From an uncultured delta proteobacterium (GTDB taxonomy: Bacteria > Desulfobacterota > Binatia > UBA9968), in contig CAWFJP010000018.1 of the NCBI GenBank assembly GCA_963816145.1, positions 96,001-160,000 on the forward strand: a stretch of DNA of 64,000 bases. The letters run 5' to 3'. Position 1 is the stretch's first letter. Every line of letters starts with the position of its first letter. Both the position numbers and the translations under genes were made by a program. Positions 1 to 64,000 of the stretch are shown one piece after another. Under the pieces are notes generated by a model. That model ran no database searches, was not told the origin of the DNA, and saw only the letters and a list, made by a program, of their open reading frames with translations.

Positions 1-61
1 ACTCGATCGCTGCGTTCAAGTCTTTGCAGTAAATCGCCACATGTTCCAATTGGTAGTTCAT
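1..61 (-). CDS. VOC/glyoxalase family protein, N-terminus (runs off window)
   Basis: Manual translation MNYQLEHVAIYCKDLNAAIE; AGGAGG RBS upstream (62-71). Confidence 0.7.
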   Translation of the reverse strand, partial: MNYQLEHVAIYCKDLNAAIE

Positions 62-284
62 CTTTCCTCCTGCCGGCACACTATCATACATCCGATCCGG
101 CGTCGCCCCGTCGCGCCGGCCGGCGCAAGCACGCGCCTCCAATGAATGTTTGAATGTTGTAGAGGTTTGCGCTTCGCGAACCGCCTGCTAGTTTGTAATT
201 CCCAGGGTGTGGCGGCACAGGCAGGTTGCGGCGCTAAAGCAAACGGAGCAGCCACGGCCGATGTGATTTTCGGTGTGTGTAGAG

Positions 285-2246
285 ATGAATTCCGACCGCG
301 TCACTTCGCAGCGCAAAGCCTTATCCGGATCGGCAGATGTCCGCGATGCGCTCCATGCGGCTGTCCAAGATGCCGATCCGAGCAGCTTGGAACGCGCCCG
401 GTCGCTGATCGCCGGCAGGGTTGCCGCGGATGAACCCGCCCGCGAGTCGGTGGAGCGCGGCGCGGAAAGCGCCGAGCTTCTCGGCAAACTCGGCATGGAT
501 GCCGAGACTCTTGCCGTCGCCCTGCTGTTTCCCCTCGTCGACGACGGGGCACTCGATGTGGCGGCGATCGAGAAATCGGTCGGCATCGAGGTTGCCCGCC
601 TGACCCAAGGGGCCCTTCGTATCGCCAGCCTTAAGGCTCTGCGCAAAACCGCAAGCGAGATTTTACAAGCCAATCGCCTGCGCCAGCTGCTATTGACCAT
701 CGCCGAGGACCCGCGGGTCGTGCTGGTGAGCCTGGCGCACCACCTCTGCGCTCTGCGCCGAGCCGGCAACGCCTCCGAACAGACACGCCACACCCTCGCT
801 CAGGAAACCGTCGAAGTTTTCGCGCCGCTGGCGAACCGCCTGGGCGTTTGGGAGCTCAAACAGGAGCTCGAAGATCTCGCTTTTCGCTACCTGGAGCCGG
901 ACGCTTATCAGCGCATCTCGGACGGGCTCGATCAGCGGCACTCGGACCGTCAGCGTTACATCGCGCAGGTGGTTGCGCAACTGCGCGAAGAATTGCAGCG
1001 CGCCGGCATCAGCGCTGAGATTGGCGGCCGCCCCAAGCATGTTTACAGCGTCTGGAACAAGATGCACCAAAAGGGGCTCGATATCAGTGGCGTCTTCGAT
1101 GTCCTCGGTTTTCGCATCTTAGTGAATGACGTGAGCGACTGTTACGCGGCGCTCGGCGTGGTGCACGGGCTGTGGGAGCCGATCCTGGATGAGTTCGACG
1201 ACTACATTGCCAAACCCAAAGCCAATGGGTATCAGTCGCTGCACTCGGCGGTGATCGGTCCCGAGGGAGTGACGATCGAGGTGCAAATCCGCAGCTTCGC
1301 CATGCATCGCCACGCCGATCTGGGCGTGGCGGCGCACTGGCAGTACAAGGAAGGTCTGCCAAACCGCATCGCGTGGTCGCGCGGCTTCCTGGAAACCGAC
1401 GACAGCATGTCCCCCGGCACAGACCTGATCGAGCGCTTCAAGCAAGCGGCTTTCGTCGATCGCATCTACCTGCTCACACCGCAGGGTCATATCGTAGATC
1501 TCCCGCCCGGCGCCACGCCGCTCGACTTCGCCTATGCGATTCACACCGCGATCGGTCATCGCTGCCGCGGCGCCAAGGTCGATGGCGTGATCGTCTCGCT
1601 TACGGCGCCCCTCGCAAGCGGCCAACAGGTCGAGATCCTGACGGCGCGGCAAGGCCGGCCCAGCCGCGACTGGCTCAATCCCAATCTCGGATATCTGAAA
1701 ACGGCGTCTGCGCGCGCCAAGGTGCGTCGCTGGCTCAAAGAGCAGGATCATGAAGCCCATGTAGCCCAGGGCCGGGCCTTACTCGAGCGCGAGCACCGGC
1801 GCTTGGGCCTGAGCGAGATCAATATCGGCGAACTCGCCAAACGCTTCAATATGCGACCCGAAGAGCTGCTCGCGGCGCTGGGCCGCGGCGCTATCGCCAC
1901 CGCGCGGCTCAGCCAAGTGCTTGGCAGCGAGCTGCCGCCGCCGGCGCCGAGCCCCGCGGCATCATCGCCGCCAACGCTTGCGCGGGCCGACCTGCTGGTG
2001 CAAGGCAAGAGCAACGTTTTGACCAAGATCGCAGGTTGTTGCAGCCCCGCGCCGGGCGAACCCATTGGCGGCTACGTCACCGCGCAGGGAGGCGGTATTT
2101 CGATTCACCGGCGCGATTGTGCGAATCTGCAGCGGCTTGCGGCGCTACGGCCTCAGCGGTTGGTGGAAGTTGCCTGGGGGGAAACGAGCGCGCAGCGCCG
2201 TCCCGCGGGAAAAACGGACGCCGCTCGAAAGCAAAGCGAGCATTAA
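285..2246 (+). CDS. relA: RelA-type (p)ppGpp synthetase; degenerate HD domain, SYNTH, TGS, ZFD, no ACT domain
   Basis: APLANRLG, RPKHxYS, EFDDYIAKPKANGYQSLH, TPLDFAYAIHT, CC..IHRRDC motifs; ALLFP in place of HD. Confidence 0.9.
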   Translation: MNSDRVTSQRKALSGSADVRDALHAAVQDADPSSLERARSLIAGRVAADEPARESVERGAESAELLGKLGMDAETLAVALLFPLVDDGALDVAAIEKSVGIEVARLTQGALRIASLKALRKTASEILQANRLRQLLLTIAEDPRVVLVSLAHHLCALRRAGNASEQTRHTLAQETVEVFAPLANRLGVWELKQELEDLAFRYLEPDAYQRISDGLDQRHSDRQRYIAQVVAQLREELQRAGISAEIGGRPKHVYSVWNKMHQKGLDISGVFDVLGFRILVNDVSDCYAALGVVHGLWEPILDEFDDYIAKPKANGYQSLHSAVIGPEGVTIEVQIRSFAMHRHADLGVAAHWQYKEGLPNRIAWSRGFLETDDSMSPGTDLIERFKQAAFVDRIYLLTPQGHIVDLPPGATPLDFAYAIHTAIGHRCRGAKVDGVIVSLTAPLASGQQVEILTARQGRPSRDWLNPNLGYLKTASARAKVRRWLKEQDHEAHVAQGRALLEREHRRLGLSEINIGELAKRFNMRPEELLAALGRGAIATARLSQVLGSELPPPAPSPAASSPPTLARADLLVQGKSNVLTKIAGCCSPAPGEPIGGYVTAQGGGISIHRRDCANLQRLAALRPQRLVEVAWGETSAQRRPAGKTDAARKQSEH

Positions 2247-2279
2247 AAATACCCGCCACTTGTCATTAACCCTTTCCGT

Positions 2280-2407
2280 TTCGAGTCGGAACACGCGCAA
2301 GCCAAAAATGGTCCTGTGCCTTGTGCAACATGGTGGCCCGGCCGTTGCCACAGTTGATGATACGGTAAACGCCCCCGCCCCACTGTTCTCGTGGTATCCG
2401 CGGCACG
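2280..2407 (-). pseudogene. N-terminal fragment of a RAYT/Y1 transposase
   Basis: Manual translation MPRIPREQWGGGVYRIINCGNGRATMLHKAQD resembles RAYT N-termini (YHVINRGNGR). Confidence 0.55.
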
Positions 2408-2443
2408 AATCGCTTCTAGCCGCTCGATCCGGATCGGACCAAG

Positions 2444-3230
2444 CTATATTGCGGGATCTTCAACGGTTTCGTCCCAAACAAGAGCGTTTTCCGAGCTTAG
2501 AGCCGCCTTTTCACCTACGGACTTGCCCGCGTAAGCTGCCGCCGGTTCCCGCAGAACGTAACTTCCTTGCACTTCGATCAACTCGCGATGTCCGGCCTTG
2601 AAGCCACGCTGATTCTGGACGTTCTCGACAAACGATAGACTGCCCACCGCGATCGATTCCGACCACCGTTCATGACAAGCCGCCAAGCCGTTCTCGATCC
2701 CTCGCTCGATCCACTCACGGTGTGCTCTTTGAAAGTCCTGCAGATCCGAGAATCCACTCAGTTCGCTCAGGCTTCGCAAGTCGATGATTGCGTAACGCTT
2801 CGGCGGCTTTTGGATCTCAGCAAAACCGCTCTCCTTCCACTTCTCAGGGTGACTCACTACCCCGGCACGAACCATGTTCAAGTCAATGTAAACTAAGCAA
2901 CGATTGAGATGTTGGTCGGCTTCGACAGCGGTAGCATGGTAGCGGTCCTGCCAAAATGCCCCGTGGCGTTCTTTGCGCTCATTGTACTCTCGTGCCGTGC
3001 GACCGGCGATGAGCTGCATGCTCTCTGCGATGACGTTTTTGCCGGTATCTTTCACCAGTAAATGAATGTGATTCGATGTCACCATGTAGTCGAGCACGCA
3101 CAAACCAAAACGCTTCTTGGCTTCAAAAAGCCAGTGCAGGTAGCGGCGCCGATCACGCTCAAACTTGAGTAGAAATTCTCTTTGATGGGAGCGGTGTGTG
3201 ATATGCCAGATGTAACCTGGCAGAAAATAA
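2444..3230 (-). mobile_element. REP-associated tyrosine transposase (RAYT, Y1_Tnp), apparently missing its native start
   Basis: YIWHITHR, HUH motif NHIHLL, FWQDRY, YIDLNMVRAG; stop directly followed by CTTGGTCCGATCCGG. Confidence 0.85.
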
Positions 3231-3327
3231 AAGCCACCGACAATTCGCTTGCGGCGCAGGATTGTCGTGAAGTAAAAGTCAGACCCCGTGCTTTCCCCGC
3301 CGTGCTTTCCCCGCCGCGCTTTCCCCT
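3229..3327 (+). repeat. ~70-bp repeat family C (ends AAAGTCAGACCCCGTGCTTTCCCC) plus 14-bp tandem x3
   Basis: Near-copy at 12868-12935, partial at 11951-11965; CCGTGCTTTCCCCG tandem 3286-3327. Confidence 0.8.
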
Positions 3328-3372
3328 GGTCGGTGTGTGACGCCTGTGCAGCTAGCTGGCGGGCCGCGCTGT

Positions 3373-4161
3373 TCAGTCGACCACCGATCGATCGGCAACC
3401 AGCGAGCGCTGGAGCCACTGGAACATCCGCCATCCGACGGGGTCAAGCGCAAGTGTCGATGCCGCAGCCGCAGAGGCTTCGTCGGAGATCGGCCGCCCGT
3501 TCGGCGCTTTCACGTGGACCTCGGCCACCCGTTCGGCCATCACGAACCATCCAACCGATTCCTCCACCGACCGGCCGACCGTGAGCAGGCCGTGGTTGCG
3601 CAGGATGCAGAACTTCTTGTGGCCGAGCGCTGCGGCGATGCGCCTGCCGCCATCGATCGAAAGCACTTCAACTTCCTCATCGTCGAAGAGCGCCTGGTCG
3701 AACACGAAGGCACAGGCCTCCTGACTGAGCGCGCGGAACGGCTCGACGTTGGCCGACCATGGCGTACCGAAGGCGGTGTGGGTGTGAGCTGCGCTGACGA
3801 CGTCGGGACGGGCAGCGAGCAGCGGATGGTGGATGTTGTAGCCGGCCGTGTTGACGGCACCGGTGGCGTTGCCGTCGGCATCCTTCACCTCGCCACCGGG
3901 ACCGACCAGCACCAACTGGTGGACCGTCGCCTGGCTGAAAGGGACACCCCAGTCGAGCAGCCAAAAGTGATCGGTCAACTCAGGGTCACGGGCCGATATG
4001 TGGCCGTCGCCGAGCATCCCCCAGCGCATCGCGCCAAAGATGCGGTATCCAAGCGCACACATCCGCTTGCGGTGCGCCCGTTCGCCGGCAACCGAACGGA
4101 CCGTGCCGTAGGGCTCGACCCCGTCAAACGGTGGATAGGGACTCGTTGTCACGTCGCTCAT
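3373..4161 (-). CDS. Class II aldolase/adducin family protein
   Basis: GHISARDP, IHHPL, AHTHT, ILRNHGLLTVG. Confidence 0.9.
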   Translation of the reverse strand: MSDVTTSPYPPFDGVEPYGTVRSVAGERAHRKRMCALGYRIFGAMRWGMLGDGHISARDPELTDHFWLLDWGVPFSQATVHQLVLVGPGGEVKDADGNATGAVNTAGYNIHHPLLAARPDVVSAAHTHTAFGTPWSANVEPFRALSQEACAFVFDQALFDDEEVEVLSIDGGRRIAAALGHKKFCILRNHGLLTVGRSVEESVGWFVMAERVAEVHVKAPNGRPISDEASAAAASTLALDPVGWRMFQWLQRSLVADRSVVD

Positions 4162-4193
4162 GCTACGTCGCGCGATTTAATCGGGTGCAGTCT

Positions 4194-4380
4194 CGGCTTA
4201 CACTGAGTGAAACGGTTGAACATGTTTTTCTTAATATCGCCTCATGCCTGTGTGGTGCGCGCGGCATCGTTTTTCTTAGAGGTCGCTTTTTCGCTTCGAA
4301 ACGCTATCTCTAAGCTCTTAAACAACGCCTTTTAAGCCATCTTATATTGGCAAATCAAGAACTTGCTTGGTCCGACCCGG
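4194..4380 (+). repeat. ~190-bp repeat family A (non-coding RAYT-end-like element)
   Basis: Similar to 6362-6558; ends CTCTAAGCTC...CTTGGTCCGACCCGG with about the same spacing as the RAYT 3' end. Confidence 0.8.
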
Positions 4381-4582
4381 CGTCGGTCGCCTTTTGTCAC
4401 CCTTTTGGCTAGCGATAACTCTGGCCGGTCGGCTAAGCCGATTCTTACTGTGGCGAAAGCTCAGCGTCAAACTGAAGTCGATGATCGAAACGTCGCATTC
4501 AGAATGATCAAGATTAAAAGGCCTGGCCTCGGATCTTTCCAGATCTTTACCGGTCCGACGCGGAAGTTCAGCTTGAATCGTC

Positions 4583-4611
4583 TTGACCACAAGCTGTCTT
4601 GTATATACGAT
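4583..4611 (+). promoter_or_regulatory. sigma70 promoter of brnTA, leaderless, with inverted-repeat operator
   Basis: TTGACC-17bp-TACGAT, ATG 6 nt downstream; ACAAG..CTTGT in the spacer. Confidence 0.6.
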
Positions 4612-4617
4612 TTGCCA

Positions 4618-4893
4618 ATGTTGTATCGGTGCGACGAACGCAAGCGGAGAGCCAATCTCAAGGCTCACAAGCTCGACTTTCGCGATGCACCCGAGGTGTT
4701 TGACGGCCTCACAGTTACTTACGAGGACGATCGATTCGACTATGGCGAGCAGCGCTACGTGACGTTAGGGTTTCTCAAAGGGATTGTCGTTTCCATCGTC
4801 CATACCGAAACCGAAAAACAAATTCGTATTATCTCTTTTAGAAAGGCGACACGAAATGAAGAAGCGTACCTCTTCAAAAGTCTCCAAAACTGA
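4618..4893 (+). CDS. brnT: BrnT family toxin
   Basis: DERKRRANLKAHKLDF...YGEQRYVTLG...IRIISFRKAT. Confidence 0.88.
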   Translation: MLYRCDERKRRANLKAHKLDFRDAPEVFDGLTVTYEDDRFDYGEQRYVTLGFLKGIVVSIVHTETEKQIRIISFRKATRNEEAYLFKSLQN

Positions 4894-5134
4894 TTGGCAA
4901 GGACTACGGGCAATGAAGACATCTCAAATCAAGCTATCGAAAGAGCATCCGGAACTTGATCTCAAGCATGTCGCGCGGGCGATTGTTCGCAAGGGCCTGC
5001 AACCTATCCCGCCAAAGACGTCGATCGCGCTGCGGGTCGACGCCGACGTTGTCGAGTGGTTCAAATCCCAGGGACCCGGCTATCAAACGCGCATGAATGC
5101 TGTACTGCGAGCTTTTAAAGAAGCCTCAATTTAG
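4856..5134 (+). CDS. brnA: BrnA family antitoxin
   Basis: SKTDW...LRVDADVVEWFKSQGPGYQTRMNAVLR; overlaps toxin. Confidence 0.88.
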   Translation: MKKRTSSKVSKTDWQGLRAMKTSQIKLSKEHPELDLKHVARAIVRKGLQPIPPKTSIALRVDADVVEWFKSQGPGYQTRMNAVLRAFKEASI

Positions 5135-5362
5135 CAGAATCGCTCGCCCGCCTGGTTGCCGCCTTCGGCGAATCGACCCGAGTCGATACGAGTCGCCAAC
5201 CGCCGACGGATTATACGATATCGCGTGAATTTTGTTCGCGCCGCGGGCAATGCGTGCCGCCGCTAAAGTTTTGAGCGAGCTGTCCTCGCTGACAAGGACC
5301 TGACAGCCGCTCGCTTTTTCAACCAGGCTAAGGACCGTGCGGGTTACTTCTCGAAGTGTCAT
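5126..5362 (-). pseudogene. Truncated hypothetical protein (MTLREVTR...)
   Basis: Starts at the edge of repeat family B; a similar start (MPIRE) follows the copy at 11566. Confidence 0.4.
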
Positions 5363-5541
5363 GGAGTGATACCATAGCATAAACGGATCAAGCACAAACC
5401 GCCCGCCGTCGGTATGAGACCACGTCATAAGATCGGGTACTGGCGCGAGCAGGCTCAGTGGAAATCGAATCGGCGAGGCAGGTTCATCGGTCGACTGATA
5501 CTTGAGGAGGGATAGTCAATAAAGCAAGGCCAGGCCCAATC
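5360..5541 (+). repeat. ~180-bp repeat family B (ends TAGTCAATAAAGCAAGGCCAGGCC)
   Basis: Copies at 11566-11749 and partial 10256-10360. Confidence 0.85.
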
Positions 5542-5645
5542 ACGTAGCCTCCGTAGCCTGGCCCCCGAGCCTTAATCTGACAAGAGCGTTGCAATAAATC
5601 ATTGGGGTAGAATTTCGCCATGCCTATTGGCTATAATCAACCGCT

Positions 5646-5885
5646 ATGGAGGCTTCGATGGAAGTTTACCCGGGGATAACGATGAACTCGGAAGTGCGCT
5701 TTGGCAAGCCTTGTATCAAAGGCACAAGAATCGATGTTGCAACGGTACTCGGTAGATTTGCCGCAGGCGACAAGATCGAAGACATCCAAGAAGATTATCG
5801 GCTCACGCGAGACCAAGTCATGTCTGCGCTCGCTTATGCTACGCACGTTGCCGAGCATCTACCTCCCGCCGTCAAATCCGCATGA
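5646..5885 (+). CDS. DUF433 family antitoxin
   Basis: VRFGKPCIKGTRIDV...EDYRLTRDQVMSALAYA. Confidence 0.88.
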   Translation: MEASMEVYPGITMNSEVRFGKPCIKGTRIDVATVLGRFAAGDKIEDIQEDYRLTRDQVMSALAYATHVAEHLPPAVKSA

Positions 5886-6241
5886 TCATCTTGCTGGATG
5901 AAAACTTCCCACTGCGATTCTATACCAGGCTGCAAAAAGAAGGTCTCGCGGTACAGCACATCCTGCTAACCGATCGCGGCATCGATGACAAGCAGATCAC
6001 CGCTCGGCTGATGCAGGAAGAGATGCTTTTCCTGACACAAGACGAAGACTTTGTCGAAGCTGCGCCCGACTGTAAGGCCAGCATCATCTGGTCTCGTGTG
6101 TCGCAATCGATGGCGATAGACCAACGGGTTGAAATCTGGCTTAACGCCGTGAGGCAGTTCTTTGCCAAACCGTGGAATGAAAACTTCTTTGAGTTATACG
6201 ACGACGGACAACTTCATCCCGTTGAGGTTGTAAAGAGATAG
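5882..6241 (+). CDS. DUF5615 PIN-like toxin
   Basis: LLDENFP...DDKQI...LTQDEDF; ATGA overlap with DUF433. Confidence 0.85.
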   Translation: MIILLDENFPLRFYTRLQKEGLAVQHILLTDRGIDDKQITARLMQEEMLFLTQDEDFVEAAPDCKASIIWSRVSQSMAIDQRVEIWLNAVRQFFAKPWNENFFELYDDGQLHPVEVVKR

Positions 6242-6361
6242 CGGTCTTCGCCGGGTCGGACCAACGACAAAAACCAAACCCACCAGGGATCGCGCCACCA
6301 GCTCGTCAGTGTTGGATTCAAAAGGTCTTGAACGGACCCCGGATTAGATTTGCGGGATTGC

Positions 6362-6584
6362 ACGGCTAGAACGGAGTGAAACGGTTGAACTTGTTTTATC
6401 TCACTGTTGCCTCATGCCTCACGCCTAATTGGTGCACGTGGCAGCGGTTTTCTTAGAGATCGCTTTTTCGCTTCGAAAAGCTGTCTCTAAGCTCTTAAAC
6501 AAAGCCTTTTAAGCCAGCTTATATTGGCAAATCAAGAACTTGCCTCGGTCCGACCCGGCATCGTCTACTCCGGCATCGTCTACT
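6362..6584 (+). repeat. Repeat family A copy 2 plus 15-bp tandem duplication
   Basis: Similar to 4194-4380; CCGGCATCGTCTACT x2 at 6555-6584. Confidence 0.8.
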
Positions 6585-6595
6585 GCGATGGGCGT

Positions 6596-7615
6596 TCAGA
6601 TTTTGTAAAACCTCTTGGCATTTTCTCCCAGGATCAGCTTCTTGTGTTCATCGCTGATATCATGTCGGTGCTCGATTTCATCGATCTCGTGGCGAGCATC
6701 CTCCATCGGAATTTCATGAGGGAAATCGGACGCGAACATACACGGTTGTGGACCGATAAGATTCACGACACTGGACAGAGCCCTCTCATTTCCCTCACAG
6801 CCGACATAAAAATTACCACTGGTAAAGTAGTCAAGAACTGGCCTTTGGCAGTGAAGCTCGCCGTACTCGTGTTCCCTTTCGAGCCTGTCAACGATCATGG
6901 GAATCCAGCCGGTTCCTCCCTCCATAAACCCCACCCTCAAATTAGGAAACGCATCCCATACCCCATCCTGAATCATCCCTGTCATGGCAATCGCCAGAGG
7001 CATAGGCATCCCTAACGCTCGGGTTCCCGGAAATTTGGTGAAGGTGTTAAATCCGAGATCGCTGTAACTGCCGCCGTGGATGCCAACGGCGCAGTCCAAT
7101 TTTTGCGCTTCCTCGTAAATTGGCCAGAACTCCTTTGCGCTAAGGTGTCTCTTTAGGCCGTTGGAAGGAATGTAAGCGCCAACAAATCCAAGGTCATTTA
7201 CCGCCCGCCGAAGCTCTGCAACGGCACTGGGCGGGTCCTGCATTGGAATCAGAGCCATCGCCTTCAATCGTGGACTTTTTCTCAGATACGTTTCATGAAC
7301 GTAGTCGTTCCACGCTCTGGCGTATGCAACCGCCCATTCCGGAATTACCACGTGACCGTAAGCGAGCGCTGTGGTCGTGTAAAGAACAGTAGACTCTAAT
7401 CCGGTCTTGTCCAAATACTCCAGCCATTGCTCGGGACCGACGTTGAAATCAAATGTGCCTTTTTTTCGCAGCTGCGGAGTATGAAACTCATCTAGGGAAG
7501 GTAGTAATCTTCGCTCTGCGACGGTATCGGCGCTCCTCCAAGGTTCTTCCAGATACCCGATTAAGTCCGCTGCTCTCTCCATAATATGACCGTCAGCATC
7601 AACATAGTGTGGCAT
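6596..7615 (-). CDS. Amidohydrolase_2 family protein
   Basis: DADGH, GIHGG, MEGGTGW, FASDFPH, LGENAKRFY. Confidence 0.9.
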   Translation of the reverse strand: MPHYVDADGHIMERAADLIGYLEEPWRSADTVAERRLLPSLDEFHTPQLRKKGTFDFNVGPEQWLEYLDKTGLESTVLYTTTALAYGHVVIPEWAVAYARAWNDYVHETYLRKSPRLKAMALIPMQDPPSAVAELRRAVNDLGFVGAYIPSNGLKRHLSAKEFWPIYEEAQKLDCAVGIHGGSYSDLGFNTFTKFPGTRALGMPMPLAIAMTGMIQDGVWDAFPNLRVGFMEGGTGWIPMIVDRLEREHEYGELHCQRPVLDYFTSGNFYVGCEGNERALSSVVNLIGPQPCMFASDFPHEIPMEDARHEIDEIEHRHDISDEHKKLILGENAKRFYKI

Positions 7616-7715
7616 GGTTCTCTCCTTTTACGACCGATCACTTAAAATTCCCCGCTCCGCTTATTCTTGGGTATTGTCGCGAGACTTTTTTCGCGGGCGA
7701 CCCATTCGCCGGACG

Positions 7716-8684
7716 TTACTTCATCGCTTCGTCAACATAACGATTAGTAAATGTCTGTTTGGGGTCCAACTCCTTGGCCTTCGGGCTATCGAGAAATTTT
7801 ATCCCGTTGGCCATCGCCTTCTCGATCGTCAGTAAAGACTCTGGGAAATAGGGTTGAATATATTCCAAGGTAGCCTGAAGGGTCGTCTCGTCTTGAACGC
7901 GGAGGTAGCGGCGCAGAGCTTTTTTACTGACTTGGGCGTCTGTCTTGGCCAAGCGCAACCCCTCGCCCATCGCCCGCAGAAAATTCACCGCCACGTTATG
8001 GTTGCGCGGAATTTTGAGCCAGGATTCCCGCGCCGCCACCGTGGCGTTAGGGTAAAGCCCATACTCGCTGTCGGCTGGTCGAAATAAGGCTTGAAATCCG
8101 GCTTGTTTGGTTTTTAGGCTAAATGGATATCCGAGCATTGCGGCATCGACTGCGCCGTTCGTGAGCGCCGCGAACGATTCAGCGTTACCGCCCGCCTGGA
8201 TGAACAAGACATCGGCTGGTTTCATGCCGCGAGAATCGAGCATCGCAACTGCGGCGAAATAAGTCGATGCGCCAATGCGGCTAACGGCGACCTTTTTCCC
8301 CTTCAAATCGTTGATCGACTTGATCTCGGGCTTGGCCATGCCGTTGATGGTGAGCACTTGCAAGTAACTACCGATGACGGTGAGATCGCTGCCGGCTAGC
8401 CGGCTGGAGACAATTCCCCCGCCGCCGGTCAGACCGATGGAAAATTCTCCAGCCATCATCGCCGAAACGATCAACGGCGTGCCGCCAAAAAACACCGGCA
8501 CGACATCTAAGCCTTGCTTCTGAAAAAGCTTTTCGTCGATCGCAATAAAGAACGGTAGGGTCGCCGCCGTGATCGGTGTGTAGCCGACGGTGAGCTTGAT
8601 GAGATCCGGTTGAGCCGCGTGCGCACGAGCACTGAACACGCAAAGCGTCACTAGGGCGGCGAATTTTAAGACTCGTTTCATCAT
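7716..8684 (-). CDS. ABC transporter substrate-binding protein (NMT1/SsuA-like)
   Basis: Signal peptide; IKSINDLKGKKVAVSRIGAST; GAVDAA. Confidence 0.85.
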   Translation of the reverse strand: MMKRVLKFAALVTLCVFSARAHAAQPDLIKLTVGYTPITAATLPFFIAIDEKLFQKQGLDVVPVFFGGTPLIVSAMMAGEFSIGLTGGGGIVSSRLAGSDLTVIGSYLQVLTINGMAKPEIKSINDLKGKKVAVSRIGASTYFAAVAMLDSRGMKPADVLFIQAGGNAESFAALTNGAVDAAMLGYPFSLKTKQAGFQALFRPADSEYGLYPNATVAARESWLKIPRNHNVAVNFLRAMGEGLRLAKTDAQVSKKALRRYLRVQDETTLQATLEYIQPYFPESLLTIEKAMANGIKFLDSPKAKELDPKQTFTNRYVDEAMK

Positions 8685-8961
8685 TCTCTCCCCAGCTACA
8701 CTCAATAGGTGTTGAACCACGTTGGGTCAATTTTTCTATTGCCGCGCACGCCCCCGCGACTCCACGCCAGCGTTACTTCAGCGGTTCGTCAACAAACCGT
8801 TTTTACCTTTATTATAGAGTCTGACTTGGATGCAACTGTTTTGCGCGCACAGAGAGAGGACGGAAGGATCAAGGAACAGAGAAAATCAAATCCACCCGAC
8901 ACGAGGATTGGAGATCCCCAGCACCGGTAACCGACGCCCCATCGATTCGGGTCGGACCAAG

Positions 8962-9523
8962 CTATGTCGCGGCATCTTCAACGGTTTCGTCCCAAGCAAG
9001 AGCGTTTTCCGAGCTTAGAGCCGCCTTTTCACCTACGAACTTGCCCGCGTAAGCTGCCGCCGGTTCGCACAGAACGTAACTTCCTTGCACTTGGGTCACA
9101 TCGCGATGTGCCGTTTTGAAACCAAGCTGATTCCGGACGTTCTCGACAAACGATAGACTGCCCACCGCGATCGATTCCGACCACCGCCGTTGACGAGCCG
9201 CCAAGCCGTTCTCGATCCCTCGCTCGACCCACTCACGGTGTGCTCTTTGAAAGTCCTGCAGATCCGAGAATCCACTCAGTTCGCTCAAGCTTCGCAAGTC
9301 GATGATTGCGTAACGCTTCGGCGGCTTTTGGATCTCAGCAAAACCGCTCTCCTTCCACTTCTCAGGGTGACTCACTACCCCGGCACGAACCATGTTCAAG
9401 TCGATGTAAACTAAGCAACGATTGAGATGTTGGTCGGCTTCGACAGCGGTAGCATGGTAGCGGTCCTCCCAGAATGGCCCATGGCGTTTTTTGCGCTCAT
9501 TGTACTCTTGTGCCGTGCGGCCG
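8962..9523 (-). mobile_element. RAYT C-terminal remnant (second copy)
   Basis: Highly similar to 2444-3005; 5' half replaced by the vapBC promoter region. Confidence 0.85.
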
Positions 9524-9527
9524 GTGA

Positions 9528-9556
9528 TTGCACACCAATGTGCAGTAATGTACAAT
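9528..9556 (+). promoter_or_regulatory. sigma70 promoter with palindromic operator
   Basis: TTGCAC-17bp-TACAAT; TGCACA-ccaa-TGTGCA at 9529-9544. Confidence 0.65.
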
Positions 9557-9580
9557 CCGGCTGATGGAGGGCGAACGTTT

Positions 9581-9811
9581 ATGATAAGTCTATCGTTTAC
9601 TGAGTTTCGAAGGAGAGCGTCAGAAATTTTGACTCTCGTCGAAAAGGGTGAAACGATTCGTGTCGTTCGCCACGGCAAGACAGTGGCGAAAATCATTCCG
9701 GCTGACACCGAAGAGAAAATTCCGGCATGGAAGCGACCCGGTTTGAGACTAACCCGTCCGGGCGCATCGCTCAGCAAGGCGATTTTGCAGGAAAGGCGAA
9801 AGTCACGTTGA
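9581..9811 (+). CDS. Phd/YefM antitoxin
   Basis: SFTEFRRRASEILTLVEKGETIRVVRHGKTVAKIIP; GGAGG RBS. Confidence 0.88.
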   Translation: MISLSFTEFRRRASEILTLVEKGETIRVVRHGKTVAKIIPADTEEKIPAWKRPGLRLTRPGASLSKAILQERRKSR

Positions 9812-10227
9812 ACGTTTTCTTCGATTCATCGGCCCTGGCTAAACGATACATTGAAGAGAAAGGAAGCGATCAAATTCAAGCGATCCTCTCTTCTGCTTCA
9901 ACTTTAGCCGTCTCGGTGATCTGCGTTCCAGAAATCGTCTCGGCTTTATGCCGCCGTCGGCGCGAACGCAAACTGTCAATTGAAGAGTACCGAAATGCCA
10001 GGGCATCGGTACTTTCGGACATCGACGACGCTACGGTCATCGGCCTTACTGAGGAAGTGATCGCTCAGGCGGTGGCGCTGCTTGAGCAGTTCTCCCTCGG
10101 TAGTGCGGATGCCTTACATGTCGCCTGCGCCTCGGCGTGGTCGACAGACCTGTTCGTTTCTGCCGACGACCGTCAGTGTACAGCCGCTAGAGCGCACGGT
10201 CTCCGAGTCGAAGCCATAAGGGTATAG
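9808..10227 (+). CDS. vapC: VapC PIN-domain toxin
   Basis: FFDSSALAKRY...DALHVACA...FVSADDRQ; TTGA overlap. Confidence 0.88.
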   Translation: MNVFFDSSALAKRYIEEKGSDQIQAILSSASTLAVSVICVPEIVSALCRRRRERKLSIEEYRNARASVLSDIDDATVIGLTEEVIAQAVALLEQFSLGSADALHVACASAWSTDLFVSADDRQCTAARAHGLRVEAIRV

Positions 10228-10255
10228 CAAATTTATACCGGCGACGAGGTCGCTA

Positions 10256-10360
10256 ACTGGCGGAAGCAGGCTCAGCGGAAAACGAACCGGCCAAGCAGAT
10301 TCATAGGTCGACTAATACTTGAGGATGGATAGTCAATAAAGCAAGGCCAGGCCACAATCA
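10256..10360 (+). repeat. Repeat family B partial copy
   Basis: Matches the 3' half of 5360-5541. Confidence 0.8.
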
Positions 10361-10477
10361 TTTCCGAAGCCCTCTTGGTTTGAGCGCTTACGAGCCTTCC
10401 CGGCCCGGAACCTTTGTCCCAGTCGATCCCCTGCCCCGGATTGTAAATGCACGCCATTTCTTCGTATACTTCGAATT

Positions 10478-10669
10478 ATGAAAAATGAATTGGACGCCCA
10501 AATAGTCAGTCTTAAAGCACAACTTGCCGTCCTGGAGGCACAAATCCGGCGGCACGAGAGCAAAGCCGATTTTGCTGACCTCTACGGCCTGTTGCGTGGT
10601 GAAGCCGAAAGCAGCGAGAAGGAGATTGATTCGGTCCGATATTGTTTGCCCAAGGATGGCGCCGATTGA
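10478..10669 (+). CDS. Putative antitoxin (short coiled-coil protein)
   Basis: Overlaps PIN gene; TTGTAA-18bp-TATACT promoter 7 nt upstream of ATG. Confidence 0.7.
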   Translation: MKNELDAQIVSLKAQLAVLEAQIRRHESKADFADLYGLLRGEAESSEKEIDSVRYCLPKDGAD

Positions 10670-11055
10670 TACTCGTCCTCGACACTCACCCCGTCGTCTG
10701 GTTTCTCGAGGCGTCATCGCGCCTTAGTTCTAAAGCACAGCAAGTTATTTCCGATCCATCGTCACAACTTATCATTCCGTCCATCGTTCTGGCGGAAATC
10801 ACCTACCTGTATGAAAGGAAACGCATCGCTACCCCCGCCTCTGAAATTCGCACACGATTGATCGCCGCGAATAATGTCGTCGTCTATCCCCTGGACGAGC
10901 AGGTCGTGGATAAACTGCCGACCGCGCTCGACATCCACGACGGCATCATTGTCGCCACCGCACTATTGTACCGCGATGTGCTGCGCCAAGAGGTGGCGGT
11001 AGTTACGAAGGATGAGATGATTGCCGGATCTGGATTGATCAACGTAATCTGGTAA
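10666..11055 (+). CDS. vapC: VapC PIN-domain toxin
   Basis: LVLDTHPVVW...LAEI...DIHDGIIVATA...VVTKD. Confidence 0.88.
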   Translation: MILVLDTHPVVWFLEASSRLSSKAQQVISDPSSQLIIPSIVLAEITYLYERKRIATPASEIRTRLIAANNVVVYPLDEQVVDKLPTALDIHDGIIVATALLYRDVLRQEVAVVTKDEMIAGSGLINVIW

Positions 11056-11172
11056 GCAGATTTACAACTCTCCACGTCGTCGTCGATGGTGCAAGGACAT
11101 CGTAGTAGACTTGCCCCGCATCTCCACATTTATTTCCAGCAGGCCGGAGAAAAACCGCGAAAAACGCACAAC

Positions 11173-11412
11173 TCATGCCTGACCCCGTAGCTGCTTCCAG
11201 CGGTATTTTGCCATCACCGACTCGTACGAGACCGTCGGCACTTTGCCGGCTTTGTAAGCCGACCACCGTTTGCGCGCCTCCTCCGCCCACACCCGGTCGA
11301 TCTCAGGATCCGGTTTATCGTGGTCAGAAACGATCGTCTCCAGCAAGCGCAGCTTTTCAACGTCCGACAGCTTACGAATCTCTTCGGTTATGTCATCAAC
11401 ATTTTTCGCCAT
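11173..11412 (-). CDS. Addiction module antitoxin component (TIGR02574-like), toxin partner absent
   Basis: LSDVEKLRL...DPEIDRVWAEEARKRWSAYKAGK. Confidence 0.8.
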   Translation of the reverse strand: MAKNVDDITEEIRKLSDVEKLRLLETIVSDHDKPDPEIDRVWAEEARKRWSAYKAGKVPTVSYESVMAKYRWKQLRGQA

Positions 11413-11565
11413 TACTATTCCCCCCTCGGATCACCTCATGACAATAACTATCACATGGCAACGTTTCGCTCATGAGGCGCCAAATATTTTTCCCCGGCGT
11501 CGACATACTCGAATCATAACCCAGTTAGTTAGCCTTGGAAACCGCCTTCGACCTTCTCGAATTGG

Positions 11566-11749
11566 CATGGAGTGATACCATACCACAAACCGATCGAGCG
11601 CAAACCGCCCGACATCGGTACGAGACTACGTGAAAAGATCGGGTACTGGAGGAAGCAGGCTCAGCGGAAATCGAATCGGCCAAGCAGTTTCATCGGTCGA
11701 CTAATACTTGAGGATGGATAGTCAATAAAACATGGCCAGGCCCCAATCA
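11566..11749 (+). repeat. Repeat family B copy
   Basis: Aligns along its length with 5360-5541. Confidence 0.85.
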
Positions 11750-11977
11750 TGAATCCTGTTCTCCCCGCGCGCAATCCGCGACGCCGGGACTGTTTCGTTA
11801 CTTAAACTAGCCTGCCCTCGCTTTTGTTCGATTTAACAGAAATGAGCGCGCAGAACTTTGAGAACGAGGATGAAACGCTCGACCACTCATGCTTCGACGC
11901 CGCAGGCATAAGACTGTCAGTCCAGGGCACGGATCGAAGATAGTCGAGATGTAAAAGTCAGACCCTGAAAACAGGAT

Positions 11978-12199
11978 CTAGTTATTGTCGCCATTGAGAT
12001 ATTCATTCCAGTTGATCTTGGTTCGTTCACGCTCGCTTTTCTGCCACTCCGCCTTCGCTTCCGGAGTCATCGCCGCGACCCGGGCCGTCTCTTGGGTCAT
12101 CGCTTCGTCGTATTCGGCGTTGAGCCGGCTCACGGTGGCGCAACTCGACCCAAATAGGCCGCCGAGGAGAACGATCGCCAAAGCTCCGCTGTTCTTCAT
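11978..12199 (-). CDS. Small putative lipoprotein
   Basis: Hydrophobic leader ending FGSSC. Confidence 0.5.
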   Translation of the reverse strand: MKNSGALAIVLLGGLFGSSCATVSRLNAEYDEAMTQETARVAAMTPEAKAEWQKSERERTKINWNEYLNGDNN

Positions 12200-12512
12200 A
12201 AAGATTCACCGCCCTTCCAACTGAATTATGAATCCCCGTCGTATCAGGGTTCCCGACACGCACTTTCGCCTAATTGGCAGCCGGGTGTGGCTGGAGAACC
12301 AGACGAGATTTTGATCCAAGCCACAGAGACTGCTCGACTAACTCGAGATACCAGCGAATGCGCGATTCATGGCCAGGTTTGGCAATCACACAATCTCGTA
12401 GTGCAAGACGCGACCCCGATTCCGATTCTTTCAAATCGCCGCATCGGCAACTTGAAAACCGTTTGCACGGAGTGAACCCAGGTTTATTTTAGACGGGCCG
12501 AGTAGGAGTGGA

Positions 12513-12644
12513 TTAAGCCGCCCTATCCTTCGCAGCAGCCGCCACATTGAGAGCTTCCTTCTTGGTCTTGAAATACTCCCGTTTAGAAAGCCGATTCGCT
12601 TGCCGCTTGCGGCGCTGTGAATTGCGTTTAGCGTTCTGATTCAT
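12513..12644 (-). CDS. Small basic hypothetical protein
   Basis: GGAGG RBS before MNQNAKRNSQRRKR. Confidence 0.45.
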   Translation of the reverse strand: MNQNAKRNSQRRKRQANRLSKREYFKTKKEALNVAAAAKDRAA

Positions 12645-12867
12645 TCGAGTGCCTCCATGCGCTGAGTTTCCGAACTGTCTGTACACGTCTATCAATACCA
12701 CCATGGAACAACAATCTCCCGCTGTCTAGACGAGGGCGGCTGTCCCGCACTCTCATCGAGCGTTGCGATATTTCGAGAAGAAGTTGCCTTGGTCCGACCC
12801 GGCGTTACTCTGGCCTGCCGCTATGGAGTCTTTCGAGCTGTTAGTTGAGCACTTTCCGGTCGAAGGC

Positions 12868-12985
12868 AAAGCCACCGGAATTCGCATGAGGCGCAAGATT
12901 GTCGTGAAGTTAAAGTCAGACCCCGTGCTTTCCCCGAGTAGGTCGCAAAGACCGTATCGAAGGGCTTGAACGATTGGAACAGCCT
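12868..12985. repeat. Repeat family C copy abutting an inverted CCCTTCGATACGG...CTACTC/GTTCAA unit
   Basis: 12868-12935 matches 3229-3298; 12936-12982 is the reverse complement of the unit at ~25220. Confidence 0.75.
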
Positions 12986-13330
12986 TCGGTACTTTTTTGG
13001 CTTTGCTCGCCCCATCGGCTGTCTGATACCCTCGCCGAGCTTGCCCAGCAACTGAAACTTCATTACTCGATGCTCAGCCGAATTCTTAAAAAAGGATAAG
13101 ACAAGCAAGAGTAAAGATCTGACCCTCGTCGTTTGCTCACCTCTCCGACCCTCATCTCTCATCTCAAAAAGGAATCTCTAAGCCCTTAAACGATGCTTTT
13201 TATGCTATGTTCCGTCGTTAAATCAATCAGTTGTTTTGGTCCGACCCGGTAGTTGACTTATACGCCGTACTTTTTCTGACGAGCAATAAGCGCAGCTTCG
13301 CCGCCATCCAGCACACTCAAAACGGCATCC

Positions 13331-15922
13331 TTAATCGCGCTCTTCGTCCATGCCAAGAAGCCTGCGGCGGATGTTGGAACTGGTACCATCCGAATCGATA
13401 TGAAAAATCAAATCCGCGTCCGTAAGCACCACCAAGTTCGCGTTGTGGGAAGTCAATAAAAACTGCTGACCTTGCTTTTTATTGAGAAGGTCTGGCGCTA
13501 TCGTGTCCGCGATGTAGCGGTTATCCAGATTGTCCTCGGGTTGGTCGATGACTAATGGTCCGCGGCTATTGCGCAGCAGCAAGGGAAAGACTGCTACGCA
13601 CCGCTGCCCCGCCGAGAGGTTTTGTATAGGAACAAAGCCACGGTTACCTACCTCTAGCGAAATTTCGACATCATCATCATCAATGACTTCAAGTAAATCT
13701 ACAAACTTGCAGCGGTCCAATAATTGACTTTCAATTGTCCACTTGTCCTGGTCGATATCCAAGGATTGAAGCTTGAGAACAGGTCACAAAACTTCTCGTA
13801 ACTTCATTACCCCATAGCGATCCACAAATCCATGATCAAGGTTGGACCATCTGCGCGATAACTCCCCTGAACCGATTCCGGGCTTCTTTGTCAGCCGAAC
13901 TCGATCGAATAAAATCGTGATCCCGTGGTAACTCTCCATTTAACGTATTCGACGAGAGCTGAGCGCGAACTCGGCAATCTCATCACGAAGTCTACGCACC
14001 TCCATGCAAGACGAATAAAGCTGTGCCGGCCTAACGAACGCAGTTCGTGAAGCTGTTCGGCGCAACTACTTTCGACAGAGGGAAGTTCTTCGTTTCCTCG
14101 AGCACTTGAATGTTGTTTCGTCAAGATCTCGCGGTCATCTGACGAAGGCACGCCACGGCTGGCGCGTACGTTTCCTCGCGGAAAGAGGCGAATGTTGTAT
14201 TGAGGATACTCGCGCTTTCCTTAGCTTGCTATCGCCAGCGCTTGAAGCAGCAGTCTCGTTCAGCGGAGAGCTCGTCGATGCTGATTCCGCCGGCGAGACT
14301 CCAGCGCCCGTTTTTCCCACTTCCACAAGGGCATCTTTAAGCGCACCCAACGAAGCGCCATCAGCAGACCGCAGCAATCAGAGTATCAATTCGGCTAGGT
14401 AGTACTTCTGGCAGCTCGCTCGCCGAGATGTAGCTGCCGCCGCAATTGTCTGGATCGTTGCTTCGCTTTCAAGTACCAATCATACTGATATTGAAGCTGA
14501 GAAAGAGCTCTCTCCCGTTAAGCCGCGTAAGTGTAGATCGCTTGCGACTAAGTTCCCAAAGTGTCGAAAGACTTTATCAAGTCACCGCAGCCGTCGCTCA
14601 TAGCGGTAGAGCATTCGGGATTGGGCGATATGATACCGCGATTGACTGTAAGCTCGTCCTACGCTTTCGGGTTGACCGGCTCATCAAGTATTCCAGTCCG
14701 GCGATGCGGCTGCGCCAATCTGCGACCGATGATCGAATCTCTGCGCCATCGAGGATAGAGATCCGGAAAGACTTGTCCTGCTGACGCCATTACCGTGGTG
14801 CTTTCTTCTCTTCAGAGGTTACCGTGATGCGGTCGCTGGAATCCGCCTTGCCAGAACCAGAACTTGCTTTCCTTCCGGTCTTGAATGAGACATTCAACAT
14901 ATCCACTACTGCCTAGTCTATGTTGTCGGTGTTTGTTAACCTCGTCGCGTCGTTCCTTCGGTACGGCCGTATTCAATACAAAACGCAGGCACTCAGCACC
15001 GCCGTTTTACCAGCCCCCTTACTGCCTATTAACGGGTTGAGGCCCTCATCAAGGTTGAATCCAAGTATCTCGATGAAAGCACCCATAATGTGAAGGCCAA
15101 TAACCGAAGCATGAAACGTGGCCTCAGGGCGAATCAGAGTAACGCGGTGCGCTAGTGCCAAAGCGGCTTTCAGTTCGCGAAGGTGTTCTTTCATTCGGAT
15201 CAGGTTCGACCGTCCCCGCACCAATATCGTCATGGTGATGTGCATCGCTGGAGCTGACAACAGCCAATTCCGGCGGAATCGAAATGTCCGGTTGCGTTTT
15301 GTTTCGCCATCAAGAAAATGGCAGTCTTCGTATCTTGCACCTCAACGGCGTCAAAAGCTCCATCTCTGATGAACCCAGAAGTGCATCTCATCGAAGAGGT
15401 CATCCACGCTTCGAGATGTCTGGGGGCTTTACCCGCAGGAGGAGGTGAGAAGGAGAGAGCACAGCGCACCAGCCTTTGGCAGACGGAATTCGGTTGCGAC
15501 ATCAACGATACTAGAACGGAAACCAGTCGGGTATGCGCCGGGACGATACTGGAGGCTGTCACGCGCCGTGCACAGTATATAGTCCGTACCCATCGCTGAA
15601 TTTCGTCAACAGGGTCAGCGCAACAATGCAGTGAGAAATAGTAGTCTCGTCCAATTTTTTTGAACAACGCATCTACCAGGTGTACATTTATCTCTGCTCC
15701 AGGAATAAGGGTTCAGAGGGGCAATACTGGTTGAAGTCTTGCGAGTTCCAGATTTCGTTGCAAACGATTCAGTGATTTAGAGCTGCGGCCAACTGTATCT
15801 CGCGGATTCGATGAACACCAAGGTGGTGCATAAGCGTCGATCTGCTTTCTCCCCAGCTGTAGTCGTTGAGGAAGGTAGATGCACGTGGAAGTCGCCTTGA
15901 GCCAACGGGCAACTGCCGTCAT
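13331..15922 (-). pseudogene. PHP-domain + ABC/AAA ATPase (TrlF/Ppl-like defence protein), multiply frameshifted
   Basis: N-term ARWLK.DFHVHLP; Walker A GSKGAGKT; LSAGQR..PLVIDQPEDNLDN..TSHNAN. Confidence 0.75.
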
Positions 15923-16334
15923 AGCCCTAGCAGGACGTCCTTTTGAGGAATTGCGAGAATTCTACGACATCGTCATTCGCCACTCGAACTGGAACCAGCG
16001 GCCGAAACAGGCATAAGTATCTGACAATAATGCAGCCCTGCAACGAATTGAAAGTAATTTCCCTCGAAGTTTACGTCCAGTTGAACAGGGCCGCGCCAAA
16101 GTTTGAATTAATTTTTCAAAAAGCTCGTTATTTATCTACGTTGCTCTTTTGTTGGAATAGACCGCACGAAACTTCGTCGAAAAGGTTTCCCATTTTCGTA
16201 GTGGACACCCTCTCCTCTAAAATTCTAAGCCGGCACAACAATAACTTCCTCTTCAGGATTCGCCGTAACTTGCGTACTGTTCGGCAGGGAACTTTTTGGC
16301 GTAGGAGACGCGCATAGGGAGAGAACAGCGTCAA
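15919..16334 (-). pseudogene. Frameshifted low-GC hypothetical gene directly upstream of the PHP-ATPase
   Basis: Protein-like segments in shifting frames (INNELFEKLIQTL, VQLDVNFEGNYFQF) ending next to the ATG at 15922. Confidence 0.35.
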
Positions 16335-16475
16335 CGAAATCGATAATTTGCGTGAGCGTGCTGCATCAGGCCCCTTACGTTTTAAAACACAGCGAAGGGT
16401 TTAGCCTTGCCTCCAGCTTTTATCGATAGCAGGTGCCTTGTCAAGCGAGCACATATAATCGCGTGCGGAAAGGTC

Positions 16476-16838
16476 TCAAAGCAGATCTGTCATGACCCGC
16501 CGGTACCGTCGACAGGTGGTACACCGACGTGCCAAAGCTGGTGAAGCCTTTGCCATTAGACACCCGTCATAGAAATTCCGGCCTTGCGCCCTTTCACGAG
16601 TCGGTGTAGCAAAGCAATGAATTCTCTTTGCGGCTAAATGACGTTCGGCTAACCGGGATCCTCCCTTTCGACTCCACTGGCACGGGGCGTCCACCGCCAC
16701 GACGCCGGCTTCGTTACGAAGACACCACTCGACGATCTTTTCGGGATCGCAAGCAGTTTTTTGGCCTATAAACTGGCCATCCCTTAGCGCCACAGCATGA
16801 AAACCTTTGCGGTCATCACCGACATCGATGCCCGCCAC
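16476..16838 (-). CDS. DUF429 family (RNase H-like) protein, probably truncated or frameshifted
   Basis: AGIDVG...VVAVDAPCQW...RLAERHL. Confidence 0.7.
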   Translation of the reverse strand: MAGIDVGDDRKGFHAVALRDGQFIGQKTACDPEKIVEWCLRNEAGVVAVDAPCQWSRKGGSRLAERHLAAKRIHCFATPTRERAQGRNFYDGCLMAKASPALARRCTTCRRYRRVMTDLL

Positions 16839-16876
16839 GGCCTGCTTAGAGCTTGATTGTTTAAACGCGCTGATCG

Positions 16877-17606
16877 TTAAGCCTTATCGGTATACTTCGC
16901 TTCAAGAGCGCTGTGGAGAGCTTCGATACCAGAAAAGTTGGGATGCTCTTCCAGACCTTTCAGGTTATAGCCAAGACAGATTTCGATGTCCTTTTGCGAG
17001 ATGTAGTTGTCGTGGATGAGCACTTCGCGGATTTGGTCGGCGGCATCGGGATATTCGCGCTCGTCGGGGTCGTGGTTCTGGAGCAGGAACTCTCGGTAAC
17101 AGTGCTCAATGACGCGGCTTGGAATGGGTTTGGATTTCGTCCACGACCCGGAGGATCTCGGTGATCTTAGTGTCGAGCGCGGCCTGCGTGCTGAAGAAGA
17201 TGTTGCCGTTGGGGTGGGCGGTGTCGTTGCGGTCGTCCACCAGCTTGGCGTAGGTGCCGATCTTGCCGTTGTCGCAGTCGATGAGCTTGAGGAAGCGCAG
17301 GATGCTGCGCTCGTTCACGGTGCTGAAGACGAAGGGCGAAGTGGCGTCCAGGAGGCTTTTCTCAATGTCCTTGCCGAAACCGATGAGGCCCATCGCGAAA
17401 TCCTTCGGCTCCGTCTGCTTGATCTGCCAGATGTTGAAATAGACGAAGCTCATCGTGAGCATGTGGTAGGCGAGGAAGGCGAACTGGTATTTGCCGTGCG
17501 TGTAGTTCGTCTCGAAGGCGTCCCACAGGAACTCGATGTATTCCTGCTCCTTCGGGGTCTTGAAGGAGAGCGGCAGGTAGTTGGCGAGTTCGGCGGCTTC
17601 TTCCAT
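16877..17606 (-). CDS. Hypothetical protein coupled to the R-M operon (one frameshift near 17110)
   Basis: ORF 17106-17606 continues in another frame (IEHCYREFLLQNHD...YTDKA*); contains RNDTAH. Confidence 0.65.
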
Positions 17607-18417
17607 GGCTCAAGCCTCCGTACGCGGCGGGCGTCTTCGCCCCAGACGCGGGCGAGGGTCGCTTGAATTTTTTTCTCGAAGCGGGTGATCAGTTCGCGGT
17701 TGGCGGCGACCAGTGCTTGCTCGGCTTCGATCTCGGCGACGATGGCTTGCTGCGTAGCGAGTGGTGGGAGTGGAATTTTAGCCTCGTTCAGACTCCTAAT
17801 CGGAAGCTGAGGCTGTGCGGCACCGGAAACGATTGCATCCCTTTGCGCCCGGAAGTTTTCTGATTGGAAGAAATGAAATAGATAGCTGCTCAATAACCTG
17901 GTCGTATCAGGTCGGAAAATGAGCATGCCGGAGTTAATGCGTATGTGCTCAAACTCGACCGTCGCGTCATAGAGTGCAGTATTCCCCACGGTCCCTCGTG
18001 TTGTCAGCAATACGTCGCCGCGTTCGAGCTTCCTTTTCGCAGTGTGTTATCTTTCTGCTCACTGATGAACTCCAAATCGTCGAACTTAAATCCGTCCGAT
18101 CGAACGTTCTTCGTATTCAGGAAAAGGCAAAAGCCCGAATGGAAAAATCTTCCTTGCTCGGGTAGTTCGTTCCCCGGTCGCCGTCGATAATCTGCAAAGG
18201 TGCCTCTTCGATGTGGGACTCGGCCAGTCAGGGTGGATGGGGATGTGGGGGCGGTAGTGGTCGAGGACGGCGCGGGCGCCGTTGATGACTTTCTGGTAGC
18301 CCTCGATCTCCGCCACGATCTCCTTCTGCACCTCCAGCGGCGGCAGGGGGATTTGGAGTTTCTCGATGTCCGCCCGATTGATCGACGCGAAAACTGCGCC
18401 TGCATCTCCTTTGATGT

Positions 18418-20356
18418 CACGGTAAACTTGTTCTCCGTTAAGCAGGAGCCGGGCGAGTCGTGAAGGAGTTTTTCGCCAGGCGCAAATAGTCGAAGACGGC
18501 GCGGATGTTTCTGTTGAGGCGGCGCATTTTCTGGGTGACGTTTTTGACGCCTTTGGATTGGAGGAGACCGATGGCAAAGCGGCGTAGGCGTGAAATATTC
18601 TCAGGGCCGTAGCCGGTGCGAATGCGACAGCGGTCCTCATCGAAGGCCCAATCGAGAACGTAGTGGCAGCAGTTTTCGATGGTCCAATGGCCCCGGTTGA
18701 TTTCGAGCAAGCGCTGGGGCGAGGCCTGCCCAGGAGAACGGCTGGTAATACCGTAGGCGATTTCACGGGAAGTCTTGCCGGTTTTTTTGTTGAGGGTAAT
18801 CCGTTCGATGGCAAAGGCTTGGCCGAGGTGAGGGAAGTTGAGATAAGCGTTGAGTTCAGTGGTGGTCCAGATTTGCCGAGTTTCAATGCGGCCATGATCG
18901 GGCGGGTCGTGCATGACAAACTGGGGTTGATGGCGATCGTTGAAGAACAGCACGAGATCGTCAAGGAGCGAGGGCTGATTGGCTTTAACCGTGAAGTGGT
19001 AGTGGGCTTTGCGGGTGCGGACCAAGTAGTCGGCGAGTTTACGTTGGGTGAGAAGGGCATCGGCGGTTAAGTCTTTGCCACACAGATCGAGGTCATCGAG
19101 GAGTGGAATGGCCATGCCGATCTCGTTGGTTTGTTTTAGCTCAGAGGTGTCGCCATGGGCGGGCAGCGAGCCGACTTTTTTTGGGTGTAGCAGATCTTGG
19201 AGTGGTGGCCGACCACGCTCATGAGGTGAGTTTGATGGTCGTTGTGATCAAGGGCGTTGCGCATGGTTTTGCCGTCGATAGCGAGGGTAGAGTCCTGTTG
19301 AGCAAAGGCTTGATTGTAACGGTTTAGAGCTTTTTCGAGATCGCTGGGAGCCACCCGGATCATGACATCGCGGATGATCGACTCGCTGGGGACGAGGTAT
19401 AGTCCGTTCACGTAACGGCAGCGAAATCTCTGGCGGGCCCGAGGCGAGAGGCTGTGGGCCCAGTCGGCGATGGCCTTATAGCCGCGCATGCCACACAGAG
19501 TAGCGGCACAAACAATGGCCAGGACGCAAGCGAGCGAATGGCGTCGTCCTTGGGCGCGGCGCGGATCGGGGATATCGGCAAAGAAGTCCCAAAGCGAGAG
19601 CATCTGTTGCGCGGTGAGTTTCATTTTCACAACTCCTTGGCGATACGGAACTGGCAAGACGCAGGCAGCGAGCAGGGAGCGGGCCTGTTGGTGTAAGGAC
19701 TTAACGAAGACTTTTTTCGGTGCGATAGCGGTGTTGCTGTAGCCCTGAGGGGTGCGCCGATAACCACGGGTCAGCCCGAGATAGCTCCAGTTGGCGGATT
19801 GATAGACCGTGCCGACAAAACGTTGGGGGTCGACGAAGGTCTCCAGCAGCAGTAAGGAATGGCCAAAGCGCTCTTGCCAGTCGGCGCACAGCCGCTTGTG
19901 ACACAATGATAGAATCTTGGAGCCGAGATTACGGTGGTGCCAATCGGGGAGGATTAAAAACCGGCTGTTGTTGGCGATCAGTTTTAAACGGTCGTAGTCG
20001 TACTGATGGTGCAAGTCCCAGCCGATCCACTGATCGCGCACGGCACATTTCCAGGCGGCGGCTGAAAACGTCAACAGTGCAATCCACTGATCGTGATAGG
20101 TGGCCACGTACCACAGGGTCTGACCGATCTTGGGTAGATAGCCCAAGTAGTGATGTTCGGTCATCAGGCGACGGTGCAGCGACTCTTCGCTGCGCTCTGC
20201 CACACGGACTTGAACTTGGTCGAGCTTCAACGCTTGCGGCTTCTGCCTTTTCTCGCAAAGTCAGAACCGTTATACAGGATTGTGCAGGGGATGTCCAGTT
20301 GTATCGAGAATCTTCTTACTCACCGCGAGGTTTATTGCCAGGACAAATTCACCCTG
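18418..20356 (-). mobile_element. ISAs1-family insertion sequence (1939 bp) with 10-bp TSD
   Basis: Imperfect TIRs CAGGGTGAATTTGT / CACGGTAAACTTGT; TSD CCTTTGATGT at 18408-18417 and 20357-20366. Confidence 0.92.
18438..20230 (-). CDS. DUF4338-fused ISAs1 DDE transposase, two ORFs joined by a -1 frameshift
   Basis: HHYLG, RDQWIGW, ETFVD (DUF4338); IPDPRRAQGRRH, AIDGKT, NEI, TADALLTQ, HWTIEN..H; AAAAAAG at the junction. Confidence 0.88.
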
Positions 20357-22084
20357 CCTTTGATGTGCTCTTCTTGGCTTCTGAGGAAGTAGAAGGCGTA
20401 TGATGACATGAGTCTACCCTCAGCGGGCTTGATCGCGGCTAGACCGCGACCTATGCACATTCGCTGAGTTGCGAGATTCACTGGTCCTACAGGAGCGCGA
20501 ACCGAAATCAGAATGTTGCCAGCTTCCGCGAAGCGTTGAGGGTCCGTTGTCCAAGTCGTCGGAGCACCAATGAACATTTCGCCGAACTCAGTCTTGCCCT
20601 GATAAAAAGGAATTCCGATTCCGGTATCATTGTAGGACTCGCCGGGTGGTGACTGACCTGCTATCGACTTCAGCGACTTCGCCTAATTGAACGATTGGAT
20701 AAGCGTGTTGCTCTGGCCGCTCCCTCCCGATACCGCTCCCGCTGAGGTTGTAGTCGCCATTCGCGGCGATCTTTTCTTTCGGCACGATCAGGCCGCAAGT
20801 GCGGCTGGAGGTCGATCGGTGGACTTGGCGGCTGCGGAGGGCTGGAGGTAGGCGGCGAGTTCGGCTTGGACCTGCGGCAGGTCGTTCTTGTCGATGGCGC
20901 GGCGCTGGGCACCGAGGCCGAAGCCGTCGTTCTCGACCTTGAAGAAGGCGATGGTGTCGCGTCTGCTTGGCCAGCGACTTGTCGAGGATCAGGATGGAGG
21001 TCTTCACGCCGGAGTAGGGATTGAACACGCCCGCCGGGCAGCGAGACGACGGCGACGAGGTACTTCTCGACGAGCATCTTGCGCAGTTGCTTTGTAGGCG
21101 GTCTGGCTCTGGAAGATGATGCCCTCGGGCACGATGATGCCGGCGCGGCCGCTGGGCGTGAGGTGCTCGGCCATGTAGTCCACGAAGAGCACTTCGCTGC
21201 GCTTGGACTGGACCGAGAAGCGGTTGTGCGGCTTGATGCCGCCCTTCGGCGACATGAACGGCGGATTGGCGAGGATGACGTCGGCGTATTCGTTCCAGCG
21301 GTCCTGGCTGGTGAGCGTGTCGTACTCGTAGATGTGCGGATCGGTGAAGCCGTGCAGGTACAGGTTCACCAGCGACAGGCGCACCATGTCGGGCGAGATG
21401 TCGTAGCCCTTGAAGTTCTGCGCGCAGCCGGCCCTTGCTCGTCGGGCGTCAGCGTGCTGTGGCCCTTGGCGTCGGTGTTGGCCTTGAGGATGTGCTTGTA
21501 GGACGAGATCAGGAACCCGGCGGTGCCGCAGGCGGGGTCGAGCACGGTCTCGTTCTTCTTCGGGTCGACGACCGCGACGATGAAGTCGATGATGTGGCGC
21601 GGGGTGCGGAACTGCCCGGCGTCGCCCTGCGAGCCGAGCACGGAGAGCAGATACTCGAAGGCGTCGCCGAGGCGCTCGCGAGTGGTCGTAGCTGAACTCG
21701 TCGATGATCTTGAGGAAGGCCTTGAGCGTTTCGGGGTCGCGGTAGGGCAGATAGGCGTTCTTGAAGATGTCGCGGAAGAGCGGCGGGATGCCGGGGTTCT
21801 CCGGCATCTTGGCGATGCCTTCGGCGTAGAGGTCGAGCGTCTCGTGGCCGCCGAGCCCGGAGCGCATGAGCTTGGCCCAGCCGTAGCGGGCGAACTCGCC
21901 GGCGAAGAACTTGCGCTTGCCGCCGAGTTCCTCGGCCTCGGCGTCCATGTCGTCCATGAACTTGTAGATCAGCGCGATGGTGATCTGCTCGACCTGGCTC
22001 TTGGGGTCGGGCACCTTGCCGACGAGGATGTCGCGGGCGGTGTCGATGCGGCGTTTGGTGTCGGTGTCGAGCATGGGGTCTCCT

Positions 22085-24638
22085 TTAGGCGGCGAACTGG
22101 TTCAAGGAGACGTAGTCCTTGACGTATTCGGGGATGAGCGCGCGGTACTTCTCCGGCACGGCCCTGAAGTCGCGGGTGGAGAAGACCGGGTTGGTCGCCA
22201 GGTCGGTGAACTGCCTGCTCTCGATGATGTCGCGGACCCGGTCGCTGGTGACGTAGGCCTTGAAGTAGTTCTTGATGGCCGGGATGGCCGTCGGCCTCTT
22301 CGGGCTTGTAGTCGGCGACGAACTTGGCGAACTCCTCTTCCAGCAGTTCGTCCTTGGACTTGAAGCGCGGGATGAGGCCGAAGACCTTCTCCAGGATCTC
22401 GCGCAGCGTCAGGCGGCGGTCCACGGCGGCGGCCTTGCGCAGCTTGTCGAGGGTGTAGTACTCCTCGGGCTTGTCGAAGACTTCGCGGTTGACGTAGTCG
22501 ATGACGCGGTCCCACTGCCCGGCCTCGACGGCTGCGGCGATGGTCTCGTTCTCGCGCACGGTGTCCTCGAACTTCTCGAAGAACATGCGGTCGATCTTCA
22601 TGCCCTCGTAGCCGATCGTCTCTTCCTTGATCGAGGCGAGGATGTCGGCGCCGAGGTGCTCGTAGGTGCCGCCGACGACCACCGGGCCCGTCGCCGCCGC
22701 CGTCATCGCGGCCCTTGCCCTGGGGCCGGGGGAGCTTCAGCACTTCGTCGTAGTTGAACTCCTCCTCGAAGTATTCGCAGTTGGCGAAGAAGTCGAAGAG
22801 CTTGAAGGCGGTCTTCTGCGGCTGCTGCGACGCCGTCCTTGAGGCTGTCGTCGAAGAGCTGCTCGAGGAAGTTGTGCTTGCGGGTGCCGCGCCCCTTGAT
22901 CTGGATGAAGTCGGTCGGCGAGAAGATCGGGCGGAAGAGACCGAGGTTGAGGATGTCCGTGCAGTCGTAGCCGGTGGTCATCATGCCGACGGTGACGCAG
23001 ACGCGGGCCTTGCTGGTCTTGTAGGCGGGCGAGGAAGTTGGCCGAGCCGAGCAGGTTGTTGTTGGTGAAGTTGATGGTGAACTGCTGGGCGTCGGGAATC
23101 TGCGAGGTGACCTGCACGGCGAAGTCGGACTGGTACTTGCCGGGGAACATGCGGTCGGCCATCTGGTTGAGGATCTGCGCCAGCTTGGCGGCGTGGTTCT
23201 GGCTGACGGCGAAGATGATCGACTTGCCGATCTCGCCGCTGACCGGATCGCGCAGGGCGTTTTCGAGGAAGGTCTTGCAGAAGAGCTGGTTGGTGGCGTC
23301 GGCGAAGAAGCGCTTCTCGAACTCGCGCTGCTTGAAGGTCTCCTCGCTGGTCCTCGCCGGCGTCGTCCGTGAACGAGACGACGAAGCCCTCGTCGGAGAG
23401 CAGCTGCGGTGGTGATCTCGGTGCGGGCATCCACCACCGTCGGATTGATCAGGAAGCCGTCCTTCACGCCGTCGAGCAGCGAGTAGCGGAAGGTGGGCTG
23501 GCTGTTCTCGCAGCCGAAGGTGCGGTAGGTGTCCAGCAGCAGGCGGCGCTCGGCCTCGCGCGGGTCGCGGGTGGTCGGCTTCGGCTTTGTCGAAGCTGCT
23601 TGAGGTAGTCGCGCGGCGTGGCGGTGAGGCCGAGCTTGTAGCCGATGAAGTAGTCGAAGACGGCGCGGGCGTTGCCGCCGATGGAGCGGTGCGCTTCGTC
23701 GGAGATGACGAGATCGAAGTCGGTCGGCGAGAAGAGCTGCTGGTACTTGTTGTTGAAGAGCAGCGACTGCACGGTGGTGACGACGATCTCCGCGCGTCGC
23801 CAGTCGTCGCGGTTCTCCTTGTAGATGACCGTCTTGAAAGTCGTTCGTGAGAGCAGCGCGGCGAAGGCCTTCTTGGCCTGGTCTTCCAGTTCGAGGCGAT
23901 CCACCAGGAAGAGGACGCGCCGGGCGTTGCCGGTGCGGAGGAAGAGCTTGATGACGGCGGCGGCGGTGAGCGTCTTGCCGGTGCCGGTGGCCATCTCGAA
24001 CAGGAAGCGGTCCTTGCCGTCCTTGACCGCGCGCTGGAAGGCGTGGATCGGCCTTGAGCTGATAGGGCCGCAGAAAGCGCAGCTTGTTGGCCTCGATGTA
24101 GCCGGGGCGCTCGGCTTCGTTCCGCCACGCCGGCTTCGGATTGGTAGTTCGGGCGCTGGGTGAGGACGATGTAGTCGTCGCCGACCTGCTCCTCGATCAG
24201 GCGCTTCGGGTTGGGCGTGACCTTCTGGTAGCCGATGACCGAGTCGGGCGTCGGAAACGACGTGATGACGTAGGGGTTGCCGCGCTCGAGATCCCAGAAG
24301 TAGTGCAGGTTGCCGTTGGAGAGGATGACGAAGCGGCAGTTCTGGGAGCGGGCGTATTTGCGGGCCTGCTCCTTGCCGACGAGCGGGTTCTTGTCCTCGG
24401 CCTTGGCCTCAAGGACGATGAACGGGAAGCCCTTCGCGTCGAGAAGCAGAAAGTCGATGAAGCCCTTGCTCGTCTTCTCGAAGTTGTCGCCGAGCGCGTC
24501 GAGGTCGGTTGACTTGATCGTGACGCTGGGTTCAAGGCGGATGTTGGCGGGCGCGTCGCCTTCCGCGAAGAAACGCCAGCCAGCGGCTTCGAGCAGCTTG
24601 TTGATCTTGATGCGGGCGGTGGCTTCTTTTGCTGCCAT
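22085..24638 (-). pseudogene. hsdR: Type I restriction subunit (HsdR/EcoEI-like SF2 helicase-nuclease), multiply frameshifted
   Basis: ID..LEAK nuclease, MATGTGKT, DEAH, LTATP, MMTTGYD, QIKGRGTR. Confidence 0.85.
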
Positions 24639-24877
24639 GGGAAATTCAATCGCTGCGCTATTCTTAAAAGCGTCCAGGACACGCGTGGTCCTACAGGATC
24701 AGCGGCAAGGTTCTGTTCCGTCAAGCCACTCAAGCCCGGTCGTTCGACTTGGTTTAACTACGACCCGGACAGGCGCTCCGCTCAAGACGTACAATTGCGC
24801 GGGAATGACTCGGACCAAATTTTCGTCACTCTACTGGAATCAGCGGGGAGGTGGCAAGGGGTACTATAACTTGGGGA

Positions 24878-25440
24878 CGTTCCAATAGTTCCAATGGTTC
24901 CATAGGTTCCAACCGGTGACGTCAGGATCGTTCAAAGGTTCAACGACGATTCGCGAGGCTACCGTTCCAATAGTTCCAGCCCTTCGATACGGTCTTTGCG
25001 ACCACTCAGGACGGACGAAATGTTTTAATTGGGGGCCGTTCAAGTCGTTACTCGATCAAGGTCGTCTGAGCCGTTCCAATGGTTCCAATGGTTCCATAGG
25101 TTCCAGCGGTTATCGATCAAGGCGTTCGACCTCGGTTCAATCGTTCCATAAGGTTCAACGACGATTCCGCGAGGCTACCGTTCCAATAGTTCCAGCCGTT
25201 CCAAAGGTTCCAGAGGTTATCGTTCAAGCCCTTCGATACGGTCTTTGCGACCTACTCAGGACGAACGGAATTTCTTAATTGCAGTCCGTTCAAGGCGTTA
25301 CTCGAGCAAAGAACGCAGGTTCCAAGTGTTCCCATCGTTCCAAAGGTTCCAGCGGTTGGCCTTCATAAGGTCGTTCAAGAGTTCCGTTCGGCGGGCTCAG
25401 GGCCTGAGTTTATCAAAGGCAAAAGTTCAAGCGTTCAATC
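24878..25440 (+). repeat. Composite periodic repeat tract (NGTTCCANN 9-mers, GTTCAANN 8-mers, CCCTTCGATACGG..CTCAGG units)
   Basis: e.g. cgttccaat-agttccaat-ggttccata-ggttccaac at 24878-24913. Confidence 0.9.
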
Positions 25441-25478
25441 CTTCATCAGGGCGCCTCACATCCGAGGTCATTCTGTCG

Positions 25479-25507
25479 TTGACTGGTTTCGCCTCCCCTT
25501 GTACACT
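25479..25507 (+). promoter_or_regulatory. sigma70 promoter, leaderless
   Basis: TTGACT-17bp-TACACT, ATG 7 nt downstream, no SD. Confidence 0.65.
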
Positions 25508-25514
25508 TCCCCCC

Positions 25515-25781
25515 ATGAAATTGTCTATCAGTGAAACTCGCAGGCGCTTGCCGGAGCTGGTGCGGCGGGTGCAAAAAAACGCCGAGACGAAGGTCGAGAT
25601 TACCGTGCGCGACGAGGTCGTTGCCGAGCTGCGGCCAGCGCAGGCGCGGCCTGAGCCCGGTGCGGCAGCAAAGAAGCTGCTGGGTCTTATGCACAAGCTG
25701 CCAAAAGGCCGCGGCGCAAAGACCAACGTCTCCGGCCGTGTCAAAGACTACCTCTACGGCTCCGCCGGCACGAATCGCTGA
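25515..25781 (+). CDS. Phd/YefM-like antitoxin
   Basis: LSISETRRRLPELVRRV...EITVRDEVVAELRP. Confidence 0.82.
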   Translation: MKLSISETRRRLPELVRRVQKNAETKVEITVRDEVVAELRPAQARPEPGAAAKKLLGLMHKLPKGRGAKTNVSGRVKDYLYGSAGTNR

Positions 25782-26197
25782 TGGCGCTCCCGTCCCGCTT
25801 ATTCTGCGATACGTCATTTTTCTACGCCTGTCTCGATCCCAACGACAGCAATCATAACCGAGCCGAAGAGCTTACAGCCGACGCCGCAGCGTCATCTGTT
25901 ACGTTCGTCACTACTTGGGACATCATCAGCGAGACGGTTACCCTTCTGCGATATCGACTAGGCTATCAACCCGCGCTGCGTTTTCTCGAAGAGATCAAGC
26001 CGCATCTGACCGTCGTAGACTACGGCCCCCATGTGCGACATGAAGCCGAGCGAATATTTCGCCAGCGTGGCCGTAGGCGTCGCCTCTCGTTCTGTGACGC
26101 GATTTCATTTACTACCGTCACCACGCTTTTGGACCATATACCCTGCCTAGCTTTCGATCGAGATTTTCGCGCCCTTGGACTGACGGTGATCGTCTAG
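25781..26197 (+). CDS. vapC: VapC PIN-domain toxin
   Basis: FCDTSFFYA..D..D.NH...SETVTLL...LSFCDAISF...FDRDF. Confidence 0.88.
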   Translation: MALPSRLFCDTSFFYACLDPNDSNHNRAEELTADAAASSVTFVTTWDIISETVTLLRYRLGYQPALRFLEEIKPHLTVVDYGPHVRHEAERIFRQRGRRRRLSFCDAISFTTVTTLLDHIPCLAFDRDFRALGLTVIV

Positions 26198-26234
26198 ATT
26201 TCCCCGTTTGCAGAGTCTGTTTCGGTCAGCTTGG

Positions 26235-26490
26235 AGTCTCCAGCGGCTGGCTTGGATCGTTCAAAGGTTCAACGGTTCAAAAGTTCAAGGTCAGATTCGG
26301 AAGAATACCGTTCCAATAATTCCGGTCGTTTCACCGGTTCCAGCGACTGCTTCGGATCGTTCAAGTGTTGAAGGACGGCTTCGGGCGGACTGGGGAGCAA
26401 AGAAGAAGGCGGAAGGACGGCGGTGATTCCGTTAAGGGTTCCCGTCGGCGGGCTCAGGGCCTGAGTTTATCGAAGGCAAGCGTTCAAGGA
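26235..26490 (+). repeat. GTTCAA/GTTCCA repeat tract
   Basis: gttcaaag-gttcaacg-gttcaaaa-gttcaag; GGCGGGCTCAGGGCCTGAGTTTATCGAAGG. Confidence 0.85.
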
Positions 26491-26500
26491 TTTCCATCTC

Positions 26501-26728
26501 TCAGGCGGCGCCGTACTGACGGACTTCGACCTCGATCCCTGACCGGGCGGCCTCGGCTGCAGATTCTAGCAAGCTCGCGGTGATATCTCCGTCTACGTAC
26601 TCTTCACCGCAATTCGAGCAGATACTCGCGGGGACGCCTCTGAAAACTAGAGTGGCCCCCTCTTTATCCAAGGTGACTGTGACTTTGCCAGGCCGGGTCT
26701 CACCCTTTTTACAAATGACGCATTTCAT
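26501..26728 (-). CDS. YgiT-type zinc finger (MqsA-like) antitoxin
   Basis: MKCVICK...VPASICSNCGEEY. Confidence 0.88.
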   Translation of the reverse strand: MKCVICKKGETRPGKVTVTLDKEGATLVFRGVPASICSNCGEEYVDGDITASLLESAAEAARSGIEVEVRQYGAA

Positions 26729-27024
26729 GAGGTCTTTCTCCTTTTGAAATCAGCTTCCCAAACATCGGAATCGGGTACATAGGCCGTGATGATGACATGT
26801 TCCTTTTCGTCGAAGTTATCTGCCACGACGATGTGAAGGGGTCGATTGTTATGCCACCCAAGCAAGAGACGGCTTGGATAAGGGGTGTCATCGGGATAAT
26901 CTTCAATGATTTCTCCGGTGGCAATCACATACCGGACTTCCAGTTCGCTGATACTTCGTTGGTACATGCGCTGAATCGCGTGAACTCGAAATACCAACCG
27001 TTCAAAAACCACAACGACACCCAT
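26725..27024 (-). CDS. DUF4258 family toxin
   Basis: HAIQRMYQRSIS...IIEDYPDD.PYPS.L...PLHIV...ITAYVPD. Confidence 0.88.
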   Translation of the reverse strand: MGVVVVFERLVFRVHAIQRMYQRSISELEVRYVIATGEIIEDYPDDTPYPSRLLLGWHNNRPLHIVVADNFDEKEHVIITAYVPDSDVWEADFKRRKTS

Positions 27025-27132
27025 TAAATCAAATGACCGTTGCCTTGTAGCGACGCAAAATCTTTTTTCTTGAACTCCACTGACAAAGCTTATCTTACGC
27101 GAATCGAGATGGTGATGCCAAGCCTCAGCTCT

Positions 27133-27390
27133 CCGGATCGGACCCGCCTAACTCTAATCAAGAAACTGGCTCCGTTCCAATAGTTCCTGCCCTTCGATAC
27201 GGTCTTTGCGACCTACTCAGGACGAACGGAATTTTTTAATTGGGGGCCGTTCAAGGCGTTATTCGATCAAGGTCGTCCGAGCCGTTCCAGTGGTTCCAGT
27301 CGTTCCAGGGGTTCCAACGGTTTAACCTCGCGGGATCGTTCAAACGTTCAAGGTTCAAAAGTTCAACGACCGATTCGGAGCGCCGGATTA
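27133..27390 (+). repeat. RAYT-end motif followed by GTTCCA/GTTCAA tract
   Basis: CCGGATCGGACCCGCC 27133-27148; tract from 27172. Confidence 0.85.
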
Positions 27391-27395
27391 ACGAC

Positions 27396-28148
27396 TTACT
27401 TATGGGGCTGCTCTTGCAGCAGATGGAGATGGTGCACTATCGCTCGGTTTAATTCCGGCGTTGCGATGGGCCGGGAACTCGTCGCCCTGTAGTGGCTGAT
27501 AAATGCGACTAATTCCGCAGAGCGGAGCACCGGAATCGTCGGACTTTTGAGGTTAAGCCGCCCGTTGGGATTTGTGAAAGCCAGTATCGGGTTCACCCAG
27601 GGAATCCTCGCGTGATACTCCCTGAACACGCCGTCGAGGCTGTTCTTGATTGCCATCGCGTTGCGCTTGGCTTGCTTGCTCAGGCTGTCAATCTCCCGCC
27701 GGTTGACATACCAACGATCGCCCCAGCAGCTCACGTAGCCCGAGTAATTCTTGGTTTCGATGACGAAAATGCCGTTGGGACCGATCACCAGATGGTCGAC
27801 GTTGCCGCACCCGTCGGGAAGCATGAGATCGTTGAGCAGGACATATTCGTTGGGCAGCGCCTTGAGCACCTCGGTAGCGGCCAACTCCCCTGCTTTGCCG
27901 GCCTGCCAATTACCCCAGCGCTTTAAGTCGGCTTTGGCGCCGGCGACGACAATGGCGCCGCCAATCAATCCGAGAAGCGGCGAGATCGTCAGAGCCAAAC
28001 CGCCGAAGACAGCGGTACCGAGCGCGACATGGCGCAGAACCAACCAGCCATGCTGTTCGATCCGCCGCTCGGTGAAATCCCCGCCATGGCGCAACAAAAG
28101 CATACCCCGGACACAGGCAAGGCCGATGCCAGGGACTCGGGGATGCAA
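27396..28148 (-). CDS. NERD nuclease-related domain protein with TM segment (start uncertain)
   Basis: GKAGE...LLNDL...NVDHLVIGPNGIFVIETKNYSG. Confidence 0.85.
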   Translation of the reverse strand: MHPRVPGIGLACVRGMLLLRHGGDFTERRIEQHGWLVLRHVALGTAVFGGLALTISPLLGLIGGAIVVAGAKADLKRWGNWQAGKAGELAATEVLKALPNEYVLLNDLMLPDGCGNVDHLVIGPNGIFVIETKNYSGYVSCWGDRWYVNRREIDSLSKQAKRNAMAIKNSLDGVFREYHARIPWVNPILAFTNPNGRLNLKSPTIPVLRSAELVAFISHYRATSSRPIATPELNRAIVHHLHLLQEQPHK

Positions 28149-28275
28149 AGTTGGCGCGATTGGCGAATTAAAGAAAAACTCGCAGTACGAAAAAGTTAAG
28201 GTGTAACTCTAACAGACATCCAAGTTTGCCACGACGGGTTACCGTTTGCGACTGGCGCTCCAAGTGAAGCTGTCT

Positions 28276-28622
28276 TCAAGGCGAAGCCGTTAGCTTGCGC
28301 AAAAGGCCGTCGACCTTCGATTTTAGATTCGGAAGATCTCGCTCAATCGCATCCCACACGATGTTCGTATCGATCACAAAGTAGTCGTGGAAAAGGATAT
28401 GCCGCATACCAATAATCTCTGTCCATGGAATATCCGGCTCGTGATCTCGCACCTCGCGCGGCAAGGCGTATGCCGCCTCGCCAATAATTTGGCGATGGCG
28501 CCCGAACCAACTCTGGATTAGCTCGTCCTTTTCAAAAGCCTGCCGCCCGCGTGCGGCGTAGCGTGTTCGATGTTGGCGATCGCATCGAGGATGTCACGGA
28601 GGCGCTCCTTCGGGTCCCTCAC
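28276..28622 (-). pseudogene. HepT/DUF86 HEPN toxin, frameshift near 28563
   Basis: [15 protein letters not shown] / ...IIGEAA...IPWTEIIGMRHILFHDY. Confidence 0.85.
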
Positions 28623-28909
28623 AAGGACTCCGCTTCTTTCAAGACCCGTTCGCGGATGCGCGGTTTAAGACCATGCTCGGTGACAACGTCGACATTTACT
28701 CCGAGCAAATCTCGTAGCTCCATCAGTAGCCCGCCCAGATCGAGAAGCGTGCGGCCAGGCGCCATATCCAGCAAAAAGTCCACATCGCTATCGGGCCTCG
28801 CGTCGCCGCGCGCCACCGAACCAAAAACCCGAATATTGCGGGCGCCATGCTTGGCAGCTATCGCGCAAATCTCGATCTTGTTCTTTCCTATAAGCGCGGC
28901 GATATCCAT
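28619..28909 (-). CDS. MNT minimal nucleotidyltransferase antitoxin
   Basis: [19 protein letters not shown]. Confidence 0.9.
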
Positions 28910-29003
28910 CGATTCACCTTTCACAAGTCACGAGGCGATATTATCTTCTTTCAGCCCTGGTTTGCCAGCCCAACCGAGGGCCACGTTTTCGTATCAACGT
29001 CAT

Positions 29004-29330
29004 TCGGGTCGGACCCGCCTAACTCTAAGAAATCGTACCGTTTTCATCCCATACAACTGTGTTTTCGAGCCTTAGAGCGTCATTTTCACCGGCAAAATTG
29101 CCCTCGTAAGCAGCACTCGGTTCGCGTAGCAACACCGTTGGCTCGCCGCGTTCGATTGAGCGGTGCCTCGCTTTGAATCCCAGTTCGTTTTGCACTTGCT
29201 CGACAAAAGATCCATCCCCAACTGCAATGGCTTCGCTCCAGTGAGCCGCGCGCGTGAGCTCACCCGCGAGCGCTTCTTCGATCCATCGCTGATGGACTCG
29301 TTGAAACTCTTTTACGTCGGTGAATCCGCA
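29004..29330 (-). mobile_element. Diverged RAYT C-terminal remnant with end motif
   Basis: GFTDVKEFQRVHQRWIE..WSEAIAVG..LREPSAAYEGNFAGENDALRLENTVVWDE, then GGTCCGACCCG. Confidence 0.8.
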
Positions 29331-29720
29331 ACATTGAACGTGTCAGGCTTTGCTACTTTGATTATGCGGCGTTTTCGTTCCACCGCGAGGAAACGTTCGG
29401 AAACAAGCAAATAAACAAAAGCCGACACGTTTCCCGTTTCCGCTTCTTTAATTTCGGTAGCTTGGAGCGTGGCTGAAACTGCAGAATCACCGATGCGGTA
29501 GGATCTGCGTGCGGTTTTGGGCTCAAGCCTAAGTATGACTTATTTACATTGGCATCGTTGGACAAGTGTTCGCCACCTCACCACCTATCATCCAACTCAG
29601 GATAATGGCGAAAGATCCCTTGCTGATTGAAGGGCAAGCGCCGTTCGGACGCGAGATGCACACTTGCAAACGTCTGGATTACCGCCAGTTAGTGTTCCTA
29701 ACTAACGGTCCACCGACTTT

Positions 29721-30149
29721 TTACCTGAGCGCTTTCCTCAAGATGCCGACCGCGTTGTCCGCGTCCATCGCGCTGTCGAAAGCCACGTAACTTACGGAGC
29801 GTCGCCCAAGCGCCGCCGCCGAAAGACCACGCAAATTGATCCCGGCGTCGGCGATGGCTTTGGTCATTTTCGCGCCAAGTCCCGCTTTGTCGGGGCCTTC
29901 AACCCGCACCGAATGGAGGCTATCGGTCGTGGCGAAGCCTGTCCCTTGGGCCGCGCTTTTCTGTTTTGCGCCTTTGATTGGGGTGACGAAAACGACCCCT
30001 GTGCCGGGTTTATCGGCGGCGCGGCGCGCGATTAGAAACTCAAGATTTGCGCCGGCATCACTCAAGGATTGTAACTTCTCGGCCAACCCTCCCGGACGAT
30101 CGGCGATTTCGCCTGCCCAAACGTCGACTTTCTTTACCGTATACGCCAT
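29721..30149 (-). CDS. ACT-domain (amino-acid-binding) protein
   Basis: Two ACT repeats DRPGGLA / DKAGLGA; AAGGAGG RBS. Confidence 0.85.
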   Translation of the reverse strand: MAYTVKKVDVWAGEIADRPGGLAEKLQSLSDAGANLEFLIARRAADKPGTGVVFVTPIKGAKQKSAAQGTGFATTDSLHSVRVEGPDKAGLGAKMTKAIADAGINLRGLSAAALGRRSVSYVAFDSAMDADNAVGILRKALR

Positions 30150-30238
30150 GGTCATTCCTCCTTACTGTTTGGAACTTAAGACGTAAATGGGGTGGTAATA
30201 CATTCGCGCGCCGGTCGTCAAGCGCAATGCTATCGCAT

Positions 30239-30560
30239 TCGGGTCGGACCCGCCTAAGTTTCGCAAGGCTAGCGTTCCAATGGTTCCAGTCGTTCCACAG
30301 GTTCCAGCGGTTGGGGTTCCTAGGATCGGTTCGAAGGCTCAACGACGATTCCGCAAGGCCACCGTTCCAAGTGTTCGAGACCTTCGATACGGTCTTTGCG
30401 ACCTACTCAGGGCGAACGGAATTTTTTAATTGGGGTCCGTTCAAGTCCTTACTCGATCAAGGTCGTCGGGGCCGTTCCAATGGTTCCAGCCGTTTCAATA
30501 GTTCCAATCCTTCCAGGGGTTCCAGCGGTTAGAACTCATGGGACATTGACAGCGTTCAAG
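30239..30560 (+). repeat. RAYT-end motif plus GTTCCA tract
   Basis: 30362-30509 identical by eye to 33746-33893; 30272-30368 similar to 35927-36022. Confidence 0.9.
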
Positions 30561-30594
30561 CCAATGTCTTCACTTCGATCATGCGCGGCGATGT

Positions 30595-31969
30595 TTAGTC
30601 CTGTCCCGCCGCTTGTCGTGCCTTTACCTGTGGTCCCCACTTTCGCACGGCGCCCTTCGAAAGCAGCGCCTCAAGCTCTCGACCGGCAGTGGCCCTCGAC
30701 GCTCCAGTTGCCCGTCGATACTCGCTGTTATTGATTCGCGCATGACTCTTCAAGTATTGAACGGCCTGCTTCTGTCGGTCGTTAAGCTCAAAACGACCTA
30801 ACAGATCCGCCGTCAACCAATCGCGCCACAACGTCGTCACGAAGAATCCCTGTCGCGACTCAAAATCGGGTTCGGGTAATCCGCCTTCGCGGCAAAGCTC
30901 GATCATGGTCTGGGTGCCCGATCCCACTCGCTCGATGTAGCGCGTTAAGTATAACGATTCGGCAACCAAAGGGTTGTAAGGAATTGAGGCGTGATCGTGC
31001 GCAGCGCCTCCAAGGTGAGCGAGCCGGGAAGCCTGCCGGGATTCCAGACCTCTAAGCGATCAGCGAACAGGCGCACCTCGACAGAACCATTGCTGTAAAA
31101 GTCACGATGGGCAATCGCGTTGAGGATCGCCTCACTGACGGCGTCGGGCGTAAGCTCGTAGCTGGCCGGCGCGATATTGCTTTGGCCGAGCGCCGATGGA
31201 GCGGTTGATCTTCGCGAGCACGAAATCGCGATCTTGATCCGCCGTTCGAAGAGATCGCCGCCGTAAACTTGCAGGGAGGCATGGGACGGCGGAACTCGGT
31301 GCCATGGCAGTGAATGCATTTGACTTCGGCGGTGCGCTGGAAGCGCTGCGGATGGGTACCGATCAACAGCATCGCCGCATTGGTCGGCTTGGCGCGATCA
31401 AGCGAATTGCGATGCTGAGTAAAGCCTTGGTTTCCGTGTTGGGTTTCAGCGGAAAGCCGCGCTCGCGGCGGGCGGTTTGCAAAAACCAGTCGACGTCGCT
31501 TCCGAGAAAGATTGCGCCAGAGTCGCGCAGTCGCACGTCGAGATGTCGAACGGCGGCACGCGCAGCGCGCCCATATCATCGAGCTTGATCCACCAGACTG
31601 GCATAGACTTCGGCGGTCAGAGCGATGGCATCTTCGACGCGGCGGCGAACCTGTTGACCTCTGGCTTTGCTCACCGTGGCGCATATTCGCGGCGCGGTTC
31701 GGGGTGTCCTCGCTGCACAGACATAGATCAGTCGATCTTGATGTAACGAATCGCGTGATCGTAATCAGGTTCGGTGGACGACATCCCGTTGGTCTCGACG
31801 GATTCATTCCAAGCAGTCCGAGATAGACATCGCGCGCTCGACCTCTTTCAAATACACTTCGTAAGCGCGCCGGTCTTTGGCGAGCAGGTCCCGAACAGAA
31901 ACCCTCGGTGATGAATCGCTGCAACACTGCGTGGACAACTCAACGAGGATATCGATATCCTGGCGCATC
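30595..31969 (-). pseudogene. ATP-binding RecG-C/HATPase_c_4 + HTH protein (probable DUF4062 N-terminus), multiply frameshifted
   Basis: EAILNAIAHRDF, DRLEVWNPGRLP, YIERVGSGT, LNDRQ..INNSEYR. Confidence 0.75.
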
Positions 31970-32252
31970 AGGCGAACTCTGTCTGAACTGCTGTAAAAGT
32001 TCTTAGGCGGGATCGATCCATGTGAGTCAATCTAGCGGATGGCGGCAGCATCTTGTCGAACCGACGGCGACTTCGCTAAAGCAGCCTCGTTCTGGAAAAC
32101 CTCTAATTCTTCGCTCATGCGATGATTGCCACCACTTTCGAATGCTCTCCGCGGTGACCATTCCCGAAAAAGCCGCACTGTTCAAGAGCGCGAAGTTCCC
32201 GGTCCAGGACACCACTCCGGTTCCCATCGTTCCATGGGTTCCATCAAGCTAG

Positions 32253-32442
32253 TCAGTTAAGATCTTTGCCGTAGCGCGCGGCGCGTTCTTCGACCAAAAA
32301 GCCGATCTTGCGCTTCTTGGGCTCCGGCGGGGTCATCAACTGGCGGATGGCTTCGAACAGCGATCGAATGTGGACGTCATGGCTCTCCAATTTGCGCTCC
32401 AACGCGTCGAGCTTGCGGGCCAAATCCATATTGGACGCGATC
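32253..32442 (-). pseudogene. ORF6N-domain protein C-terminal fragment
   Basis: [43 protein letters not shown]. Confidence 0.75.
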
Positions 32443-32650
32443 GTTCCAATGGTTCCAGTCGTTCCAAAGGCTCCAGCAGTTCGGTTTCCTAGGATCGTTC
32501 AAGTGTTCAACTAGCGTTAAGCATGGCTTCGGGCGACTCGGGAGCAAAGATAAAGGCGGAAGCATGGGGCGATTCGGCTCAACGGTTCCCTTCGGCGGGC
32601 GCAGGGCCTGAGTTTATCGAGGCAACAGTTCAGACGTTTAACGATGGACT
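32442..32650 (+). repeat. GTTCCA/GTTCAA tract
   Basis: cgttccaat-ggttccagt-cgttccaaa; similar to 26310-26490. Confidence 0.85.
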
Positions 32651-32664
32651 CGGAGGGGTGTCGC

Positions 32665-32990
32665 TCATTTACCGGCGGTTAACTCGGCTTCAAGGGCCGC
32701 TCCTTGCGAAACCGGCTAACGCCGAGAATGCGGAATCCAACCAACTGTCCATGCTCGTCGACTCGCTCCATGAGCGCGTCGTGGGCGGTTTCGCGCATGA
32801 ACCCGGCGGCATCGCTGAACCGTACTTCTAAAAAGTCACCTCGGGATCGCACCAGACTTTTACTTATCGGCCATACGATTTCTCCTGCTATTCACAGTGT
32901 CCGTCAAATACGCGGTAATGACAAAAGGATCACTCGGCAAATACTTTACCACCACGCACCGAATTAAAGATATCGAGCGCGCTATTTGAA
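32665..32990 (-). pseudogene. DUF2283-like antitoxin (frameshifted) with C-terminal remnant of its partner
   Basis: VKVWCDPE.GDFLEVRFSDAAGFMRET..ERVDEHGQLVGF; upstream CVVVKY..FVITAYLTD. Confidence 0.65.
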
Positions 32991-32992
32991 AG

Positions 32993-33403
32993 TTATCGGG
33001 CCGGTATGATCGCAAAGCGACCGAGCCTGGCTGGCCGATAAACCTGAAAATCACGACGGTCGAGGGTGAAGATTCGCCGCAACCGTTCGCGCTCGGCAAC
33101 GCGAACCAAGGCGCCGTCCGCCAGATCCATCGGCAAATCGCGGTACTTGCGCATCAATTCTCTAATGCGCGGGACGTCCTCAATGCCTAACGGCAGGATC
33201 TCTATCGCGCCGGTCGCGATCATTTCCCAAAGCGCATCCTGGGCGCGCCAAGAAAAATTCAAAAGGTGCAGGGCTTCGGTGACTACGGGCCACACCGTGC
33301 CAAGCGGTTCGTCGAGCGCGGCAAAGGCGTCTCGACAACGCTCATGTTGATTGTCGTCTTGGTGGATGAGGGCGATCAACGGCCCGGCGTCGACAAGGAT
33401 CAT
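32993..33403 (-). CDS. vapC: VapC PIN-domain toxin
   Basis: LVDAGPLIAL..DDNQH..VVTEA..KYRDLPMDLADGALV..FTLDRRDF. Confidence 0.9.
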   Translation of the reverse strand: MILVDAGPLIALIHQDDNQHERCRDAFAALDEPLGTVWPVVTEALHLLNFSWRAQDALWEMIATGAIEILPLGIEDVPRIRELMRKYRDLPMDLADGALVRVAERERLRRIFTLDRRDFQVYRPARLGRFAIIPAR

Positions 33404-33666
33404 CGACGCTTGCGGGCGCGCTCGACAAGCATTTCGCGGACCTTCTTGCCCGTATCTATGGAAAGATCCCGGGGTCCGCCTTTGACACAGCCAATCAGAT
33501 GAGCCACCAGATCATACGGGCGCGTTTTCACCGCGCCCGTCCCTTCCTGTTTGGCAAGCACACCGATCGCGTCCCGGATGACTTCCGATTTGGTTTGTCG
33601 TCTTCTGCGAGCCAACCGCCCGATCAACGACTCCGTCTTTTGATCTAACCGAACGCTTAAAGGCAT
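33400..33666 (-). CDS. CopG/RHH antitoxin
   Basis: LSVRLD..LARRRRQTKSEVIRDAI..GGPRDLS; ATGA overlap. Confidence 0.85.
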   Translation of the reverse strand: MPLSVRLDQKTESLIGRLARRRRQTKSEVIRDAIGVLAKQEGTGAVKTRPYDLVAHLIGCVKGGPRDLSIDTGKKVREMLVERARKRR

Positions 33667-33745
33667 AAACGCGGCGCCCCCATGTGATACAGCAGTGTAC
33701 TACAAACCAGCTCAAGACCTCAATACAGCATTCTATGAATAGAAG

Positions 33746-33990
33746 CCGTTCCAAGTGTTCGAGACCTTCGATACGGTCTTTGCGACCTACTCAGGGCGAA
33801 CGGAATTTTTTAATTGGGGTCCGTTCAAGTCCTTACTCGATCAAGGTCGTCGGGGCCGTTCCAATGGTTCCAGCCGTTTCAATAGTTCCAATCGTTTCAG
33901 AGGTTCCAGCGGTTATCGATCAAGAAGCGCTCAAGAACAGATTCGGGAGGGTTTACCGATCGGGGTCTGTTCAAGGGTTCAAAACGGTAG
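33746..33990 (+). repeat. GTTCCA tract
   Basis: First 148 bp identical by eye to 30362-30509. Confidence 0.9.
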
Positions 33991-34226
33991 AAACTACGGC
34001 CTGACAATACGGCAATCGGTCATGACGTGAAGCCGATCAGTCGAGCGACTGGTCGATTCCCTGCTTTTCGTAATGCAATTCGTGCATCAGTCTGCTGACG
34101 TTACCTAATTCACTACCCAATGAACTAGGTACTACCTATTTCCATTTAGCGGTTCGCTGCCACTCCGCGCTTTGACCGCGGCGTAGGAATCTAACGCCTA
34201 GACGCAGGTCCGGAACCAGCACCGCT

Positions 34227-34634
34227 CTATGGTTTTTCCGTTAAAGTCTTGACGAGCGATCGAATCTCGCGAAGAAACTCCTCGCAATCTTCAAGTTGCT
34301 GGCGCACGTATGGCTCATCGAATTTTACGAATTCGATGTAGTCGCCTTCTTGCCGGTCCCGAAACAGACGGTTGTACAGATCGCCATGTTTTCGAGCGAG
34401 TCTGCCGGTTTTGATGAGGTGTTGGTTAAAACTGGCACGCACACCGCTGTGCTTCCGGAATCGACGCCCGTCCTCCAAAAGCAAAGCGCTCACCGCGTAG
34501 AAAGCAGCATAATATGCGCGGTTGATCGCGAAAGAGAAAGATTTCGCGGCAAGGTCTCTATGGGCGGCTTCCAAGCTTTCAACGGCTTTGTCCCACCAGT
34601 AGCGAATCGCTTCTGCTTTGGCGTCATTTTTCAG
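34227..34634 (-). CDS. HEPN domain protein (start uncertain)
   Basis: AINRAYYAAFYAVSALL..KHSGV..F..RQEGDY. Confidence 0.88.
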   Translation of the reverse strand: MKNDAKAEAIRYWWDKAVESLEAAHRDLAAKSFSFAINRAYYAAFYAVSALLLEDGRRFRKHSGVRASFNQHLIKTGRLARKHGDLYNRLFRDRQEGDYIEFVKFDEPYVRQQLEDCEEFLREIRSLVKTLTEKP

Positions 34635-34975
34635 AGCGAAACGCCCTCTTCTTCGATGATCTTGTGAATCGGCAGGGCGGAGGGAATGCCGTGATCCCAT
34701 GTGTCGCGGTCAACGATCAACTCGCTGAGGTTCGTTCCATGGGCAAGATTCAGATCAAGGATCATGCTCGAAATCCGATCGCGATTCCGATGACTGGCCG
34801 GCTCAGCCAGGACGATTAACAGATCCTCGTCCGATCCCTCGCTCGCCGCTCCTCGAACGATCGAACCGAAGAGCAAGATACGATCGATATTGAATTCTTT
34901 GGTGAGCCGCTCTTGGGCTGCACGAAGTGCGTCACTGACATTCTGCGGAAGCTTAAGATCGTCGAGCCTTTTCAC
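34631..34975 (-). CDS. MNT nucleotidyltransferase domain protein
   Basis: LLFGSIVRG...SDEDLLIV. Confidence 0.85.
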   Translation of the reverse strand: MKRLDDLKLPQNVSDALRAAQERLTKEFNIDRILLFGSIVRGAASEGSDEDLLIVLAEPASHRNRDRISSMILDLNLAHGTNLSELIVDRDTWDHGIPSALPIHKIIEEEGVSL

Positions 34976-35046
34976 AGATCACCCCCGGTAGAAGGCCATC
35001 ATACGCTTATTTCTACCCTCAATTAACGGTACTACGCTTTCTCCCC

Positions 35047-35235
35047 TTATATTGCCAGGCGGAGGGATGGGCTTTTCTTCGTCGACGGCCCGCGCATCTT
35101 CTTCAATTCCTGAATCGGGTCGCCATCTCGCTTCTTCCACCGGCCGCGCGCCCTCGCCCAGATCGTCAACCGCTCTTTGCCTTTGATGATTGGCGAGATG
35201 CACGAATGTGACAGAGGTTGAGCGCGTTTTGCCAT
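35047..35235 (-). CDS. Small orphan antitoxin-like protein
   Basis: WARARGRWKKRDGDPIQELKKMR resembles antitoxin C-termini; TATATT 8 nt upstream of ATG. Confidence 0.35.
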   Translation of the reverse strand: MAKRAQPLSHSCISPIIKGKERLTIWARARGRWKKRDGDPIQELKKMRGPSTKKSPSLRLAI

Positions 35236-35324
35236 GCTGAAATAATATATCAGGCGCATTGGGGTGAAAAGAGCCGACGCCGCCCGGCAAGCTCGAGAGT
35301 GGGGACTGTTCCGTCATGCCTTAT

Positions 35325-35680
35325 ACTTCCAATCGTTCCACTGCTTGCAGCGGTTAGATGTTGCTGAATCGTCCAAAGGTTCAAGGTCAAATCCGGACGG
35401 TTAGCGTTCCAACGGTTCCAGTCGTTCCATGGGTTCCAGCGGTTAGCCTTCATAAGGTCGTTCAAGGGTTCAAAAAATCTAAAGATCGGCCCGTTCAAAT
35501 CGTTATCGGATCAGGTCGTCGGGGCCGTTCCAATCGTTCCAGCCGTTTCAAAAGTTCCAATCGTTTCGATTAGGAGGGATACCGTTCCAATAGTTCCAAT
35601 GGTTCCATCGGTTCCAGTAGCTGGTTCGGATCGTTCAAAGGTTCAAAGTTCAAGAGTTCACGGACGGATTCGGACGGAAA
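35325..35680 (+). repeat. GTTCCA/GTTCAA tract (several modules)
   Basis: e.g. cgttccaat-agttccaat-ggttccatc-ggttccagt at 35583. Confidence 0.9.
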
Positions 35681-35724
35681 CTGCCACGTTGGCGCAATTT
35701 CGAATACGCGGAGACGAACGCCGG

Positions 35725-35882
35725 CTAGCGATTGCCGTAGCGCGCGGCGCGCTCTTCGACCAAAAAGCCGATCTTGCGCTTCTTGGGCTCCGGCGGGGTC
35801 ATCAATTGGCGGATGGCATCGAAGACTACCTTGAATTGCGCGTCGTATTTCTTCTCCAATGCTTCCAACTTGCGGGCAAGTC
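35725..35882 (-). pseudogene. ORF6N-domain protein C-terminal fragment (second)
   Basis: [50 protein letters not shown]. Confidence 0.8.
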
Positions 35883-35889
35883 GATCGTT

Positions 35890-36062
35890 GGAAGTTCAAA
35901 AGTTCAACGACAGATTCGGAAGGATACCGTTCCAATAGTTCCAGTCGTTCCACAGGTTCCAGCGGTTGGGCTTCCTAGGATGGTTCGAAGGCTCAACGAC
36001 GATTCCGCAAGGCCACCGTTCCGATGGTTGCTGTCGTTCCAGTGGTTCCAATCATTCCAGCA
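35890..36062 (+). repeat. GTTCAA/GTTCCA tract
   Basis: Similar to 30272-30368. Confidence 0.88.
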
Positions 36063-36126
36063 GCTGCTGCACAAGGGTTTATTGACTCAATCGCCTGTGT
36101 TGTCGAGGAGATTTGAGAATCGCCGG

Positions 36127-37491
36127 TTAGTTTTTCGCAGCGGGCGTCGCGCGCGTGGTTGTAGCGTTGACCTGCTCCGCAAACAACGGGCAATCGCGCG
36201 CGAGTTTGGTCAACTGACGCGATGCCACCACCCGATGTTCCCTGACGTAGGACTCGTGGTTGGCGTCGACATCACCGAGCCGATAGAGGTAATTGACCAT
36301 GATTCCGGCACAGCGCTTCAAGCCCTGCTGTGAAATATCCGCGAGCCAATTGATCCGTTCGAGCTGCGCGCCGTTGCCAAGGTGGAATCGTGCCACAGAG
36401 TCAGCCGGCTCCGCTTCTTGTTTTACGAAAAGTAGGTAATAGGCGCACAACGACATCAGATCGGGCTCAAGGCGAGCGCTATACTTGCGTTTGAACCATT
36501 CGTCGTCCTCCAGCCACTTGAGCGCTTCGCTCACGGCCCTTCCGGCGGCAGTCGATGCGAGCAAGTCTTTGACGGAGGCGAGCCAGGCGCCGAAGCCGGG
36601 AACCGGCGACAAGGTGGCAAACTGCCTGATGCGCGGAAACTCCTGGCCGAGCTCTCGGGCCACCTGTTTGATCAGCAAATTGCCGAACGGTATGCCGCGC
36701 AGGCCTTCTTGACAGCTGGTGATTGAATAAAACATCGCCGTGTCCGCGGCTTCCGGATCCGCTACCGGGGAATCCAGATCGAGCAGTGGTTGCACTGCCG
36801 TGCTGATACCCTTGGTGAGCGCCACCTCGATGAAAATGATCGGCTGTCCCGGCAGCGCGGGATGAAAGAAAGCGAAACAACGGCGATCGGCTTCAAGGCG
36901 CCGGCGCAAATCCGTCCAGCTGGCGATTTCATGGACGGCTTCGTAGTGAATAAGCTGTTCAAGGATGATAGCCGGTGTATGCCAGTCGATCCGCTCAAGC
37001 TTGAGAAAGCCAGGATTGAACCAGGAGCGGAATAATTGGACAAGGTCGGCGTCGATAACCCGCCACTCTGGATGCGATTTGAGCCCTCTAAGCACGCCGC
37101 GCCGGATCGCCACCAAGGTGGTTGTGCCGCCGGGCGCGATGTTGAGGCGATGAAAAAGCTCCTGTCGCGGCGGCGCGACGACGCGCTGCAATTCAAGCAG
37201 GTTTTCTCGCGTCGGCTGATCGCGGTAACAATCCGCAACGCGCAAGACCTGCTGTGGATCGGGGGAGAATTCCGCTACCAGCAAGTCGAAGAAAAGCGCC
37301 ATCCCCGCTTCGGAAAGATCGTCACATGCGGCGAGCGCCGCGCGCGCGTGCACGGCGCCGGAAACCTCGCCGCGGTCCGACATGAGGGCTTGGCAGAGTA
37401 CAATAGCTTTCCTTGCCTGGCGACTCAGACGCGCCCGTCCACTCGGATTGGCGGATACGATCAAACGTTTTAGAAATGAAGTGGCGTCCAT
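36127..37491 (-). CDS. Malonyl-CoA decarboxylase
   Basis: YEAVHEI.SW.DLRRRL..DRRCFAFFHP, FGNLLIKQV, DSVARFHLGNGA. Confidence 0.92.
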   Translation of the reverse strand: MDATSFLKRLIVSANPSGRARLSRQARKAIVLCQALMSDRGEVSGAVHARAALAACDDLSEAGMALFFDLLVAEFSPDPQQVLRVADCYRDQPTRENLLELQRVVAPPRQELFHRLNIAPGGTTTLVAIRRGVLRGLKSHPEWRVIDADLVQLFRSWFNPGFLKLERIDWHTPAIILEQLIHYEAVHEIASWTDLRRRLEADRRCFAFFHPALPGQPIIFIEVALTKGISTAVQPLLDLDSPVADPEAADTAMFYSITSCQEGLRGIPFGNLLIKQVARELGQEFPRIRQFATLSPVPGFGAWLASVKDLLASTAAGRAVSEALKWLEDDEWFKRKYSARLEPDLMSLCAYYLLFVKQEAEPADSVARFHLGNGAQLERINWLADISQQGLKRCAGIMVNYLYRLGDVDANHESYVREHRVVASRQLTKLARDCPLFAEQVNATTTRATPAAKN

Positions 37492-37864
37492 GCGGTGTCT
37501 CCTGGTCCAAGCTCTGTCTGGGATGGCGATTGGAATCGACCGGCTGTCGGGTTCATCGCGCCTGTCGCAAAAACGTCGGTCAAATTGCCGTCAAATGTGA
37601 GCCCCTGCGTCACCTTTATCGGCGGCCTCTGGCCGCTAGCGCCTTTCGGACAGGGTCGTCGCTCACCCAATGAAAGCAAAAGTCGACGATCGACCCGCCA
37701 TCAGGGAGTGTTCCAGCCGCCAACTAAAGTTTGCAAAAAAGCGCGCTCTCATTCAAACACCTGCGTAAAATATTTACCGCGGTGGGTTGATTGCTCAGCG
37801 CGACCGCCCGCGCGACAATCACGTTCAAACAGCTCGACTTTCTTCAGCCAGGTTTCGCCTTCAT

Positions 37865-38040
37865 CCGGGTCGGACCCGGCTTACTGCGAGGAATCGCAGC
37901 CTTGTCGTCTTATAAGACTGTGTTATCGGATCTTATAGCGTCATTCTCACCGGCAAAATAGCCATCAACTATCGAGATCGGAACCGATTCAGAAGAAGAC
38001 CGTTCCAATAGTTCCAGGGGTTCCATCGGTTCCAGTAGTT
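37865..38040. repeat. RAYT 3'-end remnant plus GTTCCA tract
   Basis: CCGGGTC-G-GACCCGG; minus strand FAGENDAIRSDNTV; tract 38001-38036. Confidence 0.75.
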
Positions 38041-38088
38041 TGATAGTCGACGGCAGCACTGAGTCGCGGCGCGAGCTCTAACGAGACT

Positions 38089-38310
38089 CTAGGACCCAAA
38101 AGAAACGCGCCGAACAGATTTGGGCAGTGTATTTTCGCTGAATCGCCATGCTGCGGCGCCGCGGCACCACGCATGGTGATGCCCACCGCTGTTATCGCCG
38201 TGCTCATGCCCCGCTGCGGCCGCGATGAGATTCTCGCAGCCGGCAAACGCCCAGGCAGCTCCAGCGTAGAGAATCGAAAAGCAAATAGCGATGACAAGTG
38301 CGCGTTTCAT
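38089..38310 (-). CDS. Small exported His-rich protein, probably frameshifted or truncated
   Basis: Signal peptide; HEHG..HHH; IHCPN in the alternate frame. Confidence 0.45.
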   Translation of the reverse strand: MKRALVIAICFSILYAGAAWAFAGCENLIAAAAGHEHGDNSGGHHHAWCRGAAAWRFSENTLPKSVRRVSFGS

Positions 38311-38350
38311 GTATAACCGAAATCGAAGCTAGCGCGCAGCGCCGCCCGTT

Positions 38351-39133
38351 TCAAGCCGCCGGCCGCGCCGGGCGCAGGCACAACATCAAAACCCCAAACC
38401 CAACCAGCAACATGCTGAACCACTGCGCCTCGGAAAAGCCGAAACCAAGCGATGGATTGATGCGCCAGAACTCGACGATGAAACGCATCAGCCCGGCGAG
38501 AATCAAATAGAGCCATGTGATAGTGCCCACCGCCAAGCCCTTCTTGCGCAGTGACCAGAGAATCGCAAAGACGAACAGACCCTGGAGAAACTCATAGATC
38601 GGCGTCGGATGGACGACTACACCCGAAGCGTAGGGAATTCCGGTGGTCGGATCGGCCCAGCCGACAATCGCCTTGGTGTAAGCCACGCCCCAGGGAACCG
38701 TCGTCACCGCGCCCCAGTCGCCGTCGCCGGCGAAGTGACAACCGAGGCGACCGATGCCGTAAGCCAAAGCCAGCGCCGGAAAAGTCATGTCGGCGCCGAC
38801 CAGCCAGGGAATTTTGTTTTTCCGCAGGACCCAACTCACCGCCGCAACGCCGCCAAAAAGACCGCCATACCAGGTAAACCCAGCGCCGGTAAAAATGTAG
38901 TGCATCGGCGCGGCGAGAAAACCCTGCCACTCCTCGACGATGAACAGCAAACGCGCCCCGACGAGGCCACCGAAAGCAGCGGCGAAAACCAGGGTCGAGG
39001 CTAACTCAGAATCGTAGCGGTAACGCTTTAGCTCGCACTTGACCACCCAAGCCGCGGCCAACGCCGCCACTGCCATGAAGGCGCCAAAGCTGTAAAGGGT
39101 CAGCGGTCCTAGCTGGAAGAGAATCGGGTACAT
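38351..39133 (-). CDS. lgt: Prolipoprotein diacylglyceryl transferase
   Basis: MYPILF, GARL, GRLGC, HPTPIYE, RFIVEFWR. Confidence 0.92.
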   Translation of the reverse strand: MYPILFQLGPLTLYSFGAFMAVAALAAAWVVKCELKRYRYDSELASTLVFAAAFGGLVGARLLFIVEEWQGFLAAPMHYIFTGAGFTWYGGLFGGVAAVSWVLRKNKIPWLVGADMTFPALALAYGIGRLGCHFAGDGDWGAVTTVPWGVAYTKAIVGWADPTTGIPYASGVVVHPTPIYEFLQGLFVFAILWSLRKKGLAVGTITWLYLILAGLMRFIVEFWRINPSLGFGFSEAQWFSMLLVGFGVLMLCLRPARPAA

Positions 39134-39181
39134 GGATATGGCTGACTCAGAAACTAACAGATCGACGGAGCAAAAACAGCA

Positions 39182-39919
39182 CTAGCGGGTTTTTTCCAAG
39201 GCAAAAACGACATCGACATCGGTCGTGCCATGGTCGCGGACAGCGATCCGATGCGATTGCCGGCCGAGCCGCTCGTGCCAGATCTCGATTTCATAAACAC
39301 CGGCCGGTACGCGGTCAAAAAAGAACTCGCCCCGATCATTGCTAACAAAATAATACGGACTGTCAGTAACGATAATCGCCGCGCTCATCCAGGTATGCAG
39401 CACGTCGCAATCGATCCTGATGACACCGCCGCGGTCGAGCCGTTTGGTCACCTGACGCCAGTTCGGCAGTCCGATATTGAACAGCGTCTCCTGGCCCAAG
39501 CGCGCGTGCACCGTGTGCAGGATCGGATCGCTATTCTTGAGCAGCAGCTCGCTGCCCAACGGCGCGACCTGAACATGGGGTGTAAAGGCGCAGCGTTGGT
39601 TGTCGAGGACGATTTTGATCGGTTGCGCCGGAACTACGGTAACGTTCAGCGGCCGCAGGATCACCGCCGCGTTGCGCAATCGCCTGTCGGCGCTGACCAA
39701 CAGGGTCTCATTGGGCACATTGGCGCCGCAGAAAGAGCGGCTCTTAAATACTGGCAAGGGCTTGGGCTTTTCCAGCGCACCTACCACACTGACAACGCCG
39801 ACGACTTTGCCCCCGGCGAGCGGCAGGACCGATACGAAATCCGCTGCCTGAGCGAGTGCCGCGCCTGCCCACAGCAAGCAAACCAATAGATAAGGCGTGC
39901 AAAATCGAGTGGCGATCAT
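39182..39919 (-). CDS. Exported cupredoxin-like/carboxypeptidase-regulatory domain protein
   Basis: LDNQRCAFTPHV, NSDPILHTVH, CDVLHTWMSA, WHERLG. Confidence 0.75.
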   Translation of the reverse strand: MIATRFCTPYLLVCLLWAGAALAQAADFVSVLPLAGGKVVGVVSVVGALEKPKPLPVFKSRSFCGANVPNETLLVSADRRLRNAAVILRPLNVTVVPAQPIKIVLDNQRCAFTPHVQVAPLGSELLLKNSDPILHTVHARLGQETLFNIGLPNWRQVTKRLDRGGVIRIDCDVLHTWMSAAIIVTDSPYYFVSNDRGEFFFDRVPAGVYEIEIWHERLGRQSHRIAVRDHGTTDVDVVFALEKTR

Positions 39920-39993
39920 TGCCCATCGTTGAGACCGACAAACTTCTCTGGTAACAATTTACAGTCTACGTTAATACTCGATCCAAATCACCA

Positions 39994-40431
39994 GTGCGCC
40001 TAGTCATTCAAAGAGTCAGCGAGGCCAGTGTCACGGTGGACGGCCAAATCATCGGCCGCATCGGTCCAGGCCTATGTATACTTGTCGGCGTCGGCAACGA
40101 CGATAATCCAACCAAGGTCGCCGCTCTCGCCGACAAGGTGAAGAAGCTGCGCATTTTCCAAGATGAGTTGGGCAAAATGAATCTCTCGGTGGCGGATATC
40201 GGCGGTGCGATCCTGTTGGTCTCGCAGTTTACGTTGTATGCCGACTGTCGCAAGGGCAATCGGCCCTCGTTCACCGATGCCGCGCCGCCCGCTATGGCCG
40301 AGGATCTCTACGAGGTATTCGCCCAACAATTACGCACCGCTGGTTTAAGCATCGCCACCGGCCAGTTTCAAGCCCATATGCAAGTGGCGCTGGTCAACGA
40401 TGGACCGGTGACCGTGGTTCTCGAAAACTAA
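39994..40431 (+). CDS. dtd: D-aminoacyl-tRNA deacylase
   Basis: VIQRV, SQFTL, NDGPVT. Confidence 0.95.
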
Positions 40432-40433
40432 CC

Positions 40434-40886
40434 ATGCATGTCGTCCTCTACGAACCGGAGATTCCGCCCAACACCGGCAGTGTCGCGCGATTATGTGCCG
40501 CGACGTTGACGCCACTGCATTTGATCGAACCGCTGGGTTTTAAGATCGACGATAAACATCTCAAGCGCGCCGGTCTCGACTATTGGCCGTTCGTCGATCT
40601 CCACCTGCATAAGAACTGGCAACGGTTTCTTGCCGAAGTCAAACCGTCAAGACTGCTTTATTTCACCAAGAAAGCCGAACAATCGTACACATCTGTACGC
40701 TATACGGACGGCGACTTTCTCGTCTTCGGCCCGGAGACCCGAGGCTTGCCAGAGGAAATGTGGCAGGAGCTGGCGGCGTGCGCGTTGCGTATCCCCATGA
40801 GCGGCACAGGCGTGCGCAGTTTGAACTTATCCAACGCGGTTTCGATCGTCCTTTATGAAGGGTTGCGACAGCTGGGAAAGGTGTAA
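40434..40886 (+). CDS. trmL: tRNA (cytidine/uridine34-2'-O)-methyltransferase
   Basis: PEIPPNTG, RAGLDYW, FGPETRGL, RSLNLSN. Confidence 0.95.
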   Translation: MHVVLYEPEIPPNTGSVARLCAATLTPLHLIEPLGFKIDDKHLKRAGLDYWPFVDLHLHKNWQRFLAEVKPSRLLYFTKKAEQSYTSVRYTDGDFLVFGPETRGLPEEMWQELAACALRIPMSGTGVRSLNLSNAVSIVLYEGLRQLGKV

Positions 40887-40970
40887 TTATCATAAGGCCC
40901 TTGACCATATACAACTTTGTGTTAATTATCGGCAGCAAATCTTTCGAAATTAGGATGGGGGGTTGCATAT

Positions 40971-42212
40971 ATGAGGATCGGGGCCGCACGTATCCGCCCG
41001 CGCATGCTTGGTTACACTCTCGCGTTTATTTTCATCGCCTCGGCAAGTTTGATCACCCAGGGCCTGGCGGCTGACTCAACCAGCACGCCATCCAAGGAAT
41101 CATTCAATTTGATTCTCCCGTTCAAGGATCTCACCGTCGGCCAGGGCCAAGAGGCGACGATGGACGCCGAAGTGGTGAACCGAACCAAAGATCCAGTGGA
41201 AATCAGTTTGCAAATCGAAGGCGTTCCCGCCGGCTGGGATGTCAACTTCAATTCCCGCTATCCGAGCTTCCCGATCCGTTCCGTGATGGTTCAAGGCGGC
41301 GATCAAACCACCAACAAGTCGACCACTCTAGAATTTAAAGCCAAAGTTCCCGAGAACACCCGGCCGGGAAACTATCCTGTGAAGGTCACCGCCAAGGATC
41401 TCAAAGGAACGACCCAGTACGTCGAAACCATTACTTATCGCGTGACCTCGAAGAAAGTCGAGACCGGCGGCCTCAAGCTCACCAGCCAGTATCCGGTCTT
41501 GAGCACCGGCTCGGGTCAAACGTTAAAATTCACGGTCGATCTCAAAAACGAAACCAACAAACCGTTGACCACTTCGCTGGCCGCAAAAGCCCCGCCAGGT
41601 TGGAACCTGCGTTTCAAACCGCAGTTCGGCGATCAACAGATCTCGTCGATCCAGCTAAAAGAAAACGGCTCGGAGACTCTCAGTGTCGAGATCGACACGC
41701 CGGCGAAGGAGGATGCCAAAGAGCAGCCGATTACGGTGACCGCCCGTTCCGGCGCCTATGAAGCTTCGGCAACGATTAAAGTCAGCCTCAAGGGCACCCA
41801 AGATCTCAAGATGGGCTCACTCGGTGGCACCCTCAATACTTCGGTTACTGCCGGTAAGAAATCGCCGGTGGATTTTGTCGTCGGTAATGCCGGCACGGCA
41901 CCGATCCGCAACTTAAGCTTCGTCACCAAGAAGCCCAGCGACAAGTGGACCGTCGAGTTCAAGCCCGATAAGATCGCCGCCATCGAGCCCGGCCAAGTTC
42001 AAGAAATAAAAATGGAAGTGCTCGCGCCGGACCGGACCATCGCCGGCGACTATCTGCTGACACTCACCGCCAATTCGCCGGAGGTCACCAAATCAGTTGA
42101 ATTCCGCGTTACCGTTTCGACGCCGACCATCTGGGGCTGGGTTGGCTTTGGTATCGTCGGCTTAGTCGTGCTAGGCCTAGCCATCGTATTCTTCCGTCTA
42201 GGTCGTAGATGA
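40971..42212 (+). CDS. Membrane-anchored Ig-like (NEW3/NPCBM-associated) ABC accessory protein
   Basis: Signal peptide, repeated P.GW beta domains, C-terminal TM + FFRLGRR. Confidence 0.75.
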   Translation: MRIGAARIRPRMLGYTLAFIFIASASLITQGLAADSTSTPSKESFNLILPFKDLTVGQGQEATMDAEVVNRTKDPVEISLQIEGVPAGWDVNFNSRYPSFPIRSVMVQGGDQTTNKSTTLEFKAKVPENTRPGNYPVKVTAKDLKGTTQYVETITYRVTSKKVETGGLKLTSQYPVLSTGSGQTLKFTVDLKNETNKPLTTSLAAKAPPGWNLRFKPQFGDQQISSIQLKENGSETLSVEIDTPAKEDAKEQPITVTARSGAYEASATIKVSLKGTQDLKMGSLGGTLNTSVTAGKKSPVDFVVGNAGTAPIRNLSFVTKKPSDKWTVEFKPDKIAAIEPGQVQEIKMEVLAPDRTIAGDYLLTLTANSPEVTKSVEFRVTVSTPTIWGWVGFGIVGLVVLGLAIVFFRLGRR

Positions 42213-43141
42213 GCACAGTTATCGACACCAAGAATCTGACCAAGCGCTACCGTGAAAAGCTCGCGGTCAACGCGCTGAATCTGACGATTGAAGAAGGAGA
42301 AGTTTTCGGCTTTCTCGGCCCCAACGGCGCCGGCAAGACGACAACCATCCTGATGCTCCTGGGATTGACTGAACCGACGTCCGGAGAAGTCTCGGTGTGC
42401 GGTTTCAATCCGAGCAGCCAATCCCTCGAAGTCAAAAAGCGTGTCGGCTACCTGCCGGAAAGTCCTGGTTTCTACGACGACATCAGCGCGCGGGAAAACC
42501 TCCTGTACATGGCGCGCTTAAACCGGATTCCAGAGGATGAAGCACGCCAACGCACCGCGCAGGTTTTGGACCAGGTCGGGTTGCCGGATGATGGCCGCCG
42601 CCTGGTTCGAGAGTTCTCACGCGGCATGAAACAGCGCTTGGGCATCGCCGAGGTCTTGGTAAAAAAACCGACGGCGATTATTCTCGATGAACCGACCCTG
42701 GGGATCGACCCCGACGGCGCTATCCGAATCCTCGAATTAATCAGAGATCTGAATCGTGATCACGGCTTGACCGTCATGCTCTCGTCGCACCACCTCCAGC
42801 AAGTCCAGCAAATCTGTAGTCGCGTCGGCATCATCGTCAAAGGCAAGCTGATCGTCCAAGGCGCGATGGACGCGCTCGGCCGAGCAGTTTTGAAAGGCCG
42901 GGAATGGAACTTCCTGCTCGAAGCAACCGGCAACACCGACGGCCTGGAACGTGATCTGCAGAGCATCAAGGGCGTCAATGAAACTGAAAAACGCACCCAT
43001 GGATGGTTTCTTCGCTGCACCGAAGACGTTCGGCCCGAAGTGCTATCCGTGGTTTCACGCCGGGGACTGAACTTGTTGCAGCTTCGCTCCGAAGACCCGA
43101 CCCTGGAAGAGATCTACCTGAAATATTTTCGCGAGGCGTAA
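42209..43141 (+). CDS. ABC transporter ATP-binding protein
   Basis: GPNGAGKT, FSRGMKQR, ILDEP. Confidence 0.95.
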   Translation: MSTVIDTKNLTKRYREKLAVNALNLTIEEGEVFGFLGPNGAGKTTTILMLLGLTEPTSGEVSVCGFNPSSQSLEVKKRVGYLPESPGFYDDISARENLLYMARLNRIPEDEARQRTAQVLDQVGLPDDGRRLVREFSRGMKQRLGIAEVLVKKPTAIILDEPTLGIDPDGAIRILELIRDLNRDHGLTVMLSSHHLQQVQQICSRVGIIVKGKLIVQGAMDALGRAVLKGREWNFLLEATGNTDGLERDLQSIKGVNETEKRTHGWFLRCTEDVRPEVLSVVSRRGLNLLQLRSEDPTLEEIYLKYFREA

Positions 43142-43144
43142 AAA

Positions 43145-44068
43145 ATGAGCGTGGTGTTTTGGAAAGAGCTTGCCGACCACTTCAGCAGCCGGCGTTTCAT
43201 GATCCTGCTGATCCTCATCGTCTTTTCCGGGCTTTGGGCAGCGTACGCCACCGGACAAGCGATCCGCGCCAATACCGACACCGTGCCGACTCAGTATGTG
43301 TTTTTGCTCTTGCTCACCTCCAGTGGCGACACGCTTTTTTCTTTGGCGACCTTTTTAGGCTTCTTCGGCCCGCTGGTCGGCATCACCCTCGGCTTCGATT
43401 CGATCAGCGGCGAGTACGCCCGCGGCACTCTTAGCCGGGTCCTTTCGCAACCGATTTACCGTGACAGTCTGATCAACGGTAAGTTCTTTGCAGGCCTCGC
43501 CACGGTTGGCGTATTGTGGGGATCGATCTTGCTCTTAGTCATCGGCTTGGGCATTACGCTGCTCGGCTTCCCACCCAACGCGGAAGAACTCTGGCGCATG
43601 ATTATTTTCACCGCGGTCGGGGTTTTTTACGTCGGCTTTTGGCTGGCTCTGGCCATGCTCTTTTCACTGCTGTTTCAAAAAACCGTCACCGCCGCTCTCG
43701 CCTCGATAGCGGTCTGGCTATTTCTCTCGCTCTTCGTCGCGGTCATCAGCGGGGCCATCGCCAACATGGTCGTCCCCGACGCCACCACTCCAGAAGCGGT
43801 GGCGCGAAAATCGGATGTGGAAAATATCGTTGGCCGGATTTCACCCAGCACTTTGTTTAACGAAAGCGTCGGTATCCTGCTTAATCCAGCCGCGCGAGTC
43901 TTCGGCATGGCGCTGCAAAGCCAAGCCGAAGGCATCCTGCCGACTCCGCTAGCCCTGGATCAAAGCTTAACCTTGATCTGGCCGCATATCACCACGTTGT
44001 TCGCCTTGGTGGCGGTTTGCTTCGGCATTTCGTACATCATCTTCATGCGCGCCGAGATCCGCGCCTAG
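43145..44068 (+). CDS. ABC-2 type permease
   Basis: Multiple TMs; GFDSISGE..GTL..VLSQPIYR. Confidence 0.9.
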   Translation: MSVVFWKELADHFSSRRFMILLILIVFSGLWAAYATGQAIRANTDTVPTQYVFLLLLTSSGDTLFSLATFLGFFGPLVGITLGFDSISGEYARGTLSRVLSQPIYRDSLINGKFFAGLATVGVLWGSILLLVIGLGITLLGFPPNAEELWRMIIFTAVGVFYVGFWLALAMLFSLLFQKTVTAALASIAVWLFLSLFVAVISGAIANMVVPDATTPEAVARKSDVENIVGRISPSTLFNESVGILLNPAARVFGMALQSQAEGILPTPLALDQSLTLIWPHITTLFALVAVCFGISYIIFMRAEIRA

Positions 44069-44231
44069 CAAGGCGTCACTATCCATCGCACGGGGTTTCT
44101 CTTCGGACACATCCAGATAGCGTTTTTCGCGATTGCCATAAATCATTTCACATCGAGATCGTTGATACTTTAACGATTTCTGTCTAGTATACGAAAAATT
44201 TCATTTTCGTGTTCTTCGCACAGGAGGAATC

Positions 44232-45653
44232 ATGGCATATAAAGATCTGCGCGAGTATGTCTCGACGCTTGAGAAGCATGGCAAATTGAAACGAATCAGC
44301 AAAGAAGTCGACAAGGATTGGGAGATCGCCGCCGTCTGCCGCCAGCTGTTCAAAAAAATTCCGCCGAACAAACGCCCCGCGCTGGTCTTTGAAAACGTCA
44401 AGGGCTTCGATATGCCGGTGGTCGCCGGCGTGCTTGGCGCGTCGCGCGAAATTTATGCTTTGGGTCTGCAGACCGAAACCGTCGAGGGTATCAACCGCAA
44501 GTGGGACCACGCCCTTGAACACCCCATCGCGCCGCGTATGGTCAAGACCGCGCCCTGCAAGGAAAACATTCTGCACGACAAAGATGTCGACATTACCAAA
44601 TTACCCGTGCCGACCTGGACGGTGGGTGAAGATCCGGCGCCCTTTTTCACATCCCCCTACTTGATCACCAAAGACCCCGAAACCGGCGTGCGCAACATCG
44701 GTACCTATCGCATGCAGGTCAAAGGCCCCAACAAAACCGGACTATTGATCGGCGTGCGCCAAGATGCGGCGCTGCATATCCGCAAAAACAACGCCCAGAA
44801 CAAACCGACTCCGATGGCCGTGGTAATCGGCGCTGACCCATCGATCGGTTACGTGTCGGTTTCGAAGATGTCCGAGGTGCTCGATGAGTTCGCGGTTGCC
44901 GGCGCCCTGCGCGGCGAGCCGGTCGATCTGGTGCCCTGTGAAACCGTGCCTTTGGAGGTTCCCGCGAGCGCAGAGATCGTCCTAGAAGGCGAAATTCCAG
45001 CCAATGCGGTGGAACCCGAAGGCCCGTTCGGCGAATACACCGGCTACATGGGCCCGGCAGGCAACGAGCCGTTCTTCAACATCAAGTGCATGACATTTCG
45101 CAACAAGCCGCTTTATCAAGCGTTCATCAGTCAGATGCCGCCGTCGGAGTCGAGCTGCATCCGCGGCATCGGCCGCGAGTGGCCGCTGTTCAAGCACTTG
45201 CGGGACACACTGCATATTCCGATCAAAGACTTGCGCTTGAAGGAAGCCGGCGGCAGTGGCGCCTATCTGGTCATCTCCCTCAAGAAACAGTTCATTGGTC
45301 AGGTTCGCCAGCTCATGTATGGCGCCTGGTCGCTGCGCACGGGTTTTGGCAAAATCACCGTTGTCGTCGACGACGATATCGATGTCTGGGACGACTTCGC
45401 GGTTGATTGGGCAATGAGCTGGCGGGTTAGGCCCGACAAGGACATTTACATCGAACGCGATGTCCAGGCGGTCGGCCTCGATCCGTCACAAGCCCCAGCC
45501 GGGGTAATACAGCATGATCCAAGCCGCAACATCGGCACCCGCGTCGGCATCGACGCGACGCGCAAACACGCCTACCCTGCGGTATCGCTACCGCCGAAGG
45601 AGCACCTGGATTTGGTTGCGAGCCGGTGGAAGGACTACGGGATCGAAGACTAA
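44232..45653 (+). CDS. UbiD family (prFMN-dependent) decarboxylase
   Basis: YKDLRE, RNIGTYR, EGPFGEYTGY, VVVDDDID, GIDAT. Confidence 0.92.
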   Translation: MAYKDLREYVSTLEKHGKLKRISKEVDKDWEIAAVCRQLFKKIPPNKRPALVFENVKGFDMPVVAGVLGASREIYALGLQTETVEGINRKWDHALEHPIAPRMVKTAPCKENILHDKDVDITKLPVPTWTVGEDPAPFFTSPYLITKDPETGVRNIGTYRMQVKGPNKTGLLIGVRQDAALHIRKNNAQNKPTPMAVVIGADPSIGYVSVSKMSEVLDEFAVAGALRGEPVDLVPCETVPLEVPASAEIVLEGEIPANAVEPEGPFGEYTGYMGPAGNEPFFNIKCMTFRNKPLYQAFISQMPPSESSCIRGIGREWPLFKHLRDTLHIPIKDLRLKEAGGSGAYLVISLKKQFIGQVRQLMYGAWSLRTGFGKITVVVDDDIDVWDDFAVDWAMSWRVRPDKDIYIERDVQAVGLDPSQAPAGVIQHDPSRNIGTRVGIDATRKHAYPAVSLPPKEHLDLVASRWKDYGIED

Positions 45654-45663
45654 AAGGTGCCAA

Positions 45664-45768
45664 CTGTTCAAGGCGTTCAAAAAGTTCAAACCGTGGGTGT
45701 GAGTTGACTCTGGACTGACATCCGGAAAAACGGCTTGAACGATTTGAACGTTTGGAACAGCTTGAACG
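45664..45768. repeat. Inverted pair of GTTCAA 9-mer tracts between convergent genes
   Basis: 3x GTTCAA (45664-45692) facing 4x TTGAAC/TGGAAC (45731-45768). Confidence 0.8.
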
Positions 45769-45769
45769 T

Positions 45770-46282
45770 TTAAGCGCGGCTTCCGCGCATCTTCTTGGCC
45801 GCGGCCATAATCGATTCGATGATCTTCTTATAGCCGGTGCAGCGGCAGAGATTGCCGTGCATGAAGTGTTTCAGCTCGGCTTCGGTCGGGTTGGGGTTTT
45901 CATCCAGTAGCGCCTTTGAGGCCAACAGCATACCCGGCGTGCAAAAGCCGCACTGAAAACCGCCATGCTCGATGAAGGCTTCTTGGAGCGGATGAAGCTT
46001 ACCATCGTCTGCCATTCCTTCGATCGTCATCACTGAACGGCCGCGCACTTCGAAAGCGAGCGTCGTGCAAGCGCTCACCGGCCGGCCGTCGACCAATAAG
46101 GTACAGGCGCCGCACACCTGCACGTCGCAGGAACGTTTGGCGCCGGTCAGTCCCAAACGATCGCGCACGACATCGAGCAGTAACTCGTTGGGTTCGACAT
46201 CGATTTCCTGCAATCTGCCATTGAGGGTGAAGGACACTGGAATGGTTTGCACATCGGCATGCCGGGTCATGGGCTTGGACAT
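45770..46282 (-). CDS. Xanthine-oxidase family 2Fe-2S subunit (CoxS-like)
   Basis: C....CGACT, QCGFCTPG, NLCRCTGY. Confidence 0.93.
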   Translation of the reverse strand: MSKPMTRHADVQTIPVSFTLNGRLQEIDVEPNELLLDVVRDRLGLTGAKRSCDVQVCGACTLLVDGRPVSACTTLAFEVRGRSVMTIEGMADDGKLHPLQEAFIEHGGFQCGFCTPGMLLASKALLDENPNPTEAELKHFMHGNLCRCTGYKKIIESIMAAAKKMRGSRA

Positions 46283-46319
46283 GAATAGTTCTCCTCGATG
46301 GTCGACTACCTGGCGCTAA

Positions 46320-47171
46320 TCAGCTGACGATGCTGTTAAATGCGCGCTTCAATAACACGCCGACGATATGTTCTTTATAATCTTGCGCACCGTGCAAATC
46401 ACTGATCGCCTCAGATGCACGGCCGGCTATGGCTCCCGCCTGTGGCAATAAACGCACCGCCTCATCCTTGCTCTTGCCGTTCAGTAAAGCTTCAGCTTCG
46501 GCAACGCGCCTGGGTGCCGGACCGGCGCAGCCGACAGCGATCTTGACGTTGTTCACGGTTTCGCCGTCAAGCGTTAAGGCGACAGCGACACCGACACTCG
46601 GCCGTTCCAAATAGCCGAATTTGAGATACGCGCTGCGACTATTGGCGCCGGGTGTCGGCACGCGGATTCCGGTGAGAAGCTCATCTGCTGCCAGCGACGT
46701 CTCATAGGCATCGACGAAAAAATCCTCGGCGGCGATCTCACGCTTGCCGGAGATCTTCTCAGCAACCAATTTCGCGCCGAGCGCCATCAACAAGGTTCCC
46801 GGATCGGCGTGGGGTTCGGCGAAGCAAAGATTGCCGCCGATGGATCCGGCTTGCCGAACCCGCACATTGGCGACGTTTTGCTCCAGCTTGACCAGGGACG
46901 GCAGCTTCTGTTGCAACAGCGACGAGTTTTCCAATTGGTGATGGGTGCATAAAGCGCCGATCTTGATCGTGCCATTCTCGCCGGAAACTTCGCTGAGACC
47001 CTTGAGTTTCTTGACGTTGATCAGACGCTCGTATTGAACTAGCCCTTCCTTCATCGCCAACAAGAGCTCGGTCCCGCCGGCGTAGATCTTCGCGCTATCG
47101 CCGAAGCGGCCAAGCAGTTCGGAGACTTCGGCGGCACTTTCGGGTTCTTCCAATCGAAACCTCTTGAGCAT
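46320..47171 (-). CDS. Xanthine-oxidase family FAD subunit (CoxM-like)
   Basis: AGGTEL, VR..GSIGGNL, SDLHG..YK. Confidence 0.92.
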   Translation of the reverse strand: MLKRFRLEEPESAAEVSELLGRFGDSAKIYAGGTELLLAMKEGLVQYERLINVKKLKGLSEVSGENGTIKIGALCTHHQLENSSLLQQKLPSLVKLEQNVANVRVRQAGSIGGNLCFAEPHADPGTLLMALGAKLVAEKISGKREIAAEDFFVDAYETSLAADELLTGIRVPTPGANSRSAYLKFGYLERPSVGVAVALTLDGETVNNVKIAVGCAGPAPRRVAEAEALLNGKSKDEAVRLLPQAGAIAGRASEAISDLHGAQDYKEHIVGVLLKRAFNSIVS

Positions 47172-47172
47172 G

Positions 47173-47625
47173 TCACTGGTCTCCCTCTAAGGTCGTTTTC
47201 ACCGCCTGGGCGAACTCATCGAGCACTTGATCGGCCTTGCGTTTGATAATCCCATGGCCGAGCGCGGCGAGCTTGCCCAAGATATCGACACCGGCGACGA
47301 AACTCACCACGGTCTTGTTATCCTGCTCGCGCAAATTGACATCGAGAGCGATTTTCATGCGGCTACCGATCTTGTTGTCGGCGCCGGAGGCTTGGGCTTT
47401 GATATGGCTGAGTTCTTCGCGCTCCAAGACGTCGATCGTCGTCGGAAACTCGACTTTGAAAGGACCGACCTTCTCCACCATGGTCGCCGTGTACCGTTTG
47501 CCGTCTTCGACGGTTTTCGCGTCTTTGCACCCCGGCACGCAGGCGATAAAGCGGTCGATATCCCAGATAAACTTCCAAACTTTTTCGCGCGGCGCGAGAA
47601 TTTCTACTTGTTTTTCAAATTGCAA
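47173..47625 (-). CDS. CoxG/SRPBCC family protein
   Basis: APREKVW..CVPGC..KVGPF..GKLAALG; GGAGG + TTG start. Confidence 0.88.
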   Translation of the reverse strand: MQFEKQVEILAPREKVWKFIWDIDRFIACVPGCKDAKTVEDGKRYTATMVEKVGPFKVEFPTTIDVLEREELSHIKAQASGADNKIGSRMKIALDVNLREQDNKTVVSFVAGVDILGKLAALGHGIIKRKADQVLDEFAQAVKTTLEGDQ

Positions 47626-47742
47626 ATACGTTCCTCCGAGATTCGATCTATTTTTGCTATCAAATGGCGCCGATTCGCGCAAGCGAACAGAGTTAATATT
47701 GCTCCTGGAAATGATTGAGGCGGCGTTCGGCGCAAGCGGCGA

Positions 47743-48699
47743 TCAACCGGCGCCGGTGATATCGGTGGCGTCTTTGAATTCCTTGCTGAGATAGGTCTTC
47801 AATTTTTTCTTGACGCGCTCTTCGATCTGGCGCACACGTTCGCGGCTGATGCCGTATTTATCACCGATTTCACGCAGTGTCAGCGGGTCTTCGTTGAGCA
47901 AGCGTTCGCGGTAAATCACCAACTCCTTGTCCTTCAAGCCATTGGCGAACTGCTCCATCTTTTCCCGCAGCATCTGCTGGTACTGAGTCTCGGCGTATTC
48001 TTCTTCCGGATTCTGCTTATGATCGGGCAAGAAATGCAGCAGCGTCGCCTCGTCATCGTCGCCAATGGGCACGTCCACCGAGAGATCTCGGCTGGATAAA
48101 CGCTGCTCCATCTCGATGACTTCGTCTTCCTTGACGTTCAAGCGCTGAGCCAGGAGTTTCGGCCCCACCGTGAGCCCCTCGGCCTCGATACGCTCTTTTT
48201 CTTTTTGCAGATTGAAAAACAGTTTGCGCTGGGCTTGCGTGGTGCCGATCTTGACCATACGCCAATCGTTCATGATATAGCGAATCATGTAGGCGCGAAT
48301 CCACCAAACCGCATAGGATGGGAAGCGTACGCCGCGATAGGGATCGAAATTCTTCACCGCTTCCATGAGCCCCATGTTTCCTTCCTGTACCAGGTCGAGC
48401 AAAGTTTTGAAGGACTTTTGGTACTCACGGGCGATCATCACCACCAAGCGCAGATTGGCAGTGACGAGCTTGTAGGCCGCTTCGAGATTGCCAAACTCTT
48501 TGTATTCAACCGCAAGCTTATGCTCTTCCTCGCGACTGAGAACGGCAAAGCGGCGAATCTCGCCGAGATACCGTTGCAGAGGATCGTACGGCACCAGCGC
48601 CTTCTGGCTGCTGTGCGGCTCCTCCTCATCGACGATTTTGGGCAGATCGAATTCGGCGAAGGAACTATCGTTTTGCGGCGTTTTATCTTCTTCGGCCAT
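47743..48699 (-). CDS. rpoH: RNA polymerase sigma-32 factor
   Basis: DLVQEGNMGLM, RpoH box TTQAQRKLFFNL, SRERVRQIE. Confidence 0.92.
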   Translation of the reverse strand: MAEEDKTPQNDSSFAEFDLPKIVDEEEPHSSQKALVPYDPLQRYLGEIRRFAVLSREEEHKLAVEYKEFGNLEAAYKLVTANLRLVVMIAREYQKSFKTLLDLVQEGNMGLMEAVKNFDPYRGVRFPSYAVWWIRAYMIRYIMNDWRMVKIGTTQAQRKLFFNLQKEKERIEAEGLTVGPKLLAQRLNVKEDEVIEMEQRLSSRDLSVDVPIGDDDEATLLHFLPDHKQNPEEEYAETQYQQMLREKMEQFANGLKDKELVIYRERLLNEDPLTLREIGDKYGISRERVRQIEERVKKKLKTYLSKEFKDATDITGAG

Positions 48700-48817
48700 G
48701 AGCGGCGTCAAACCCTCACCGCCAAAGACCTCGGTCAAATGGCCTGCGCGAGGGTGTCAATTTGATCTATGCAGCTGGATCTTAAGGCTAGAATCTGGGC
48801 GGCGATGGGTTTCAAGA

Positions 48818-49012
48818 CTAGGAATCTGTCCGTATCTTACGGACTTTGCCGGCGGCGATCTCACGCAGCGCAACTACCACTTCGCGATTATCGGAATCGA
48901 TCAGCGGCTTGGCGCCTTTGAACAGATGACGCGCCCGCTTCGACGCCAACACCACCAACTCAAAGCGATTCGTCACCTTCTCCAAACAGTCTTCGACGGT
49001 AATGCGTGACAT
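48818..49012 (-). CDS. rpoZ: RNA polymerase omega subunit
   Basis: [24 protein letters not shown]. Confidence 0.95.
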
Positions 49013-49187
49013 GTCAGTCTCCTAATCAAAAGTGAGGAGATTGAACCAGATTTTCTCGCGAATATCAATGAAGTGGCGCGGTTATGCGCCTTCAGCGGTA
49101 CACGGTGACAAAGCTTCGGGGTCCGCACAACGGCCGGTATGCCGTTGAATCGACCGGGACGGGAAGTGTCAATCCTGAATGGCTATT

Positions 49188-49457
49188 TTAGTGTTCGGTC
49201 TGCGCGTAGCACTTGCTCTTGGCGAAGGCCATGTCGAGTGCCATGCCGGTCACCACGGCCTGCCAGGCTTCATCCTCGGAAAGACCGCGTCCTTTGATCG
49301 AGCGCCAAAGAAAGATGATTTCTTCCTCGGTAACCGTTTCAAAAAGATCCGGATCGCGCTCGTGGTTCAGTAAGGATATCTCGTTGGTACGCAACATGTG
49401 AATCTTGGAGCCACCTTTGGAAAAGAATGGCTGGTAATTCAGCAATTCGCGGGCCAA
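49188..49457 (-). CDS. Hypothetical protein
   Basis: Protein-like ORF on the same strand as its neighbours; TTG start. Confidence 0.45.
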   Translation of the reverse strand: MARELLNYQPFFSKGGSKIHMLRTNEISLLNHERDPDLFETVTEEEIIFLWRSIKGRGLSEDEAWQAVVTGMALDMAFAKSKCYAQTEH

Positions 49458-49591
49458 TCAACTAACTAGCTGAAACTGCGATAATTCGCATCGCATCAGC
49501 GATTGGAGACCCGGGAGTAATGAGCGAATTTTGTCTAACCTCGGGCAAAATATGCAAAACCGCGCAGGGGAAACCCTTCGGCTGGTACGCT

Positions 49592-49993
49592 TCAATCGAT
49601 CACGGCAACCGCGGAAATCTCCAGCATACAATCGGGGTTGTACAAGCGCTTGACCTCCACCAGGGTGATGGCCGGAAAATGTTTACCGAACACCGCGCGA
49701 TAGGCGTTGCCGAGGGGCTTTTTATTGTTCCAGTAGGCTTCCAGCTCGGTCACGTAAATGGTCAGCACGGCATACTGATTGGGTTTGCCGCCGACAGCTT
49801 CGATCGCCGTCTTGAGATTGCTCATCACTTGGGTGAACTGAGCAACGAAATCACCCGTGCCGACGACCTGACCATTGACATCGAAGGGTGCCTGTCCGGC
49901 GATATGGACCACCGTGCCGCCGCTAATCTTGGCGACATGGGCGTATCCGACTGGGGGTTCCAATCCGGCGGGGTTAAAAAGCTCGAACGGCAT
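49592..49993 (-). CDS. RidA/YjgF family protein
   Basis: GYAHV, IAGQ, FPAITLVEV, LEISAVA. Confidence 0.9.
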   Translation of the reverse strand: MPFELFNPAGLEPPVGYAHVAKISGGTVVHIAGQAPFDVNGQVVGTGDFVAQFTQVMSNLKTAIEAVGGKPNQYAVLTIYVTELEAYWNNKKPLGNAYRAVFGKHFPAITLVEVKRLYNPDCMLEISAVAVID

Positions 49994-50006
49994 GAGTCAC
50001 TCCTAG

Positions 50007-51023
50007 CTAGTCAAGAGAATTTGTCACGGCGGGGCTCCAGTAGTCGATAAAATTTTCCATCTCACCGACCACGTCGTCTGAGGCCGCGACGTAGGGTAAG
50101 ATCACTCGGGTAGCGCCGGCTTCAACATACGGCTTGATCTGCTCGACAACCTGCGGCGCCGAGGTCGCCGCGACCAGCGGCAAGCTGGCGAACATTCGAT
50201 CGGAAACCAGCTTGCGCGCCGCATGAAATCCGCCGGACTTCCAAGCCGCACGCATCGCCTCAACCTCGCCGGCAAATCCCATCCTGCCGAGCAGATCGCG
50301 ATAATAATCGGCGAGCGCGTAGTAAGTCAGCGCATGGCTCAGCGCTTCGCGGGCGGTGTCATACTTGGGCGCAATCGAGCAGCGAATCTTGCAGATGATT
50401 TCCATCTTCGCCGGATCCTTGCCGGCTTCGATGGCACCGGCCCTCACCTCATCGGCGATGCGGCGAATCTCAGTGGGATTAGCCATGTTGATCAGCACTC
50501 CGTCGGTGAGGCGCCCGGCAAGCCGGGTCATCTGCGAACCGAACGCCGCCAGGTAGATCGGAATATTTCGGCCCGAGGGCTTGAACGCCATCTTGAAATT
50601 CTGCGCTGTGAAATACTTGCCTTCGAAGCTCAGTTTGTCGCCGCGCATCGCCGCCCGTACAATGTCGATATATTCGCGCACCCGCCCGAGCGGATGATCG
50701 AAGGTCTGGCCATGCCACCTAGCAATGGTCGGATTGGACGAGCCGATCCCCAAAAGAAAACGGCCGCCGGTCAATTCGTCGAGTCCCATCGCCTGCAACG
50801 CCAAGGTCGCCGGCGTGCGGCCGAGAATATGATAGATCGCCGAGCCGACTTTCAATTGGCGGGTCACCGCGGCGATCGCCGATAGCATCACCGTAGGATC
50901 CTTGTTGTTCGCCTCGCCGCCCCAGGCACAGTCGAAGCCATGGGCTTCGGCTTGGCGCGCCAGCTCAGGAATCGCATCCATCGGCAGCTGGGCGCCGGAG
51001 TTGAATTCGATATCGATTTTCAT
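50007..51023 (-). CDS. LLM-class flavin-dependent oxidoreductase
   Basis: AEAHGFD.AW..E, LDELTGGRFLLGIG, IPIYLAA. Confidence 0.9.
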   Translation of the reverse strand: MKIDIEFNSGAQLPMDAIPELARQAEAHGFDCAWGGEANNKDPTVMLSAIAAVTRQLKVGSAIYHILGRTPATLALQAMGLDELTGGRFLLGIGSSNPTIARWHGQTFDHPLGRVREYIDIVRAAMRGDKLSFEGKYFTAQNFKMAFKPSGRNIPIYLAAFGSQMTRLAGRLTDGVLINMANPTEIRRIADEVRAGAIEAGKDPAKMEIICKIRCSIAPKYDTAREALSHALTYYALADYYRDLLGRMGFAGEVEAMRAAWKSGGFHAARKLVSDRMFASLPLVAATSAPQVVEQIKPYVEAGATRVILPYVAASDDVVGEMENFIDYWSPAVTNSLD

Positions 51024-51044
51024 GGTCAGAAATAAGCCTGCAGG

Positions 51045-51650
51045 TTAAACGTAACTCGCCGGCAGATTGGTCTTGAAGATCTCGATCTTTTCCGATTTTT
51101 CAATATAACGGATGAAGCGATACTTATTCTCCACTTCATCGATGGGGAAAGGCGGCACCGCGGTTCTTTCGGTGCTGACTTTAGCGCCGATGAAACAGAG
51201 TTCGTTGCCGCGGAGCGCGGCCGCCGCACTCATGGCGAACTCGTCAACCGTTCTTGCCCATTGCGCATTCTTGATCCCCGCAGCGCGGGCGATGCCGACG
51301 AGATCCGTGCCCGCGCCGGTGGCGGTCTGCTTACTGCCAGAGGCTTCGTACACCTCATTGTCGAAAACCATGTGAACGAGATTTCCCGGTCGCATCCGCG
51401 CGATTGTCGGCAGCGAGCAAAGATTCATCAACAGCGAGCCGTCGCCGTCGAGCGCGACCACCTTGCGGTGCGGCAGTCCCAGCGCCATGCCGAGGGCGAT
51501 CGACGAGCACAACCCCAACGTACGGACACGAAAATTACCGTCGCTTGGATGGAGCGAGTTCCACTCCAACGTCATGGCTCCGGCGGAACTGACCACCAGG
51601 GCGTCTTTCACCTCCGCCGCCAGCGCCCGTAAACAGTCGTATCGTTTCAT
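51045..51650 (-). CDS. TPP-dependent decarboxylase beta subunit (sulfopyruvate/phosphonopyruvate decarboxylase-like)
   Basis: DGDGSLLMN...DNEVY. Confidence 0.85.
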   Translation of the reverse strand: MKRYDCLRALAAEVKDALVVSSAGAMTLEWNSLHPSDGNFRVRTLGLCSSIALGMALGLPHRKVVALDGDGSLLMNLCSLPTIARMRPGNLVHMVFDNEVYEASGSKQTATGAGTDLVGIARAAGIKNAQWARTVDEFAMSAAAALRGNELCFIGAKVSTERTAVPPFPIDEVENKYRFIRYIEKSEKIEIFKTNLPASYV

Positions 51651-51666
51651 GGCAGTGCCAAAATCT

Positions 51667-52188
51667 TTACAGCGATTGCAGCGCCGGGCGCCGTCCCAGC
51701 AGCTCCTTGGTCAATAAAAGCGCGATCGGCTTTTTGGAATCTTCGGCGAGCACCTGCGCGCGCTTGATCAACTCCGGCGCATCGCCGATGTCGCGCATGA
51801 TGTAGTAGCGGATTCCGAGTGCTTGCAGCACCGGCTCGGTCATGCTCCCGGTAGTAGCAAACGTCCGGTCGCCGATATCGCCGGCGTAATAAATAAGCAG
51901 CAGCACGGGGATCTGATACTGCAACAACGTGCTGATAATGGCGTTGTTGCTGTTGAAGAATCCGCCGTTCTGCATGATCGCGGCGCACTTCTTGCCGACC
52001 AAGTAGCCGCCGGCGCAGATGCCCATGCCCTCTTCCTCGCGGCACAGCGGCACATGGATCATGTCATTGGCTTCTTCCACCTCGCGCAGCAAGTCGGACA
52101 AATTGACGTCCGGCAAGGTCGCGATCAAGTCGATGCCCGCGTCCTTTAAGCCATTGACGAGTATCTTCGCCGATTCCACTGCAGTCAT
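51667..52188 (-). CDS. TPP-dependent decarboxylase alpha subunit (ComD-like)
   Basis: REEEGMGICAG, MQNGG.FN. Confidence 0.85.
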   Translation of the reverse strand: MTAVESAKILVNGLKDAGIDLIATLPDVNLSDLLREVEEANDMIHVPLCREEEGMGICAGGYLVGKKCAAIMQNGGFFNSNNAIISTLLQYQIPVLLLIYYAGDIGDRTFATTGSMTEPVLQALGIRYYIMRDIGDAPELIKRAQVLAEDSKKPIALLLTKELLGRRPALQSL

Positions 52189-52349
52189 TTAAAAATGCTC
52201 CTATTTTCGCCGAGCCGTTCTCCGCTTAACATCAATGCTAGAGCACTGCAAGCAATGGCGAGCCTTAGTCAGCACTTTTTCTTTGGTTGGTTTCTTAGTA
52301 TAAATGCAGCGTGTCGAACCTAATTCTCTAACGCGAAAGGACCAATTCC

Positions 52350-52949
52350 ATGATCAAGCTTTACGACTTCAAATCGTCACCCAACTGTCAACGGGTCAAA
52401 GTTGTTTTGGCCGAAAAGAAACTGCCCTACGAAATTGTCCCGGTAGATTTGACTAAAAAAGAACAGAAGAGCCCGGAGTATTTGAAAATGAACCCCTACG
52501 GCAAGGTCCCCGTACTGACCGACGATAGCGCCGTGCTTTACGAATCGTTGATTATCAACGAGTACTTGGAGGAAAAATATCCGACGCCGGCGCTGTTGCC
52601 CAAGGACCCGGCAAAGAAAGCCAAAGCGCGCATCCTTACCGATTACGGCATGGCGCACTTCGACAGCCCCTATCAAAAGCTGCGCATGGAGCTGATGAAA
52701 GAAGCCAAGGAGCAAAGCCAGCCGGTCATCGACGGCGCCAAGGCCGACTTGAAAAAGCTTTTGCAGCGTTTTGAAGAGGAACTTGGCGATCAGCAATACT
52801 TGCTCGGCGACTTCTCTCTGGTCGACGCCAATTTGATCCCGCGCTTCACCCGCTTGGAAGGTTTCGGCATCCTGCCCGATCCGTCGCTGCCGCGCCTCGG
52901 GAAATACCTGGAACGCATGAAGGCGCGTCCTTCGGTCAAAGCTTTGTAG
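52350..52949 (+). CDS. Glutathione S-transferase family protein
   Basis: SPNC, NPYGKVPVL, ES..INEYL, FSLVD. Confidence 0.92.
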   Translation: MIKLYDFKSSPNCQRVKVVLAEKKLPYEIVPVDLTKKEQKSPEYLKMNPYGKVPVLTDDSAVLYESLIINEYLEEKYPTPALLPKDPAKKAKARILTDYGMAHFDSPYQKLRMELMKEAKEQSQPVIDGAKADLKKLLQRFEEELGDQQYLLGDFSLVDANLIPRFTRLEGFGILPDPSLPRLGKYLERMKARPSVKAL

Positions 52950-52984
52950 TAGGGCTAAGACTTTCTCCAGTTGTCGATTTAGTT

Positions 52985-55406
52985 ATGCAGGCGCCGAAAA
53001 GCGGTTTGTTCGCGACCGTCTTTTCGGCGCTGCTTTCTCCGGTCATCGGTTTTCTCGACAAGCCATCCCAGCCGCGCTATCGCGGCGAAATCAGTCTCAA
53101 GGGATTGCAGCAAGCGGTCGATGTCTCATTCGATCGCTATGCGGTGCCTCATGTGCGCGCCGCCGGCGAGGCAGATCTGTTTTTCGCTCAAGGTTATCTG
53201 CACGCCCAAGAGCGGCTCTGGCAGATGGAGCTGAGCCGGCGTTTTCTCAGCGGCCGCATGGCCGAGCTATTCGGTGACTTCACGTTGCCGTGGCGCGAGC
53301 TCTCCAGCCAATTCCGCGGCCACAAGACCAGCGATCTCGATTTTTTCATCCGTCTATTGGGAATTCGCCAGTCGGCGATTGAATCGTCGAGCCTGCTGAC
53401 CGACGACGATAGCCGCCGTCTCAGTGCTTACAGCCAGGGCATCAATCGCTACATCGAGCAATGCGGCAAAAAGCTCCCATGGGAATTTCGCTTGCTGCGA
53501 TTTGCCCCCGAACCCTGGACGCCGAGGGACAGCCTGACCGTCGGCAAGGGGTTGGCGTTTTTACTCTCCACCGCGCTTTACACGAGACTCGGTTTAATTC
53601 CGCTCGCGGCAAAGCTACAGCATGATCCAGAAAAGCTGCGCTCGCTGTTACCCGCCTACCCAGCCGCCGCGCCGACCATCAGCCGCGCCATCAGTCGACC
53701 AGGCTACCTCGCTCTGCTGCTTCACAAACGGGGTACTCGGCGCCACCGATTGGCATGGCGCGGGACATGGCAGCAACAACTGGGTGGTCGGTCCGGGTAA
53801 GTCGAAGTCCGGTAGCGCGATTCTGTGCAACGATCCGCACCTGCGCATGACGCTGCCGTCGATGTTTTACTTAATGCATCTGGCATCCGGCGCAAACAGC
53901 GAATCTGACCGCTACGAGACCTGGGGCGCATCGATGCCGGGGTTGCCGTGCATACAACTGGGACAAAACCGTTGGCTCGCCTGGGGCATCACCGCGGCGT
54001 TGTGCGACGACGTCGAACTGTATCGTGAACGGATTCACCGCATCGAATCAGATCGTTACCTGGCCGGGGAAGAGTGGCGCAAGTTTGCCGAACGGCGCGA
54101 GCTGATTGGTATTCGCGGCGGTAAAAACCTCGAACGCATCGTCCGATCAAGCCGCCACGGAGCGATCATCAGCGATTTTTCCGGCATCGACAAGTCCGGA
54201 GAAGTTTTAGCGCTGCGCTGGTGTGCCACCGAAGCAAGCCAGGAAAGCGATTCGGTCTATCGCCTCAACCAAGCGCGCGACTGGCAAGAGTTCTTGACTG
54301 CACTGCGCTACTACAGCGCGCCCAGTTTGAATTTCGTCTATGCCGACCGCGGCGGCAATATCGGTTACGCTCTGGCTGGAAAAATCCCCCGGCGTGACCG
54401 AGAACCGTCTTTCCTACCGCTCGCGGGTTGGGATGAAGCCAACGACTGGCGTGGCTACATACCATTCGACGAACTGCCGCGGCTGTACAATCCGCCCGCC
54501 GGTTATCTCGCCACGGCCAACAACAAGATTGTCGACGCCGCCTATCCCTATTATCTCTCTAATTTTTTCGAACCGCCGCAGCGGATTCGCCGGATCAACC
54601 AGCTATTGCAGGCGCAAGACAAATTTACCGCTGAAGATATGGCAAACATCCAACTCGACCTAGTGTCACTCCATGCCGTCGAACTCATCCAAGCGCTCAG
54701 CGCCGACCTACGGGGAATCTCAACCGACAACAGTTTGGCACACGACGCTGCGGCGAAGTTGCTGGCGTGGGATGGCAACTGTTGCGCGTCGAGCGTGCCG
54801 GCGGCGATCTTTCATGTTTTCCATCAGCGGCTGCTGGCGAACTTGTTGTGCGACGAACTCGGCGACGATTTGTTCGGCGCCTACACCGAGATTCTCAATC
54901 AGTGCATCGTGCCCACCGATAAAATCTTACACGACGAAAGCTCCTGTTGGTTTGCCAGGCGGCCAAGGAAAGCCTTGGTTGTCCAATCGTTAAATGAAGC
55001 TTGCACCGAGCTAAGCCACGTCTTCGGTACCGACTGCGAGCGATGGCAGTGGGGTAAAATTCATCGCTTGTCCCTTAATCATGCGTTGGGCCGCCTCGCC
55101 GTTCTGCGTCAGGCCATTTCGCTCGGTCCCATGCCCGTCGGCGGCGACGGTATGACCGTCAACCTGGGCTTTTACCGCCACTCCAGCCCATATGGGCAAA
55201 CCGTCGGCGCCGCGCTGCGCTATGTCATCGATTTTAGTGATGCGGAACATTCCGGCTACGTTTTAGCCTCTGGTCAATCGGGCCATCCTGGATCGCCCCA
55301 TTACCGCGATCAAACCAAGCCGTGGCACAAGGGCGAAAGAATCAGGTTAGATTCAGACAGCACCGATTCACCTCATCCCAGGCAATTGCTATTAAAACCG
55401 GACTAA
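52985..55406 (+). CDS. Penicillin acylase family protein (one frameshift near 53690)
   Basis: AQGYLHAQERLWQM in ORF1; GSNNW, NDPHL, TANN, GQSGHP in ORF2. Confidence 0.88.
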
Positions 55407-55530
55407 TCAGGCAAGACAGCGTCCGCCGCAGTCACGCCAATGACGACTCGATCGTTTCTGCAACTGAATGACCGTCAGCTTTAAGCCGAGGGGTTCTGAA
55501 TTCGTCGACTAGGAGTCGACTCCTCTTTTC

Positions 55531-55614
55531 GTCATTCCGGCGTAAGACGGAATCCAGGTTTTCTTTGGCCTGCCAACGAAACCGAAGATGGATGCGGCCC
55601 TACGCCGGCATGAC
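55531..55614. repeat. REP-like palindrome GTCATTCCGGCG...CGCCGGCATGAC
   Basis: Inverted arms; related copy at 62036-62101; both lie between convergent genes. Confidence 0.8.
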
Positions 55615-55734
55615 AAACCTTCGCTCCGCCTGAAGGCGAGGGATTCAACCATCCCCGAAAGAGACATTACTCAAGCACCGGCCGCCAAGCTCATTAGCAC
55701 TTGTCCGACGAGGCTTGGCGGCGCGAGGCTCCGC

Positions 55735-56397
55735 CTACTTCACCGGCGCCGTTGGGTTAGTGCTAACAATAATCCCTTGAGCTAAAATGGCCCCGTCTTC
55801 GCCTTGGCTCCCTTGGACTCTCAATTCCGCGCCTGGTTTGAGCATGTCGCGGCTTCCGCTCACGCGCTTCATGATCGGCGTGGTGGGGGGCACGAACACC
55901 TTCACTTCCCCGTCTTTGAATTTGAGAGTCAACATCCGTCCGTTGACGTCTTGTACCGTAAGATTTTCTATCGTTTCGACCGTCGCGTTGGTCATCGTGT
56001 GACTGGGGAGTGAAGTCTGAGGCCTATGCCCTTCTGACAACCCCCGCTCTTCCTCGCGAAAAATATTGATCTGCGCGGCGCGAAACGTACCGTCTGCCTG
56101 TTTCTGTGCTGAGGCGCCAACGAACACGCCTTGGGTAATGTCGGTAAGCCTGGCTGGCGCCTCGCCGACGATGCTAGTCCCCGAAGTCAACTTGACGGAA
56201 ACTTGCCCGGCATTAGTCGCGACCGACAGCGCCGGTTCTGTGTATGCAACAATTTTTCCTCTGATGGCGACCGCCGGTCCGGGCGAACTCACTTGAGCAT
56301 CCAGAATGGCGTCCCCCGGACGAAGCGCCGCAACAATCAACATTGAAAGAAAAACATATCGTAAAATCTGCATCATGCACTCCTCGAGATTTGCCAT
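55735..56397 (-). CDS. Exported DUF5666-like protein
   Basis: Paralogue of 58720-59337 (DGTF.A.QINIF.E..RG..EGHRP, MTNA.VE). Confidence 0.75.
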   Translation of the reverse strand: MANLEECMMQILRYVFLSMLIVAALRPGDAILDAQVSSPGPAVAIRGKIVAYTEPALSVATNAGQVSVKLTSGTSIVGEAPARLTDITQGVFVGASAQKQADGTFRAAQINIFREEERGLSEGHRPQTSLPSHTMTNATVETIENLTVQDVNGRMLTLKFKDGEVKVFVPPTTPIMKRVSGSRDMLKPGAELRVQGSQGEDGAILAQGIIVSTNPTAPVK

Positions 56398-56663
56398 AAG
56401 CGGGGCGCTGGCTTGGCCCGCATCACGAATCCATTGGCAACTCTAGCAGGATTTCAGCATTGCGGAAGTAGGCGGATTGGTTTTTGCGCCGAGGTATGCG
56501 AGAAAGTTTTGCAGAAACTACATTCTTGGTTAAAAAAGTGATTCGCCGGGGACAAGGGCATCCCCAACCCCCATTGTCAGGGTAAATCACCAGATTCCGT
56601 GACATTTGATAGATGATAAGGCGCCGGCAAATTCAAGAAAGATCGCTAAAAAATTATCCCTTG

Positions 56664-56690
56664 GGAATAAACCACGCACGCCAGCTGTTT
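56664..56690 (+). promoter_or_regulatory. Putative ECF-sigma autoregulatory promoter
   Basis: GGAATAAA-N15-GTTT upstream of the ECF gene. Confidence 0.45.
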
Positions 56691-56771
56691 ACAGGGGTAG
56701 GGTTAGGTTGCGGCCTCGAGCGGTTAGGCCGGGCATAAGTCTCGTTTCCCCGGGCGGAGCAAAAATAAATT

Positions 56772-57278
56772 GTGAACGATGCCGCGGACATAACCAGCCA
56801 TATCCCGCGCTTGCGCCGTTATGCGCGGGCGCTTACCGGCGACAGTTCCGCAGCCGACGACCTCGTCCAAGACACCCTTGAGCGGGCATGGCGGCGTCTG
56901 GCCTTATGGCGAACCGGCAGCGACTTGCGGGCATGGCTCTTCACGATTATGCACAACATCTTTGTCAACCAATCGAGAGCCGATCCGCGCAAGCTGGCTC
57001 AGGCGACGGCGCTTGCAGGCACCGATTTATCCGTCACTACGCCCCAGGAAGACCGGCTGATCTTACAGGACCTCAACAAAGCCTTGAGAAATCTGCCCCA
57101 TGATCAAAGAGAAGTATTATTGCTGATCGGCCTTGAGCAGATGACATACGAAGAGGCAGCTAAAGTTATCGGTATACCGGTTGGAACGGTAATGTCGCGC
57201 CTGTCGCGCGGGCGCGAACAGCTGCGCGCCATGATGAGCGGGATCGGCGCCGTGGTTCAACTTAAGGTCGTCAAATGA
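56772..57278 (+). CDS. ECF sigma factor (PrtI/ECF26-like)
   Basis: IPRLRRYARAL, ADDLVQDT, AWLFTIMHN, GTVMSRLSRGR. Confidence 0.92.
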   Translation: MNDAADITSHIPRLRRYARALTGDSSAADDLVQDTLERAWRRLALWRTGSDLRAWLFTIMHNIFVNQSRADPRKLAQATALAGTDLSVTTPQEDRLILQDLNKALRNLPHDQREVLLLIGLEQMTYEEAAKVIGIPVGTVMSRLSRGREQLRAMMSGIGAVVQLKVVK

Positions 57279-58036
57279 CATTGCCGGACTCCACCCTTTC
57301 AGAATCTGATTTGCACGCTTATGTCGATGGCAGGTTGCCGGTGGAGCGCCGTCGCGAAGTGGAGCAATTTCTCGCAACCCATCCCGAGGACATGGAACGG
57401 GCGCGCGTCTACCAAGAACAAAACAAAGCATTGCACGCATTATTCGATGGGGCGTTATCCGAGCCGCTGCCGCCGCAATGGCAAAGTCCAAGACGCAGAT
57501 GGAATTCACTGCTTAAGCCTGCAGCGGCGGCGGCGCTCTGGATTCTCATCGGCGGATGGTTGGGCTGGTCGCTGCGCGGTACTTACAACGGCAGACCTGC
57601 CGCGACTATTAACTTTGCCAAACAGGCCGCAATCGCCCATGCCGTGTATACTCCTGAGGTGCGCCACCCTGTGGAGGTAACTGCGGGCGAGGAAGAACAT
57701 TTGGTGAATTGGCTCTCGAAGCGTCTCGGCAATCGGCTGAAAGTCCCCCATCTATCGACGCTTGGCTTCGAACTGGTCGGCGGACGCCTGCTGCCTGGGG
57801 ACCAAGGCCCCGTGGCGCAGTTCATGTATCAAGATAAAAACGGCCAACGTCTAACCCTATACGTAAGAACCGATACCAAGACGGAACGGGAAACCGCTTT
57901 CCGCTTCGCGCAGGAAGGAAACGTGAATGTATTTTATTGGATCGATCACCGATTGAGCTATGCGCTCTCCGGCGAGCTTCGCAAAGACGAGTTACTGCGA
58001 ATCGCCAACGTCGTCTACGAGAAACTCAATCCGTAA
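57275..58036 (+). CDS. Transmembrane anti-sigma factor (PrtR-like)
   Basis: DLHAYVDG.L, HPVEV, WLSKRLG, LVGGRLLP. Confidence 0.9.
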   Translation: MTLPDSTLSESDLHAYVDGRLPVERRREVEQFLATHPEDMERARVYQEQNKALHALFDGALSEPLPPQWQSPRRRWNSLLKPAAAAALWILIGGWLGWSLRGTYNGRPAATINFAKQAAIAHAVYTPEVRHPVEVTAGEEEHLVNWLSKRLGNRLKVPHLSTLGFELVGGRLLPGDQGPVAQFMYQDKNGQRLTLYVRTDTKTERETAFRFAQEGNVNVFYWIDHRLSYALSGELRKDELLRIANVVYEKLNP

Positions 58037-58112
58037 CTGAGAAGAGCGCTGGGCAAAACCAGGCTCTCAAAAATAGTGGCGTGTAGGTAAAACTAAAGAA
58101 AGAAGGTGGCAG

Positions 58113-58661
58113 ATGGCTCTAACAAGAAAAATGTTACCATGTGCGATAGTAGCGATACTATTCCTGTTCGCGTCGGCGCACCCTACTACGGCCCTCGAAG
58201 TGGGACAGAAAGCGCCGGACTTTGAACTGGACAGCAGCAAGGGGGGCAAGCTGAAGCTGAGCAGCTTAAAGGGCAAGAACGTCCTTATCAATTTTTATAT
58301 ACTGGATTTTAACCCAACGTGAATCGCCGATCTTCAAGCGTCCGGTTCGGACAATTACTCGCAGTTCCAAGCCGAAAACACCGAAGTCTTAGGCATGAGC
58401 GTCAACACAGCCTTCTCACAGAAAGCTTTCGCCGAAGTCGCCAAAATCAACTACCCGCTACTCAGCGACCCAACCGGTAAAATTATGACCGCCTTCGGTG
58501 TGTTCGAACAAGAAAGACGGCAAGCCAAGCGCTCGTATATCATTATCGACAAAGAAGGCGTGGTGCGTTATATAAACATCCGTCCCACCAACGGCCCGGC
58601 AGATCTGCTCTCCACGGAAACTTTATTGAACGAGGTCAAAAAGGTGAACGGGCGGAGTTAA
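58113..58661 (+). CDS. Exported peroxiredoxin/AhpC-like protein with in-frame TGA (probable selenocysteine)
   Basis: ORFs 58113-58322 and 58395-58661 are in frame: VGQKAPDF..FYILDFNPT(TGA)IADLQ..EVLGMS..YPLLSD..IIDKEG. Confidence 0.85.
58323..58356 (+). promoter_or_regulatory. Candidate bacterial SECIS element
   Basis: GTCCG-GTT-CGGAC hairpin (58340-58352) with G-starting loop about 22 nt after the TGA. Confidence 0.55.
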
Positions 58662-58719
58662 CCCGGTACGTCAAACCCATAACATCTCATGATGGAAAAT
58701 TAATCTGCCCAGGGAATTT

Positions 58720-59337
58720 ATGAAAAAATCTACTTTAACGCGTGCATTAGTGGTGGCATTGGGGCTTGGAGCAGGATACGCCTTTCCCGCCAATGCCCAA
58801 CCCGCCCCCGCCGGCAATCCGACGAATGTTTCCGGCAAAGTCGTATCTATGAAAGGCCCGGAACTGGTCGTTGCGAGCCCTAGCGGCGACGCGAAAGTCA
58901 CTGTTGGCGAAAAGACCATCATCCGCGCCGAAGTGCCGATCAAATTTTCCGAGATCACTTCAGGCATGTATGTCGGAGCCACGGCAACCAAGCAGCCGGA
59001 CGGAACCTTTTTGGCTTCCCAAATCAACATTTTTTCCGAAGACCAGCGCGGTACCGGAGAAGGTCACCGACCGCTGGGTTCTGCTACAATGACCAACGCC
59101 AATGTCGAGCGCATCGAAGAGGTCACCGTGCGGGACGTCAAAGGCCGGATGATGAATCTCAAATATAAAGGCGGCGAGGTAAGCGTGCTCGTGCCGCCGG
59201 ACATCCCGATAAACAAACGAGTGGTGGGTGATCGCACCCTCATCAAAACTGGTTCAGTTGTGTCGATAACCGCGACTCAAGAAGCCGATGGTTCGCTGAC
59301 GGCACGACAGATCACCGTGCGTGCGCCCAAGTTCTAA
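58720..59337 (+). CDS. Exported DUF5666-like protein
   Basis: Signal peptide; paralogue of 55735-56397. Confidence 0.75.
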   Translation: MKKSTLTRALVVALGLGAGYAFPANAQPAPAGNPTNVSGKVVSMKGPELVVASPSGDAKVTVGEKTIIRAEVPIKFSEITSGMYVGATATKQPDGTFLASQINIFSEDQRGTGEGHRPLGSATMTNANVERIEEVTVRDVKGRMMNLKYKGGEVSVLVPPDIPINKRVVGDRTLIKTGSVVSITATQEADGSLTARQITVRAPKF

Positions 59338-59476
59338 CCAGCCGGATGCAAAGGAGGAGAATGGCTGTTCCGGTAGAGCGAGACGGATCTTCTCGCCACG
59401 GACACACTAGTGGATGACTAAACAAGATGATAAAAGGCAATGAATATAGAAGCGTCAAGAACAATGGAGGTGCAAA

Positions 59477-59926
59477 ATGAATAAACTACTTCAGAAATTT
59501 GGACCAGTTTCGATAGTTCTTCCTCTGGCGCTGCTGATCATGGTTGGCTGTGCGGCGACTAATGGTTCGAGCCAAGAGGGTATAAAAGTATCATTGACCG
59601 GCAACCAGGAGGTTCCGCCGGTGAAGACATCGGCAACTGGAAGCGCCACTGTTACGATTAAATCGGATAAGTCCGTCAGCGGCACTATTACAACCACTGG
59701 CATCGATGCGATCGCGGCGCACATCCACGACGGCCCAGCAGGTAAAAACGGACCGGTGATTGTACCGTTTACCAAAGCCTCCGATGGTACCTGGTCCATC
59801 GCGCCGGGAGCGAAACTCAGTGACGCTCAATACGCGAGCTACCTGGCCGGGAACCTCTACGTCAATGTGCATAGCGCCGCGAACAAAGCCGGAGAAATAC
59901 GCGCGCAGTTAACGCCGAGTAAATAA
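59477..59926 (+). CDS. CHRD domain lipoprotein
   Basis: Lipobox MVGC; LTGNQEVPPV, AAHIH, LYVNVHS, GEIRAQL. Confidence 0.9.
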   Translation: MNKLLQKFGPVSIVLPLALLIMVGCAATNGSSQEGIKVSLTGNQEVPPVKTSATGSATVTIKSDKSVSGTITTTGIDAIAAHIHDGPAGKNGPVIVPFTKASDGTWSIAPGAKLSDAQYASYLAGNLYVNVHSAANKAGEIRAQLTPSK

Positions 59927-59975
59927 CTGCAGACTCAGCTCAAACATAAATTTAATTAGAGAAAGGAAAGTAACC

Positions 59976-60446
59976 ATGTCTTTAGGTCAATTTTTGACGA
60001 TCGCCACAGTTCTGTTGTTAACCGGAGTAGTCATGACAGCGCAAGCTTTTGCACAACAGGATATCGTCGACAAACGAAAAGAGGTCATGCAGTCTAATAA
60101 TGCGGATGTAAAGGCCATCGGCAAAGCTGCAGAGGCAAAAGATTTCGCGACAATAGAGTTAAAGGCAAAAGAGATCGTGGAAAACATCGATAAATATCCA
60201 TCGGTTTTTCCGAAGGGAAGCCTAACCGAGAAATCGCGAGCTCACCCGGATATTTGGGTCAAGAACGATGAGTTCAAGAGTCTAACCGCGAACGCGCGGA
60301 AGGCAGCCGAAGCGCTGGTGAAGGCCGCCGCAGACAAAAATGAAGCCGAGGTAAACGTTAAAGTTAAAGATCTGGGCAACAATAGGGATGGTGCCTGCGG
60401 CGCGTGTCATAAGGTTTTCCGAACGGATTTTCGTAAAGACAGTTAG
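59976..60446 (+). CDS. Cytochrome c' (class II)
   Basis: Signal peptide, C-terminal CGACH, FPKGS..IW. Confidence 0.88.
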   Translation: MSLGQFLTIATVLLLTGVVMTAQAFAQQDIVDKRKEVMQSNNADVKAIGKAAEAKDFATIELKAKEIVENIDKYPSVFPKGSLTEKSRAHPDIWVKNDEFKSLTANARKAAEALVKAAADKNEAEVNVKVKDLGNNRDGACGACHKVFRTDFRKDS

Positions 60447-60544
60447 TACCACGGCCGCTGCGCGCATGCGCTATTGGCAGCACGCGGCCGCCTTCGGATC
60501 GCAGACGGCGGCTGTTATGCAGACATATAGGTAATTTTGAATAT

Positions 60545-60578
60545 GAAAGCCCCTGCCCATGGCCGGGGCTTTCTTGTT
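60545..60578 (+). terminator. Intrinsic terminator
   Basis: GAAAGCCCC...GGGGCTTTC followed by TTGTTT. Confidence 0.65.
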
Positions 60579-60627
60579 TCTACGTCTTTGGTCCGGTAGT
60601 ATTCGAGAAATTTTGTGTCGAGGTCTT

Positions 60628-61642
60628 ATGCTCATGACTATTGGAAAGAATCTTTGTGTTACCCTTACTTCGATGGTGTTGACGTTGTCTCTAGGCTCGC
60701 TTTCACAGGCGCAAATGACCCGGCTCAATGTCGGTTACAGCGCCACCAGCGGCGATCAGTTACCGGCTTGGGTGGCTAAAGACAGCGGCATCTTCGCCAA
60801 GAATGGCTTGGACGTGCAGGTAATCTTTTTCACCGGTGGCACGACGGCGGTGCTGGCGCTCGTATCCGGCGATGTGCCGATCGCGCAGATCTCCGGCCCC
60901 GGCGTGGTCAATAGCGTACTCGCCGGTTCGGACGCCGTTTTTATCGCCGCCGGCATGACATCATTGAATTATGTCCTTATGGGCAAACCGGGCGTAAAAA
61001 CCGCCGAGCAGATGAGAGGCGGTACGCTGGCAATCAGTCGCTTCGGTTCCGCCACCGATTCGATCGCGCGCTTTGCCCTTCGTAAAGTTGGTTTAACTCC
61101 AGGCAAAGATATCACAATCGTGCAAGTGGGCAGCGGTCCTGAGCGTCTAAGCGCTATTACTCACCGGCAGAGTTACAGCAGCAGTGATCAATCCGCCGTC
61201 GAGCTTTCAAGCCGAAAAGCGCGGCTTGGCCATTTTAGCCGACGTGGCAAAAATGGGCTTGGTGTTTCAGCATACCGGCGTGGTAACCACCAAGAAATTC
61301 ATTCGTGAACACAATGATACGGTGCGGCGCTACATGCGCGCTCACGTCGAAGCGGTGCACAGAATGTGGACCGACAAAGAGTCGTCGATCAAAGCCTTGG
61401 CGCGATTCATGGGTGGCGGTATCGACCGCGAGACTCTCGAACGGACGCGCGAAGATGTGATGACCGAAGCGCTCTATCCGAAAAAACAATATCCCAGCGT
61501 CGAAGGTCTAAAGACCGTCATTGACGACATCGCCGAACGGGATCCGCGGGCGAAAAGCGTCAAACCGGAACAGTTCATCGACGCCTCGTTTATCCGCGAG
61601 CTCGACCAAAGCGGCTTTATCGACGGACTTTACAAGAAATAA
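60628..61642 (+). CDS. ABC substrate-binding protein (NMT1-like), frameshift near 61165
   Basis: GIFAKNGLDV, AISRFGSATD; continues as ORF 61184-61642. Confidence 0.8.
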
Positions 61643-61665
61643 GATTAGCCTCCACGCGGCAATAA

Positions 61666-61926
61666 ATGTTAAGCACCCAGCGCGGTAACGCCGCGACAGC
61701 GGACCTCCAAGCCTGGGCCCAAGAGGTTAGTAAGCGCGCCGATCCCGCCGTCCAAACCGAAGTCCTATTCGAGGAAGATTCCAACACCTTCATCCTGCGC
61801 CTAGCCAAGGACGCCCGCGTGCTGGTCTTCCGCCTTTCCGCCTCCCAGGTCTACACCGACGGCCGCGAGTCCGAATGCGAGCGGACTCTCAATCGTAAAA
61901 TCAAAGATCTCTGGAATTTGATTTAG
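61666..61926 (+). CDS. Hypothetical protein
   Basis: Protein-like ORF just downstream of the SBP. Confidence 0.5.
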   Translation: MLSTQRGNAATADLQAWAQEVSKRADPAVQTEVLFEEDSNTFILRLAKDARVLVFRLSASQVYTDGRESECERTLNRKIKDLWNLI

Positions 61927-62035
61927 CCGTAATATGAGAAACATCGATTGCACCACGAAGTGTTTATGAGCATACGCTCGTCTACAGAATATGAAATTGC
62001 AACCATCCCACCACCCCATGGTTTTTCCTTGATTC

Positions 62036-62218
62036 GTCATGCCGGCGAAGGCCGGCATCCAGGGGTGGGAGGGGATGGATACCGGCTTTCGCCGGTATGA
62101 CGGAAACCTCGTGCCAATTCGTTGCCCAGATCGTACCTGTACGTGTATTTTCGAAGGACACGAAGGTTTCGGAAGTTTATAATTCCGAACTTCGTGCTCT
62201 TCGTGCCTTCGTGGTGAG
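62036..62218. repeat. REP-like palindrome (62036-62101) and CACGAAG/CTTCGTG inverted tract (62152-62218)
   Basis: GTCATGCCGGCG..CGCCGGTATGAC; cttcgtg x3 at 9/8-bp period. Confidence 0.75.
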
Positions 62219-62226
62219 ATATTTCC

Positions 62227-63204
62227 CTATCCCCTGGCGAGGAAGCGCGCTGCGTCTTTAGCAAAATAGGTCAAGATCATATCGGCGCCGGCGCGGCGGA
62301 TCGCGTAGAGTACCTCCATCATGATTCTTTCCTCGTCGATCCAGCCGTTCTGGCCTGCCGCTTTGATCATTGAGTATTCGCCGCTGACATTGTAAGCCGC
62401 CACCGGGTAACCGAACTTCTGTTTCACCCGGTAGACCACGTCCAAGTAGGCCATCGCCGGTTTGACCATGACGATGTCGGCGCCTTCCCTAATATCCATC
62501 TCGACTTCGCGCAAAGCCTCGTCGGAATTGGCCGGGTCCATCTGATAAGAGCGGCGGTCGCCGAACTGCGGCGTCGACTCCGCCGCCTCGCGGAACGGCC
62601 CGTAGAAACCGGACGCGTACTTGGCCGCGTAGGCCATAATTGCCGTCTGCGCAAAGCCGTTTTCATCCAATGCTTTGCGGATCGCGCCGACCCGGCCGTC
62701 CATCATATCCGAGGGGGCAACGATGTCGGCGCCGGCGCGGGCGTGGGACATGGATTCTTTGACCAAGAGTTCCAATGTGCTGTCGTTGTCGACGTCGCCG
62801 TTTTTGATCACGCCGCAATGGCCGTGATCGGTGTATTCACATAAACAAACATCGGTGATGACAAGCAACTCGGGCAGTTTGGACTTGATCTCGCGAATCG
62901 CCTGCTGAACGATGCCTTCTTCGGCGTACGCTTCACTGCCGACCGGATCTTTGTGCTCCGGCAGACCGAATAAGATCACCGCGGGAATGCCAAGAGCCTG
63001 GGCTTCCTCGCATTCGCCGACCGCGCGATCCACCGACAACTGGGCCACACCCGGCATCGACGATACTGGCAGCGATTTGTCCTTGCCAGGGCCGACGAAC
63101 AACGGATAAATCAAATTGGCCGGCGCCAGCGCGGTTTCCCGCATCATTGCCCGAAGTTTATCGTTGCGCCGCATGCGCCGCGGCCGATATTGTGGGAAGT
63201 CCAT
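62227..63204 (-). CDS. hemB: Porphobilinogen synthase
   Basis: [34 protein letters not shown]. Confidence 0.97.
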
Positions 63205-63218
63205 GTCGTGCTCCCGGG

Positions 63219-64000
63219 TTAGTTCTTGCTGCCGCTAAAGTAAGCGATCATCGCTGCGAGCAAGCCGTCGATGGTGAACTCGCGCGCCATGACTGCGACG
63301 CGGCCGCCCAACTCTTCGATGGTCTTTGCCGTGATCGGCCCGATGCTGGCGATCGCGGCGGCACCAACCAGCGCCGCGAGCGAATCGCCGCCGCAGAGCT
63401 GGACGAAGTTACTCACCGTGCTCGAACTGGTGAAGGTGATCATATCGATGCTGCCCTGTTGTAAGCGCTGGCGAATCGCCGCCGCATCGAACCCCGGTGC
63501 GACGGTTCGATAGGTCTCGACGACATCGACGGTCGCGCCCCATTCGCGCAGCGTCTGCGGCAGCACATCGCGAGCCTTGGCGGCCCGTGGGATCAAAACT
63601 CGCTTACCGGCCAGTAGCGATGGATTCAAGGATTCAAGGATGCCTTCGGCCTGGTATCGACGCGGGATTACCGCCACGGCAACGCCCGCAGCGAAAAGCC
63701 GCTTGGCGGTCTCGGCACCGATGGCAGCCACTTGCGCGTGGCCCAGGTCGGCTGACCGCTTTCCCTGCCATTTTCAAGCGTTCAATGAACGGCTCGACAC
63801 TGTTAACACTGGTAAAAATAATCCAGTGGTAAGCGTCGATTTGTTGCACCGCTCGATCCAATTCAGCAAAACTCAAGGGCGGCTCGATTTCGATGGTCGG
63901 AAATTCGATCACTTCGCCGCCCATAGCTTCGATGCGCTGCGCCAATCCACCGGCTTGTTTACGCGCCCGGGTCACGACAATGCGCCGCCCGCCTAACGGT
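63219..64000 (-). CDS. hemD: Uroporphyrinogen-III synthase domain (possibly C-terminus of a CobA-HemD fusion); frameshift near 63752; runs off window
   Basis: [37 protein letters not shown]. Confidence 0.88.

Follow-up and report, generated by a model that had tools for sequence, protein, structure and literature searches.

The array of toxin-antitoxin (TA) and defence genes described here is the inner part of a hypervariable 44-kb island (C18:90025-134100, from an aroE-like gene to lgt) in a soil bacterium, in a chromosome stretch rich in such genes and with short repeats between them. Island accretion combined with repeat-mediated recombination is the best reading of its origin, and we favour it with moderate confidence. 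The layout of the array recurs in related species, and no sign of a dedicated gene-capture machine has been seen so far. Positions given without a contig refer to the window, i.e., the whole 64-kb stretch of contig C18 that was analysed; G000 is the genome it comes from.

Pfam searches confirmed ten TA units as well as orphans, a type I restriction-modification system interrupted by an insertion sequence, a NERD gene, and a RAYT-like gene with its remnants (Table 1). The repeat-punctuated TA and defence array of the original prediction is thus real. Of the approximately 12 TA modules counted there, ten units plus orphans were recovered, but the supposed DUF2283 ORF (34979-35317) had no match in Pfam (E ≤ 0.01) or NCBIfam (E ≤ 0.001), and the Phd label given to the ORF at 25515-25781 was not confirmed. 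The array is not purely TA, since ordinary genes lie inside it. The 25515-26197 cassette is the sole plus-strand unit of zone 2. The ORF6N fragment has a second counterpart at 35732-35823, and a full gene is present at C1:3013-3540. The restriction-modification system is also broken by frameshifts, possibly assembly indels. Compared with contigs assembled from short reads of three or four metagenomes, 1-2-nt indels were observed at 21091, 22290, and 23031 (all in the restriction-modification region), at 28563 (2 nt, in three runs, HepT/MNT region), and at 32840, 32890, and 32974, which suggests that some of the "remnants" (hsdM, hsdR, HepT) may be assembly errors and not products of decay.

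Table 1. Features of the island and its right border (window coordinates).
Feature	Position	Strand	Remarks
Second RelA/SpoT (RSH) paralogue	273-2246	+	Pfam RelA_SpoT, HD_4, TGS
RAYT-like Y1 (HUH) transposase gene	2444-3433	-	Pfam Y1_Tnp, E=8e-13
Aldolase	3373-4161		Ordinary gene
Family A repeat	4194-4385	+	RAYT element 5' flank; terminates in GGTCCGACCCGG
BrnT/BrnA TA	4363-5134	+	Pfam
Family B repeat	5347-5550		Between BrnT/BrnA and DUF433/DUF5615
DUF433/DUF5615 TA	5646-6241	+	Pfam
Amidohydrolase	6596-7615		Ordinary gene
NMT1	7716-8720		Ordinary gene
Cargo-interrupted RAYT element	8942-13249
Phd/PIN TA	9491-10227		Pfam
PIN + unnamed upstream ORF	10642-11055 (PIN)		Pfam
Unstab_antitox	11173-11412		Pfam
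Type I restriction-modification (hsdS, hsdM, hsdR)	17450-24638	-	Pfam
ISAs1-type IS	18438-20230		Splits the restriction-modification system
Zone 2	24865-38042	+	17 GTTCCA(N3) tracts, GTTCAA tracts, composite modules
Unnamed 88-aa ORF + PIN	25515-25781, 25781-26197	+	Pfam for PIN
DUF4258/MqsA-like TA	26501-27024	-	Pfam
NERD nuclease-like gene + HepT/MNT module	27396-28924	-	Pfam
MNT/HepT TA	28276-28924	-	Pfam
Divergent RAYT 3' remnant	29005-29327	-	End motif CGGGTCGGACCCGCC
ACT-domain gene	29721-30155	-	Pfam; housekeeping-like, within array
HATPase_c_4-type gene, frameshifted	30595-31927	-	Pfam
ORF6N (KilA-N/Rha-like) 3' fragment	32265-32429	-	Repeat D17
RHH/PIN TA	32993-33666	-	Pfam
MNT/HEPN TA	34227-34975	-	Pfam
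HEPN/MNT module + orphan small ORF	34227-35317	-
Malonyl-CoA decarboxylase (MCD)	36127-37491	-	Pfam; ordinary gene
lgt	38101-39133	-	Conserved synteny begins; ~60 nt right of last tract

The left core block stops at C18:90024, and the right core begins at 38101. In two sister species, the slot between them measures 21.5 kb (G040) and 13.8 kb (G003) and is occupied by copper resistance genes (Cus efflux, P-type ATPase, multicopper oxidase). Alignment of relatives, as originally proposed, thus revealed a variable slot, but one whose copper cargo contains no tracts in either species. The GC content is 0.51-0.54 across 4-18 kb, compared to 0.566 for contig C18. The RSH paralogue belongs to the variable segment and not to the core; among 30 other genomes searched, three had an orthologue (78-87%), two of them from the same genus, while 17 further same-genus genomes lacked one. 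The main relA is located at C18:13976-15745. Conserved core flanks with unrelated cargo in sister species, restriction-modification, NERD, and TA genes, IS remnants, and a slightly lower GC content are shared with defence/TA islands in chromosomal hotspots; regular repeat punctuation, and a layout that recurs at other loci and in other species, are not.

All 17 GTTCCA(N3) tracts of zone 2 (24879-38034) are on the plus strand. The unit consists of six conserved and three variable bases with a 9-nt period, and there are three to four units per tract. By our reading of the repeat maps, tracts or composite modules, including the 91-nt module D6, fill 8 of 10 spacers at 24.6-38.4 kb, and most cassette boundaries carry a repeat; families A and B and the RAYT-end motif were likewise present in the window as predicted. 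Genome-wide, the threefold GTTCCA(N3) pattern matched 232 times, versus zero for a reversed control. Within the genus, 20 of the 24 further genomes searched contained tracts, against none of 16 genomes that represent other genera of the order. The tracts are an intergenic repeat family spread across the genus. They are not TA-specific, since 182 of 209 lie outside the three TA loci and a tract lies within 500 bp of just one of the 12 PIN genes located outside the window. None of the eight other multi-tract clusters contains a TA gene; their neighbours are metabolic genes, and they are mostly inverted (hairpin) pairs, more of which were seen elsewhere in the genome. In the test of a genome-wide association of TA genes with repeats, 27 of 209 tracts were at the three TA loci, and composite repeats in G000 were limited to three loci, every one TA- or defence-rich: the window, C1 (where the locus begins the contig), and C29 (with BREX on one side). 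Zone 2 is the largest of 115 tract clusters in the 7.8-Mb genome, and its tract density far exceeds the genome norm, which strains the island-accretion reading.

Arrays of attC sites with TA cassettes are characteristic of sedentary chromosomal integrons and CALINs, such as the Vibrio superintegron. Like these, the island strings small cassettes, mostly in one orientation and many of them TA modules, into a long array with a repeat per spacer, and its cassettes are common to several species in different contexts; unlike them, it has cassettes with their own upstream regions, and its contig lacks intI. No Phage_integrase was found by Pfam among about 199 of the 200 listed ORFs of ≥60 aa at 3-40 kb; the genome has 11 matches, on contigs C4, C11, C14, and C15, and none on C18. 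A covariance model built from the genome's own attCs detected none in the 64 kb, whereas on C15 the same model found 13 further sites at E ≤ 1, eight of them at E < 0.01. Nor do the repeats fold as attC sites do (z-scores -1.06 to +0.17). The claim of an integrase-less, attC-less array was thus upheld. Two true integrons with attC arrays exist elsewhere in the genome, both on C15, and the organism therefore has no need of an integron substitute.

Either REP/RAYT activity or recombination in repeats had been proposed as the driver of cassette capture. The RAYT-like protein scored 68.6 bits against NCBIfam REP_Tyr_transpos, under the cut-off of 80; its true start is probably near aa 67, the point from which homologues align. 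The gene has inverted ends with a CCGGGTCGGACC... motif (a degenerate copy is at 2432), and inverted GGTCGGACC...GGTCCGACC ends surround the RAYT gene in G004, G032, G017, and G012. The RAYT-end 12-mer occurs nine times in the genome, seven times on C18, six of these in the window. This motif is unamplified and distinct from the GTTCCA tracts, which do not flank the RAYT-like gene, and the proposed RAYT/REP driver role was not sustained. Arms built of GTTC[CA]A(N3) units, GTTCAA(N3) in form, instead flank two four-helix-bundle (PF05635) genes on C15; these arms, and not the RAYT inverted ends, match the arms of the tracts. Of the eight other PF05635 matches, seven carry inverted arms composed of their own unit type. 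RAYT remnants lie at 8968-9528, 29040-29327, and, by DNA similarity only, 37861-37966; solo CGGGTCGGACCCGCC end motifs are at 27134, 30240, and 37866. The interrupted element consists, in order, of a 3' end motif (8948), the first of these remnants, Phd/PIN, PIN, Unstab_antitox, and a 5' side with end motifs at 12791 and 13238 and a RAYT 5' fragment at 12868-12936. Further family A copies were found at 6363-6563 and 13164-13249, and the copy at 4194-4385 matches the 5'-flanking DNA of the G004 RAYT homologue at 87% identity. REP/BIME and REPIN-RAYT systems similarly combine many-copy short intergenic repeats with a Y1 HUH-like gene between inverted motifs, and in E. coli repeats have been linked to a plastic region with a TA module (folA-apaH/ccdO157; PMC3184786). 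In the island, by contrast, the abundant repeat is not at the RAYT gene and is made of tandem units, not a single palindrome.

Cassettes are shared between loci and species. The RHH/PIN cassette (32891-33728, minus strand) is 90-93% identical in G003, G040, and G004; cassette identity there (89-93%) can be compared with 79-81% for the flanking core (G040, G003). In six genomes its right boundary falls consistently at 33722-33728, and GTTC[CA]A tracts flank the cassette on both sides in the same three species and on the upstream side in G000, while neighbour genes vary from species to species; it resembles a unit with defined ends more than a product of chance recombination. The DUF4258/MqsA-like cassette with its repeat flank (26483-27321, minus strand) is duplicated at C29:410487-411333 (95% overall), the core being near-identical and the flanking tracts clearly more diverged. 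A mosaic breakpoint lies within the orphan ORF 34979-35317, whose 5' part has a 91% identical counterpart in an unnamed ORF (C29:413714-414109) overlapping a PIN gene start. RAYT and ORF6N 3' gene fragments adjoin repeats.

According to the accretion reading, the island would have gathered TA modules, restriction-modification and other defence genes, and some ordinary genes, its spacers being colonised by two selfish or repeat kinds: GTTCCA/GTTCAA tracts, and degraded copies of an element that encodes a RAYT-like Y1 transposase and carries 16-bp inverted ends, together with ORF6N fragments. We infer that homologous or slipped recombination in short repeats duplicates cassettes and swaps them between islands and species, and ordinary horizontal transfer would add to the gain; a dedicated recombinase would be unnecessary. 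RecA-type recombination works poorly on tracts as short and imperfect as these (30-40 bases), which counts against the repeat-recombination part of this reading, as do the shared orientation of the tracts within each array and the defined ends of the RHH/PIN cassette.

Alternatively, co-oriented tracts with a GATTCGGA-type linker could be the recombination or insertion sites of a dedicated, attC-independent platform that takes up and shuffles TA/defence cassettes singly, alongside classical integrons, with an enzyme possibly linked to four-helix-bundle or RAYT genes. We consider such a tract-based capture system unlikely. In its favour are the restriction of composites to three TA/defence loci, the defined RHH/PIN ends, and the strictly uniform direction of the tracts within six arrays from four species (17 tracts in the window, 6 at C1, 4 at C29, 5 in G004, 7 in G040:C30, 8 in G012:C277), which contrasts with the inverted pairs common elsewhere in the genome; such arrays accompany homologous cassettes in at least three other species. 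NERD is tract-adjacent in 3 of 3 genomes (at the 3' side also in G035 and G012). In G004, a RAYT homologue and ORF6N are both found to one side of the array, on the side and in the relative orientation seen in the window; a transposase and other genes occupy the ~19 kb separating the homologue, on the left, from the array. However, no candidate enzyme is conserved beside the arrays, there is no fixed junction sequence (two types of RHH/PIN right junction among four species), G009 and G041 have that cassette but no tracts, and tracts are mainly at metabolic genes. The ~2 kb around the ACT homologues (89-92%; G003, G040, G004) contains no tract, and MCD, tract-flanked here, has tract-free 89-90% copies (G003:C3, G004:C5). 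Breakpoints coincided with repeats in part: in two metagenomes (X1, X2), 30613-32095 is replaced by 857 other letters, with both breakpoints of the 30612→32096 joint (sides 121 and 95 nt) at repeat edges, but 28352→29130, the remaining robust structural variant, maps away from repeats. Neither a cut site nor a target duplication was observed, and the circular cassette junctions suggested originally did not appear. Overall, the evidence upholds the original interpretation in part.

It is similarly doubtful that the tracts are protein-binding or insulating arrays (operators or nucleoid-protein sites) and not recombination sites, travelling with small self-regulated operons such as TA modules, so that their border position would reflect regulation. 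The periodic unit design, the location of tracts just outside operon promoters or stops, and a tract direction that tracks the strand of neighbouring genes (by our reading, 10 of 11 zone 2 units are on the minus strand) are consistent with this. A study of G. metallireducens (PMC2700814) describes sites, in classes 1-3, under the name "predicted global regulator binding sites": each has about four 7-8-nt units in tandem, and most form opposite-strand intergenic pairs, in tens of copies. Compared with these sites as described there, tracts outside the island look identical in design, but island tracts are single-armed, co-oriented, module-joined, and concentrated at TA cassettes. On the other hand, no candidate regulator was found, tracts are beside very different gene classes, and they vary at orthologous sites of close species (none near lgt in G040, G003, and G036), a variation that looks like mobile DNA and not conserved operators.

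Finally, an assembly artefact, in which cassettes of several loci or strains were joined via shared repeats in this metagenome-assembled genome, is very improbable. Points in its favour are that contamination is 6.72%, repeat copies lie 0.9-6.3 kb from contig ends (C1, C2, and C3 starts; C10 end), metagenome contigs contain alternative repeat-to-repeat joints, and Logan contigs stop at repeats, with no short-read contig spanning a composite. Against it, contigs from four runs of separate studies bridge NERD-HepT/MNT, RAYT remnant-ACT, and MCD-flank at 98-100% identity, similar arrays are present in 10-50-contig assemblies of other species, and syntenic core blocks border the island to the left and right on its 272-kb contig.

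The original prediction had described a series of toxin–antitoxin (TA) and defence genes with repeats in the spacers, and such an array is indeed present. Pfam scans of 199 of the 200 listed open reading frames (ORFs) of at least 60 amino acids in the 3–40 kb interval, with two left out, and of further ORFs, recovered the predicted TA inventory as ten units or orphans (see the table). The labels "DUF2283" and second "Phd" were not confirmed, both ORFs being without a family match. The region also contains a type I restriction–modification system interrupted by an ISAs1-type insertion sequence (IS), a NERD gene, and AAA_21, DUF429, and HATPase_c_4 genes as fragments. Ordinary genes (aldolase, amidohydrolase, NMT1, an ACT-domain gene, and malonyl-CoA decarboxylase, MCD) lie between the cassettes, i.e., the compact TA/defence gene units.

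RAYT-related features and TA units of the array (window positions; cells are empty where no value is available)
Feature	Position	Type or content	Basis
RAYT-like gene, full		one copy in window	
"Empty" RAYT end pair	6252/6547		
RAYT end pair	8948/12791–13238	encloses RAYT 3′ remnant, three TA units, RAYT 5′ fragment	
BrnT/BrnA		TA pair	Pfam
DUF433/DUF5615		TA pair	Pfam
Phd/PIN		TA pair	Pfam
PIN + unnamed partner			Pfam
Unstab_antitox		orphan	Pfam
Unnamed ORF + PIN			Pfam
DUF4258/MqsA-like			Pfam
HepT/MNT			Pfam
RHH/PIN			Pfam
HEPN/MNT			Pfam

The genomic location of the array was examined in the 7.8 Mb assembly (31 contigs; the window is C18:96001–160000). Core synteny with two relatives, G040 and G003, stops at C18:90024, at an aroE-like gene, and restarts at window position 38101, ~60 nt to the right of the last tract (a tract is three to four tandem units of GTTCCA or GTTCAA plus N3). 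The slot so delimited is 44 kb long here; in G040 (21.5 kb) and G003 (13.8 kb) it is shorter and contains copper-resistance genes and no tracts. The same core flanks with differing cargo in relatives, characteristic of a genomic island in a conserved hotspot, are found here. Since only the relA paralogue, lgt, and the sequence beyond could be aligned with relatives at the nucleotide level, no cassette-by-cassette alignment of the interval was possible. We interpret the array as a TA/defence island that is rich in repeats and occupies a conserved hotspot, the cassettes of which would be shuffled via short repeats and, by transfer, exchanged between species. The relA gene at the left of the array is an accessory paralogue; the main relA lies on the same contig, 82 kb upstream. 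Among the 30 other genomes searched, only three contain this second RelA/SpoT-type gene (273–2246), at 78–87% identity, and these three belong to the same genus.

Between 24.8 and 38.1 kb, 17 GTTCCA+N3 tracts, all on the plus strand, occur with GTTCAA tracts, a module of 91 nt, and further pieces, together filling eight of ten spacers. Ten of the eleven gene units at 25.5–39.1 kb are on the minus strand; orientation at 4–13 kb is mixed. A three-unit tract pattern matched 232 times in the genome (reversed control, 0), was present in 20 of the 24 other genus genomes searched (the unpublished G005 included), and was absent from all 16 genomes searched in the order's other genera. The tracts are not specific to TA genes: 182 of 209 tracts fall outside the three TA/defence loci (the window, C1:2.4–6.3 kb, and C29:409–415 kb), and of the 12 PIN genes found elsewhere in the genome only 1 lies within 500 bp of a tract, in a PIN family search that was not exhaustive, as it missed one window PIN. 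None of the eight other multi-tract clusters contains a TA gene; they are surrounded by genes of the molybdopterin, ABC-transporter, NMT1, and amidohydrolase kinds and the like. Many tracts outside the TA loci form inverted pairs beside ordinary genes, and across the genome 102 of 286 tracts are within 200 nt of a partner on the opposite strand. In contrast, the island tracts are all single-armed. The ordinary hairpin form is seen outside the island at 45666–45760, where an inverted GTTC[CA]A pair lies just downstream of a ubiD-like gene.

A genome search with PF05635 (four-helix bundle) gave ten matches, nine of which lie between inverted arms composed of tandem units. Two of these genes, at C15:185444–185949 and 203293–203798, have GTTCAA(N3) arms, and the seven away from C15 have inverted arms built each from its own unit, with different 7–8-nt words. 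Because two PF05635 genes carry GTTCAA(N3) arms and seven of the eight others carry arms of their own unit, the tracts are of the tandem-unit/four-helix-bundle repeat type and not of the RAYT type. As in tandem-unit hairpin repeats (three to five units of 7–9 nt) with four-helix-bundle master copies, the paired form occurs genome-wide, but paired arms are absent from the island. When flanks of four-helix-bundle cassettes were compared with the window composites (tracts joined to other repeat modules), similarity was confined to the tracts.

A different reading is that in this genus attC-independent arrays exist beside classical integrons, with TA/defence cassettes being inserted and exchanged singly between co-oriented GTTC[CA]A + N3 tracts by a putative tract-specific activity. 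This activity might be tied to the four-helix-bundle genes, of which two have arms built from this unit. We consider such a dedicated system unlikely; in its favour is the recurrence of cassettes that are co-oriented and bounded by tracts. Composites beyond bare tracts are found mainly at the three loci, all of which bear TA or defence genes: Fic, ORF6N, CopG, and DUF2442/DUF4160 on C1, and DUF6883/DUF4926, Gp49-HTH, MqsA-like, and PIN genes, adjoined by BREX, on C29. Isolated partial composite copies lie at C3:886.7 kb, C15:141 kb, and C14:457.7 kb. The DUF4258/MqsA cassette is present both in the window and at C29, with a near-identical core and more diverged flanking tracts. Co-oriented tracts also recur in relatives: five in G004 (contig C6) with ORF6N, ParE, zeta, and RHH/PIN, ~19 kb to the right of a RAYT homologue; seven in G040 (C30) with RHH/PIN (93%) and an ORF6N fragment; and eight in G012 (C277) with NERD and DUF4258/MqsA. 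Single tracts accompany the same cassettes at G003:C4, G035:C214, and G040:C24, and at G018:C13 tracts lie 1.4–2.3 kb from them. The RHH/PIN cassette has one right boundary (33722–33728) in six genomes and neighbours that vary by species; GTTC[CA]A tracts are found on both its sides in G003, G040, and G004, and on its upstream side in the source genome, G000. Cassette identity across species is 89–93%, compared to 79–81% for the flanking core. Finally, a contig found in two metagenomes has 857 other letters in place of 30613–32095, with one breakpoint at a composite's edge and the other inside the next composite.

Several observations argue against a dedicated system. No enzyme is conserved beside the arrays, and there is no fixed junction, with two junction types among four species. 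The RHH/PIN cassette occurs without tracts in G009 and G041, as do ACT and MCD homologues elsewhere. In G017 and G037, arrays with RAYT fragments contain TIR, NMT1, and HpaB genes and not TA genes. The other robust metagenome variant, 28352->29130, is not at repeats, and cassette order across composites is provisional. In a genus-wide BLAST comparison of breakpoints with repeats, homology mostly stopped at gene edges, which adjoin repeats anyway. The metagenome contigs were short Logan contigs, all of which break at repeats; uncovered bins (e.g., 30765–32066 in the metagenomes X1 and X2, and 25557–26207 in X2) were excluded, as were joints with sides of <50 nt (e.g., 25039->26273, 27256->35907, 25212->35525, and the "goes back" joints), which may come from paralogous loci. 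If the repeats do no more than mark an island prone to recombination, the array is an ordinary, though well-documented, case of TA/defence genes accumulating in variable chromosomal slots. If the tracts were true insertion sites, they would represent a new route of gene-cassette capture, explain integrase-free movement of TA modules, and give a function to widespread tandem-unit hairpin repeats, perhaps also to the enclosed four-helix-bundle genes.

The proposed link of the array to RAYT/REP elements is not supported, the tracts belonging with the four-helix-bundle repeat type. The repeats at 4–13 kb are both ends of a RAYT-like element and the 115-nt family B. With NF047646, the NCBIfam RAYT model (cut-off 80), the RAYT-like protein scored 68.6 bits, which is below threshold but far more than its 28 bits with the IS200 model (cut-off 55). 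Its homologues in G004, G032, G017, and G012 are bracketed by inverted GGTCGGACC / GGTCCGACC motifs; the window gene has a degenerate 3′ copy, and its 5′ copy is displaced to beyond the aldolase gene. Inverted copies flank the gene as in REPIN–RAYT systems, but the flanking repeat is not amplified in this genome: the 12-mer of the end motif occurs only nine times, seven of these on C18, and its 9-mers occur 39 and 41 times, near chance by our estimate. Unlike IS200/IS605, which has subterminal hairpins, no inverted ends, and often tnpB, the element has inverted ends and no tnpB-like Pfam match near the gene. Other Y1_Tnp paralogues (C29:1568, C3:259092) have no flanking tracts. RAYT truncation recurs near residues 158–160; these cases are probably copies of one module of a RAYT fragment and a TIR-domain gene and not independent events. 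A RAYT N-terminal fragment is directly upstream of a TIR-domain gene at G017:C26 (L036:6240–7583, 12805–13887) and G037:C50 (L038:5972–7417), a module repeated within and between these two genomes. Family B is a ~115-nt conserved intergenic module beside TA units (5424–5544, 10256–10361, 11645–11750, and C2:890–1011) with no Rfam match; no family reached its gathering score in an Rfam scan of the whole window.

Absence of an integrase and attC sites, as originally predicted, was borne out: the ORFs in the 3–40 kb interval gave no Phage_integrase match, no tyrosine recombinase was found on C18, C1, or C29, and a pattern-plus-fold scan for attC (RYYYAAC...GTTRRRY imperfect hairpins) gave no hits at 4–38 kb. 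The same scan found five distinct sites (nine strand-wise hits) on C15, textbook hairpins after the integrases. A covariance model, R1, built from these five detected 13 further attC sites on C15 at E ≤ 1 (eight at E < 0.01), all on one strand; at the same threshold (E ≤ 1) it gave no hit in the 64-kb window or at the loci on C1 and C29. The window repeat modules folded no better than shuffles (z −1.06 to +0.17). Identity of the array as a CALIN was rejected, there being neither attC sites nor attC-like folding. The suggested analogy with integrons holds for the layout, the cassettes being mostly co-oriented as in integrons, but no IntI is adjacent, no attC lies between cassettes, and an integron-like mechanism is not demonstrated. 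Two IntI genes on C15 (TIGR02249, 468 and 466 bits, cut-off 265) make the genome a useful test case, since classical integrons and these arrays co-occur. The two chromosomal integrons lie in tandem at C15:175–204 kb (L070–L073), with intI at 184022–185104 and 202185–203279 and at least 18 attC sites co-oriented with intI; cassettes include DUF4258 and ParE. Genes similar to imuA/imuB adjoin the first intI, lexA adjoins the second, and the two GTTCAA-armed PF05635 genes sit 5′ of the integrases.

The closest published descriptions found are of REP-linked plasticity around a TA locus (PMC3184786), RAYT groups (PMC5581495), and tandem-unit paired sites of Geobacter (PMC2700814). Among the papers listed on TA with RAYT/REP, or on TA with cassettes, direct repeats, and genomic islands, none was seen to describe such arrays, and no paper combining "Binatia" with "integron" was found.

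The hsdM, hsdR, and HepT genes differ between the window and metagenome contigs by 1–2-nt indels, and some gene "remnants" in the region may be assembly errors. A ~300-nt segment between a composite repeat and a PIN gene (32628–32959) is 83–88% identical in eight other genus genomes and has no Pfam match; since the window copy has three 1-nt indels relative to metagenome contigs, assembly errors may have disrupted a small gene here. A penicillin amidase gene at 52985–55406 is spread over two frames, and a second, unnamed ORF overlaps the NMT1-like ORF at 60559–61642; G040 and G003 also have split genes, and taken together these cases suggest indel errors typical of long-read assemblies. At 19136–20230, a single open frame comprises a DruA-like domain (E=8.5e-28) and the N-terminal domain of an ISAs1-type transposase; the shared frame suggests an IS insertion in or beside a Druantia-like gene inside hsdS.
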